Positions 1 to 53,060 of a stretch of DNA of 53,060 nt are shown in pieces (positions within the stretch are counted from its first letter, which is position 1; the number at the start of each line of letters is the position of its first letter). Origin of the DNA: Phoronis australis (taxonomy: Eukaryota; Animalia; Phoronida); the NCBI GenBank assembly GCA_002633005.1, contig NMRA01000745.1, positions 9,841 to 62,900 of the forward strand, written 5' to 3'. Below the pieces are notes generated by a model. That model did no database searches, was not told the DNA's origin, and was given only the letters and a program-made list of their open reading frames with translations. The position numbers and the translations under genes were made by a program.

Positions 1-96
1 TTTGTTCAATTGCCCCAGACAAATTGTTGATCCCCTTCTGATATCCTAAATCCGCCACTAAATCAATATTAATTCTGACAGTCAAATTGTACTTAC

Positions 97-213
97 CAAT
101 TTCACAACGATTGCCGGAATACCCGGGGCGACAATTGCAGGTAAAGACGCCTTCACGTAGGCCACATGTTCCACCATTAATGCAAAGGTCAGGGTAACAG
201 GGATCAAGGGGTC
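97..213 (-). CDS. Gene B exon: EGF-like domain
   Basis: ttttag|..|gtaagt, phase 1-1; [38 protein letters not shown], canonical 6 Cys. Confidence 0.93.
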
Positions 214-3200
214 CTAAAACATTGTGCATGTCAATCAATGGTTTTGACCTTCAGTAATCATTGAATAAAACTAATTTGCTATTTATTTTCACTCTTAATT
301 AATCATCAGTTCAAGAGAAAAATCACACCAATAAAATGATAACATGTTGTTTCTTTGTTTGACCTCCTTGAGTTGATAATTGGGTTTCTGGTGGAGCAAA
401 GTTAAAATTATACCGTCCTAATATTAGGTAAGCACTGTATACAAGCGGCTATAACTTCGATTGATTCTGTGAAGATAAACTTGAATGTAATCAGTTTTAG
501 GTATCCTGCGGTAGGAGAAGTCAGCCGACAAGCCAATTATCTTATTAAAATGCGTGTGGTGTACTCAATCGCCTATAATAAGCTACTGCTAGACTGTGGA
601 GGGTGTACTCACCCCAGGACACTGGTGTTCTTCATTCAGAAATTGTGAGAGCCCCGTATGCTGTTTATATATGTGACGTTGCGCATTCCACAGTACATAA
701 TTTCATGTATATTTTTCTGATTTACAGCATATGGCTGTGGTGAGTTGTTGCCGAGATATTTGAAAGTTTATGCAAGTTTTATCTTGGCTGGTGCCAAACG
801 TTGTAAGATGACTGTTGACCAGTTTCTTGAGGACGTGTTCATGGACTCGGATTGTGAAGACGAAGTGGAATTGGCACTCGAAAGTGACGGTGACAGTGAG
901 TGGGAAACTAATGCAGCCAGAAGTAACAAAGATTCTATCGATTCGAATCTCAGTGCAATTTTGGAGGAGTTACCGGTCCCTGATGCTGAACTTGGACGGG
1001 CCAACGACGAGGCTTGGCTCACGCCCATCGAGCATAATACAGAGACTCTGAAACATGATGTAACTCACTCAGAACTAGATATTTTTGTGACTTTTTCACA
1101 TAATAGCTTTCTGTCCCCACCCGTGTTTCAAGTTTTTGCACACCAAGGTGAACCTCAAAAGAGACTTTAGCAAGCGACTGCACCAGTCGTAAATTTGTTA
1201 TCCTGCAAAGTTGGGGTACGTTGTAAACTGTACATTCTTGTTTGTAGATGTGATGTTACAGACAATAAATCTGCTTTATTAAACATGCAAGTCCCATGAA
1301 TTCCTTTTTAAAAATGCTTATTACGTTTTTTGAGTGTCAGCTCTGTTCTCATGTGCGAAAACAGATAAAAACAAAGAGTGTCCAGTTTGAAAGTTTATAG
1401 AATTACATGTATTTACACCAAGACTATGGTAAAGATATGTATATGGTGAAAAATCCATTAAATTCTGAACAGCTTTTGTGCAGACTACTTTTATGAGAAG
1501 TTGACATTACCCCTTCAAATTCTCAATTTAAACACAGTGGCGGATCTACGTTTTCAGCAAAGGGGGGTTTAGGATTCCCGCCAAGGTCGAATCCTAGGCG
1601 CCTGGCGCCGAGCGGGGGAGGTCGGGAGGGGGGTTTCCCCTCCCGTGTAAGATATTTTTTGTTTTTGTAGCCAAATAGTGAAATTTCCATGCATCCTGGT
1701 AAGTTTCTGGCACTTAACTTGTCTCTGGAGTTTTTCTTAAGATAATTAAAAACCCTTCTGGATTTCGTCACGTGAACTTGGCACATAAGTTTCGTGAAAC
1801 CATATTGTGCACATCTGGGTATGAGTCACGCCACCAGCAAAAATTTCTGTTGGAACATCTGCTCACACACACCTTTTTTAGCATACGAAAAGTCATGTAC
1901 GAAAAAGTGTGGTGTGTATGCATGGGTTAAGACAATTTCCAAATATTCAAGAGCATAATTAAGGAGCACCGACGGGGCATAAAAACCTGAATATCAGATG
2001 ATCGCATAACAGCAGCCTCAAGTTGTTTAAGAACATAAACCCGTACTGTTAGTCCGGAAATGTCATGTGTTCTGTCTCGTTACGAGAAAAACTGGCGAAC
2101 GATGGTGCTCTCAACTCATAGTCTATTATCAAAAGCGACGATAAATAATTAGGTATCACTTTATTAAGCTGAATCACGTTGACAGCAATTGAAAAACGTC
2201 AAATCTATCAGGAAACAAATCATCTGAAAACAGTTTCACGAAACCGAAACATCCTGTGCACAGTGGTGAAAAGATACACTGGACTAGTTTGCAGAGGGAC
2301 CAGATNNNNNNNNNNNNNNNNNNNNNNNNNNNNNNNNNNNNNNNNNNNNNNNNNNNNNNNNNNNNNNNNNNNNNNNNNNNNNNNNNNNNNNNNNNNNNNN
2401 NNNNNNNACCTATTTGCATCTCTTGCAATTTTCGAAATAAACGTCCCAATGTCTGAACGCTTGAAACCCGAAGTACTAATATCAAATAAATGCCCATGGG
2501 CATGAGCGTTTCATCGGGTGAGCCTTTCTGCGGAAATTCCCAGTATAGAAGACGGCAGTGTGCTTATTGCAGGTAGACAGACGGTAGGTGTTGAGGTCGG
2601 AATTAGGGCTCCTTAGGAGGCCTATTGAAAATCGCACGATTCCCTTAAGACTATGTTGTGAAAGAACATCCTCCCCGCAATTTCTGGTACTGCACACTTT
2701 TCGCGAATGCGGTCACTTTCTCAATGTGGGTGCCCCCTTGGTCATTACTTGTATAGACATAACTTGTTATAGAGTGTGTCTTTAAACGGACTCGCGACCA
2801 GACCACGGCGCCCGCCACAATAGCACTTCTTCGGAAAAAGAATTTTTTTCAAAAATATTATATGTACATGTACACTGTATGATATTGCGCAAGACAACTT
2901 TACTATACATCAGTTACAAACGTGTCGAGTGTAATAGAATGACACGGCATAACAGATGAGGTATAAACGTTGCACGTCAATTTGCCTGAACATCTGGTTT
3001 GCGGCAGCGCAGTATTTCCCCTAATTAAATCAAAACATATCTTAGAGTAAAGAAGCTAGTTACTTAAAGAAATCAGCTATAGAACTACTCTTTCAGCGGT
3101 GAATCCATCTAAAATGCTTGGCTACTTCAGAAGTGTCGACGGAAGCGCGCGCACAATAAATCCCCGCGCATTTTGCCGATGAGCCACAAAGACTCAGCAA

Positions 3201-6200
3201 TGCACAATGCAAAACAACTATATTTTTCAGAGTGAACCCCCCCTCTCAATTTTTTCCAAGTTGGTTTACTTGGGGTTTACACACGCTGGCGGTGCCGTTT
3301 TTGTTTTGCTGGAGACGCTTTTGTTTTTTTTAATTTTTGGGTCCTGGCCCGAGGGGGGTTTGAACCCCCTGAACCCCCCCGTAGATCGGCCACTGAAACA
3401 TGTTATTTCATTAATCTGAGTGACCTTCATAACAGCCCAGAGCATAGCAGCAGTAGTAATCTACTTAGCTCAGCACACAGGGAAAAATGTCTGAATAGAG
3501 GTTTGGCAACAAACGCAATAAGTTAATGAAGTTGCACGCTTCTTTAAAACTATTTGAGTTACTGATCGTGTGAGAAAAATGCGTTTTAGTTAAAGCGGCG
3601 TCACAATGAAAGTTGCAGTGTTTGCGATGAACTGCTGTTGGCGAGTCATTTACTGAACAATGTTAGTTTCTTGATAATTCTGATCATCATCAATCATCAA
3701 GAACGTCATCAAAGTCATCATCATTATCCACATCAACTTAACATTTATTATTGACTGTCACCGTAGCTGTTCCCTCCTGTCATTTTGTCATATCGTTATC
3801 TTCATTGTGGTTGTCGTTGCTTGATTTCCTAAGGTGTCACTCTTTAAGCTGCTTTCGTTGTTTTCCGTTTCAACGGCTGTCATGGGCAAGGTGAGACCAA
3901 CTGATCACCAAAGTCTGCATACTCTTATGCACCCCATCCGTTTGCCAACACTACGTGCTTATATACATGTAAGTTTCATTCCGAGTTAAAGAGAAGGACT
4001 AATCCGGTGGTGTATAACTTTGAGGTCTTTATGAAATGTATGCGCGTCAGTCACTAAATCGTATTTTGGATTTTTCTTCATACACGTAAATGGGTAGCTA
4101 GTGTGACACCAGGTATTGGCTGCTAAAAACGTTTCTTTTCTTCCAAAACACATTGGGTTACCAGTGCTACCGACTAAACAGTTTCATTTTAATACGCTAT
4201 ATGAGAGCCTCCGTCCTGTTACGAACTTCTCTGTAAGATTTGGTTGATGGATGATTTTGTGCAGCAAGCTTCGGTGTACTTGACTTACTAGGACCTACAT
4301 GTCATGTACAATATCAGGAGGGCGGTGGCCGCTTTAATTTAACATTGAAATATGATTGTAAAACTCAGCAAACTCGCAACACTTCCACACCGCTACCCCT
4401 TGTAGTTTGGGGGTCACATTACGATTATTGTTTAGCTCACCTCTCAGGATGGCAATTATTGACGGTTACTAGCAGATGGCAATGAATCCATTCACAACGT
4501 CAAACATGTAGGTCCTTTTCCGCCAGATACGCGGCTCCATAAAAACGTAAAAACGTCAAAGACGCTAATGTTTGTACGAAATCCTTGATAACTTTGCAAT
4601 GAGGTGAAGATAAGATATAGTTCTTGGGTTGGGGCTGCAGTGTCACACTATCGTCGGCGACACAAGTTTTCGTGCAAAATTTTGCCAAGGTTTGACAATG
4701 CACAGGTTCATGTATTGAAAATCACAAATAAGATCACGTAGGCTCCAGTTTGATATTCTGCAACCAGTAGTAATATCAGGTAATGTTATAGTGCCTTTGT
4801 TAACTGGTGCTAACTAGTTTGTAATGTTCCCACACTCCTTATACAACAAAATTATTAAACCAGATTTATTGCCCGATTTAATAGGACATAGAGGTCAACC
4901 CATGCTTTTCCCATGTCCACTCGAAATTGACTTGTTAGACTCGAAGAGTCTAGGGAGTGACTTGTTTTCGTACAGCATACATGTACATATTTACATGGTT
5001 TTGCGCATTTTCGCCAATTTCTGTTGGAGAACAAAACTGCAAATACTACTGAAACGCCTCAACATCTCATTGGAGTATCCTTCATAGACAGATTTACCTG
5101 TACATGCTCCTTCCGCTACCTTGTCCTTGATTTCGATCAACGCGATGAAGTCTTCCACTAAGAAAACGTTTTCGAAGTCGAGACCCATGTACTGAGCTGT
5201 GTAGTTTTCATAGCCGGTGTTATATCCGATACCTAAGATACCCAAAATATAGAACTGAAAAATTGACAACATTAATGTAAGTACGTTACTGCGTGCATTG
5301 CGTTTTTATCACAATAACCAATTACTGTATTGATAGTCCCGTGCCTGTCTCGATTTGCATCAACACGCCTACCTCTACAACTTACCAATCGCGAAGACGT
5401 GGATGTTCTTGCCGTGCAATTTCTTAATTTCGTCTTCTGTGAGACTATAGATTGCGTCAGTCACAAAGACGGCAAGGTGTGGAACCCCCAAGCGTGAGCC
5501 GTTGTCAGTTTTGAAACTATTATCCAAGATGTACCTGTAGAGAAAAGGGTGTCAGTTTTTAGCGCGATTTTGATAACAGTTAGGTGCCAAGGATTCTAAT
5601 TTTAATTTTAACTCATATTTTCAGCTGTTGTATTTAAACAAAGTATTTATGCCAATCTCATGACAGCAATTGACCAAAGCTAGAAATTAGTTTTTTGTTA
5701 GTTTTTTTGTGCCGGGAGGCTGGCCTTTAAGGGGATACTAACCCCCTATTTGATGACTGCCCCAGTCCTTATTCTGTCACCTGCTAATGATTAATTGGCG
5801 TCAATCTCCCAAGTTTGAGGCAGGTACATGTATGCACAAAAAACTCATTCTCCCTATGTCAGATTGGACAATATTGTACTTGGTGGGTGGTATTTTCCCA
5901 ATGCTGTCGTGTAATTGACCTATCGCAAGCTCCCACCCATGGCGAAATGTCGACAAACAAACAATTGTTTTACACGGCAACGTGTTGTTTGTCGGGTAAA
6001 ATGGAAGCTTGCAAACGAAGGTGTGTAGAAAATGCTTCGTTCTGATTGGTCACTCAAGCCGTCACTCAAAGTCCTGGCAATAGGTCAATTGACCTAACGC
6101 AAGATCCGCCCCTTTATGAAATTAACATGATACCCGATAATCAAACAAGATACCAGGGAAGAATACCTATGTACACTGTCGCAACACGGCGTTCACGATG

Positions 6201-9200
6201 GGATTCACGAGTGTTTTCTAGATTACTCAAAAACTCTTAGACAGAGACAAAGAGTCATGCTTCTCAGCAGAGAGTCGTATGTTCATGATGTTAGAATTTG
6301 CAAAGGCGACGATTAAATAATAAGTGTTCGGAGGAAAGTATTTATGAGCCAACGAATGTCTGAAGAATCGTACACAAAACTTTGGTACAGCACTTAATGA
6401 TGCCATACAGCAAATTTTGTCATTCAAAGTACTAACTTTGAAATTAGACCACTTGCTACAAAATTGACATGAATTTGATCTTTAAATAAGAAGAGACAAG
6501 ACAATTAAGCAATTCTCAAAGTACATGTACGGTCTTGCACAATAACCATCTACAGTATCAGTTTTCTACCGTTTCCCAGATGTCGCTTTTGATCCAAGTA
6601 ATGAACAATGCGAATTTAATTTCTTTGCGGAAATATTTATCAATTCAAAAGTTTGTGATGCCAAAAACCAGTTGTGTTGCTCCATTAAGACAAAAGTTAG
6701 ACCCAACTTTTGATGAACTTCAATTTTTTGTAATATCATTGCATAAAGCTAGCTTCTAATCAATTTTAAACGTAGTATGATCACTAAGCTGAGGTATATT
6801 TGCAAAATATGGTTGTTAACAAAAATAACCCAAGTATCATCGTTGAAATACAAAATGAGCTCTCTCCTACTCCACAGGTGACGTGTAAACAAGAGGTTTT
6901 TTCGTGACAACAGTTCAAGATTTGAGTTCAGTGGTCCAGTGACCCTCCTGTGCCAATCAAACATGTCAATTTTGAAGGGAAGTTCAGTTGGACGTCAGCC
7001 TACGGATATATGAGTAACAAGAACACTGTTTCTCACTTTTGTTACGAACCAAAACGATGTCCATTTAATACGAAATGTTCTTAAAACAACAACCCAGGCT
7101 ACGGCTAGTGGCAGTGCTGGGCTCCAGCATGAGCCTAGACAAAATCGGCGCGACGAGTGGAGCTCATGAGTCAAAATCAAATACAGTGTATGCCTACACT
7201 ACAGCAACCAATCTAAACATTCAAACAGAACTTGGGACAATTATATTTATGTTTAGTCTTAGAATAATCATGCAACATTGGCTAGTTGAGGTGATCGGGG
7301 GGCTGTCCACACAGTTGACCCATTGCTTATACCGTTCGAGATCACTTTTTGGCTTGAGGAATGCATAAAAGTGACCGGATTTTCTTTTCGAGCTGTCATA
7401 ATTGCACACGCCACAGACACAGTTTCACCATTCTAATCGCAAATTTTCTTGATCTACAAACTAAAACAAGCCTTTCCCGACAAGGTATTCTTATTCGAGC
7501 AAAATGGCGGCTTGGAAACGTAGACGAAGGTGTGTCAAGAATGCTGCGTTCTGATTGGTCAGTTAAGCCGTCAGTTAAAAGCCTGACGATAAGTCAATAC
7601 ATACAATCGTTTGAAAGGAGTCTTCACATTTTTTCCAAGCTTTTCGGGGTTTCAGAGAAATAGAAGCTAAAATCGCTTTTAGTATATGTTGATAGGCCAA
7701 AACCGAGGTTGGTATCGTTTTAGGCTTTTCTTCTACACCAGAAGTATTGATGTTTTGACATATATTTTCTAGACTTCTTCATCTGTCTAATGCGCGTCTG
7801 CAGTGTCGTGGTGTTTGTGGGGCGTTGTGGCACCTATAAGCTTTCATAAAAAAAAATTTCAACAGAACGCTGCCATACTTGCTTGATCATCTTACAAGAA
7901 TTATTTTTAGGTATACTAAAAATGGTACAAACATGTTCTAGGATAGAGTCTGACCTCCCGTCAATTGGTGACTGGAATTCGAGTGGTTTTCAAAAATACT
8001 AGACAGTCTTCGTTCGATGAACTTTGCCACACTGTCAAACTTGGATAGCCATATTTCCAGAATAACTTAGCCCTTAAGTCGAAGTTTTGATACAATCAAA
8101 CTGGATTTTCATTTGGCGACATTTTGCAGGAGTGAAAAGTGACGTTATTGCTCCTGCATGTACTCACTCGTGCACATAATTTACGATTGGACTGCAGTAA
8201 CCTTTTGCAATTTCGACATCGTCGCTGATAATTAGTCATCTCTGCATATATGGTCAACGCCATCATCACCGCAATTCTGAATGGTTTTGTCTCAATCGGC
8301 ATTATCAACAATCCACCAGTCTAGGGGTATAGTCTATACTTACTGCACGGCTTTCCCTATATCTGTACCACCTTCCGTGTAATTGGCTTCATTCACTTTT
8401 CTAACCATGTCTGCCTTGTTGTTGAAATGGTTCAGATGGAACTGGTTGCACACGTCAAAGTCAAATGTAACCATACCTGAATATTTAACGCAGTGTGTTT
8501 AAAAATACATTACCGTTCGTTTAGTTTTCGCCCCTTTGATGAAAAGCTACCCAGTTCATATTAAGGACTTTAGCAAAAAGATATCTCGGCCATGTTGTCG
8601 TAAAAACTTTAGTGTAACGTTGGAGTATAAGCGCTTTATTGATGACTTTGTGTAAAGCAAGCTGTTTTGTTGAGGTTTTATTTCTCTTGCGATCCAATTA
8701 AAGTTTTTGGATCGCGTTGGCTAACCAAAACTTTCCAAGTTCAGAATACATTCTAAAGGGATATGGTCTGACCTGGCATTACTGAAGTGTAGAGTTGATT
8801 TGTTCATTAAGAAATGCGTTTTTACAGAAATTTTCTGTCGTAGCACATACATGTAGGAAGTGCCAATTGTGTGTTACAACAATATCTCATTCAAGGCATG
8901 CATTCGCTAGCAGACTGTTTGCAAATCATTATTCACATAGGCACGAGCGAGTAGTAATTGAAAACATCACTGTTTATGAAAGACAATTGCATTAATAACT
9001 GGTGGTCCTTTCATGCTTCCCTCCCATTTATGATGTCCTTATATCCTTCTTTCTTCTGCAAAAGTCTTCATTTCTTCCTTTCCTAATTAAATCGAATGGG
9101 TCAAGATGTCATCTTTCAAGATAAGGAGAACACATCTCGCATCATGGGACGAAACTGATAAATTGATAAGCGATGGATATATGGTTTTTGAAAATTTGAA

Positions 9201-10698
9201 ACAATTTTGCGGCATTGACATTCAAAGTTCTTTGATAACTCTAATAAACTAGTGTCAAATTGACTACAAAAGAAGACAAATTTTGAAAATCACAACTCAG
9301 GGTGGCTAAAGATGCAATGTCTCATTACATTGTGAATATGCAAATAAAGTTCTAATTTACAAATAGCCCCTGGATTTTCAGTATGTCCGAAATCATCCGA
9401 GAACCAGTTACCATTACAATCTCGTGAAAGTCTCGATTTGCGAAACTACATTTATGTGAATGAGTACGGTAATGTTTCACCCTTACCCTAATTAAACAAG
9501 GCACAGTTTTAATTAATTGTTTATTTCACTATCAAAGAACGTTTGAGGAATATTTGGAATTACGAGGAGGGTTCTGTCTTGTTCTTAACAGCACCAATTC
9601 GGGGGCAATTCATGTCTAATTTTTTTCTTTCCCTGGTTATACTTGTACACACAGTTTTCCGGGAAGTCACTACTACCAATTACAAAATTCTCTCTTTTAA
9701 TCACACATAGCATATTTAACACAATTTAACTCACTTAAACAGCTGTTCCTTACCAATTCTGACTTTTGCATGCCCCACTTCAAATGAGTTGATGACATCT
9801 ACCACAAAGTTCAGTTGTTTAGACCAGTTTTCATCTCCTATACTGCAGGAAGCGTCAACGACAAAAACAATGTCGGCCTGCTTAAGTGAGCATCCTATGT
9901 GAGATAAATATCCAAAAGGCAACGATTAAACCGTAGAGCACCGTATAGATCGACAGCAATATAACAACAAGGTGGAAATAGGCACTTTTCAAAATTATGA
10001 ACGAAATCTGCCGAAAAACATCCTCCTAATTAATCATGGTGTATATTGCGCAGGTATAGTACTATGATATTAGGACATTTCAAATCGCCAAATTATTTAT
10101 ATCAAAGCGGTTATACATGTGTTTCAAACAATAGAAATGACAGTCCCTACAATAATTATTCTCATTCTCAATACTCGAGGAATATCAATGTTGCACCCAT
10201 TGTGAGTCATTAGATGCATTTTGGGTTCTACTATCTCAAGTTATGACTGGTGGAACTATTGAGGAAAAACACAATGTTTATTAAAATTCTTGCAGCGGAA
10301 ACTATTGAAACATTTACATGTATTGCTTCAGAAAATGTAATTCTGATATTTGCTTTTCAGTGACCACGACTGGACAACGTTAACACTTTCTGTTCTAATT
10401 CAAGTTAATGCTAGAGTTGCTTTCAAAAATAAGGGATGTATTGTATGCATTGTGACAGTACTCGCGATTTCCATCTTTGAAACGATTGACCCTCAGCAAA
10501 GATGACATCAACCATCACCATGTCTCTAAAATGTGAACACTCGAAATGAGTTTTTGTAAATTTAAAGCCTTTAAATTTACAAAAACTCTTTAAAAACAGT
10601 TCCCACCATGACTCAGTGTCTAAAAAGAATTGTGCTGATACATCTTAAAATACGCAATGGCCTTTAGTATACCTGTTGCTAAGAAACAAGTTATAAGT

Positions 10699-10759
<61 letters not shown>

Positions 10760-13700
10760 CTGGTATCGGGGTTGTACGTAATGGGTGGAACACCGTGAGT
10801 CTGGCGGGGCTAACCCACCACTAGATTTTATCTGGCAATGTTCATTCGTGATACCTGGGCTCATGGTGAATGTTTTGCAACTAGTTTCAAGCCGTTACCT
10901 CTTGTATTGATCTAGCTCAATTTTTTACCTTGTTTATAGCCGTCTGGCGGATACTCCCACCACTCAAATCGTCTGGCAGTGACCAGTTTTGATACAGTGG
11001 ATTACGTAGTAGGTATCGAAGGATGATAATTCTGTATAATATGATAAGCAACTGCCACCGCCACCAAGCGATGCAGAATTCAGTGCCATTTTGTTTTATC
11101 ATATGAGATGTCTGTGTATAGTTGATGGTTCATTAATAATAATAAATTCATGTTTGAAACAGTCTTACTATTAACTATTTCACTATATTTTTTCATAACT
11201 AGGTCTCCGGCTCTTCTTATAATCAAATCATAAAATACAATACAGGTACAGTGTAAGTGTCAAACATTATAACGATATGATCTCTTCTTCGCTTGAATGC
11301 GAAATGAACATATTTACATGTCGACCATATAAGATTTTTTTCTTCATACAGTACTCCTGAGTTAGTTGATTTTGTAACAAAAGGACTGTAGGTCATCGTA
11401 GAATGAAATTTATTAACAAAATGATCATGTGACTCGACACATGGCCTCACACACAGAGGGCATAATATTTCTTGTCGGCTAAGTTTCAAGTGTGTTTCAT
11501 TTTCAATCATTTAGTGCATGCACTGATTATCTTAATCTTACCATATCAGATCAAACATTTGCATAGTCAATAACTGTAATCTTAGTAATTTTCAAGCCAT
11601 ATGTTTAAGTAAAAAGTTCTTTAAACGTCCAGTTCATTCCAATTGTTAAAACATTTTTCGCCATTTTTTTCGATCAATTTCTTTGTATCTCTGCTTGTAA
11701 AGTGTTACAGAACTTGTCTCGAAGCCTACAGCCTGACGGCACCATGCTTCTCCAAAACCAAACTGAAATAGCAATTTATCAACATCATGAAACAAACAAA
11801 GATTTTCACCATTTCTCGCCATGTTATTGTGCAATGAAATAAATTTTTGATGCATCAGTTTTTAATAGTTTTCGCCAATATTTCATTATTCTATGAAGCA
11901 AAGAGCAGATGCAACAATTCAGCTAACCCAATGGAAATTTCTTCACCATCACCGGATTATAATTCCTGCTCTAAGTCATTTATAAATATGATAAATTAAA
12001 ATGGTGATATTCGAGAGTATTGTTTAGACCATTCTAACTTTCAAAGAACCCACTAGAGCCCCCATTAATCAATCTTCATCTCGGTCTTACTTTCGGGTAT
12101 ATTGCCTTGAGCGTCCTATACATCTTACCTTGAATGTGATTGTTCTTTAATATAATGCACTTCTATATGCACTTATATAAATAATGTCGAAATCGCCTTT
12201 AAAATCCACGAAAGCACAATAGATTTTTTCTCTTTCTCTTACCAAGTATTAAATTATTAACGTATATCAAGCAAACATGTTATCCACCGTACTATACCTT
12301 TTCCTAAACACAGCTTGACACATGCTTATTACGTTTTTCTTTTGAGACCGTTTTTGAAATCGCTGGGTTAATAGTGTTTTCAAAACATTGACAGGAACTT
12401 GCATGAGACAAATTCCTTCGAAAATTTCAGGAGCTTTTGTCCACTCTTTTTAAAACAGTCATTTTTTAAAATGTAGTTGTATACGTGGAACTGCGAATCT
12501 ACCAAATTTTATCCTGGCGAAGTTCCGTCTTTCGCAATATTGATAGTCTGTATTGTTTCATCTTTTGTGATCTTAGCGTGCAGCTTCCTGACAACATTAG
12601 TATTACTTGAATTGTTATCGTTTGTACTGAGATCTCAACAAACTCATGAAATTCAGTGAACTCCGAATTAATAACAAAATAACGGCCTTCAAACGGAGTG
12701 CTGAACGAATTTATTCATTCCCCCGGCTTAATATTAGTTGTTACACATTTCTTCTCAACATTAAAGTTACTCTATGTTTTTGATTTCAAATTGTTATAAC
12801 GTTTTCTCTTACATGTACACTCTAACCATTTCACTTTTTAACTTTCCGCAATCTCTTCTAACTTGTACCTATAAAGTTCGACTACTGTTTTTTCTAAGTG
12901 TTCCAACACTGGATCTAAAATTACTAACTTAATTTTTGCACCAAAGGACAGTTCTCATTTCCCTACAATCAGCGTCAAACCAACTGAATTATACTGTCAC
13001 TTTGTTTACTTTGGGTTTTAACATGTCGGGTGCACATAATTTAATGGCTTCCGTTCATTCTTCTACCCTTGAATCTGTGGTCGAGGGTAAATGGATCTGT
13101 ACGTCAGTAAGCAAGGGATCCACCTCCAGGCTAGTCATACATGTACCTCGGAAGTTCAACCCCTCATCCCATTTATAAACATCTGTTAACCTCTACCCCA
13201 GTTGTTTTGCGGCGTCTTACAAATGCTAAAAATCAACGGATATGGGGCAGTCGATAAACAGATTTCACCGCTTTCATAGTAGTCCACATTGCACAATATA
13301 TTATGCCTCATTTTGAAATAATCAACAATCCATTATAGGTTACAAATGTTACAATGCCAATGTTGTCATCTCTCGCTAATCCTCCATTCAGTATTCTCAT
13401 CTCATTTCTTTGGCAAACTACATGTATGATTATTCTGTACCAAACTCATTTACCTCACCATAATCTTTTGAGGTCATAAAATTTAGCTCATCTTCTACAT
13501 GTACGTAACCTGTTATGGTTTCACACTTTGAAACAATAAATAGTCTCTGCAATGCGTTTTGGCTAGTAAAATGCGACAAACATTTCGAGAGCGACTCGAT
13601 ATGTTTTTTTTTAATTTTCACTGTGTACAACTCAAAAAAATAACGCCACTCTCACAAACCGATAAAACGAACGACAGCGACATCTATAGAAAGGCTTATA

Positions 13701-13824
13701 ACTAACTAGCAATCTGTCGCATGGCATAACCAACACAATAAAATAGCACTGGATTCATTATTATACCTATTACCTGTACGAGCATTAAAATCCCCATTAT
13801 TAAAAGGTGGTAAGCTCCCTTCAT
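97..13824 (-). CDS. Gene B (3'-partial): signal peptide-vWA-EGF protein, probable paralogue of gene A
   Basis: Exons 13767-13824 (tentative), 9754-9894, 8344-8476, 5386-5534, 5098-5232 and 97-213 join in phase into one open frame. The gene continues off the left edge. Confidence 0.82.
1535..3395. mobile_element. TIR element of the CAGTGGCGGAT family with 5-bp TSD AAACA
   Basis: AAACA|CAGTGGCGGATCTACG … CGTAGATCGGCCACTG|AAACA; contains an N gap. Confidence 0.75.
5098..5232 (-). CDS. Gene B exon: vWA C-terminal part
   Basis: tcttag|..|gtaaat; GIGYNTGYENYTAQYMGLDFENVFLVEDFIALIEIKDKVAEGACT. Confidence 0.88.
5386..5534 (-). CDS. Gene B exon: vWA part 3
   Basis: ctacag|..|gtaagt, phase 2-1; YILDNSFKTDNGSRLGVPHLAVFVTDAIYSLTEDEIKKLHGKNIHVFAI (GxR..P, VTD and VFAIG vWA motifs). 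Confidence 0.92.
5914..6089. mobile_element. Short MITE with ATTGACCTAT termini
   Basis: ATTGACCTATCGC … GCAATAGGTCAAT inverted ends. Confidence 0.65.
6088..7598. mobile_element. Longer related TIR element with THAP-like relic (about 7290-7430, minus strand); possibly ISL2EU/Harbinger-like
   Basis: ATTGACCTAACG … CGATAAGTCAAT ends. Its right subterminal ~70 bp resembles 6017-6089. Relic MVKLC..W../CNYDSS…FYAFLKPKSDLERYKQWVNC. Confidence 0.6.
8344..8476 (-). CDS. Gene B exon: vWA part 2
   Basis: ttcag|..|gtaagt, phase 1-2; GMVTFDFDVCNQFHLNHFNNKADMVRKVNEANYTEGGTDIGKAV (MIDAS Thr in GGT). Confidence 0.92.
9754..9894 (-). CDS. Gene B exon: vWA N-terminal part with MIDAS DxSxS
   Basis: catag|..|gtaagg; CSLKQADIVFVVDASCSIGDENWSKQLNFVVDVINSFEVGHAKVRI. 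Confidence 0.93.
10548..10588. repeat. Perfect 20-bp inverted repeat with 1-nt spacer
   Basis: GAGTTTTTGTAAATTTAAAG-C-CTTTAAATTTACAAAAACTC. Confidence 0.95.
10702..10757. repeat. (AT)n microsatellite
   Basis: Perfect dinucleotide run of about 28 units. Confidence 0.98.
13767..13824 (-). CDS. Candidate first coding exon (signal peptide) of gene B
   Basis: ATG at 13824 gives MKGAYHLLIMGILMLVQVI-G. The 58 nt end at a phase-1 donor (G|gtataa) that joins in frame to the vWA exon (…VIG-CSLKQAD). A competing phase-0 donor (CAG|gtaata) also exists. Confidence 0.5.
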
Positions 13825-14177
13825 TTCGGAAGAAAAAACGTGAAACTGTTGCTCAAGCATTTTCTTTGTTTCCAATTTTTTCCAATATACACAACGGCAC
13901 AAACGATCGTAAGCAACTCCCGCACACGCGCGTCACAACTCCAGGGGCTGAGAGAGGAGTTGGTCCTCCAGGGCTAGAGTTTTACGGTTTAAAGAGGCAG
14001 CCAGTGCCGCTTCCCATAGTGATGGCACAAACTAACAGTGCAAACATTTGTTTGCGATGTTGCAATATTCATAATCATGGTGAGAGTACAAAGACATCAT
14101 TGACCTGACTGATCTGATTATACATTAAATCGCATAAACACTGAGCTTTTTGGTAATATTGGTCGTAAATTGACGTA

Positions 14178-15830
14178 CTAATAGAATTCCAGCAGTTTAG
14201 CCCCATCCTTTGAACGAACAATGCGTCCATACGANNNNNNNNNNNNNNNNNNNNNNNNNNNNNNNNNNNNNNNNNNNNNNNNNNNNNNNNNNNNNNNNNN
14301 NNNNNNNNNNNNNNNNNNNNNNNNNNNNNNNNNNNNNNNNNNNNNNNNNNNNNNNNNNNNNNNNNNNNNNNNNNNNNNNNNNNNNNNNNNNNNNNNNNNN
14401 NNNNNNNNNNNNNNNNNNNNNNNNNNNNNNNNNNNNNNNNNNNNNNNNNNNNNNNNNNNNNNNNNNNNNNNNNNNNNNNNNNNNNNNNNNNNNNNNNNNN
14501 NNNNNNNNNNNNNNNNNNNNNNNNNNNNNNNNNNNNNNNNNNNNNNNNNNNNNNNNNNNNNNNNNNNNNNNNNNNNNNNNNNNNNNNNNNNNNNNNNNNN
14601 NNNNNNNNNNNNNNNNNNNNNNNNNNNNNNNNNNNNNNNNNNNNNNNNNNNNNNNNNNNNNNNNNNNNNNNNNNNNNNNNNNNNNNNNNNNNNNNNNNNN
14701 NNNNNNNNNNNNNNNNNNNNNNNNNNNNNNNNNNNNNNNNNNNNNNNNNNNNNNNNNNNNNNNNNNNNNNNNNNNNNNNNNNNNNNNNNNNNNNNNNNNN
14801 NNNNNNNNNNNNNNNNNNNNNNNNNNNNNNNNNNNNNNNNNNNNNNNNNNNNNNNNNNNNNNNNNNNNNNNNNNNNNNNNNNNNNNNNNNNNNNNNNNNN
14901 NNNNNNNNNNNNNNNNNNNNNNATTTTTTTAATTTCTCCTTTGTTTTGTCGTAGCTTACTTTCTAGCCCCCCTATGTTCCATGATCCTATTTTCATTTCT
15001 CTTGTCATTGTTTGCTATTGACTGTCGTCCTCTTCATTTGTATCCGTTCTATCTCTGAAGATGTATCTATCCTCGTTGCAGACAACTTTGTCTATATGAT
15101 CGTCATACAGGTACATTTTCCTGTTGTGATAAAGCTTATCGAATTTTATTGTGGCTTCTATAAAATTATTGTCTCTTGAGAACTGCCATAACTTTGATCT
15201 AGCGATACGAACCTTCTTGCTGAAATCTTCAGCTACCGAGTATTGAGTTTCACTCCTTAATTTTCTTTTGCCTTTTAAGATCTGCATCTTGTCCTTGAAC
15301 GAACTCAACTTTGCGATGATTGGTCGAGGTTTGCTAGGGTTCTTGCGACCAATCCTATGGGCCCGCTCAATCTTTACCTCTGATATGTCGAGGTGGTTAT
15401 TGACTAGTTCCTTTAGTGCAGTTTCCGCTTCTTCCCATGTTTCCGAATTCCTCTCGGGAATGCCGTGAAAAATTAGGTTGTCCCGTCTAGACCTATTCTC
15501 TAAATCATCCACCTTGCTTTCCAAGTGCGCCACCTGTTGTCTCAAACCGACATTTTCCTGTTTCATTTCCTTGCATTGACGACTTAAGGATTCTATTTTA
15601 CCAGACAAATCTTCTCTCATTTTCTCAAATTTTGTATTCATTTGTTCCAGTAGTTCTCTATTCGATATATCAGGTGGGTTACTTTCAGGTTGAGTCATAT
15701 ATGAAGGTAAGGTCCGGTTGCGCAATCCGGTCGCAGGTCCTGCATTAGGTGTGCCTTTACCTCCTGGCATGATTTGCTATTGTTACGTAACCTGTATATA
15801 CACTGTAAACTGAAACAGAGCTCTGACACC
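14178..15830 (-). mobile_element. LINE 5' portion: ORF1 plus start of ORF2 (AP endonuclease), interrupted by an N gap
   Basis: ORF2 begins at 15008 with MTREMKIGSWNIGGL (APE N-terminal SWN motif), 6 nt after the ORF1 stop. Most of ORF2 is in the gap. Boundaries are approximate. Confidence 0.85.
15015..15770 (-). CDS. Non-LTR retrotransposon ORF1 protein (L1 ORF1p-like coiled coil plus RRM)
   Basis: Intact 251 aa ORF with a heptad coiled coil, then LENRSRRDNLIFHGIPE, IERAHRIG and PRPIIAKL motifs typical of LINE ORF1p. Confidence 0.9.
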   Translation of the reverse strand: MPGGKGTPNAGPATGLRNRTLPSYMTQPESNPPDISNRELLEQMNTKFEKMREDLSGKIESLSRQCKEMKQENVGLRQQVAHLESKVDDLENRSRRDNLIFHGIPERNSETWEEAETALKELVNNHLDISEVKIERAHRIGRKNPSKPRPIIAKLSSFKDKMQILKGKRKLRSETQYSVAEDFSKKVRIARSKLWQFSRDNNFIEATIKFDKLYHNRKMYLYDDHIDKVVCNEDRYIFRDRTDTNEEDDSQ

Positions 15831-18647
15831 TCAGTGTAGGTAACCCTATAGCAGGTTATGGAACTGTCTCAAAGTCGGTTTTCACTCAGTCTAATGAAGT
15901 TTGACCAACCTTCAAGCGTTCTGTAGATGTTGAGTATCACCTTCTTCTGACTGAAGTCCACACTTTTACGTATTACCGTAGTAATTTCTGGTTTTAGTAT
16001 GAGCGATGTAGATATGCGTTCACAAAAATAGCGCCACCTATCGCCCCTTCTAAACGTACTTGAAAACGTGCACTTTATCATTTATACATATAATTAAAAA
16101 CATCGAAAAAATTGATAAGGGGGAAGCTTTTGGATGGTTTATTAGTTCACTGGAGTTTAAAATTCAATAAAACAATTTGGCCCAAAATTCCCTTTTTCCA
16201 GTGGCCCCTCTCTGGCAAGGGATAACGGAGACTTCTGTCGTTCTATACTTTTTTCGTTTTTCTGTCGAAGAAATTGTATATCACTTTAGAACAGTTGATG
16301 ACCTGACAGGTAGCATCAATTGCTCCACATTTCCCGATTTTTGAAAATATATATCTATTCATATTTAGGCGTCCATGCTTGGAAGGGGGGGGGGGCATTG
16401 ATGCTATTCAAATGGCCACCCTTTTCGTGTTTTATTGACAAATTCTTAATGGGTCGTTGACGAAGAGAGGGCCCAATGTTGGAATCGATAACCTCTATTT
16501 TTTGAAATCGTACAACCGTTTTGTTGAGGAAAGTTACTTCTTGCAGAGTCACACAATGTTGGAACGATCTATGAGTCATCAAATCTTAATAATGCTTAGC
16601 CAATCATCTTTTAAGATGAAATGCTAAACCTTTAAAAGATGTCCCATTGTAGACAGGGGTTCCAGACCCTCTGTCGGTGGGGCGGTTCGGGGAATTGTTC
16701 CTTTGCCAATCTATACATGTAATTCCGACACTGCCAACTTTTCTCAACAAACAACAAAGATTCTTGCACAGCACCTCAGTTTCAAAACATTCGATAATAC
16801 AACAAAAATGTGAAAAATACTATAGGATTGTCCGCCATCGAAAGGGAGGAATTATAAAGAACGTGAAGACCACTATTTGTGCATTACACACGATGACTAT
16901 ATCCGACTATTAGTGTTAAAATAACATTACTTTTTCCATAATATCATAAGGAGAGTAGTTTCTTTGAAGACAGTTACTAGAAGTTGTTTGTGAAGAAATC
17001 GCATACGTCAAAAGACTGTGGAAGCAACAATTTCTGATCGAACGGGGTATCCAAAGTACTCGAAAACTTAAAGATTTCAGCGTATTTTTGGGTTGAAGCT
17101 TAACGCTTGAGTCGTTATACGTGACACGTAAATAACCAATATAAGCTTTATCCGAATGTCCCATCTCCCATGTCTTTCCGGTTACCCGTCAAAAATCTTC
17201 GAGCTTGCCTGCGGAAATTGCTTATAACCTTTTTATTTTAATTAACAAATTCGTCTGTTTCTAATTTTTCATGTTTACGTATTTACAGAAATCAACAGAT
17301 TTTTAGATGATATTTGACAATTACATGTAGAAGTTGATGAAGTTTCGGTGAGTTTTATTACAGCAAGAAGTTGGAAAAAATCTATAACCCGTCATCAAAT
17401 CATATAGAACACTCTAACAATTTTTGCTTAAATGAAATCACTCTCAGAGACATTGATTAAATTCGGGCAGTCACCAAAAATATACGTACAATTCAAATGA
17501 CAATAAATGCCTTTCTTTTTGACTTAGGTACAGGATTTGTTGTTTAAACCCACAAACAGTCAGCCAAAAAAGACTTAAGTCATCAAATCAAGGTAAACAC
17601 ATTTCTCATTGAATCGATTGTTGATTTCTGATGTTTTTAGTTTCAAGTAGTATTTCGCAATGACTTTTTGTTCATTGAAACCGAATAATTTTCTTGCCAT
17701 TCCTGTGCAACTCACACAGACGACGCACGTTATGACTGATACATCCTCGTCAAAATAAGGTGAAACCATTCAGTAGGCCTGCGCAAAATCTGATTGTTCC
17801 ACAGGAATTTTGAAGCCCAGGCGTTAAAGAAAACACTTAGTACAGCTATCCTTTTCTGCTGCCACCAGGAACTGAGGTTTAAACAAAGGATTATGAAACA
17901 TCCCAAAAGACAGTATACCAGAGACCTTTGGATCTCACTTTTTCAAAGCATTCCTTCACAGGATACCGTAAAAAAAACGAACTTTTCCCGAAACTGGATC
18001 ATAAAAACGAACCCTTACCTTAGGGCCAGCGTAGACGGACAGGTAGTACCGAGCTAAGTTGAATATTTTAAATGAATCAAAGCTGAATTGACCAGAGAGT
18101 AGCTTAGTTCCCTGAATTTCGTATTTTCTCACTGTAAGATCTCAACTACAGTTACTTGAGGGAGCCCCCAGGTACAATTCCCTGACCCTAGGCCCATTTT
18201 TACTTCCCGCCAAACTTTGTTGATTCACGTTTACTCAAATCGTGTTAGCTGCATCCCAGGGATTGTCCCCCCTTACCTATTGCGGACGTTGGGGTTTTGC
18301 TAAATACGACTGGATACGGAGAACGAGGGGATTGAGGGGCAGAGGTGGTGTCGATAAGTGGTTTAAATCAAAAATGCTAGCTGTCGTTGGACAGCGGGTA
18401 CACAAAAGCGGTTTGTTGTATTTCCTTGCATACATGTACCTACTGTACATAGATATAGGTACAATGCATATTTAGACCCATGCGCCTTTATCCAAAATTA
18501 TGTCTTTTGCACAGAAAATTGTTAGCTCAGTCGTTTAGTTTATAGACACTATTGTCATCGGTGTGCAGGTGCAATCCTTGATGTGGCTCCAGGGTCACAC
18601 TGTCGTCCGTACACAAGTTTGTGACGGTTTGACAATACACACAATCC

Positions 18648-19760
18648 TGTAGTAGTAGGTAGTATGTAGTATTTATTTATTATAGTGACAAGTACAATTA
18701 ATTCAAACAGTTATTGGTATAACATTCCTAAGAAAGATAGGTACCCAGCCCAGTTGGTGTTATTAGTCACTTTAACCACACAACTCGGATGTAGGCCTAC
18801 CATAAATGCCTCGGTTTCTAAGTTGAAAAGCAGACTTGATGTATTTGGCAAATTGCCTACGAAAATGCTGAAACAGCAGTTTTAGCGTATCTAATCTTGT
18901 GAAATCTGCAAAGTTCGGTATTTGAAATGAAACATTATTAAACAGAATAGACCTCCGTGAGTTATAAAGAGAACAATCAAACACAAAATCAGGTCATTCT
19001 CCACAGAACCAGAATCACAACACAAACAATGTCTTACACTTACAAGAGTTTTAACATAACGACCAGTTTCCAAGTGCAATGGGAGATTTCCTGCTCTAAG
19101 CTGAGCCAGAAGAGATCGCTCGGAACGAGATAAAATTTAATCTTTACATACAGCTCGGTAAGAAACCCCTGCTTAAATAAAATGTACGTTCTTAACTTGG
19201 GTTTTGTTAAAACAGACTCAGCCCAAGCATGTTTTGAGTTTTCAAATAGTTTGAGTCTAGCATCTACTATGTTACACATGGTCAAATTTTGAAAACAGGT
19301 TTGCATGCCAGTTATGTTAAATTTTTGATTCCGTCTATCCAACCCTTTCTACCAACAGAGTAGTCGCATAGAAATACCTTCTTAAGTAACCTATCACCAC
19401 CTGTGGTTACTAGTTTGTTCCAAAGACGCAGCATATTCAATTTAAACGGGTGGAGTCCCAACCCATATCGCCACTAACAGCATGAGATGCAGTAAATCGG
19501 TTGACCCCCTAAATAAAAACGCATACATGTAGCTCTGTTTTGAATTTGTATTTGTTCTATCTTTAACGACAGTAAGACACATTCTAAGTTAGAGAGTCAA
19601 TGGAAAATGGAGTTACGCGAAAGTTCATATTTTAAAAAGATCTTACGCAGTGCCTCATAAAATTACAATGGATCCCAGCATTAGATGGTTCCAATTTGGA
19701 ATATTACACAGGATTATTGTAACATATACGCTTAAGTCAACATCCAAGTTCGGGATTCTA
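18648..19760 (-). mobile_element. Decayed 5'-truncated LINE (RTE-X-like ORF2 C-terminus)
   Basis: Frameshifted fragments GVNRFT…GDMGW, KPKLRTYILFK and LHLETGRY…RHCLCC. It ends in AATAAA-containing and (TAC)-like tail sequence near 18650-18685. The clade call is from motif memory. Confidence 0.75.
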
Positions 19761-20851
19761 ATTTATTCACGAAGGCAATGAGCTTTTGCTCCCAAAGCAG
19801 GTTGTATGTTCTTAAGGCGCTGTGAAAAATTAGTACTCTACATTTCGCCTGCTTGGCCGAACACCCGACAAATTTATGTTTTAGAAACTAGGTAGAGTCG
19901 CTGCAGAATCTACGTGGCAACGTCATTTTACAACAAGACGTCTCAAGTGGTTATTCGTGTAGTTGTCGCGTTGTCGCATTACGCCCCAAACTTTTGCATC
20001 TATTTATTGACTGTAGGGGCGGATCCAGGATTTTGAGTTTGGGGGACCCAGAGCACGCGAATAACCAAAATTTCGCAACAAGTGCGCGCTTAACCTAAAA
20101 TGTAGGGAAGCAAGGGGCTTGAAATTTTAGGTTTGTGTGCTTTATTACTAAAAAAGGAAAACAAAGAGAACAGGTCAAAAGGAGAAGGTTGACGACTTTC
20201 AAATCAAGTAGTCTACCAGTTTACCACTGGTCGTTCCAGTTTGAAAGTTGTAGGCCAGCAGAGGATAAATCAAACTCCAACGCGAAAACAAAAACACATA
20301 TCATCTGCTCCAACAATTTCAAGATAAGCAACGCCGGAGTTCATATGCACCAACCGTGTGCATCGGGCATGTTTCGGTTTCAACAGTCGTTTGACATCTC
20401 TACTGGACCCGGTTGTGGCTCCGCGAGGTGATCAATCTTTTTTAGTGCGGGCAAATCCCCCCACTATTATCTTTAACGAATAACACAATGAACCCAATAT
20501 CCTTAATGATAAGAATAGTGTTCGACTTCAAGTAATTTTGGTGCCAGCTTACGCTCGCTCAAGGTCTACTCTCCAAGTAGGGGGCCTGGCCGAACGATCA
20601 CTCGGTGTTTACGTAAATTTTACTTATGTAAGGAAATTCGAGAAGTACGAACTACAAGTACCTTTACACGTAGAGTGGTAACGCCTTGTTACACAAAACA
20701 GATACATGTCAATTATTTTCGCTCTTGCTACAACAATTTGGTAAAAAATCCTAGCAACCATAACATTAATAGAAAAAAACAATCAAAGTACTGATTGTTC
20801 AACTGGCAAAACGTATAACATTGTTACAATACGGGTTAGTCTGTATGAGCC

Positions 20852-20974
20852 AGAAAAGGGAGAGAGGAAAGAGGGAGGGGCGAGGGACGGAGAGAGGTAT
20901 CGAGGGCGGGAGAGCGGGCGAGAGAGCGGGAGGGAGAGGTGGGGTAGAAGAGATTCGAGGGAAAGAGAGAGGGA
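20852..20974. repeat. Polypurine GA/G-rich tract
   Basis: Strongly purine-biased on the + strand, with many GGG runs. Confidence 0.85.
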
Positions 20975-21279
20975 TTCCACTGTTCCCTATGCTGATTATG
21001 CGTATATTTATAGGCCAACATAAAGACCCGTAGTTCGTGGAATGTCTCCTATGTACAACTAGATGACGCTCTTTTAATAAATTAGCACAATGACGAATCA
21101 TACTCGGACTGTTACACCTTTTGGACCTGTGCACACTTTCAGTTTGAGGAATTGATAGTTTAAATGAATATTTAATGGAATCATTCTACTGAAAAGCTCG
21201 AAATAACACTCTGATTCTACATCAAATGTGTCAACTTAAACTGATACTGGTTCACGAATTGGAACATTGCGACACTGGC

Positions 21280-21502
21280 TTAATTATCTACGTAGTTCAA
21301 CTCCAGTAGTTCGTCGTAGGTCGGAATCACAATAGGTTTTACTTTAGGCTCAACTGTAAAAGTACCGGGTTTCTTCTCGAAGTCGTAAATTTTGTTGTAT
21401 GTGGGCGGCATAGGGGCCACCTTCCCTCGTGAGTATATGGGTCGTGTTCCTCCTCTTTGATTGGTCCCCTTGTATTTTTGCAGTGGACCCTGATCGCGCT
21501 CT
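21280..21502 (-). CDS. Gene A last coding exon: cytoplasmic tail
   Basis: tttcag| phase 2; [12 protein letters not shown]…[13 protein letters not shown]…[17 protein letters not shown]. Confidence 0.78.
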
Positions 21503-24500
21503 CTGAAACACACAATGCGTGCATCTGCTGTTTACATTAATGTATACTGTTATATACTTTTGGCATTCCATACCCACATGCAATTGGAATATTAGAAATC
21601 AGTGTATCGTAATGGTGATTTCAATTCAAACATAATCGATTCTTAATTTAAAAATATCGTCATAGGCGAATGAAACATTAAGAGTCTAGATTATCCCGAA
21701 AACGTTGTTGAGTACAGCAGGTTAAAGGAGCATGCCGCCCAAAAATCAACCTATTTTGTATCAATTTAGATCGAGTAGTTCTACTCGGTAACGACACGTA
21801 CGGTTGCGTTACCTGACACCTGACGGCAGACGGAGGTGTTGAAATTATCCAATGACGTCATCGGTTTCACACGCAGTTTGTTCAGCAGTTCACAACACGG
21901 GTTACTGGTGTCAGCTTATCGTTTGAAGTCATCGTTTAACATCAATAAATCATCAAACTTCGATGTAAAACCCTTAAATATACACCAAGTTCTTATAAAA
22001 ACGTGTTGTTTTATTTCGCTGTTACGGATTTATTGGTATTTGGACACAGCCTACAAACTTCGGCTGGCCAATAAGGTCCGTAGCAGGAGTTAGGGGTAAG
22101 TTCGGAGATAATTTCGAAGTATTTTCCGTAAGATACAGACAGGAGAACCTAGATCTGTGTTGTTTAGACTTGTGATTTTTTATTTCTAAACATAAAACGT
22201 TTGTTATCCTGGCCAGTGGCCCGATGCCCGATCAGGCCCGTCGCGGCCGGCTGGATTTACTTGTTATCCCGGCCAGTGGCTCGGAAACTGATCAGACATC
22301 ACGAACATAAACAAGCCAAAGTTGGAAACTAAACTTCTAGTCAGGAAAATACTATACCAGTGAGCCAAATTAATGTGCACGTGATTATGTTGGGGAATTA
22401 GCCACGAAACTGCAAATCTACTTACTCGTCGGGGGCCGCGAATTCAGGTTCCGCTTTGGCCACAACCCCGTCAGGGCTGAAGTTGTACATTGACAATCAT
22501 TATTTGAGTAATGTAAAAGGAAATAAAGATCCCCTAACAGCTGGCCGTGGGATGGAAATCGAGTTGCTTCACAACAGTATCTGCCAGCAAGCACTAAATT
22601 AGCATGAGCTCACACGGCCTAGGTGTCCTGTCAATTAGTTATATTGCACATAAAGCCGGTAACGCAAGGATTTATTCATTGCTGGCTTCTCAAATTATTT
22701 GCACTCACGAACACTCCAAAGGCATTACACATTGCATCTAATGAGACAGACTTTGTTTCAGTTTTATATAAGTATTGGTTAGGGTGAGAATAATTCATTT
22801 TGAAACAGAACGCTCAGTAATAAACGCCAACATGGCACGACTCGCAATCCCGACTTAGGCCGAGCTAGAGCTCATCAGTCCCGACTTCGTAGGTGGATCG
22901 TTAAATTTTACAGGGTATCAATTCGAACAGGAATAGTGACGAAAAAATACGAGAGAGGCGCCGTGAACAAGCTCAGACAACGGAACGTTTGGAGTTATTT
23001 GGTAAGCCGGCATTCGTCAGGCACTGTCGACGTCTGCAGACCACAGACACGGAGATGTTTCACGGCCTCATACCTGCTATTTACAGCGTACATTTCATTC
23101 TTCACTGCCATGAGCCACTTTCTAAGCATTTTGGACTCTCGAGGAAGTAAAAAAAAAAAAACGATATACCCGCTTTCCTTGCTGCTGCTTAGTTCGGACA
23201 AGTGGGAACGATGCACCGCAACATAGCGGCATTCACTCTGCATATGAACCACTGACGTCGCTAGCGTCGTTTCTCACCTTCCTCACAGGTTAACGCGACA
23301 CCTCTTGGCAAGGTAAGGTCGACCGTATGCAAGGCGATGTGGATATAGACCGAATAAGATGGCAAAAAATACTATTTGAATTGGGTGGCATTCTCCTTTA
23401 ATAGAATCAAAACTAGAGGCCAAAGCTACCGTGTTTGTACATGTACATGTATGTGGCTGACTAAATTAACAAATTTGAGTTTTCATGTAAACATAGTTTT
23501 GGCAAAGAAAATGCTGTTTAAGCACGAAGCTATAAGCGAAGTGCTAAATCAAGCGTACAACGGATGAAGAATTGTCAGGCATTTCGCTCTGTTCAGGTAT
23601 CTAGACAGACTGACAGCGTTTGCAGTGTTACATGTAGATCAATCAAATTTTGAGCCCGGTTTAATATTATTCTCCGTCATAGGATTATATGGCCTTTACC
23701 AACTCAAGCCATGGGCAATGCATAAGTGCCCTTTTCGATTTAACAATTGTGAGGTTTGCCAGAATCAATGAATTCTAAAGGGTTTTCTTGAATCGCCTTT
23801 GGATTTGACGTTTTATGTTGGCAACGAAATTAGCACCGTATCACTGTAAGGCCTAATTCAAAATTTTCGTTTTATCAACATCTTAACGGGATGAAATTCA
23901 GTTTTGAAATAATCGCTTCGCCTCGTGCCTTACCAAAAGTTACTTATTCTGTGTATGGGTAGGTGCACATGTTCTCATGTCATGTCAGTACGTAGTTACT
24001 ATTTTATCATCGTCACCGTTTGTCAACTTATAAACATTATTATGACGCTCCACGTAACCAGCAATTCTAATCAGCAATGCTGAAGCATAGCCTTCTGTTG
24101 AGATTAATACTCACATGGTTTCCCGTTTTCTCAGAACGAAGTTTATAAATAACAAATTGATCACCAGACCAATTCCCCCCGCAGATATGATGAGCAGATG
24201 CCACCACTTGAGGTCGCTCGCCCCGGGCTCAAAGCCTGTCTTTACTGCCCACATAGTACGTGATCGGTGGAAAGCTTCAAACTCCGCTTCTGCATCGATT
24301 TCACAGAGGTCACCTAAATATAGTGACAGATATCTCGTCAGAGTAAACAGTAACGTCGGATCAACCATGACGCAACAGGGGTGGGCAGCCTTAGTCTGGG
24401 AATGCAGACAACTCCAAAAGATAATATTTCTGTATGAAAACAGGTATGAAAATACGTGCACTTAGGGAGGGTACAGGAATCCAAGCCATTCTTCCTCTTG

Positions 24501-27500
24501 AGGATGCGACCAAACAGCAATAAAACCGTCGGCGTGCCGTTTTAGAGCTTAAATGAACAGTCTCCATGCTGAGTTCCATATACATGTAAAATCCTATATC
24601 GTTCACTGCTAAGACAATAAATACGCATAAGCGCGTATTTAAAGCAACACGTCCTGTATATGAAACTACACAAATAGCAAGAAATATCTGGAAGTACATA
24701 ACCCATAGGCGAAAAAAAATTTTGAACAAAAGACAACTACATGTACTTCCTAAACACATTGAAACTTGACTTTTCCGTTACAAAACGGTTCATGTTGACT
24801 TTGGAGTCCAAAATTTAACCTCCTTTAAATGAAACGTTCAAAGAAAGGACGACACATGAAAACACCCAGTTTAGACAAACGCACTCATACATGTACAGGA
24901 CTGTGGACCACGTCACTAAGCGAAAAGGTAGGCTCTATCTCCTATCACAGTACTCTACCCCTGCGATGCCAACTCTACCTATGTAAGATATTATTAGAGC
25001 TTGCGACCCCGAGACTAGACGCGAGAGTTCGCGGCTGAGAATAAAGGGTACCTGCTCGACTGAGTTTTGATTGATATAAAATTTTGCATGAATGCCTGAC
25101 TAAATTATTCACAGCAAGTGTGAGGTACCAATATTCTAAAACCTGTGTCTTTATACGGTAGAAATCTTTTGAATCACTGAAATTAAATCACTGGTAGTTT
25201 AAGTAGTCATTTATGGTTCATTTCATTTTGATGTTTCTGTTACTAGTTGGCGTTTTTTGCATTTTGGTAGCACACTCGGTTTTAAGAAATAAACAATATT
25301 TTAAACCGGTCAGGTATGCGAAATTACAATTACTTATGAATTAATATAATCACCAAGAACTGACAAAGGGCTTTGTAATGATACGGTTCTTGTGCAATTG
25401 GGTTGATAAACGGCAAAGTTGCGAAAAGTTTTAATAACTTTAAATTTCCTAACAATTACCCACAACAGAAAACGTAAATACTTGGCCCCACGCATGCGCA
25501 GCGCAAACTCAGCAGCTGTAAAGCCGGAGTTGGCATTCCAGGGCTAGAGTTCAATGCTCCTATATACAAAACACTTCAACACCGACTCTTTGTAAAACTC
25601 ACTGAGGATAGAATGCGTAACAGGATGGCAATACGGAGATGCAGCAAAAACTCTTATCAGGGGACAAGATCGAAGAGTGTGTAACCAGCACGAACTTGGT
25701 TGCATCTCTAAATTTACATTCCGTGCGATACTGGAAGGAGGAGGGCCAGAGACTATCCCGGTGCCTACCCTCTGACGTCACCACAGAAACAGAAACGTAG
25801 AATGCGTCTTGATATGATGGTAAAGGGTATCCCCGCATTGTGTATACAATAAACAGTTTTTCATGGAAGAAGCTAATTACATGTACGTGTCTTTTGGAAA
25901 GTGCTTTACCTATAGAATTGTTTGCGCGTAATGGCACCGGTGCGAATAGTGTGATCCTCAAACAACATCGAAGCAGCCAAGGTCAAGGGTGTTACCGTTA
26001 AATTACAGGTATGTTTAGTAATTGCAGTCCAAAATTTTGAAGTTCTAGAGGTGGGGCTGGCTTGGGGACTTTTTGGGCAGGCGTTACACGTAGGACTCGG
26101 TTTTATCTGCAATCTACTTCAAGAAGGCGAAGCCCCCCACCTCTGTTGCATTTGCGCATTGGTGGTGGCGACTGAGAATTTCGCTGCAAGTTCAGGTAGC
26201 CCTTAAACAAGTCAGAAATGCAAAAAGTGGTTGGTTGACAGTTTTTGGACTACATGTAATATTTTCAGCAACAACTTAAACACGACAATTGCGTTGGCTT
26301 ACCGAAAAAGTTTGCAGGGCAGTCGCACGAGGGAATGGGGGAGGTGTCGTTCGGCAGAAGAATGCAATTCCCACCATTCTTGCAGTAAGGGTAATTCTCC
26401 TTGCAGGGGTTAAAAACATTCACAAGGATCAATTGGCATAGAACTCTAGACAGTAGAGAGCCGGTGGCGTGCTCTGCGCCAACACAGAATCTTGTCCTTC
26501 CTGCAAGACAGTTTTATCAACAGTATGTTGGGCTTAAAAGTCTGCCTAGGTTTGCTGTTCTGTTTTCTAATTTTCAACAATTCAGTGAGTACCTAACATG
26601 CACACTAAAGTTTAAGAACTTTGTTTTTAAGTCATCTTTTGTTACATACATGTAACGCTAACCGAGACAGGTTACACTCGGACACACTAAGCTCAAACTT
26701 AGCTGTATTTCAAAAAAGGGGGAATTTCATGATTGGTAAGATAAATAAAGTTGATTACCCGACTGTTCAGGTTTAGGCTTCCACTCAATTTCAGTCGCTA
26801 GGCGATCGTCCACTATTTCCTCTTTGACTACGCGCATTTCTTCTGGCCCGAGGACTATTTTCAAACGCGGTCTAGATCTGTAAATAGACACGCACATGGG
26901 TCTAAAAATTCATGAGTCTGCAAACTATTATGTAGGTGTGTGTACATCATAGGATGTCGGGTCTTTCTGTCACCTAGGGAATTTTAGTAGCTGACAGTAA
27001 GATAAACTAAGCAAACTTTGTCGCATTGAAACACTATTTTTGGAACTTTTGTCAAAGACTACTTACGACCAGCGGCCAAATGTAATGCTGTTTACCAATT
27101 CATATGCCGCATGGACTAATGCCTTTGTCTTCATTATCGTGAACAACGTTACATTGGAAACCTGGTGTGTACTATCTCGCGACGATTGTCAAGGCACTTG
27201 TAGGCCGAGTCCATTTAATATCATTTAGTAAACGAACACAGTGGTGGATTTAGAGGGGGGTGGGGGCGAAGGGGGGCATGACCCCCTTAAAATTCTCCAA
27301 TATTCCATTGGGCAGTTCGGAAGTGCCTATGTCTGACAGGCAAAATCCTGGCCAATACTCGGCCCTGGCCCCCCTAACTCAAAATCCTGGATCCGCCCAT
27401 AGAACATGGCCGATAATATCTAGGTAGCAAACAAGATACAATGTCGTCATTACCTACATTGAAAATGACACATTTTGGCGAAAGATTTTGGAATCGCTAA

Positions 27501-30500
27501 GTCACGAAAAATTAGCATTGCACAGGTTTGTACATCACACTGGATCTGGTTTATAACAATTACACACAGAAAAATCAGGAACCCAAACTGGGAATCCATT
27601 CACAGGTTTCTAGATTGCCAGTCTTGTGCTCTAACCATTGACCTACTGAGGACCGATATCTGTGCAATTACAGTGTACAGCCAAATGTTATGTCATACGT
27701 CCCATGAGCGGCGTTTTACCTTTTTCGCAAGGGATTTGGACAATTATATACACAATCAGCAATTTACCAGTTTGTGTTAATTAGATGCATTAAATGTATA
27801 GACGCTGAGGTTGGCCAGTCTATATCAAATAAACTGATTGTATATATATGACAAAGCATAAATTAAACGGGCAATAAATCATACCTTCGAAAGAACACGG
27901 ATTGGACAAATTGAAGACGACTAATTGCGAATTAAGTCATGACGCTATTCTTAATGGTTTGGTTATGACGAAACTATTGCTCGTTTTTCTCAATAAATTC
28001 CACGAATAGCACTTGTTTTGAAGACAGGATACCATTATTGATGCAATCACAGACAGTGTGGGGTTGACGGGCTAAGCCATTCAACGGATGAGACAAATTG
28101 GTCACTACACAAGATGTAGATTTTTGAATCAACACTTTTAAAAGTTGTTAACTCGTCTTGTTTTATTCTGAAACTAACAGGAGATAAGAATTAGATGACA
28201 CTCCACACAAACAAGTCCTCTTACAAAGAAAATCTTCCTCACCAGAATTGCAATTTTTCCTGGCCATTTTGGTTTTCACCTATGGAATACTCTGTAATTT
28301 TATGAAAAGTAACCGTGCCCTTGTTGGGAATATTTTATTTAACTGGGCACTAGTGTAAAAACAATTATTCTGATGACGAAATCATTATTTCATATAATGA
28401 CTTCAATCTATACTTAAATCGCCGTTTTGTTAAAACCATGCAGCTTCGAAAAAAATAAAAAGGCAGGATTTTTCAAACCTGACAATTCGAAGATGGAATT
28501 TGCAAGACATCGTCAGTGCGCATCCATAGAATTAGAAAACATACCCATCGGCTGGCAACGTGGTAAAGAACTTCATTCGAAACGTGCTGCCTTTGAGAAC
28601 CACGTGAGACGACGTCTGCGGTTCCATAATCTCTATCGCTTTCCCTTCACAGTCTTTGAATAAAGTTGAAGTCGTCACAAGTATCTGCGGCAGGTTAGAT
28701 AAAAATACACTTAAAATGTGTGATATCATGGTGTGACACTTTTCAGGATTAGCTTGGTCATGGCAGTATGCGAAAATACAACTGGAGAGCGTTGACCATT
28801 GTTAAAATGGTTGCCCAATCACATATACAGCTAGAGCATTCAATGTGAGCTAGTGAAATCACATACCCTCCAAAAGTTAAGATGACCACAGAAACACGTG
28901 TTACGGCGAAGATTGTTACTCTCTTTCGTGCGTATATTTGTATATCCAGTAATTAAACGCTTGATTGGAATTAATAATCATGATTCACCTGTTGTTGTAA
29001 TCGAAAAAACTGTACCTGTAGAGGAACACTGCTCTTAGGCGAAAAAGAGAACTCGTCAGAAAAGTCTTCAAAAATCAGATTCACAGCATAGAATCCTTGA
29101 GGTCGGTAGTGGTTTCCGCTTGTAGCATTGAATGTTATGGTACAGTTTTTCTGGAAAAGAAGTAGTTAAAATCAAAAGTTGACGAATCATATTACTTCAT
29201 TAAGCATTGACACAAAGTATTTCCGCAAGGAATTCGTGAGGTTACCATTCAGTTATAATGACAATCTTTAAAGAGAAGACGATTTTTAAGAGTATTCGTC
29301 TAATCCGATCATTCTCTCCTCACGAACGAAACTAACCTCATCCAATCTGGCGCCAGGAAGTCCAATGCTCGCAGTGCCAGACTCTTCAGTTGTGGCCCAG
29401 CGACACCTTACGACATCGCCATCCACATCATCGGGCAGCGGTAGGTACAAGGAGTGCTCACAGCCAAAACTATATCTGAAGAATAGGTCTCAGTAAAGCC
29501 ACCAACTGAATCTAACTCACAACGTTACAAGGCAAATTGTACCCGCGCAAAGTAGTAAAGCTGTTTTGTCGCACTCCAACACTAGAGACGTAGAAAGAGT
29601 TGACGATTTTAAGTTAACGTATAACGAGACTTTCTCTTTTCAAGAGTGGCAATTTCTTTGATATATTCGAGAAATATTTCAAAAATATAAGTGAGGAGAT
29701 TGCGTTCTATTTGGAATGATTAGGTTTTTAGATGCGAATGTTTGTTTTTAAGTGTATTAGTTGAGGGGTTTTCTTTAAAACTGCCATTTATTTACAAACT
29801 GTCTCTTTTCTTGATTATACATGTACTTGTACATGCACGTCTCCAGCAAGTCACTAGCTGGCGATTGATACAATTTGAATATTCATGGCTTTAATCAGAC
29901 ATAGCATCTTCAACGCACCTGTAGTGAAGCCTTCTGAAGTTAGCAACCGCGGGACTGTGGTTGTTTAAAATGAATGTACCGTTAGCAAACGCATTTAGCC
30001 TGTATTCATCCACGAATCTCCAAGAGAGAGGAGCCCAACCGCTCCCCTGGAACCTGGAAGTGTAAACGTTTGATAGGTTTCAATAACATGCAGGTCATTT
30101 TTGTCACGATCAGCGCTATCTTTTTCACAACAACCGTAACTAAGATCATTATCATCACCATCATCACCAGAAGCAGCCTGATGACTACAATATATTTCAC
30201 CCTCGAAAGAGTCATCGTCTTCGCCAACATCACCAACGACGTCATCGTATCCATAATTACTATCGTTATCACCAGAGGCATGATTTCAGTTATCACCATG
30301 GCAACCATCACTGTCAATTACGAAAATGCACTTTTCTTGATCGTCGTCATTGTAACCGTCATCGTCTGCACCACAGTGACATCAACCACACTTACGGAAT
30401 TCACAATTACAATGTATGCTTCTGGTTTATCTAATATAACTGAAGTCTGTAACGAATGCCTTGTGATAAATATTCTTTAAATGAGAACATGGCGTTTACT

Positions 30501-33500
30501 TGCTTTTGATAACATGGGCACGGTTAAAGAAACACAAAATCTTCGAACATATATAAATTTGCAAACGTAGAACTAAATTGTCTTTAACGTTTTTTCCAAT
30601 CCTCACCGAAGAGAGAAATTAGAGATATCAGTCGTATCGTTGGGTAGCTTGATGACGAAAGACCCAAGTCCCATCTCGTAGTCTAGGTCATTCGAGGAGT
30701 GCCCTATGTTCACCTCTTCAATGTAGTACTTGTGGTCAACCGTCTGCACCACTGTCTCGTTGAAAATGACCACAATCTCTCCCACAGACTTCTTGCCACC
30801 TTTGCCTGTAAAATATTAATTTCTGTACTGGTATGAAGGATCTTGAAACAAACCTGTCAAAAACTCCCTTTGAGCTAAATATTTTAGATGCATGTGCACA
30901 AGCCTCGAAATAATTGAGAGTTTTTTACCCCGTAAACAGACTGACACGTCTACTAAAAAGTTACTGTTTCAATGCTTAAAATACCACGTGTACAATCTTC
31001 TCCAATTACATTGCATTCCAAGGTCCTCTTCCATAGGTGGCGCACCTCACATTTTTCACTGGTGCACTGCCCATGTCTTGCGTTTTTCAATATTTTGGAG
31101 ATTGTAATGGGTGAAGACACTTGAGCACAATCGTCAGAGATGTTAATACAATGCTAAGATAAAACGGTAATTGTCTTTAGTGCCGACATTAGATACTGTT
31201 GAAACTTTACTCACCGACGTCCGAGACGTTGCAGCTGAAACCACACGGTCCAAATCCAAGTTTCCATTGAGATCTATATGTCACTAAAATCTGAAATTGG
31301 GAAGCAACTTCATATCTCAATTGCAATATCTACATGTATTAGAAAAAATCCCAGGTCACAGCTGCATAAAGTTAAAGGCTGCGCTTGCCAACACAAGCGC
31401 ATCACAAATCGCACGTCACTTAGCTGTCGTTGAGGAATGTTTATTACGTCACAGGGCAGTCAGAGTTACCAAGTGGATATGTGTTAAGTTTCTGAGAACC
31501 CAGTCCAGAAGCAGTATTAATGTCACCTATTTAAACTGATGAATTTCTAAGAATTTATTGTGGAAGGAATGAGATCCACAGAAACAACGACAAATTCAGG
31601 AAGCGTTCTTTTTTTATGAAGGTCAAGCATTCGCGTTCCCACCAATACTAGAAATTGCAGCACCACCGTCGGCTGCAAGTTCGGTAGAAGCAACATCAAC
31701 AGCAAAGCAAGGAATGACAGCAATGTAGTCGTAGAATTAGTAATGAAGTAGTGGTAGAAAACAAAAGCACCCAAACGAGCAGAAGCAACGTTATACAAGG
31801 AAAGCATTCACAGCGGATAACACACACGAGAGCACTTTCGATCTCTTTCTTAGAGTTTTGTCAAGCGCAGTAACATACGCAACAAGCATCTGTAATTGTG
31901 TGATCTGTACTGCACCTATTATATTGAATAAAATTCTAAAAGAAAAACATACGCATCATCTACACTTACTTTTCTCTTACGAAATACTAATGATGATCTT
32001 TTAACATGTTCCACCGTTCTACACAAAGAAACATCAACGATACAGAAATGCATTTGCAATTACGCCTCAGTTACTTTTGTGAAATGTTGAGATCATTTAC
32101 TTACGTGACCTCTTTCTCTCTTCCTCACCTCATTCGATGAGTTGTGCCCCTTAATCCAACTCATTGCACCCCCTATGTAATAGGGTCCTTTTTCACAACT
32201 GTCACCGTGGTACTCATAGCGGCACTCGCAGAAGTGATTTCGTCGTGTTACATTGAGAAAATCTGGGAATTAAGACAGTGTTTGCTCAAACAAATGTTGC
32301 ATAACTCTTAAGGCTACCTAGGAGTTTAATGAACGACCTCAACTACAAGTCAAATATCGAAAACACCATGCTTGGTCAACCACTAAAGTGTATAGTTGGT
32401 GATCTTAGAAAGATCATGGATTCTAAAGATATGCTTCTCACTGCTTTGTCTTTATTATCGTCACGTGACCACGTTCTTTAGTCAAATGTTCATGTGCAAA
32501 GATACATTAATAACATAACGACCCAGCCGATTTCACCAAAACTTCTTAAAGGGAAACTTTGCGAGTCTCAAAAACGCCACTAAGATTTTGATTTAATATG
32601 CCTAGTCTTCGCGTACCGAGCAATATGCGAATAAGACTACTTTTTTTTTCAAAAATGTGTTGTATTTTTCGACTTAAATTATTACAAAACACTAAAGTTT
32701 ACCAAATCTTTCTAACAGCCACTCCAACTGGCGGGAGTCAAATCTAACGCAAGAGGTCATGATGTACACTGGGGTCATATTCGACTCACTTCTCACAAAG
32801 AACAATCTTGGACAAATTAATTGAAATATTTTTGCAAATTGACCACGCCGATGGTATTATTGATTTTGATCAAGTTTACTACCTTAAGCTTTGACAATTT
32901 GTTGTGCAAATTTCCAACCTAATGCTTGATTTGACTGGTCCCAATTAAAAATGTTGTCATTTAAGCTTTCTAAAGAGGCATGGAACACGAAAACATCTTT
33001 CGGGGGAAATCTACTACTTGAGAGTTGCTCATTTTGAACGTGCAAGAATTTCTGCGTCAAATTCATTTCGAATCACATGATATAAAACGTCTTTCAATCC
33101 AAAACAGTTTGCAAAGTCACCGCCTCTATCAATGCACTCATGTGCTCAAAGAACAGAGACAAGAAAACTGTGTTTCTTTTTAAATGATGCAAAAACCCAC
33201 CAGCAAAGCCACAGACTAGCTGGTGCGCCATTCTTTCTTCACTGTTTTTTACGTCGGCGTAAGTAAGCGGTTTTTGGAATTTGGACACCTCACATTTTAC
33301 CTATCTGAATACACAAAAAATCACCGTTAATTTTTCTCGTTTCTGTTGCACTTTGACGACCGTCGTGTAATCTATTTAATAATCAAAGGGGTCACTCCTT
33401 CATTTCAAACGGCGTTCCAATGAATCATAGCAATTGAGCCTTCTTAAAAGTGCACCAGTTTCGATATCACGATGAACACTATGCATCTATTTAATTGGGA

Positions 33501-36500
33501 TTTGATCTTTCATTAATTCATATTTTTTTTGAATCGAGAAACACCTCACGTCTCCAAAATAGCTCAGTATGACGCTATAAATTGTGAAACATAATGTGGT
33601 GGTCTATTATTAAATGTCAATATATCAAAAACTCATCAACATTCAACATGTTTTACAAAGAAACTAATCTCTTTTGAGAGATTGAAATTAAAACTTAACT
33701 AAAAATAATAATCCAACCAACGGTAGTTTACAGTGTTTGACAAACGCAGCCGATTTCATAAAGGTGGTTTAACAAAACTAGGTCTAAGACTTAAATCTGG
33801 TCTTCCTAAACCTGGTCTAATTTTAGACCCAACTTGCATTTCACCAAGGTGGTTTAAAAGTCTGAAAGCCTGGTTTTGTTGGACCTGGGAGCCGGTTTAG
33901 TAAAACCAGGTTTAAATTATCTAAGCCACCCTGCTGTTTTGATCTGAATTAACCCAACAAAGAAGCTATTGAAGTGCTTCAATGAAACCTTGATCACAAG
34001 GGTACATAAGGGCACACACTAGTAGAGTCAGTGCGGACATTTGGGAAAAAGTTCTAAAAGCTTTTTTCATGAGAAAAAAATGTAATTTCTGTGCCCAACA
34101 CACGTACACACTTTAAAGTACATGCTTACGATTAGCCGCAACATGATATATGTCCAAATTTATTTCCGTGCGATTTTAGGTTTATTTTTTGCTGCCAAAA
34201 GGGAGGCAAGACACCCTCCTGGCAACACTAAACCGGAGACCAATGGAGGTGGAACTCAGAAGAATAAGAAGATGCTGTCTTCAGTTAAAACCTTAGCGCT
34301 TACGACAATGACGCCCGTCTCGACCAATCGTATTCTGAGGAATCCGCAAGACGCCATTTACGAGGTACTGGCCTACAAATAGGCGGATCAAAAGCTGCCA
34401 AGGGGTCCAGGCCGCCCTTTTCCTTGATTTTAGTGATATCAAATCTATAATTTTTAAGTTGTTGACTTGGTCCCTCCATTAAAAAAGCCCTTGACCGACC
34501 CCCCCCCGAAATTCCTTGATTCGCCCCTGCTACGTTTGATCTTGTGTCGTCACAAAACCGAATATTGAAAATAGTCCATTTTTGCTCAAAAACTGCGTCG
34601 TAAATGTACACCGCGGCCTCATGCAGTTGCACCTATATCATGTAAGTCTATCATATTTAACAGTTAAACCTGGGTCTGAACAAGTCTCAAGTTAAACCTG
34701 GCTTAAGATCTTAATGAAGGTCTATAAAATACAACCCTCGTTGGTGAAATGAAAACTGAAGTAGACCAGGTCTAAACTGGAGTTAAACCAGGTTTTACTA
34801 GACCATTGGTCTAAAAGTTAAGCCACCTTCGTGAAATGCAGATTATGTTTAAACCTGGTCTAAGTCCAGTTCAAACCAGGTTTAACTTTAAACCACCTTC
34901 ATGAAATGGGCTGATGTCGAAAGCTCTTGAAACGTAAATGGATTGTCTTGTTTTACACAACACGATTTAAAGAAAACTTTCTTCTAAAAAGCTTTAATTT
35001 CACCCACCATAGGAGTGAGAATTAACAAATGACAACTACTTACCAATACAATGTCGACGCTCAGAGATTTGTGACAAACGGGGGTCTTCGCATATGTGAA
35101 GCGCTCTCCCCAATGAACTGCGCTCGTATAAGGCACTACATAGATGATTAAAACTTCCGTTTGGTGTTTCAATCGTCACACTTGTCTCCACTTTCGAAGG
35201 TACGTTTTTACATTCCTGTACTAGGAAGACAAGACCGTCACACAATTCACAACTTTTGGTGTGTTTACAAATTAAAGAGTAGCAATAAATGAGAATATTT
35301 TGTTATTAGAATGGCCTCAAGAAAGTTTCGAAGTCACGACGTCGGCGATCTTAACCTGTCCCTTTGCAAGCGCAGTTAAATCACTGCGCAATTAGAAGAA
35401 TTCGGAGCGTTGTAGAAGGGTAAAAGTCTACCATCACAGCTCTCTATGCTAATATCCCTTCTAAAGAGAGCAAGTCTCCAAGTGATTAATCCCCTCTTCC
35501 GGTACACGCCCAAAAATACATGCTCACCCGCTCAAACAGGCCCAATTATAAAGTACCCCTTACCGCCAGAGCGCACTGATCATGTCTCAGAATAATAAAC
35601 CACCACCGTTGAAGACGCACAGCTTCCCCGTAGTATCGTGTGGCTTCTTTATGCACTGCCCATATTGTTTATGTCGTTAGTTAGAAGTATTGTTCGTATT
35701 GATTGACAAGACTACCGCAGGATATGGAGCCCATGGAATATCAGAAGAAAAACTACATAGAGCCCGGGCAAAAACAACTTGAAGAACAACATTAAACCAG
35801 TCTGGAATATCCCTTAGTTATTCAGCAAATCCACTAACTCCAAACCATCACAAACCCAAGATACTAAGCTTATATGTATATGAGCCTCCATTTGAAAGAC
35901 CGTAGAGAAGCCATGCGATGTCATGCGGGGTGTTTCTACGAAATGCACATTGTAGTTTTTTTTAATCGTATGGTTTGTGCACTGATTGTGAGAGGGTGGA
36001 AATTCGTACATGTACCTGTGCGAGGTGGGTAAGCGTGTGCGTGTGTGGCGTATGAGACTCAGTGAGGCCCTGTGTAGGGGTTGCTTTCTTGGGAGGCTGA
36101 GTAGCTTTCATGGGCGGAGGAGTTGTTTTCTCATGAAAGGTGTCTTTTTCTTGGGATGACAGCTGAGTTGATTTCTTGGGAAAAGGTGTTGCTTCCTCAG
36201 AGGGGGAGTTGCCTTCATGAGGGGAATACCTTTCTTGGCAGAAGAGTTGCTTTCATGGGAGATGTAGTTTCTTTCTTAGAAGGTACCTGATTTCATAGAA
36301 GGGAATGCTTTATTGGGAATGGGGCTTGCTTTCTTGAAAGTGGGGTTGCTTTCCGGGGAAAGGGAGATTCGTCCTTGTTTGGGGAGCTGCTTTATTGAAA
36401 GGGGAGTTGCTTTTTCAGAAGGCGGAGTTTCTTTCTTAGGAAAAGGACTTGCTTCCATGGTAGGGAGTGTTGCTTCCTTGGCAGGGTTAGTTGCTTTCCT

Positions 36501-39500
36501 TACTGGGGGAATAGCTTTGTTGGGAGGGGAGTTGCTTTCTTGGAAGGGGATTGCTTTTTTGGGAAGGGAGGTTGCTTTCTTGGGAGGATGGGTTGGTTTC
36601 TTCGGTCGGGATGAGGTTTTCTAGGGGATCGGGAATGCTTTCTTGGGAGGGAAGATTGTTTTCTTAGTAAAGAGAGCTTTCTTAGAAAAGGTAGTTGCTT
36701 CCTTGGGAGGATTTGCTTTCCTATAAGAAAGAGTTGCGTTCTTGAGAGGTGAAGATCTTTCACAGATGATGTGGGACAACTCGCTTTCATAGAAGCGCAT
36801 TTTACTTAAAAAGTCATCTGCATTGACTTCAGAGAATGACTCAAAGCCGAATGGAAGAATTGCTATAAAATCTGAAACACCCAGTATCTTTTCTTTTATA
36901 AATCTGGTCAAAGCAAATAACTTAATCAGGCAACAAATATCCCTAAGTGTAATTTGAATTTTAAAACTGAGTGGGTCCCATGAAATCTATACACTCCCAA
37001 GTTCAAGTAAGCTCAACCTTTTGCTCTCTTTATGATACAACCAATATGTTCTGCAAGAGTTTCAAGAGAGTGTTTTGATGAGCTTAACATGGTGGCAGGA
37101 CCAAGGTAAAGTGAATTCCGCGCCAACTTCGTTGATTCTTTGAAAAAAAGATGAAGGGATCGAGATACGATGAAAATCAATGAAATGAAATCCCTTAAGC
37201 AGGCCCAAATTCTCAAATAGAGTTATGACAGGCTGGACCTGCACAATGCCTCTTCGCAAAATCGCTCCATGCCAACAAAATTTTCTGGTGGAACCTCCAA
37301 GACCAATAAGATCCCAGATCAGAGGTGGATTATAATATACACTTACACAAAGAGTGCTTTAAGCCCGGTGTGCATTCCTTAATTATTAAAAATTTTGCTT
37401 GAATTTGAATAACATACACGGTGGTATCCAAAAGCTGTGAACATAGTTAACGCAATGAGCCACAACAGCCAAAAACATTTTTTTTTCCCAAAGAGATGTT
37501 ATTTTATGTTGTTCATCAATTTTTCAAGTGTGCAGGCGTTCTGGTACACCTTTTATAGGACATGCGCACGCACAGGTGGGACCATTGCGGTTGTCACCTG
37601 CAACCGTTTTAAGTTTTATGTCTGGGTGAAACTTAGCCGAGGAGCTAGACACATGACACAAATACGCCCCAGCGGGACTCGAACCCACGGCCTTCAGTAA
37701 AGACAGCGGGAACTTAGTGCATTTTGGACACACTGCATCCTGCTGCAGGAATGGCTACTTATAATATCTAATTTACCTGTCATCGGAATTTCCAGACACT
37801 GTCCACCATTCAAGCAAAGGTCTGGTTGGCAAAAAGCTGTAACGAGTTGAAAAATAACGATTCAAATATCTCGTGAAGGCAATGATGTAGAAACATCTGC
37901 ACGTTGTATGTAAACCTTTTTACAACATCGTCAAGGCCTTAATACATGAACAAGATGACAGTAACTGATATATTGAAGCACTTGACATCTATCGAAATTG
38001 AACTCTAGATATCGCTACATGTATTTTATCAGAGGCCTGTTTTCCAAAGAGTGTATTGGAGTTTGTCATTTCAATTTCACTTCAAGATCAAACTATGGAC
38101 GGATTAACATGTTTCATGGGAACCAAACTAAAACTGAATGTTAGAAAATGTGTCAAAACCTGGAAGTTAAAGGACACAAATATGTAATCTGCTGGAATGG
38201 ACAGAAGATACCAAACAAACTTTCAACATTTGGGTATTTGTGGTTGGATTTTTTTGGACAGAGGTCAATAGGCTCGGAGAGAAACATGCCAAAGACATAT
38301 AATACGGGTCATCTTGAACGAAAACAATGTTGCTCTTACACTGATGGCACTTAGGCGGCACACTCCAGTTGCCGTCATCTTTACATGTCACTTGACTACT
38401 GCCCAGCATGTAGTGCGTTTCGTCACACGTATACGAAGCATCCGATAAATAGGTTGTGGCGTTATACTTGACGTTGGAATTGGATACCTTAGGAGGGGTT
38501 CCGCAATCCTTAACTGTGAAACAGAGAGAAGAAAAGTTAATCGTTACACACAAGTAAAAATTGTGCCTACTCCATTTGAATCATAACTCGAACGCCTATT
38601 CAACAGAATGAGAAACATATAGTTGAACTGACGGGAAGTTCTTACAAGTAGGCCTACACGAGACATTACATATCGATTCAAGGGTCCTTTTCACGATGCC
38701 GAATTTATTCAGCTAACAGACCGTTGCCTATCATGATCTCTTGATTAAGATAACTGAAAAAACAAAAATGGACCTAAAGTCAAAGCTGAACCACTTGCCC
38801 TACGTATAAAAGTGTCAGGTGAACCATAGGCAAACAAATATGCTCTCTATTAACCTTCCGAGCTACGTCATGAAGACTCTGAATATCGAACAAGGGATTC
38901 ATAGTTGTGAAAATTGATTATCCGACCTGTAAAGTTCCAAACTTAATAAAAAATCAGTACAAAGGCGGATGTTGTTGCATAATCTTTGTGTGAGTTACAT
39001 AGCCGGACATGAAGCAGGACAGTGCTCGGACAGCGCCCTGATCAGTGTCAGATTTAGAGGGCCGTCAAGGGGGCCATGGCCCCCCTAAAATTGTCCCAGA
39101 TTACATTCGGTATTTCGGAGGTGCGCATGTCTGACGAGTATAATCCGACTAATACTCTGCCCTGCCCCCTCCCTCAACTCAAAATCCTGCATCCGCCCCT
39201 GCTGACACTAAGGGAATTGCACTAAAATCCTCCATTCTTCTTATCAAGGAAAAAACGGTTTCTCCTCATTCAGTCTACGTGTATCACAATGCACCAGCGT
39301 TCAACTGTGTCATTGTTAATTTAACTTGTCTATCATTAAATGCCCGTTACCGAACATCATCTTTTTCGAGTATTGCACCATGCTTGTGGTTAGTGACAGT
39401 TAACTATATGATCTAACTTCAACCGAGTCAGTAGGGGATTAATGAGAGAAGTGACTGCCGATTGGTCAAGAATCAGATTTGGTGGACAGAAATTCAGTTG

Positions 39501-42500
39501 CTAAGTGATTCACGACCAGAGAACGGTCAGCCCCTGAATTTTCCACTAATCATATTAGCTTTTTACAACACCTGGTATGGAAATTCTCCCGTTTTACCAA
39601 CAACATCCACTGCCATGGCTTTGTCCTGGTTACATCTTCGCTGTGTAGAGGTCATCATTGGTAGATCCAACCGAACAGTAGTGGACATTTTCCGGCATTA
39701 TAATAACAAAAAATGAGTTAAAACGCTGTCTATGCCAGAAGATGAAACATCCCGTTCACATTACATTGGATCAGTACGTGGCGCTGAATGCCTGTCCACC
39801 AAACATCTGATCGCCGTTTTGCGGGTAAGTGGTTTTCAATATGGCGCGGCTATTTCGAAAGTCAGCTACACTGGTTGCAGGCTCGTGTGTTATATGTATA
39901 GAATTGATGATGATGACAACATGTGAGTGACACAGACACGTTACACACAGTCACACAAAACTTGGAAACCGTGCGAATTATGAGAGTTATAGCAATGTGT
40001 CTTCCATAGAGGAGGGATTTTTAATGTTTTTTACTTCAGTGTTGCCAAGCAACAGACACAGAAGCCATTGACAATGAAGCACCTTCAGAGGGTGCTGCTG
40101 GGAACGGAAAGGGACCGTAAGCAAATAGGTTCGAATAAGTGGCCGCCGGTGTAGCCGTCGTTTCTGGTGAGGAGTGGGATAACGCGGCAAATTAAGAAGA
40201 CGATGCCCGCACCACTGCTGATGTTTCTTCATCGCAAGTGAAAGAACATAAAGATTGCCGGAGGTCAGCAAACAAATATGAGGCAAAGGCATAAGTTTAA
40301 GTTTCGTTTATTACTTGGAATTAAATATGACGCAAGTCCTACGATAGGGTCTAGCTGGAGTACGCAAGAACAGAAATATACGACAAAAATTGTCATTTCG
40401 CCCTGCGTTTAAAGGTGTGCACTGGTTCAAGGTAAGGTGAGATAAACAGTTTAGTTTATGTAGTTTAAATGTTACACAGAGCATTTTTTCAATTTATTTT
40501 TCATTTTAGCAACTGCGGTACGGAAATGTTGAAATCATCGTGTCATAAAATATAGAAAAATGTGTATCCTATTGCGACACATAATCAAATCTTGAATGAC
40601 ACCTGACTTTTAAACAAAAAAACTTCAAAACAATTTTGAATATTTTTAGCGAAATTTAATGTCAACTAAATCGGCAATTAACAATGAAATAATTAGAATA
40701 CTATTTAAAATGTCAACACAAAAGATTTTGTGTTTATTTAATGCAACGTATAGTAAATTGTGTTATGATTAGACCTTAACCAATTAAAGAGTAGGCAGCT
40801 GAACATGCCTTTCAGTTCAGCAAAAGTCTTCATGTTGTCGGTGACGCCGAAGATGAGACAAAATGAAAGAGGAATTGCGAGCCCTTAAACCACTCAATAA
40901 GTAGCATCTCGTGACTAAATTCTGTTGAATAACACAGATGAATAGGTAAAGATCTTAATCGTTAGATTCCATTGTAAAATATTGTTAACAAAGGTTAAAA
41001 CACTTTCTAAGTAGCAACTGATGACGTTACCGTCCACAATGACTGACGCGATCCAAATAGGTGACAAAACTTTTTCCACAAATATTACCACAAATGCTTC
41101 ACCCAAAATTATTTTTTTACTATGTGGTATGCGTTATTTTTCGATCATGTCTGCAGAATTTTTTCAAAACGAAAAAATGGTTCAACTGCCTTATTTCGAC
41201 TTCCTTGTGGTCTTCATTTGCAGTCTTCTCACAGGCAACACAGTCTCACATGTAGATCAGAAGGGAATCTGTGAGCAAAGACCCCAACCGTAGGTGTATT
41301 GTCACTACTTTCCACTACAGAGCGGTATGGTGATCTCCTTTAAATGCCATCCTCGGTTAAATTAAAACTATCGTGTTAAAATTCGTTAGAAACACTAGAA
41401 CTTTAGGCACACCTAAATGGAGAAACTCGACCGACTCGACATTGCTTGGGTCATTTGTCACTTTCGCGAGGTGTTTACGGGAGATGAACGAATCTGACAA
41501 GTTCGTGTTTTCTTACTTTTGTGGGGAAACGGGAGCGTTTTTAAACGTAAACTACACACGAATTGCGAAATAAAAAATCAAGAAATTTATGTAAGACATG
41601 CATTTATATTAGGATCATCAAATAAGCTTTCAATCTATCCCTTTAATTATAGGTCACGTGATCTACCAGGTGTATGAAGACATATAATGCTATGTTATAC
41701 CACACCGTATGAGCGCTGTATTTTTGATGTCACATGTAGTTTTAGATAGGATGTATGGATGCGCCTGTCTAAGCCCTATTAGCGTAACCAGGTGAATCAT
41801 ACTTAAAACGAAATCAATATCTTACTCTGACATTTAGGTGGATCCTGCCACTGTCCATTTTCTTGACAAGTGATGTTCGACTCTCCTCTAAGGTCATACC
41901 CGATGTTGCAATAGTACAAAGCCTCCTGTCTGCCAGTTATGTCATCGGATTCACGAATAATCTGGTTTCTCCAACCATTTCGGACATACGGCGCTGAACC
42001 ACACTCTCGAACTGCAAAGATAAAAAGACCGGTGCATGTAAAGCGTTTAACTTAACTTTATCTCACTCAAACCTCTTGTTTAAGTAAGTTTGCTTACACA
42101 TGAAACATAAGGCATTAGGTTATCTTGGTTTCCATGAAGCGAGCGGAAGACCCATAAATTTGTGTACTTATAGTCCGTAATTTACACTAAATCTCATCAT
42201 GTGCACCACAGTAATGTCACGATTTCTTGTTCACATGACTGGGTCATTTCTAACAAATCGTCAATTTTCACTGAGATAGCTGTTTTTCCACAAACTTGAA
42301 ATTTGAAATAAAATGTTTGTTCATTCCGCCATTTAACACTCCTTAAGGTTACGTAGGAAGCTCCAGAAATTTCCAAATTTGTCTGAATCGGCTGATTGAG
42401 AATTTCTGATAGTTTAATTCATGCATTGTTCTCTAACACTTCCTATGGGATTGTTTTTAAAATGTTCCCGTTTTGTATGCGAGCCTATAAAAATGACTTT

Positions 42501-45500
42501 TATGACTTTTCAAAATTGCATTAAACGAAAACGAAATGACTTTTACAGTAACAGCGTTTTCCTTATGTATTGAAAAAGATTTGATCATCTCATTGACAAC
42601 GCTGTTTTGCTATACATATACCTTTCTTTTTAGCTAAATTTTGGTTAATAGATGGTCACGATATCAAATTAAAAATGGATTGGTAAAAGTCCACAATCAA
42701 ATTCTAAAGGCTTTTGTACTTTCAGAAAACTTATACTCTTACCGATTTAAAATCTATAGCTTTGAAGATATTTGGTTAAATACTGAGACTTGTACAAACG
42801 TGCTATATACTTTAACCTTAACACCTTTCCTAAGCAGTTCTTTTCAAATACCGATTAAAACGCGGCTATCCAGGCGTCTCAGAAGAAAGCGTTTTCACCA
42901 ATTACTTTTTGAATTGAGAGGACATTCAGCTATCCTGCAGTTACATCCTCGAACCAAGACATTCCCTGAAGATACATGTACTATTCCTGTTCATAGTTAT
43001 GTAATTACAGCTGTATATTGAGACTCCTTTGCTGAGTGTATACATCCCGTGCAGAACACGAAACGATTTTGAAATTAAATAAGTTTGTTGCAAGCATGTA
43101 TTATGAGAAGGTTTGGTTAAGTTAGAAGCGGTGTTATGAACGTATTGTGGAACCGTATGTGAGCGAGCAGGTAGCCTGCGATATCAAACGGATTAGAAAA
43201 AAACTAATCCACCACCCACCCTAAGTGGTATGCCAAACAGAAGTCCACAACATGCGGAATTTGCATTCTTTCTTTGATCGCCAATCATTTCAGCCAACTT
43301 ACAATTGTTCTGCTTGCGTGAATGACGTACGTCCATGCAATGAGCTACATGTACTCCTGTGACAGCTTTCCTGATTGGCTCCAATGGTGAATACTACATG
43401 TAAAAGGTTGTGGTTAGCGTAATTTACGCATTCGGTCAGGTTGTTCTAGTCTCCTATGCAGTGAACAGTAAGAGTATGTTGTAAACTTGAGGTAAGATGG
43501 ACAGACGTGAGTAGCAATGTACGGTGTATCAAAAGCACCATTGACCAAGCATCAGTAAATTTCAGGATGTTAAAACATGTTACCGTGACAATACGTGTGT
43601 GTGTAATCTCTCGTGCACGAGCAGTTGTACCCGCCAATATTCCGGTCACAAGTTGCTCCGTTCGTGCATCTGTTGCCGTCACAGTTATCTGCAAAGTGAA
43701 ACCACGGTGCCATTGTTACTATTGAATTGACTTTTAGTGTATACGACCTTCTTCAATAAAAATAATGATGGGAATCACTGATTCTCGAAAATGCATAAAA
43801 TGTAAACTTGCAAGCACCTGCCTTTGCGCACTATGGTTACGAAATAGCTTGGCCCTGATTGTATCAACTCTTTTAGAAATACCTATTATCCATTGACAGA
43901 GTAACTCAGAAGTTTTATTTGTATTGTACACATCAGTCTTTTAAATCAAGACTGAGTTCGCAATCCATAAGCAACGAATTCTTTAGACACACAGAAGCAA
44001 AGTAAAGCGCCTCAAAATTGAACCACAAATGTCTTTGAAACAAATACCTGTTTGGCAGTGTGTTCCTCGAAACCCAGACTGACACTTGCACACATATCCT
44101 ATCCACCGGTCTAGCTTCAAACAGGTGCCTCCGTTTTGGCAAGGATTAGACAAGCACGGATCTGGAATGACAGGGATCCCAATACAAATAAAACATTGTA
44201 ACCCCTCGCATGCAAACATTGCCTTAAACATATATATGACCTTATGAACATGTCTGCATACATATATTTAGCCAAATATATATTAAACCATGCATTCCAT
44301 ATGTATTTTTGAATCTAGTAGGCATGTAGATTGCTAGATTGGTTAACAATCTGCCATTTATTGGGTCAAGTCACTATGTCGTTTGGTTTTATTAGCAAAA
44401 AAATGAAAGTTGCTAGAGCAATTCAACGATGCCGTACCTTTAACATGGCCGTTTGATATAAACATTCAAGGTGAAATCTTACAAAATAGGACCGTTTGTC
44501 ATTGCTCAATACAAAAAGCCCTGCCCCTAGTTGAAGCCTATTAATACTCTGTTTGTTCCTCTGCTTCATTGTCACTCACTCAATCTCCCCACATGTCGTC
44601 AGCAGTTTCACATTAATGTTTGACCCCCGGTGAATTCATCTGACTGACACGTAGGCAAAAATAAAAAAATGAAACAAACGTCGTAATAACCACATTCAAA
44701 TGCAATGCTTGGGTATGTTCGTGGATATTATAAATCCTCGACGAGCGATTTCTGGAGACCTGATGTTGGAGTAACAAAATGCTTGATTAGAAAGTTTTTT
44801 GATTGATCATAGATACAGAAAGCAGACATTATCCTTGTAGGAGCAATGCCGTGTATTTGAAAAAGCTGTAAAATAACATTCCAATGCAATACAATTCTTT
44901 GTAAAACTTACAACCACGAACATGAAACAAAAACAGAACGATTTCAACACAAAAAGTATTCGGCGCAATAGCCACTACGCTACCTGTTATTAACGCACCG
45001 ATTTCCCGGTGGAGGCGCATGGTGCACGTGTTGGCGTAGTTCACTGAGAAGCAAGCTTCGAAGACTCGCTATCGATTGCGAGTATAAAAAGGCAGTAAAA
45101 AGTGGTGAGGTAAAAATGTAAGTGATAGTTGTATTTTTCACGTACATGTGTCAGTGACATATGCTGTAGACAATACTATCTAAGGAATCGAAGGGTAACT
45201 TCTTACCTATGCAGTGAGGTGCTTGTTGCCATGTTCCGTCATCCTGACAACGTATGGTGTTACTTCCTCTCATGTCACGCATTGGGTTACACCCATAGGT
45301 GGCTTCCTGTCGGTGGTTTTTGATAAATTCTTTCTCAACATTACCGTCAAGGACGTTTGGAGGAGGGCCACATTTTATAGCTAAAGTAAATAACTGAAAC
45401 TCACAATCAGGCTGTCAAAACCATTGCAGTTTATTTTTAATGAAGTCAATCACTGCTACCTCATAAATCAATATATGAGTATACACTTAAAGTGTCGAAT

Positions 45501-48500
45501 TTTCGATGGGCTGTGAAAAAATTACCGAAAGGTTTAGGCACCTTGCAAATTTTATTCTTAATTCTCCTTCATCCTCGGTCATGAAGGAAGACTTACTATG
45601 AATTCGGTTTCCGCATAGCCGTCTTGACGGAAAATTCCGAGTCATTATGTCGGAATACTTTTGGCTTGTACATGTACATGTAGGTTATTCTCATACATGG
45701 GAACACTACTTCGATATTCTTTGCACATGCAAATGTAGGTTATCTTCATACATGAGAATTCTACTGCCATATCCTGTCGAGCATTCATTTCGTCTGGCAA
45801 TTCCCAGATTCAAATGAATTCTAAACGGAAAAGTGATCAGCAATCAGAAACCCAAAGTCTTTCGTATGCCTTTTAAAGATTTCATTTAAAAGTTAGTGTT
45901 TTTTTTAATTGAAAACTCGTCTATGCTATTGAAAAACATCGTGTAGGTCGTTGTCTCGAAATTTCTATTAACGGGTTTCTAAATTTGGAGTGGGATGTAC
46001 ACCTTTGTCTATGACAAGCCTCGCCAATTCTAATGGATCAACCCATTGCACACGAGGAAGAAGATTCTGAATATTTTATGGTGATGGCATAAGGCATCCC
46101 GGTGGCTCTGGGGATAAAAGTGCACAGATTCTTACAGAATACAGAATTGTGTACATCAGGTGTAACAATTGTTTTTTTAATTTGACAATAGTAAAATAAA
46201 TGAGTAAATTAAAAAACAACAGTGTAAGGTTTAGTCGAAAATAAAGGAGAATGCCACCCAAAAAAACCTATTTTGTATCGATTTAGATCGAGTAGTTCCA
46301 CTCGATAACAGCAAGTTCAGTTGTTTTACCTGACACCTGATGGCAGACGGAGGTGTTGAATTAACCAATGACGAAATCGATTCGAACGCAGTCTGTTCAG
46401 CCGTTCACAACACGCTTACTGTTGTCAACTTATCGTTTTACACCAATGAATCATCAAATTTGGATGTAAAAACCTTAAAAATACATTGAGTTCTTGAAAA
46501 ACGCTTTGTTTTATTTCACTGTTACGGATTTTTATGTATATGAACGTACGGTAGCCTACAGAGTTCGGTCAAAGAGTGTAGACTCCTAGGTTCGGCAGGC
46601 CAATTTATCATGGTCGATCGCCGGAGTTTGAGTCTGTTTGGTAATTAATTCGAATCATTCTTTCGTGAAATGCAGACATGAAAGAGAGTCGTGTGTTGTA
46701 CTTTTATATTTGCAATCTTTTTCAGTTCTAACCACAGAAAACGCTTGTTATCCCAGCCAGTGTCTCGGAACCCGATCAAGCCCGTCGCGGTCGCCGAGAC
46801 TGGACATCACAAACATAAACAAGCTTAAGTTGGAAACCAAACCTCAAGTCAGGAAAAGACTATAGTAGTGAGCCAAAGAAATAATGTGCACGTAAATATT
46901 TTGGTGAGTTAGCCACGAAACTGCAAATCTACTTTCTTGTCGGGGGCCGCGAAGTCAAGTTGCCCTTTTGCAGAACAGTCAGAACAAAAGTTGTACAGTA
47001 ACAGTGATGTGAAAAATGTACTTGTATATCTAAATAAAGATTTCCCTAGCATGTGACCATCGCATATCGAGTTATTGTTTCACAACAGCTTTCTGTCAGC
47101 AAACACTGAGTTACCATGCGCTCACACGGCCTCGGTGCCTGGTCAGTTACCTTAACTTTATTGCGTCAGAAGCCGGTAACCAAGTGTTTTTTTCAATGCA
47201 TGCTTCTCAAAACATTTGCACTCAAGAATACTCTAGGTATTAAGGGTATTACAAATTGTATCTTAAGAGACAGACTTTTTTCAGTTTGAGACTTTTTTCA
47301 GTTTGAAAATAATTCATCTTGAAAGACAACGCAGAACAATAAACGTCAACATGGCAACTCACAATCCAGACGTAGACGAGAGCTCACCCGACGAAGACTT
47401 CGCAGGTGGGTCGAGGTTTCGCAGACTATCAGGTCGAACAGGAATATCGTGATCAAGAAATACTAGAGAGGTGCCGTGAATATGCAACGGAACGTATGTA
47501 TAGTTCTTTGGTAAGCTGGCATTCGTCAGACTCACTGTCGACGACTGCCGGCCACAGACACGAAGATGTTTCACGGCCTCATACTTGCTATTAACAGCGT
47601 ACTTTTAATTCTTCGCTACCGCGAGCCACTTCCTAAGCATTTCGGACTCTCAAGGAAGTCGAAAAACTATACCCGCTTTCCTTGCATCTTCATAGTTCGG
47701 ACAAGCTGGAACGATGCACCGCAGCATAACGGCATTCACTCTGCAAATGAACCACTGACGTCGCTGCGTCGTTTCTCACCTTCCTCGCAGGTTAATGCGA
47801 CACCTCTTAGCAAGTTAAGGTCGACCGTAGGCGAGGCGATGTGGCTATAGACCGATTATGACGGTAAAAAACTATTTAAAGCGAGTGGCATTCTCCTTTA
47901 AATATAGTCCTGCACCTCGGCCTAGTACCTTTCCACTTGCAGCTGGCAACTACACTGCAGGATCGCGGGTAGGGAACTATGTGCGAGAGCAAAGCTGTTT
48001 GTGCGAGAGAAAAAAAAACGTGTCAAGAAGATGCGGAAATGAGCCTATGTGTCTGTGAGAGGTGTTTCTTTTCGTAGGAAAAGAATTTTGTTGGCAGGCA
48101 GACCAGGAACACGAGGGAAGGGAAGTCTATTTGCCCTAGTTGTGCAAGTATTTGTACAAACCTTCACAAAAACTACCAATGTAGTTGTTGTTACATAAAC
48201 AACTACAAGTAAACGCTGATCTTTTGTAAATTCCGTGGTAGCATCTATGATTCCGGCATACATCTAAAGAAATAACAATGATAATGATAATAAAGATCAT
48301 AATGAATGTACATTGTGCAGGGTAGGAAGTGAAGCCTGCTCGATATAATCCAACACGTGTACTGCACTTTTTCGAATATCCCAAAGTACGCGGTACTTCA
48401 CGCGTTAATCCGGGAGGATTTTGCTTTCCAAAGATGAATATAAAAGACTACGTCTCTTAAATAGAAACCTTTTTGAGAAATTTCATGGAAATACATCGAC

Positions 48501-51500
48501 GAACTCCTAAAATACAGACGCAAACTTTATGAACAAAAACTGCCAGTGAGGGCACAGTGGAAGCCAAAAGGGCCTGAAACTCGCAATAATTTGTTGTAAT
48601 CTCCATGGAAACACGTCTTCAAATTTTCACAAAGATCCTACACAGGGTTAAGGAGACACATCTGTAGACTCAAAACAACGCCAATACGGGGAGCCAAAAT
48701 TGCCGAACCCGTTCGAATGATAACTTCAGCCACGGCCTTTTCATCACAAACACATTTTGCAATTTTAGGATTGATCATTTGAGTAGTTTAGACGGTAGAG
48801 CTGCGCACCCCAAAAAAGAACACGAAACTGTTAAAAATACCTACTTGGTGGTGCACAATGCGACTAATGCGTCCAAAAAATGGGAAGACATTGTCGACGC
48901 CTTTATAGAAACCTTTTTTCCAAATTTCGTGAAAATCAACCAATGAAGACCGAAGAGGCACCCACACGGGAAAGGGTCACAATCATTGTCGAATTGCTCT
49001 GAAACGTGCCAACATCCGTTGCCAGCTCCACGGGAACAAATCTGTCAAATTCCACGAAGTTCTTGCAAAGGATTAAAGTCCTTCTCTCACGCATTGTTAA
49101 CCTTTATTACATGGTTAGAGGATGTTATAAGGATCCAAGAAGTACCTACCCTATAACTAATACACAATCCGTACTCGAAAAAAGTTTAAATGACCGCACC
49201 ACTCACAATTCACACCCGAAGAACGACCGCCATTTTGAACTTGCCGCGAACCCGGAAGTACAATTCATTCAGGAACCCAGGCCGAGAAAACGCCGTCAGT
49301 GCGACTGGAGCAGTGCCTGTACTGTTACCAGCCAGCAAACGGGGATAAAATAATCGACAGCGCGCCTTAATTTTAATAATATCAAACTACGGACAATTTT
49401 ATCGAATTTGCTGAAGAAATGTGGCGAATAAATTTTGACAGAAATTATTTTGCCAGACTCGGGGCCGCAGCCTATCAGACCCCGTGTGGATCGAGACCAG
49501 ACACTGGCTAACGGTAAATGCATGCAGTTGCAAGCTGTTTTGTCGAAGAAAAATGGTCAAATCATAAATGCTCCATATATTCAAGGGTAGTTTCAGACAC
49601 TTGCATGAAATTACGGGCTGGTTAGTCTTGTGTCACACTGCCGCGGCAGACCTTAGCTAGCCTCAGTCACCAGCTACCAGTGAAGACTATCGTCAAAATA
49701 CAGCTTGTTAGTAGGCCTATACAGCTTTGCGCCAAGGCTACCCTTAGGCCTATCTGGTCGCTGGCCACAGCGCTCACTCAAACGAGGTTTATTTAGAACT
49801 TGGGTACTTCTGGCGAACTGTGCAAAGCTATTGGCTTTCAATAGAGATTTTCCCAGACTTTGTATGAGCGCACCAAGCCTAAAAGAATGGGGGGCTGGAA
49901 TTTTTGGGAATGTCTATCTTTTGCTATAAGATTCAGTGGGTATGTTCAGTGCTATGAATTGCAGACTCTAAATTTTGGTACTTCCTGTTTTCTAGTGGAA
50001 TATTGTCTCATTTTCTACTTTTTTTTGGAATTCGTGCTTCTGTGACTGAGGCAGACCTTTTTTCCAGTTCTCCAAAAAGGGGGCTCGTTGGAGCACATAA
50101 GTATGACAAGTCCAATACAACATATTATCATTTTTTATTCATTACGCCAAAATGATTCAAACTTTTAACATAATAAGAAACTTAAAATGCACAATACTTT
50201 ATATTATTTAGCATTACAAACACTATTCAACAGCAACAGTTTCCATGATATGAAAGTGGACAAACATGTTACTATTACCATGGTGACCGAATAGTGATTC
50301 CTTACACCAGAATTTGACAAGCATCATTTCAAAAAATATGAAGTTGCAAGGAACAAGAATTAGAGGCTTGAAGCTTCACAATACAACATAGCTTATTTCT
50401 CAAATTAAGATTAGTCATATTGTTGACTTGATAACCTGAATTAAAAAGCAATAAATTACAAAACATGACTTGAAAGCAATTGAGACTTAAAATTTTGAAA
50501 AATATGAATCATTTTGTGACACCGAATCAAGTCTTGAACATCAGTTGACAGTCAAACAAAAAACCATTTCAAAATTATTTCAACTATTTTTTTAACTTAG
50601 TGTAAAATCACCTGAATGGGAAATTTACAGTAAAATTGTTCAAATATATCTTATATTTTTGCACAAAAGACACGAAAATTGAACAAAGTTTCTTTTTTTA
50701 GCAACGTTTGTCAAAATGTATCAACGTTAAATCTTCACAAATTACAAAGTAGCCGATTGAACATGCCTTTCAGTTCAGCAAAAGTCGCCATGTTGTCGGT
50801 GCCGCCAGAAATGAGACGAAGTCCAACGGGAATTGTGAGCACAATTATCACTTAATGAGTAACAACTGCGAGGCTGAAATTTGGTGAACACGGTTAAATC
50901 GTGCAGAATAGTAAGTAAAGATATGTGTAACTAAATTTCACCGTAATTTGTTGGCGAAAACAATTTACACAAAGTTTAAAACTCGTAACTTATCCCGCTG
51001 TGCTCCAATATGGCCGACGCGATCCAAACAAAGTGACCCAAATTTCGCCACAAAACTTGCAATAAATTTACACTGCTTGCCCCGATGTTGATACTTTTTC
51101 GATTTTTAGTGAGTAAAATGCACTACCTTTCCGATGATAGCAAAGTACTTTTCAAAACGAGAAAAAAATAAAACCGAAAAATTAGTTTCGACCCATATTG
51201 GTTCCTAGGTTCGACCGGCCTAAGTAAGGAACTAAACACCAAATTAATGCTATTTTAACATACTAAGTGCGCGTAACATTCCAAAAAACATCAACGACCA
51301 CTAACTACAAACTATAAATACACTACATATGCAAACAAATCACGAGATATTACTAACAAAACAAAATAATGAATACTTTTCGAGCAAGCGATAGCACATT
51401 CAGTTACAAGGAAAAAATGGCGGCTTTCAGAACAAGTTCCTGAACTGATGAGGCGGAAATGTGGGTACGGAAATAACCGATGACAACCGGTAATCATACG

Positions 51501-52193
51501 CTCAGAGAGAAGGGTCAAATACTGTTCAAAAATCGCTTTTGGCAAGAAAGGCGAAAAGAATATAAAGAAAGGGTGTCGAAAATAAGATTTTATGTAGTAA
51601 GTATTTTCGGATACTGGAACCACATGGGCAGTTTGAGAGAAGAACTTTAAGGAACGCAAAAACAAAATAGAATTTCCAGTAAGGGTCGCCAGAGTCTGAA
51701 AATCATCGCCAACTACTGTTTCCTCATTAGAAACTCACCTGGGAATTTTCATAAAGATCCTTCCAGCGGTTCGGCAGAAAGAGAAGAGGTCAACAAAAAA
51801 CAGACTTGAAAATTTAATAAAGTGTCTACTAGGTGATTCATGACCGCCAAAAACTTCTGAAACTTGTGTTACAAGTTGTTTGAACCGAAGCTTGTTTTTG
51901 TGACGGAAGGCAAGATTCTAGATTTCTAAGCATTTCTCAATCTCAAGTTTTTTGTTATTTTCCTATCAATTAAAATGTCCGAAAATTGCGACATTCAGTT
52001 AATCAATTATATACATTGTCAAAGTGCTACTCCATCCACATTGGACTACGAAAGCGTGTAGTCTAATTGTACTTACCATATTCGCACCGTTTCCCGGAAT
52101 ACCCGGGGCGACATCTGCAGGCATAGTCCCCTCCACGTGGTCCGCAGGTTCCACCGTTATCGCAAGGGTCAGGGTAACAGGGATCAAGAGGTC
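21280..52193 (-). CDS. Gene A (5'-partial): multi-exon type I transmembrane protein, EGF x6 / CCP(sushi) x3 / uncharacterised ectodomain / TM / cytoplasmic tail
   Basis: 19 AG/GT-bounded exons translated by hand: 52077-52193, 48162-48263, 45207-45380, 44048-44161, 43584-43688, 41826-42011, 38340-38513, 37777-37836, 32129-32262, 31215-31290, 30607-30805, 29919-30053, 29337-29475, 29016-29150, 28545-28684, 26759-26877, 26303-26500, 24115-24313, 21280-21502. Phases match at every junction. The total is 2729 nt with no internal stop. Confidence 0.88.
21726..23397. mobile_element. Non-autonomous Kolobok-like DNA transposon, copy 1
   Basis: TTAA|AGGAGCATGCCGCCCAA … TTGGGTGGCATTCTCCT|TTAA terminal inverted repeats. 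Alignable end to end with 46245-47897 and carries a THAP relic. Confidence 0.8.
24115..24313 (-). CDS. Gene A exon: end of EGF, juxtamembrane segment and transmembrane helix
   Basis: atttag|..|gtgagt; GDLCE…[26 protein letters not shown] followed by basic stop-transfer RKR. Confidence 0.9.
26303..26500 (-). CDS. Gene A exon: end of X domain plus membrane-proximal EGF
   Basis: ttgcag|..|gtaagc; [66 protein letters not shown]. The sixth Cys comes from the next exon. Confidence 0.9.
26759..26877 (-). CDS. Gene A exon: X domain
   Basis: tttacag|..|gtaatc, phase 2-1; [39 protein letters not shown]. Confidence 0.85.
27239..27401. mobile_element. MITE of the CAGTGGCGGAT family, TSD GAACA
   Basis: GAACA|CAGTGGTGGATTTAG … CTGGATCCGCCCATA|GAACA; internally similar to 39043-39201. 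Confidence 0.75.
27582..27652 (-). mobile_element. Degenerate tRNA-derived SINE head
   Basis: A-box-like TAGGTCAATGGTTAGAGCA with a decayed B-box. Confidence 0.4.
28545..28684 (-). CDS. Gene A exon: X domain
   Basis: ccgcag|..|gtatgt, phase 0-2; [46 protein letters not shown]. Confidence 0.85.
29016..29150 (-). CDS. Gene A exon: X domain
   Basis: ttccag|..|gtacag, phase 0-0; [45 protein letters not shown]. Confidence 0.88.
29337..29475 (-). CDS. Gene A exon: X domain with DxDGDxxRCRW motif
   Basis: cttcag|..|gttagt, phase 2-0; [46 protein letters not shown]. Confidence 0.88.
29919..30053 (-). CDS. Gene A exon: X domain
   Basis: ttccag|..|gtgcgt, phase 2-2; [44 protein letters not shown]. 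Confidence 0.83.
30130..30410. repeat. Decayed (CAT/CAC)n trinucleotide low-complexity tract; similar tracts at about 3680-3820 and 52660-52860
   Basis: ATC/ACC/GTC triplet periodicity producing spurious I/T/V/M-rich ORFs. Confidence 0.75.
30607..30805 (-). CDS. Gene A exon: X domain
   Basis: ttacag|..|gtgagg, phase 1-2; [66 protein letters not shown]. Confidence 0.87.
31215..31290 (-). CDS. Gene A exon: X domain
   Basis: tttcag|..|gtgagt, phase 0-1; [25 protein letters not shown]. Confidence 0.85.
32129..32262 (-). CDS. Gene A exon: second half of split EGF and start of X domain
   Basis: tcccag|..|gtgagg; [45 protein letters not shown]. An alternative in-frame donor lies at 32105. Confidence 0.85.
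33747..34913. mobile_element. Harbinger-like non-autonomous TIR element with a nested MITE (about 34378-34529)
   Basis: CAGCCGATTTCATAAAGGTGGTTTAA … TTAAACCACCTTCATGAAATGGGCTG. It has many subterminal AAACCAGG/CCTGGT repeats, and the nested element ends GATTCGCCCCTG. Confidence 0.7.
36075..36750. repeat. Degenerate ~21-bp minisatellite (GGGGAGTTGCTTTCTTGGGAA-like)
   Basis: About 30 diverged tandem units with a recurring GTTGCTTTC core. Confidence 0.85.
37540..37740 (-). mobile_element. tRNA-derived SINE-like element
   Basis: B-box GGTTCGAGTCC within a TPsiC-like stem (GTGGGTTCGAGTCCCGC), followed by a non-tRNA body. No complete cloverleaf. Confidence 0.55.
37777..37836 (-). CDS. Gene A exon: first half of split EGF
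   Basis: ttacag|..|gtaaat; [19 protein letters not shown] (C1-C3). Confidence 0.85.
38340..38513 (-). CDS. Gene A exon: CCP/sushi domain 3
   Basis: tcacag|..|gtaaga; [12 protein letters not shown]…[33 protein letters not shown]. Confidence 0.93.
39043..39201. mobile_element. MITE of the same family, TSD CTGAT/CTGAC
   Basis: CAGTGTCAGATTTAG … CTGCATCCGCCCCTG. Confidence 0.7.
40790..41180. repeat. Dispersed repeat, second copy at about 50750-51160
   Basis: Shared TGAACATGCCTTTCAGTTCAGCAAAAGTC..CATGTTGTCGGTG and GACGCGATCCAAA blocks. Confidence 0.7.
41826..42011 (-). CDS. Gene A exon: CCP/sushi domain 2
   Basis: ttgcag|..|gtaaga; [13 protein letters not shown]…[32 protein letters not shown]. 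Confidence 0.93.
43584..43688 (-). CDS. Gene A exon: EGF-like domain
   Basis: ttgcag|..|gtaaca; [34 protein letters not shown]. Confidence 0.9.
44048..44161 (-). CDS. Gene A exon: EGF-like domain
   Basis: ttccag|..|gtattt; [37 protein letters not shown]. Confidence 0.93.
45207..45380 (-). CDS. Gene A exon: CCP/sushi domain 1
   Basis: ctttag|..|gtaaga; [13 protein letters not shown]…[33 protein letters not shown]. Confidence 0.92.
46245..47897. mobile_element. Non-autonomous Kolobok-like DNA transposon, copy 2
   Basis: ATAA|AGGAGAATGCCACCC … GAGTGGCATTCTCCT|TTAA; same orientation as copy 1. Confidence 0.8.
47545..47727 (-). pseudogene. THAP zinc-finger relic inside the Kolobok-like element (counterpart about 23035-23224)
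   Basis: [11 protein letters not shown]…[15 protein letters not shown]…HLRVCG: THAP C-x4-C, P, W and C pattern with two stops. Confidence 0.7.
48162..48263 (-). CDS. Gene A exon: atypical EGF-like domain
   Basis: ctttag|..|gtttgt, phase 1-1; [33 protein letters not shown]. Confidence 0.8.
52077..52193 (-). CDS. Gene A exon: EGF-like domain, paralogous to 97-213
   Basis: ttttag|..|gtaagt; [38 protein letters not shown]. Confidence 0.93.
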
Positions 52194-53017
52194 CTAAAAC
52201 AAGGTCCCAATCAATCAATGGCTTTTAACTTTCAATAGTCATTGAATAAAACTAATTCGATATTTATTTTCATCCTTGAATAATTGTCAGTGCAATTGAG
52301 AAAAACCGTGTCAATAAAAGGATAATATATTGTTACTTCGTTTGTCCTCCTCAGTCGATAATTCGGTTTATGGTATCGGAAAGCTGACATTAAACCGTCC
52401 AAATAAACAGTAAGCACTGTTTTCATTAGATGTATTCATTCCATTTTAAATTTGATTGGTTGTGGGAAGGTAAACGCGATACGTTGCAACTTAAGTAAGT
52501 TAAAAATATTTGAGTTAAGACGTTTTAAACTGATCGTGTGGAAGCAATGCGTTGTAGCTGACATGGTTTAACGCGGCGTCACAATACACTTTTTTAATGA
52601 ACTGCTGTTGGATTATTGTTTACTGTACAAGGCTATGTTTCTTCATAATGTAATTCTAGTTATCGTCATTCATCAACAACATCACTAAAGTCACCATCAT
52701 CATAAACACCACCATCGTTGTCGTCGTCGTGGTCGCCATTGTCGTCCTTATCGACATTACCGTAACATCAGTATTAGTTAGTATTACCGTAGCTGTGTTT
52801 CCTCTTGTCATTTGGTCATCGTCATTCATCGTCTTAATTATCTTCATCGTCTTTGTTTAATTTCCCAAGGTGTAGCTTTCCATAGTGCTTTCATTGACTT
52901 TCGTTGAAACGGCTGCCATGGGCAACGTGAGAGCAAATTGATCTCCAAATTATTCATGCTCCCATGCACCTCATCCGGCTGCCAGCTTGATGCCAATATA
53001 ACTATCATTAGAGTACA

Positions 53018-53019
<2 letters not shown>

Positions 53020-53060
<41 letters not shown>
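53020..53060. repeat. Poly(T) run reaching the window end
   Basis: 41 T; would be a poly(A) tail on the minus strand. Confidence 0.9.

What the first reader, a model, noticed from the sequence alone, without database searches (positions are those of the whole stretch)
97..52193. Tandem paralogous cell-surface receptors with an unusual SP-vWA-(EGF/CCP)n-X-EGF-TM architecture
Seen: the window holds the 3' part of one gene and the 5' part of another on the same strand, overlapping in a homologous EGF exon 51,980 bp apart. Inference: splicing the two at that exon reconstructs a ~1,110 aa protein, SP-vWA-EGF-EGF-CCP-EGF-EGF-CCP-CCP-EGF-X-EGF-TM-tail. Known vWA+CCP proteins (complement factor B/C2, SVEP1) and EGF+CCP receptors (selectins) do not match this order or carry the X domain. 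This looks like an undescribed, tandemly expanded adhesion/recognition receptor family. Any immune, allorecognition or gamete role is speculation.
Basis: partly seen in the sequence, partly recalled or inferred. Interest (0 to 1): 0.85.

Follow-up and report, generated by a model that had tools for sequence, protein, structure and literature searches.

The report
Amoeba-type adhesion module in animal receptors
An invertebrate genome carries side-by-side copies of a gene, transcribed and spliced in this species, for a predicted cell-surface adhesion or recognition receptor that joins a predicted metal-binding head to a little-studied module also found in amoeba adhesion proteins and bacteria, and one copy often splices into a repeat, which would give a short form without the membrane anchor.

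Summary
The minus strand holds the 3' part of gene B (19 exons, 908 codons, no stop) and the 5' part of paralogue A (vWA with intact MIDAS, then EGF). Their shared EGF exon is 81% identical and 51,980 bp apart. RNA reads confirm 6 of 12 testable introns and show a vWA-like exon upstream of B.

X is not unknown. It is a 364-residue, three-beta-sandwich module homologous to mollusc, coral, sea-star and bacterial proteins, many matching the Pfam N-terminal domain of Dictyostelium Sib adhesion proteins (NCBI 'integrin beta-like protein').

What appears new is the arrangement. None of 61 homologues lists vWA, and 58 of 61 start with the module. Here it sits near the membrane, diverged, with its HFRG motif lost.

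Three points go against the single 1,110-aa picture. No signal-peptide exon was found. The EGF1-EGF2 joint was not seen: B's EGF1 often splices into a repeat-derived exon with an early stop. A third copy goes from an EGF1-like to an EGF4-like exon. Verdict: a new variant of a known, uncharacterised kind; an immune or gamete role is untested.

The parts
52077..52193 (-). Gene B EGF1 exon, paralogous to 97-213
   Evidence: Pfam EGF above cut-off; covered by stranded RNA reads, 64 in X1 and 20 in X2 at 95% identity or more
50844..50873 (-). Start of a cryptic exon in a dispersed repeat (50470-50888, second copy 40529-40929); after EGF1 it reads eight codons, then two stops; its 3' end is unknown
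   Evidence: Loose ends of 10 of 10 reads in X2 and the consensus of 27 reads (agreement 0.69) in X1 match 30/30 here; canonical AG acceptor
48162..48263 (-). B EGF2, atypical EGF-like exon
   Evidence: GT-AG, phase 1-1; weak Pfam hit E 0.054; not tested with reads
45207..45380 (-). B CCP1 (Sushi)
   Evidence: Pfam Sushi E 3e-9; not tested with reads
44048..44161 (-). B EGF3
   Evidence: Pfam EGF E 6.5e-10; not tested with reads
43584..43688 (-). B EGF4
   Evidence: Pfam EGF E 1.3e-4; its first 13 nt match the exon that follows EGF1 in the third copy
41826..42011 (-). B CCP2
   Evidence: Pfam Sushi E 7.9e-9; stranded depth about 11x in X1 and 1.4x in X2, estimated from bin means
38340..38513 (-). 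B CCP3
   Evidence: Pfam Sushi E 3.3e-10; depth about 8x and 5x
37777..37836 (-). B EGF5, first half
   Evidence: Pfam EGF E 0.026; in frame with 32262
32129..32262 (-). B EGF5 second half and start of the Sib-type module (reads YYIGG where homologues have HFRGG)
   Evidence: joint 31290/32129 in 9 + 12 reads
31215..31290 (-). Sib-type module exon X2 (domain 1)
   Evidence: joints on both sides seen; most reads differ from the window at 6 places
30607..30805 (-). Sib-type module exon X3 (domain 1)
   Evidence: joint 30805/31215 in 8 + 7 + 2 reads
29919..30053 (-). Sib-type module exon X4 (domain 1/2 linker, N-x-S-P)
   Evidence: only an inexact joint 30010/30605 listed
29337..29475 (-). Sib-type module exon X5 (domain 2, D-x-D-G-D, CRW)
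   Evidence: query; joint 29150/29337 in 14 + 4 reads
29016..29150 (-). Sib-type module exon X6 (domain 2)
   Evidence: joints on both sides seen
28545..28684 (-). Sib-type module exon X7 (domain 3)
   Evidence: joints on both sides seen
26759..26877 (-). Sib-type module exon X8 (domain 3)
   Evidence: joint 26877/28545 in 6 + 6 reads
26303..26500 (-). End of the Sib-type module and EGF6
   Evidence: Pfam EGF E 2.6e-4; joint 24313/26303 in 17 + 12 reads
24115..24313 (-). Juxtamembrane stalk and the only predicted transmembrane helix
   Evidence: single hydropathy peak above 1.6 in 908 aa; depth about 26x in X1
21283..21502 (-). Predicted cytoplasmic tail exon with stop (PPTY, YNKI, YDEL; no NPxY)
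   Evidence: in phase with the TM exon; joint not tested with reads
9754..9894 (-). Gene A vWA exon 1 (DxSxS intact)
   Evidence: Pfam VWA E 1.2e-8; best PDB sequence hits are collagen VI chains
8344..8476 (-). Gene A vWA exon 2 (MIDAS Thr)
   Evidence: Pfam VWA E 2.2e-4
5386..5534 (-). Gene A vWA exon 3 (MIDAS Asp)
   Evidence: Pfam VWA E 1e-3
5098..5232 (-). Gene A vWA exon 4
   Evidence: in frame; no Pfam hit alone; its end matches B's upstream exon 24/30
97..213 (-). Gene A EGF1 exon
   Evidence: Pfam EGF E 6e-6; 81% identical to B EGF1

Best explanation
The window holds two tandem paralogues of a gene, transcribed and spliced in this species, that likely encodes a single-pass adhesion/recognition receptor, predicted to grip its ligand with a metal-dependent vWA head held out on an EGF/CCP rod and a Sib-type stalk. 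Shown: exon chain, vWA exon upstream of B, six spliced introns from the module to the TM exon, homology of X to the Sib-type module. Inferred: the intact MIDAS binds an acidic residue of a matrix or cell-surface ligand through Mg2+/Mn2+, as collagen VI, integrin alpha-I and similar domains do (established knowledge). The module (beta-sandwich, cadherin-like, Ig-like) is likely a calcium-stiffened spacer, not the binding tip, because it keeps the cadherin-like acidic residues but has lost the N-terminal HFRG motif and the N-terminal position. The tail would recruit WW-domain ubiquitin ligases (PPxY) and clathrin adaptors (Yxx-hydrophobic), so turnover by endocytosis is likelier than talin anchoring. 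The gene likely arose when a vWA-EGF-CCP block was shuffled, on phase-1 introns, in front of an ordinary Sib-module-EGF-TM gene, then duplicated. Copies now differ in rod length, and B also makes a transcript that would stop after vWA-EGF1.
For: Exon chain without stops. Joints and strand. vWA-like exon upstream of B in 37 + 11 reads. MIDAS DxSxS, Thr and Asp present in A. X scores 140 bits against a homologue profile, best of 200 shuffles 4.6; each of its three domains scores against the animal profile (32, 98, 24 bits; best of 500 shuffles about 7) and domain 2 against the bacterial-type profile (33 bits vs 9). Homologues pass the Pfam SIBA-E_N cut-off (P0002, P0044, P0080, P0083). AlphaFold model of a homologue's module, pLDDT 86.6: domain 2 matches cadherin repeats (Z 8.7-8.9, rmsd 2.0-2.3, 90-93 aligned), domain 3 Ig-like domains (Z 10.5, rmsd 2.1-2.7, 89-95 aligned). 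The window keeps 34 of 44 conserved columns, including N-x-S-P, D-x-D-x-D and E-D. One TM peak and tail motifs. Mollusc and nemertean homologues also run module-EGF-TM.
Against: No signal-peptide exon identified. The EGF1-EGF2 joint was not seen; 10 of 10 B-type reads in X2 and roughly 16 of 27 in X1 (estimated from agreement 0.69) go to the cryptic exon. Reads on the module and TM exons may come from another copy, since exon X2 differs at 6 places in 21-22 of 21-22 reads in X1. MIDAS was read from A, not from B. The window's own exons do not hit SIBA-E models singly, so the link to Sib is transitive. The fold was predicted for homologues, not for the window's protein. Tail motifs are short and can arise by chance. 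No ligand, tissue or localisation data.
Confidence: 0.6

Rival explanations
1. B is a decaying or switched-off copy: the repeat insertion created a poison exon, most B transcripts are truncated or degraded, and the full-length receptor comes from other copies.
For: 10 of 10 B-type reads in X2 leave EGF1 for the cryptic exon, which stops after eight codons; CCP2 depth is only about 1.4x in X2 against about 11x on the module; B's module is the longest branch of the tree, 2.37 changes per column.
Against: All 19 exons are open with canonical sites; in X1 about 11 of 27 reads go elsewhere and CCP2 has about 11x depth; truncated reads are abundant, which strong nonsense-mediated decay would lower.
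Confidence: 0.2
2. The cluster is a diversified immune or self/non-self receptor family, in which copies vary in architecture and the short vWA-EGF form is a regulated soluble decoy.
For: [quoted passage not shown]
Against: No ITAM or ITIM pattern (for ITIM; YNKI and YDEL are 27 residues apart); B alleles in X1 differ at only 2 places in EGF1; copy number unknown; no tissue data.
Confidence: 0.2
3. The protein is a membrane-tethered organiser of extracellular or skeletal matrix, shed from secretory epithelia, like the vWA/CCP shell proteins and the ZP-bearing coral homologues.
For: The vWA is closest to collagen VI among solved structures; vWA + CCP proteins occur in mollusc shell matrix (PMC11291548, passages); many homologues pair the module with ZP, CUB or SRCR domains.
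Against: No chitin-binding, laminin G or ZP domain; a 79-residue tail with sorting motifs is predicted.
Confidence: 0.15
4. The tandem pair is an assembly artefact (two haplotypes of one gene placed side by side).
For: The window has two N gaps and ends in a poly-T run.
Against: A and B differ at 22 of 117 exon bases and 10 of 38 residues, whereas B-type allelic reads differ at 2 places; the reads also hold a third, distinct version.
Confidence: 0.03

Closest known systems
Animal Sib-module proteins (NCBI 'integrin beta-like protein A/C' and uncharacterised models; Pfam PF24907 SIBA-E_N, PF24908, PF24910), e.g. scallop, oyster and clam module-EGF(n)-TM proteins (P0027, P0029, P0032, P0036) and module-CCP(n)-TM (P0002)
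   Same: The whole three-domain module (25-31% identity over 280-370 residues to P0013, P0026, P0027, P0028, P0002), followed directly by EGF and a TM helix.
   Different: Homologues begin with the module right after the signal peptide, mostly with (S/N)HFR; 58 of 61 start within 41 residues. None of 61 lists vWA or Sushi (P0002, found separately, has Sushi but no vWA). Here the module is internal, diverged and behind vWA-EGF-CCP.
Dictyostelium SibA-E adhesion receptors
   Same: Single-pass adhesion protein with a vWA domain and, by transitive Pfam homology, the same N-terminal domains (vWA, glycine-rich TM and talin-binding tail described in PMC3279395 and PMC9453864, passages).
   Different: By Pfam's domain names the module is N-terminal in Sib, so the order is reversed here; the vWA is collagen VI-like; EGF/CCP rod present; no NPxY, no GxxxG. 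Not an orthologue.
SVEP1/polydom and complement factor B/C2 (architectures recalled)
   Same: vWA with CCP, plus EGF in SVEP1. P0002 carries an automatic SVEP1-like name.
   Different: Secreted; no Sib module or TM; SVEP1 has pentraxin and HYR domains, factor B a protease.
Molluscan PifCCP / PifG shell-matrix proteins
   Same: vWA followed by CCP repeats (PMC11291548, passages).
   Different: Chitin-binding and laminin G domains in PifCCP; no Sib module, EGF or TM described in the passages read.
Selectins (architecture recalled)
   Same: Head-EGF-CCP rod-TM layout.
   Different: C-type lectin head instead of vWA; no Sib module.

Membership tests
Animal Sib-module proteins | Homology across all three domains of the module | tested here: met
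   32, 98 and 24 bits against profiles of 50 animal copies; best of 500 shuffles about 7
Animal Sib-module proteins | Conserved N-x-S-P, D-x-D-x-D, CRW and E-D residues of domain 2 | tested here: met
   34 of 44 columns conserved in 90% of 50 animal copies are kept, these among them
Animal Sib-module proteins | Module at the mature N-terminus beginning HFR | tested here: not met
   Module starts about 370 residues into B's in-window part and reads YYIGG
Pfam PF24907 SIBA-E_N | Direct score above the curated cut-off | tested here: inconclusive
   Only single exons could be scanned and none hit; homologues pass
Dictyostelium Sib proteins | vWA domain with MIDAS | tested here: met
   Pfam VWA on 3 of 4 exons and DxSxS, T, D in gene A; B's vWA lies outside the window
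Dictyostelium Sib proteins | NPxY motifs in the tail (talin binding) | tested here: not met
   No NPxY in the 79-residue predicted tail; NKIY only
Dictyostelium Sib proteins | GxxxG in the transmembrane helix | tested here: not met
   No GxxxG in residues 806-835
Dictyostelium Sib proteins | Adhesion function and talin binding | not testable with these tools
   Needs experiments
SVEP1/polydom | Secreted, with pentraxin/HYR domains and no TM | tested here: not met
   TM exon spliced to EGF6 in 17 + 12 reads; no such domains among the exons scanned
Complement factor B/C2 | CCP-vWA-serine protease order | tested here: not met
   vWA precedes EGF; no protease exon among those scanned
Selectins | N-terminal C-type lectin domain | tested here: not met
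   The exon before EGF1 is vWA-like in both A and B
Type I membrane receptor | Cleavable signal peptide | tested here: inconclusive
   Candidates at chance level; no reads laid on gene A's 5' region
Type I membrane receptor | One transmembrane helix followed by basic residues and a tail | tested here: met
   Single hydropathy peak, then RKR

The most novel reading that the evidence does not exclude
An animal lineage has rebuilt a Sib-like adhesion receptor independently and in reverse order, putting a MIDAS vWA head on the ancient bacterial/amoebozoan Sib module, and has expanded it into a cluster of receptors of variable rod length with a regulated, repeat-derived soluble vWA-EGF decoy: an undescribed recognition system.
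Probability: 0.2. Interest if true: 0.8.

Novelty: new variant of a known kind. Interest (0 to 1): 0.5.

Why it matters
The papers read describe Sib proteins as confined to dictyostelids or amoebozoans (PMC2651865, PMC9453864, bioRxiv 10.1101/2020.04.29.069435; passages). Yet the module at their N-terminus heads many coral, mollusc and sea-star proteins: 17 of 52 eukaryote hits list PF24907. I found no functional study of it in animals (searches). This locus gives a natural experiment: the module moved inward, lost HFRG and gained a vWA head. That makes testable whether HFRG marks a ligand site at a free N-terminus, and whether a vWA plus Sib-module adhesion receptor arose twice. Mosaic EGF/CCP/vWA receptors in tandem are common in invertebrates, so without function the surprise is moderate.

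Tried and rejected
No whole genome is held, so flanks and genome-wide copy number could not be checked. The word-based protein search with exon X5 alone found nothing; phmmer over representatives found 16 hits, of which four (P0001, P0003, P0009, P0011) match only through short repeated stretches and were dropped. Pfam found no family for X exons singly. No PDB sequence relative of the module at E below 0.2. Domain 1 alone gives only generic beta-sandwich matches (best Z 7.1); Foldseek gives tandem Ig and cadherin proteins at TM about 0.2.

Signal-peptide scan: chance level. A read-through tail at 24114-23988 was set aside because depth in that bin is fully explained by the TM exon in X1. ORFs 35302-35039, 34632-34303 and 30285-29998 are not part of the gene: they lie in introns of the in-frame chain and have no Pfam hit. 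An internal duplication of an EGF-EGF-CCP cassette in B is only weakly supported (EGF1/EGF3 16/37, EGF2/EGF4 9/33, CCP1/CCP2 24/57 vs CCP1/CCP3 21/57). The tree is the quick version and places the window on a long branch near mollusc module-EGF proteins (support 91, not starred), so the phylum is not assigned. No indexed RNA holder was listed; X4 contigs did not cover the exons. The original Sib papers are not held. PMC7148315's 'integrin beta-like protein' is a true integrin. Earlier findings of the scan: none on this family. bioRxiv supplements were closed and no PMC supplements were read; tables there could list such proteins.
Full report
Setting. The window is animal DNA (spliced genes, about 39% GC, two N gaps). 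No whole genome is held, so the flanks could not be read.

Exon chain. On the minus strand, 18 exons from 52193 to 24115 join through 17 of 17 GT-AG introns into 834 codons without a stop. An exon at 21502-21283 is in phase and adds a tail and stop, giving 908 residues. The order is EGF, atypical EGF, CCP, EGF, EGF, CCP, CCP, EGF, X (364 aa), EGF, TM, tail. Five exons from 9894 to 97 give vWA then EGF, 224 codons, 4 of 4 introns GT-AG. Pfam confirms EGF, Sushi and VWA. The vWA has DxSxS, Thr and Asp, a complete MIDAS by the recalled consensus. The two EGF1 exons are 51,980 bp apart, 95/117 nt and 28/38 aa identical, with homologous upstream intron. tblastn of the spliced products finds no further exons of these kinds in the window.

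Signal peptide. Not found. The best candidate (13824-13767) has a donor score of 4.8, below all 23 real donors (5.3-10.6), and similar candidates appear in three control intron regions. It overlaps, off frame, what looks like a LINE endonuclease remnant (motif recalled; no Pfam hit).

RNA evidence for. Three raw RNA runs with the same species label were laid on 23,500-43,499. Six of the 12 predicted introns in that stretch appear exactly among the 15 joints listed (32 more were not shown): 4-17 reads each in X1 and X2, all with the first mate on +, as expected for minus-strand RNA. Laid on 52,000-52,300, 37 reads in X1 and 11 in X2 run from B's EGF1 into an upstream exon whose end matches A's last vWA exon at 24 of 30 bases and in frame.

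RNA evidence against a single product. At the other end of EGF1, 10 of 10 reads in X2 and the consensus of 27 reads in X1 (agreement 0.69, roughly 16 reads) continue into 50873-50844. This is a canonical acceptor inside a dispersed repeat, and it reads eight codons and stops. The EGF1-EGF2 joint was not displayed; the remaining X1 reads may carry it, and CCP2 has about 11x depth in X1 but 1.4x in X2. A further 12 + 10 reads come from a third version of the exon, unlike both A and B (14/17 and 22/30 to A, 10/17 and 18/30 to B), which splices straight to an exon starting like B's EGF4 (13/13). It could be a third paralogue or a very divergent allele of A; intron reads unlike both point the same way. 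Exon X2 differs from the window at six places in 21-22 of 21-22 reads in X1, 10-13 of 15-18 in X2 and 0 of 2 in X3, so some confirmed joints may belong to another copy.

What X is. phmmer with exon X5 found 16 proteins, among them clam and mussel proteins; P0002 passes the Pfam cut-off for SIBA-E_N, 'Integrin beta-like protein A-E, N-terminal'. A profile of ten homologues found 61 proteins of 654-2000 aa (word-limited, 7,988 candidates scored): molluscs, a nemertean, corals, a sea star, unnamed records and nine bacterial or bacterial-looking ones; several are named 'integrin beta-like protein A/C'. PF24907 is listed for 17 of 52 eukaryote and 7 of 9 other hits. The spliced X scores 140 bits on that profile against 4.6 for the best of 200 shuffles, and each of its three domains is supported. 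The ESM Atlas shows the same fold in mollusc, echinoderm, rotifer and Bacteroidota clusters. A model of a scallop homologue's module (pLDDT 86.6) has three beta-sandwiches: domain 2 resembles cadherin repeats, domain 3 Ig-like domains, domain 1 only generic sandwiches. These Z values show a common fold, not a function.

What differs from homologues. In 58 of 61 the module starts within the first 41 residues (some are truncated models), typically right after a signal peptide with (S/N)HFR. Partners are EGF, CUB, ZP, SRCR, F5/8 or, in P0002, Sushi. None of the 61 lists vWA. In the window the module is internal, reads YYIGG, lacks two domain-1 cysteines and the conserved R and D, but keeps 34 of 44 conserved columns, including the acidic set that in cadherins binds calcium (role recalled). 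It is the longest branch in a quick tree of 57 copies (partial copies left out), loosely beside mollusc module-EGF proteins.

Mechanism. Best reading (0.6): a single-pass adhesion/recognition receptor with a cation-dependent vWA tip, an EGF/CCP rod, a calcium-stiffened Sib-type stalk and a tail whose PPTY and Yxx-hydrophobic motifs would drive ubiquitin- and clathrin-linked turnover. Exon structure, splicing and homology are shown; ligand, calcium binding and tail partners are inferred. Rivals: B as a decaying copy (0.2), a diversified immune or self-recognition cluster with a decoy (0.2), a matrix organiser (0.15), an assembly artefact (0.03); these overlap in part.

Literature. Sib proteins are described as adhesion receptors with vWA, glycine-rich TM and NPxY tails, and as confined to dictyostelids or amoebozoans (PMC3279395, PMC9453864, PMC2651865, bioRxiv 10.1101/2020.04.29.069435; passages). 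The window's protein fails the NPxY and GxxxG tests and is not a Sib member, though it may work like one. vWA-CCP shell proteins (PMC11291548, passages) lack the module. Searches (listings and abstract starts) showed no paper on an animal vWA-EGF/CCP-Sib-module receptor; most subscription journals are not in the library, and diverged orthologues could have been missed by the capped protein searches.

Verdict. Real, expressed tandem paralogues with an architecture not seen among the homologues found, built on a module that databases already name but that I found no animal study of. New variant of a known kind; interest 0.5.

Noticed in passing
window 15776-10900, minus strand: LINE-like element upstream of gene A's vWA: a 253-codon ORF1-like frame (15776-15018, coiled-coil hits only), an ORF2-like start running into the N gap 14922-14235, degenerate remnants below, then a (TA)n run at about 10760-10700. 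Assignment rests on recalled motifs; no Pfam RT or endonuclease hit.
   Followed up: partly
window 21723-23401 and 46242-47901: A 1.7-kb repeat pair at 75% identity; THAP-like fragments at 22998-23273 (E 0.009) and 7224-7424 (E 0.057) suggest DNA-transposon remnants.
   Followed up: no
window 32263-37776 (intron inside EGF5): 5.5-kb intron with K/P-rich low-complexity repeats at about 36,000-36,900 and ORFs 35302-35039 and 34632-34303 without Pfam hits; RNA reads pile on both strands at 33,500-35,500.
   Followed up: partly
window 31504-32170: More reads from the opposite orientation than from the gene's (4.9 vs 2.3 in X1, 4.3 vs 2.3 in X2), some nearly identical to the window; no long plus-strand ORF seen. 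Antisense RNA or a repeat.
   Followed up: partly
homologues P0026-P0084: The (S/N/T/A)H(F/Y)R start right behind the signal peptide is conserved from bacteria-like records to corals and molluscs, which hints at a functional site at the free N-terminus.
   Followed up: partly
P0002 (XP_052795625.1): This 3,259-aa clam model looks like two tandem module-CCP(n)-TM genes fused by annotation, another tandem duplication in the family.
   Followed up: no
window 19900-18650, minus strand: Probable second, degenerate LINE 3' end finishing in short TAC repeats (recalled pattern, no Pfam hit).
   Followed up: no

What the first reader, a model, noticed from the sequence alone, without database searches (positions are those of the whole stretch)
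26410..32190. Uncharacterised ~330 aa 'X' ectodomain with SibA-like / bacterial-like motifs
Seen: nine in-phase exons encode YYIGGAMSW…ILVTYRSQW…C…C…FQGSGW…NNHSP…[13 protein letters not shown]…CTITF…[10 protein letters not shown]…SSVPLQ…WKP..EQSG..FC. From memory (unverified), this motif string occurs in invertebrate proteins loosely annotated 'integrin beta-like'. It also resembles the N-terminus of Dictyostelium Sib adhesins and secreted Bacteroidetes proteins (HxxGG…NxxP…DxDGD). The DxDGD loop suggests Ca2+ binding in a cadherin/Ig-like sandwich. A patchy distribution or ancient transfer is possible.
Basis: partly seen in the sequence, partly recalled or inferred. Interest (0 to 1): 0.75.

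Follow-up and report, generated by a model that had tools for sequence, protein, structure and literature searches.

The report
Amoeba-adhesin module relocated in animal receptor
This expressed animal gene carries a real but already catalogued module, shared with amoeba adhesion proteins and secreted bacterial proteins, that is predicted to fold into three sandwich-shaped domains; relatives carry it at the outer tip, but here it sits next to the membrane and has lost the tip's conserved residues, so it likely acts as a calcium-stiffened stalk.

Summary
Real, spliced and expressed, but not unnamed. Nine minus-strand GT-AG exons read in frame. RNA reads show 6 of 8 joints exactly, one approximately and one not at all. 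The unit is about 360 aa, not 330. Relatives occur in corals, an anemone, bivalves, echinoderms, hagfish and killifish, many labelled 'integrin beta-like protein'. Several pass the cut-off of Pfam PF24907 (Sib N-terminal domain), as does a T9SS-secreted bacterial protein that aligns over the whole unit (HHalign 99.4%). The window copy links to these only through profiles; no Dictyostelium sequence was obtained. Models of homologues give three beta-sandwiches. The NxSP, DxDGD and ED residues are kept, so a Ca2+ site is likely. Animal copies form one group and share an intron position, so the module is old, not a recent transfer. New here: 61 of 74 homologues start the unit with HF[RL] within their first 60 residues, and a hand cleavage rule places the His at mature position 2 in all 61. 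The window copy is internal, follows an EGF in the same exon, and has lost the His and the Cys-Cys pair. It is not a Sib or an integrin (no NPxY).

The parts
32129..32262 (-). Exon a: last three Cys of an EGF domain, then without an intron the start of domain 1 (YYIGG at 32182-32168; Tyr in place of the family His)
   Evidence: joint a/b
31215..31290 (-). Exon b: domain 1, strand B and BC loop
30607..30805 (-). Exon c: domain 1, middle strands
29919..30053 (-). Exon d: end of domain 1 (GSGW where most relatives have xCCW) and the NxSP linker (29962-29951)
   Evidence: joint c/d; joint d/e not listed
29337..29475 (-). Exon e: domain 2 with DxDGD (29429-29415) and VRCRW; its 3' phase-0 intron position appears shared with coral-like and bivalve-like relatives
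29016..29150 (-). Exon f: domain 2, ED motif (29072-29061) and SSVPLQ
28545..28684 (-). Exon g: end of domain 2, start of Ig-like domain 3
26759..26877 (-). Exon h: domain 3 with WxP
26303..26500 (-). Exon i: end of domain 3 (two conserved Cys; the unit ends near 26421) and a juxtamembrane EGF
24115..24313 (-). Exon j: end of the EGF, linker, one transmembrane helix (about 24206-24135) and a basic stop-transfer stretch
21280..21502 (-). Exon k: cytoplasmic tail and stop; no NPxY; one PPxY and two Yxx-hydrophobic motifs
37777..37836 (-). Predicted exon with the first three Cys of the EGF that exon a completes
   Evidence: sequence and phase; no RNA test
38340..38513 (-). Predicted sushi exon
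   Evidence: Pfam PF00084 E 4e-11; no RNA test
41826..42011 (-). Predicted sushi exon
   Evidence: PF00084 E 4e-9; no RNA test
43584..43688 (-). Predicted EGF exon
   Evidence: PF00008 E 3e-5; no RNA test
44048..44161 (-). Predicted EGF exon
   Evidence: PF00008 E 7e-10; no RNA test
45207..45380 (-). Predicted sushi exon
   Evidence: PF00084 E 9e-10; no RNA test
52077..52193 (-). Predicted EGF exon, the most 5' one visible; the gene would continue beyond the window end
   Evidence: PF00008 E 2e-9; the chain of 18 exons is open for 874 codons; no RNA test

Best explanation
Nine spliced, expressed exons encode a unit of about 360 residues that is homologous, through animal relatives, to the N-terminal module of Dictyostelium Sib adhesins (Pfam PF24907/PF24908) and of T9SS-secreted bacterial proteins; it is predicted to fold into three beta-sandwich domains and here likely works as a calcium-stiffened, membrane-proximal stalk of a type I surface protein rather than as its binding tip. 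Shown: the exon structure, expression, the EGF directly in front of the unit, the EGF-TM-tail behind it, homology over all three domains, retention of NxSP, DxDGD and ED, and loss of the His and Cys-Cys. Predicted on homologues only: FnIII-like domain 1, all-beta domain 2, Ig-like domain 3. Inferred: (1) Ca2+ binds at the domain 1-2 joint and stiffens it, as in cadherin-like repeats; (2) in typical members the free N-terminus, His2, Phe-Arg and the Cys-Cys loop form the distal ligand site; (3) this copy lost that site when EGF and sushi repeats, probably led by a vWA domain, were placed in front of it; (4) binding now falls to those outer domains, so the protein would be an adhesion or recognition receptor. 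The PPxY and Yxx-hydrophobic motifs of the tail would serve turnover and uptake, not talin binding.
For: The spliced window protein scores 125 bits (E 2e-31 at Z=1e9) on a profile built without it. An animal-only profile cut into three parts scores it 27.6, 87.5 and 17.4 bits, and scores the bacterial P0115 38.0, 30.5 and 38.0 bits: domain 2 is best kept and domain 1 has drifted. Its domain 1 scores 31.0 bits on profile A2 against 7.0 for the best of 500 shuffles, and 16 of 21 members of A2 match PF24907 at E<=0.1. In 33 non-redundant homologues the linker N, S and P are each 33/33, the D-x-D-G-D positions are 33, 31, 29 and 33 of 33, and the later D is 32/33; the window keeps all of them. DxD motifs with linker Ca2+ that is thought to stiffen adhesin repeats are described in PMC12153261 (passages). 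61 of 74 homologues have HF[RL] at residues 17-42; a (-3,-1) cleavage rule fits His at mature position 2 in 61 of 61, position 1 in 20 and position 3 in 4. The window has Tyr there and an EGF in front within exon a. Cys-Cys is in 20 of 34 units, including both bacterial-type ones, but not in the window. AF2 on homologues gave pLDDT 81 for the whole unit and 88 for domain 1; domain 3 matches Ig folds (Z 10.6, rmsd 2.1, 88 aligned) and domain 1 matches FnIII folds weakly (Z 8.3, rmsd 2.5, 81 aligned).
Against: No function is known for this module in any organism, so 'tip site' and 'stalk' are both inferences. The window protein itself was not folded, none of its nine exons alone matches PF24907 at E<=1, and it does not hit the bacterial proteins directly with phmmer, so the link is transitive. 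No Dictyostelium protein was among the 65 hits. Domain 2 was not fold-searched alone, and the Z values for domains 1 and 3 are ties among common folds. P0113 and P0114 lack the His although the unit is N-terminal, P0116 keeps a His motif although it is internal, and 9 of 29 complete units keep the His without Cys-Cys, so position and site loss are not tightly coupled. The cleavage rule was a crude hand rule, not a signal-peptide predictor, and the 74 proteins include many near-identical coral isoforms. Exons upstream of a were not tested with RNA, and the vWA is inferred from a paralogue.
Confidence: 0.55

Rival explanations
1. The internal unit is still a binding element (glycan, matrix or a second copy of itself) with changed specificity, as membrane-proximal Ig domains of receptors can be.
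For: All three domains are kept under purifying selection. Aromatic residues remain at the old tip (YY, W, GW). Domain 3 resembles the streptococcal GspB Siglec-like domain (Z 9.8) and receptor D4-D5 Ig domains. Bivalve relatives without Cys-Cys still carry the unit as their tip.
Against: The fold matches are ties among generic Ig domains. The most conserved tip residues are the ones lost, and domain 1 is the most drifted part relative to its profile.
Confidence: 0.3
2. The protein is an animal counterpart of Sib: an integrin-beta-like receptor that binds through a vWA domain and couples to talin.
For: The Sib N-module is present by transitive homology. The tandem paralogue has a vWA with a DxSxS motif ahead of the same EGF exon. 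The TM helix holds small-xxx-Gly residues.
Against: There is no NPxY in the tail, nor in the last 120 residues of the 71 animal-type homologues checked. The domain order would be the reverse of Sib's (Sib order recalled and implied by the Pfam names). EGF and sushi repeats are not listed for Sib in the passages read.
Confidence: 0.06
3. The module entered this animal lineage by a recent, lineage-specific transfer from bacteria.
For: Full-length bacterial homologues exist; no insect, nematode or tetrapod protein was among the hits.
Against: The 30 non-bacterial rows (29 animal, 1 unnamed) lie on one side of a long branch (SH-aLRT 100) from the 4 bacterial-type rows. The unit has 8 introns, and one position appears shared with coral-like and bivalve-like fragments. 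The window copy is closest to bivalve proteins (27-30% identity) and 15-18% identical to the bacterial ones. An ancient transfer, before cnidarians and bilaterians split, is not excluded.
Confidence: 0.03
4. The upstream EGF and sushi exons belong to another gene, and the unit begins near the N-terminus of a shorter protein.
For: No RNA joint upstream of exon a was tested.
Against: Exon a has an AG acceptor and opens with half an EGF whose three missing Cys lie in the in-phase exon at 37836-37777; the whole 18-exon chain is open; reads cover exon a to at least 32251.
Confidence: 0.05

Closest known systems
Pfam PF24907 SIBA-E_N and PF24908 Ig_SIBA-E_2nd (N-terminal domains of Dictyostelium SibA-E)
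   Same: Homologues of domain 1 pass the PF24907 cut-off (P0002, P0064, P0075, P0115); the stretch of P0116 that aligns with domain 2 passes PF24908; the order is the same.
   Different: The window copy is internal, lacks the His and Cys-Cys, and matches only through profiles. PF24908 was not matched by any animal protein scanned.
Invertebrate 'integrin beta-like protein A/C/D' (e.g. XP_052678609.1 oyster; Mytilus VDI38378.1; C. virginica LOC111128890)
   Same: Same three-domain unit at 26-30% identity, followed by EGF repeats and in several a TM helix; one intron position appears shared.
   Different: There the unit follows the signal peptide and the EGFs come behind it; in the window gene EGF and sushi repeats come first and only one EGF follows.
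T9SS type A-sorted bacterial proteins (P0115; the L004 ORF at 3914-8497)
   Same: Signal peptide, HFRxG start, xCCR, NSSP, DxDGD and WxP, aligned over 297 columns.
   Different: They lack the animal disulfide Cys, continue with He_PIG/Big_9/HYR repeats and a T9SS tail, and have no TM anchor.
Dictyostelium SibA-E adhesins (whole proteins)
   Same: Type I membrane proteins that share the N-terminal module; possibly also a vWA domain.
   Different: Sibs have a vWA, bacterial-type repeats and two NPxY motifs that bind talin (PMC9197732, PMC10983970, passages). The window tail has no NPxY. A preprint reports no Sib outside dictyostelids (10.1101/2020.04.29.069435, passages).
Bacterial cadherin-like / BIg adhesin repeats (He_PIG, Big_9, CHDL)
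   Same: Domains 2-3 of P0115 match such repeats; DxD motifs with linker Ca2+ are described for them (PMC12153261, passages).
   Different: Domain 1 is not shared: none of the 18 plasmid hits reaches before residue 129 of P0115.

Membership tests
SIBA-E_N (PF24907) module family | Score above the Pfam cut-off (28.1 bits) | tested here: inconclusive
   The domain is split over exons a-d; single exons do not match and the spliced form could not be scanned against Pfam. Homologues pass.
SIBA-E_N (PF24907) module family | Full-length homology to PF24907-positive proteins | tested here: met
   125 bits on A1; domain 1 scores 31.0 bits on A2 against 7.0 for the best shuffle; aligned end to end.
SIBA-E_N (PF24907) module family | His-Phe-Arg start directly after a signal peptide (feature derived here, 61 of 74) | tested here: not met
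   Tyr-Tyr-Ile in its place, with an EGF in front in the same exon.
SIBA-E_N (PF24907) module family | Following Ig-like domain with NxSP and DxDGD | tested here: met
   All positions kept; 87.5 bits on the domain 2 profile.
Dictyostelium Sib adhesins | Cytosolic NPxY motifs that bind talin | tested here: not met
   None in the tail; the tail exon is joined by RNA reads.
Dictyostelium Sib adhesins | Extracellular vWA domain with MIDAS | tested here: inconclusive
   None in the visible 874 aa; the 5' end lies outside the window; the paralogue has one.
Dictyostelium Sib adhesins | Glycine-rich TM helix (GxxxG) | tested here: inconclusive
   Three Gly in SAGGIG give small-xxx-Gly but no strict GxxxG.
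Dictyostelium Sib adhesins | Direct sequence match to SibA-E | not testable with these tools
   No Sib sequence was returned (a word-limited search).
Integrin beta subunits | PSI, beta-I, hybrid, I-EGF and beta-tail domains; NPxY tail | tested here: not met
   No integrin Pfam family on any exon or homologue scanned; no NPxY.
Cadherin / cadherin-like Ca2+-binding repeats | Acidic Ca2+ ligands at the domain joint (linker Asn, DxD loop, later Asp) | tested here: met
   Residues present and nearly invariant; their role as ligands is recalled from cadherins and from PMC12153261 passages, not measured.
Cadherin / cadherin-like Ca2+-binding repeats | Cadherin fold and Pfam match | tested here: inconclusive
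   Foldseek lists protocadherins among generic Ig tandems with TM about 0.2; domain 2 was not searched alone; no PF00028 on animal homologues.
His-brace copper proteins (LPMO, CopC) | His at mature position 1 | tested here: not met
   In homologues the rule favours position 2 (61 of 61) over position 1 (20 of 61); the window has no His there.

The most novel reading that the evidence does not exclude
The Sib N-terminal module is an unrecognised adhesion head shared by bacteria, amoebae and animals up to fishes. Its working end is a free N-terminus with His at position 2 beside a Cys-Cys loop, a metal-assisted or glycan-binding site that explains why it almost always sits right after the signal peptide. 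The window gene is a natural test case: the module was moved behind a vWA-EGF-sushi arm, the site decayed and the Ca2+ joint stayed, which rebuilt Sib's parts in reverse order in an animal.
Probability: 0.2. Interest if true: 0.75.

Novelty: new variant of a known kind. Interest (0 to 1): 0.45.

Why it matters
Sib proteins are the main adhesion receptors of Dictyostelium; their ligands are unknown (PMC10983970, passage) and they have been reported only in dictyostelids (10.1101/2020.04.29.069435, passage). Their N-terminal module turns out to be a common animal building block. It is fused to EGF, CUB, ZP, vWD, SRCR, Ig/FnIII and an adhesion GPCR from corals to fishes, and it is mislabelled 'integrin beta-like' in transcriptome papers (PMC7430831 and PMC6429463, table rows). 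Pfam names the domains, but my searches found no study of them. The His2/Cys-Cys tip gives a concrete hypothesis for what the module binds, and this degenerate internal copy is a ready negative control. The locus itself is one diverged member of a large family.

Tried and rejected
Exon e alone found nothing in the word-indexed protein search (37 candidates, none at E<=1). Of 16 hits in the full scan I dropped 4: P0001 and P0011 are low-complexity repeats, and P0003 and P0009 are generic bacterial Ig repeats with DxDGD that do not score on the unit profile, so DxDGD alone is no evidence. P0117 (E 4e-4) is a Big_7 repeat protein absent; dropped. L001, the only hit in genome contigs, lies out of frame inside an unrelated ORF; rejected as chance. 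PDB sequences: none at E<=1 for A1, only weak OspA matches for A2 (best E 0.011), rejected. Foldseek gave no match at E<=0.001 for domain 1; LPMO and CopC were not among the 50 VIA rows shown, which does not exclude them. Viral contigs: 75 pattern matches, none confirmed. PF24907 was found in 0 of 301 genomes of the phylum of G001 and 0 of 14 controls, with no positive control (one search likewise), so it says nothing on absence. No second copy of the unit lies in the window. The ORF at 3989-4183 looked like a lectin fragment but had no Pfam match. The careful tree did not finish; only the quick tree is reported. No homodimer prediction was obtained, so self-binding is open. No whole genome is held. 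No RNA holder was listed by index, but raw reads with the same species label mapped. Earlier scan notes: nothing relevant. Papers: searches found no study of this module in animals (listings seen; one search showed 30 of 65, 25 of 235, 20 of 46). Cornillon 2006 and 2008 are not held. PMC7148315's 'integrin beta-like protein' is a true integrin by its listed domains, and PMC4890752 did not bear on the question (passages). The supplements of the bioRxiv preprint, which hold its Sib motifs, were not seen and may bear on the Sib comparison.


Full report
1. What is in the sequence. The finding is the 3' half of a minus-strand animal gene. Two more exons add the end of an EGF, one hydrophobic helix and a cytoplasmic tail of about 75 residues with a stop at 21280. 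Raw RNA reads with the same species label show joints a/b, b/c, c/d, e/f, f/g and g/h at the predicted bases, h/i 1-2 bases off with one letter between, and no listed joint for d/e; i/j and j/k are shown by 29 and 32 reads. Of 30 listed differences between reads and exons a-i, 20 are synonymous against 22% expected. Upstream, Pfam finds three EGF and three sushi exons plus half an EGF. The 18 exons join into 874 open codons, but these upstream joints were not tested with RNA. Exon a itself holds the last three Cys of an EGF and then the start of the unit, so the unit's internal position does not depend on those joints.

2. Relatives. A full scan with exon e gave 16 hits, 12 of them true relatives. 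A mussel hit gave 13 proteins, and an 11-row profile gave 65 longer proteins: 58 named as animal, 4 unnamed but animal-like and 3 others. The named ones come from corals, a sea anemone, bivalves, starfish, sea cucumber, crinoid, brittle star and hagfish; a killifish protein came and rotifer-rich clusters in the Atlas (scores 0.90-0.93). Partners of the unit include EGF, sushi, CUB, ZP, vWD, SRCR, Ig/FnIII and a GAIN-7TM adhesion GPCR. Several are named 'integrin beta-like protein A, C or D'. The spliced window protein scores 125 bits on the profile, which did not include it, and is 26-30% identical to its nearest named relatives, all bivalve. The unit spans about 360 residues.

3. Sib and bacterial links. 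PF24907 (SIBA-E_N) is precomputed on 18 of the 65 hits and passes its cut-off on P0002, P0064, P0075 and P0115. 16 of 21 domain-1 stretches match it at E<=0.1. P0116 passes PF24908 (Ig_SIBA-E_2nd) on the stretch that aligns with domain 2. P0115 has a T9SS sorting domain above cut-off, and its relative in L004 lies among bacterial genes such as gltX; that T9SS marks Bacteroidota is recalled. HHalign pairs the animal profile with P0115 at 99.4% over 297 columns, and an animal-only domain-1 profile scores it 38 bits, so the link is not just shared Ig repeats. The limits: the window's single exons do not match PF24907, it does not hit the bacterial proteins directly, and no Dictyostelium sequence was retrieved.

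4. Fold. AlphaFold2 on an oyster homologue gives three all-beta domains (pLDDT 81, pTM 0.80). Domain 3 matches Ig-type domains (best Z 10.6, rmsd 2.1, 88 aligned, tied with many, among them GspB Siglec-like and SraP domains). Domain 1, folded alone from a coral homologue (pLDDT 88), is an FnIII-like sandwich with an insert and no close solved relative (best Z 8.3, rmsd 2.5, 81 aligned; no Foldseek match at E<=0.001). Domain 2 was not searched alone. The window's own sequence was not folded.

5. What is conserved and what this copy lost. Among 33 non-redundant homologues the NxSP linker, DxDGD and a later Asp are nearly invariant, and the window keeps them. This resembles the Ca2+ sites at the joints of cadherin-like repeats (cadherin geometry recalled; DxD motifs and stiffening described in PMC12153261, passages). 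A second pattern is the start. 61 of 74 homologues have HF[RL] at residues 17-42, and a hand (-3,-1) rule puts the His at mature position 2 in all 61, at position 1 in 20 and at position 3 in 4. Of the other 13, ten look truncated at the N-terminus, two are N-terminal without His, and P0116 has the motif inside the chain (my reading). A Cys-Cys pair after strand F is in 20 of 34 units, both bacterial-type ones included. From the strand order I infer that the N-terminus and this loop lie at the same, distal end; I had no coordinates to check. Xaa-His N-termini can bind Cu or Zn (recalled). The window copy has no free N-terminus there, Tyr for His and Ser-Gly for Cys-Cys, and its domain 1 fits its profile much less well than domain 2 does (27.6 against 87.5 bits). 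The only other internal animal copy seen, the second unit of P0002, follows a TM helix and tail and looks like a fused gene model.

6. History. In a quick tree of 34 units the 4 bacterial-type rows are split from all others by a long branch (SH-aLRT 100). The window row has a long branch and joins the bivalve EGF-type group at 94, with a long-branch warning. Nine of 11 short genomic fragments stop matching at the column where exon e ends and continue with Val, as a read-through GT donor would give. They include two coral-like fragments (74-77% identity to coral proteins) and several bivalve-like ones. The module was therefore probably in the cnidarian-bilaterian ancestor. Without amoebozoan and broad bacterial rows the direction and number of older transfers cannot be told.

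7. The paralogue. Window 80-438 and 3561-3947 match 52060-52984 at 69-80%. That copy has vWA exons at 9734-9925 (with DxSxS), 8343-8498 and 5378-5551 ahead of its EGF exon. The gene of the finding therefore probably begins with a vWA beyond the window end; this is inference.

8. Mechanism. Most likely (0.55) the protein is a type I surface receptor whose outer vWA/EGF/sushi arm binds ligand, while the Sib-type unit acts as a Ca2+-stiffened spacer at the membrane with its ancestral tip site decayed. The main rival (0.3) is that the unit still binds something. A true Sib or integrin counterpart is unlikely: there is no NPxY, whereas Sibs bind talin through NPxY (PMC9197732, passages).

9. Novelty. 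The domains are in Pfam and the label is in NCBI, so the module is known as a sequence family. Ten paper searches showed no study of it in animals. Passages of a preprint say Sibs were not seen outside dictyostelids, and others say their ligands are unknown. PMC3279395, PMC5758549 and PMC3002383 were seen as passages only; the two Cornillon papers were not held. Verdict: a new variant of a known kind. Interest 0.45, mainly for the family-wide His2 tip hypothesis that this degenerate copy helps to test.

Noticed in passing
window 1-9925, minus strand: 5' part of a tandem paralogue: vWA exons (9734-9925 with DxSxS, 8343-8498, 5378-5551, probably one more inside 4994-5305) and an EGF exon near 80-200; exon and intron sequence match 52060-52984.
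   Followed up: partly
window 21723-23401 and 46242-47901: A 1.7 kb element in two copies (75% identical), each in an intron of the gene, covered by many reads from other copies; likely a DNA transposon (the THAP-like look is recalled; no Pfam match at E<=0.002).
   Followed up: partly
window 14181-15776 and 18775-19473, minus strand: A 253-codon frame with a coiled coil, followed by an endonuclease-like start cut by an N gap, and further RT-like remnants; looks like decayed LINE elements (recalled; Pfam gave only weak coiled-coil hits).
   Followed up: no
window 30010-30605: 12 reads join exon c to position 30010 inside exon d with unknown letters between, and depth is low over the rest of exon d; a diverged allele or paralogue transcript may exist at the Cys-Cys-equivalent loop.
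   Followed up: no
window 36076-36763: Degenerate tandem array of a 20-21-base unit in the intron upstream of exon a.
   Followed up: no
window 30139-30360, 52659-52856, 3653-3757: Intronic GAT/GAC-rich simple repeats that read as acidic frames; the last two are shared between the paralogues.
   Followed up: no
window 21408-21397: PPxY motif in the tail, a possible WW-domain (Nedd4-type ligase) site (recalled).
   Followed up: no
P0079 / P0127 (Crassostrea virginica): The module heads an adhesion GPCR (EGF, Ig, HRM, GAIN, 7TM), a handle for finding its ligand through receptor signalling.
   Followed up: no
P0035 (killifish) and P0111 (hagfish): Vertebrate members exist: a killifish protein with a mucin-like stretch and hagfish proteins with a vWD domain; no tetrapod hit appeared in these word-limited searches.
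   Followed up: no
L003, L004, L006: Bacterial relatives keep a near-identical N-terminal module but differ in length and middle domains (about 1000 to 1700 residues seen).
   Followed up: partly
P0116, residues 137-330: A PPC domain is inserted inside the SIBA-E_N domain of this bacterial-type protein.
   Followed up: no
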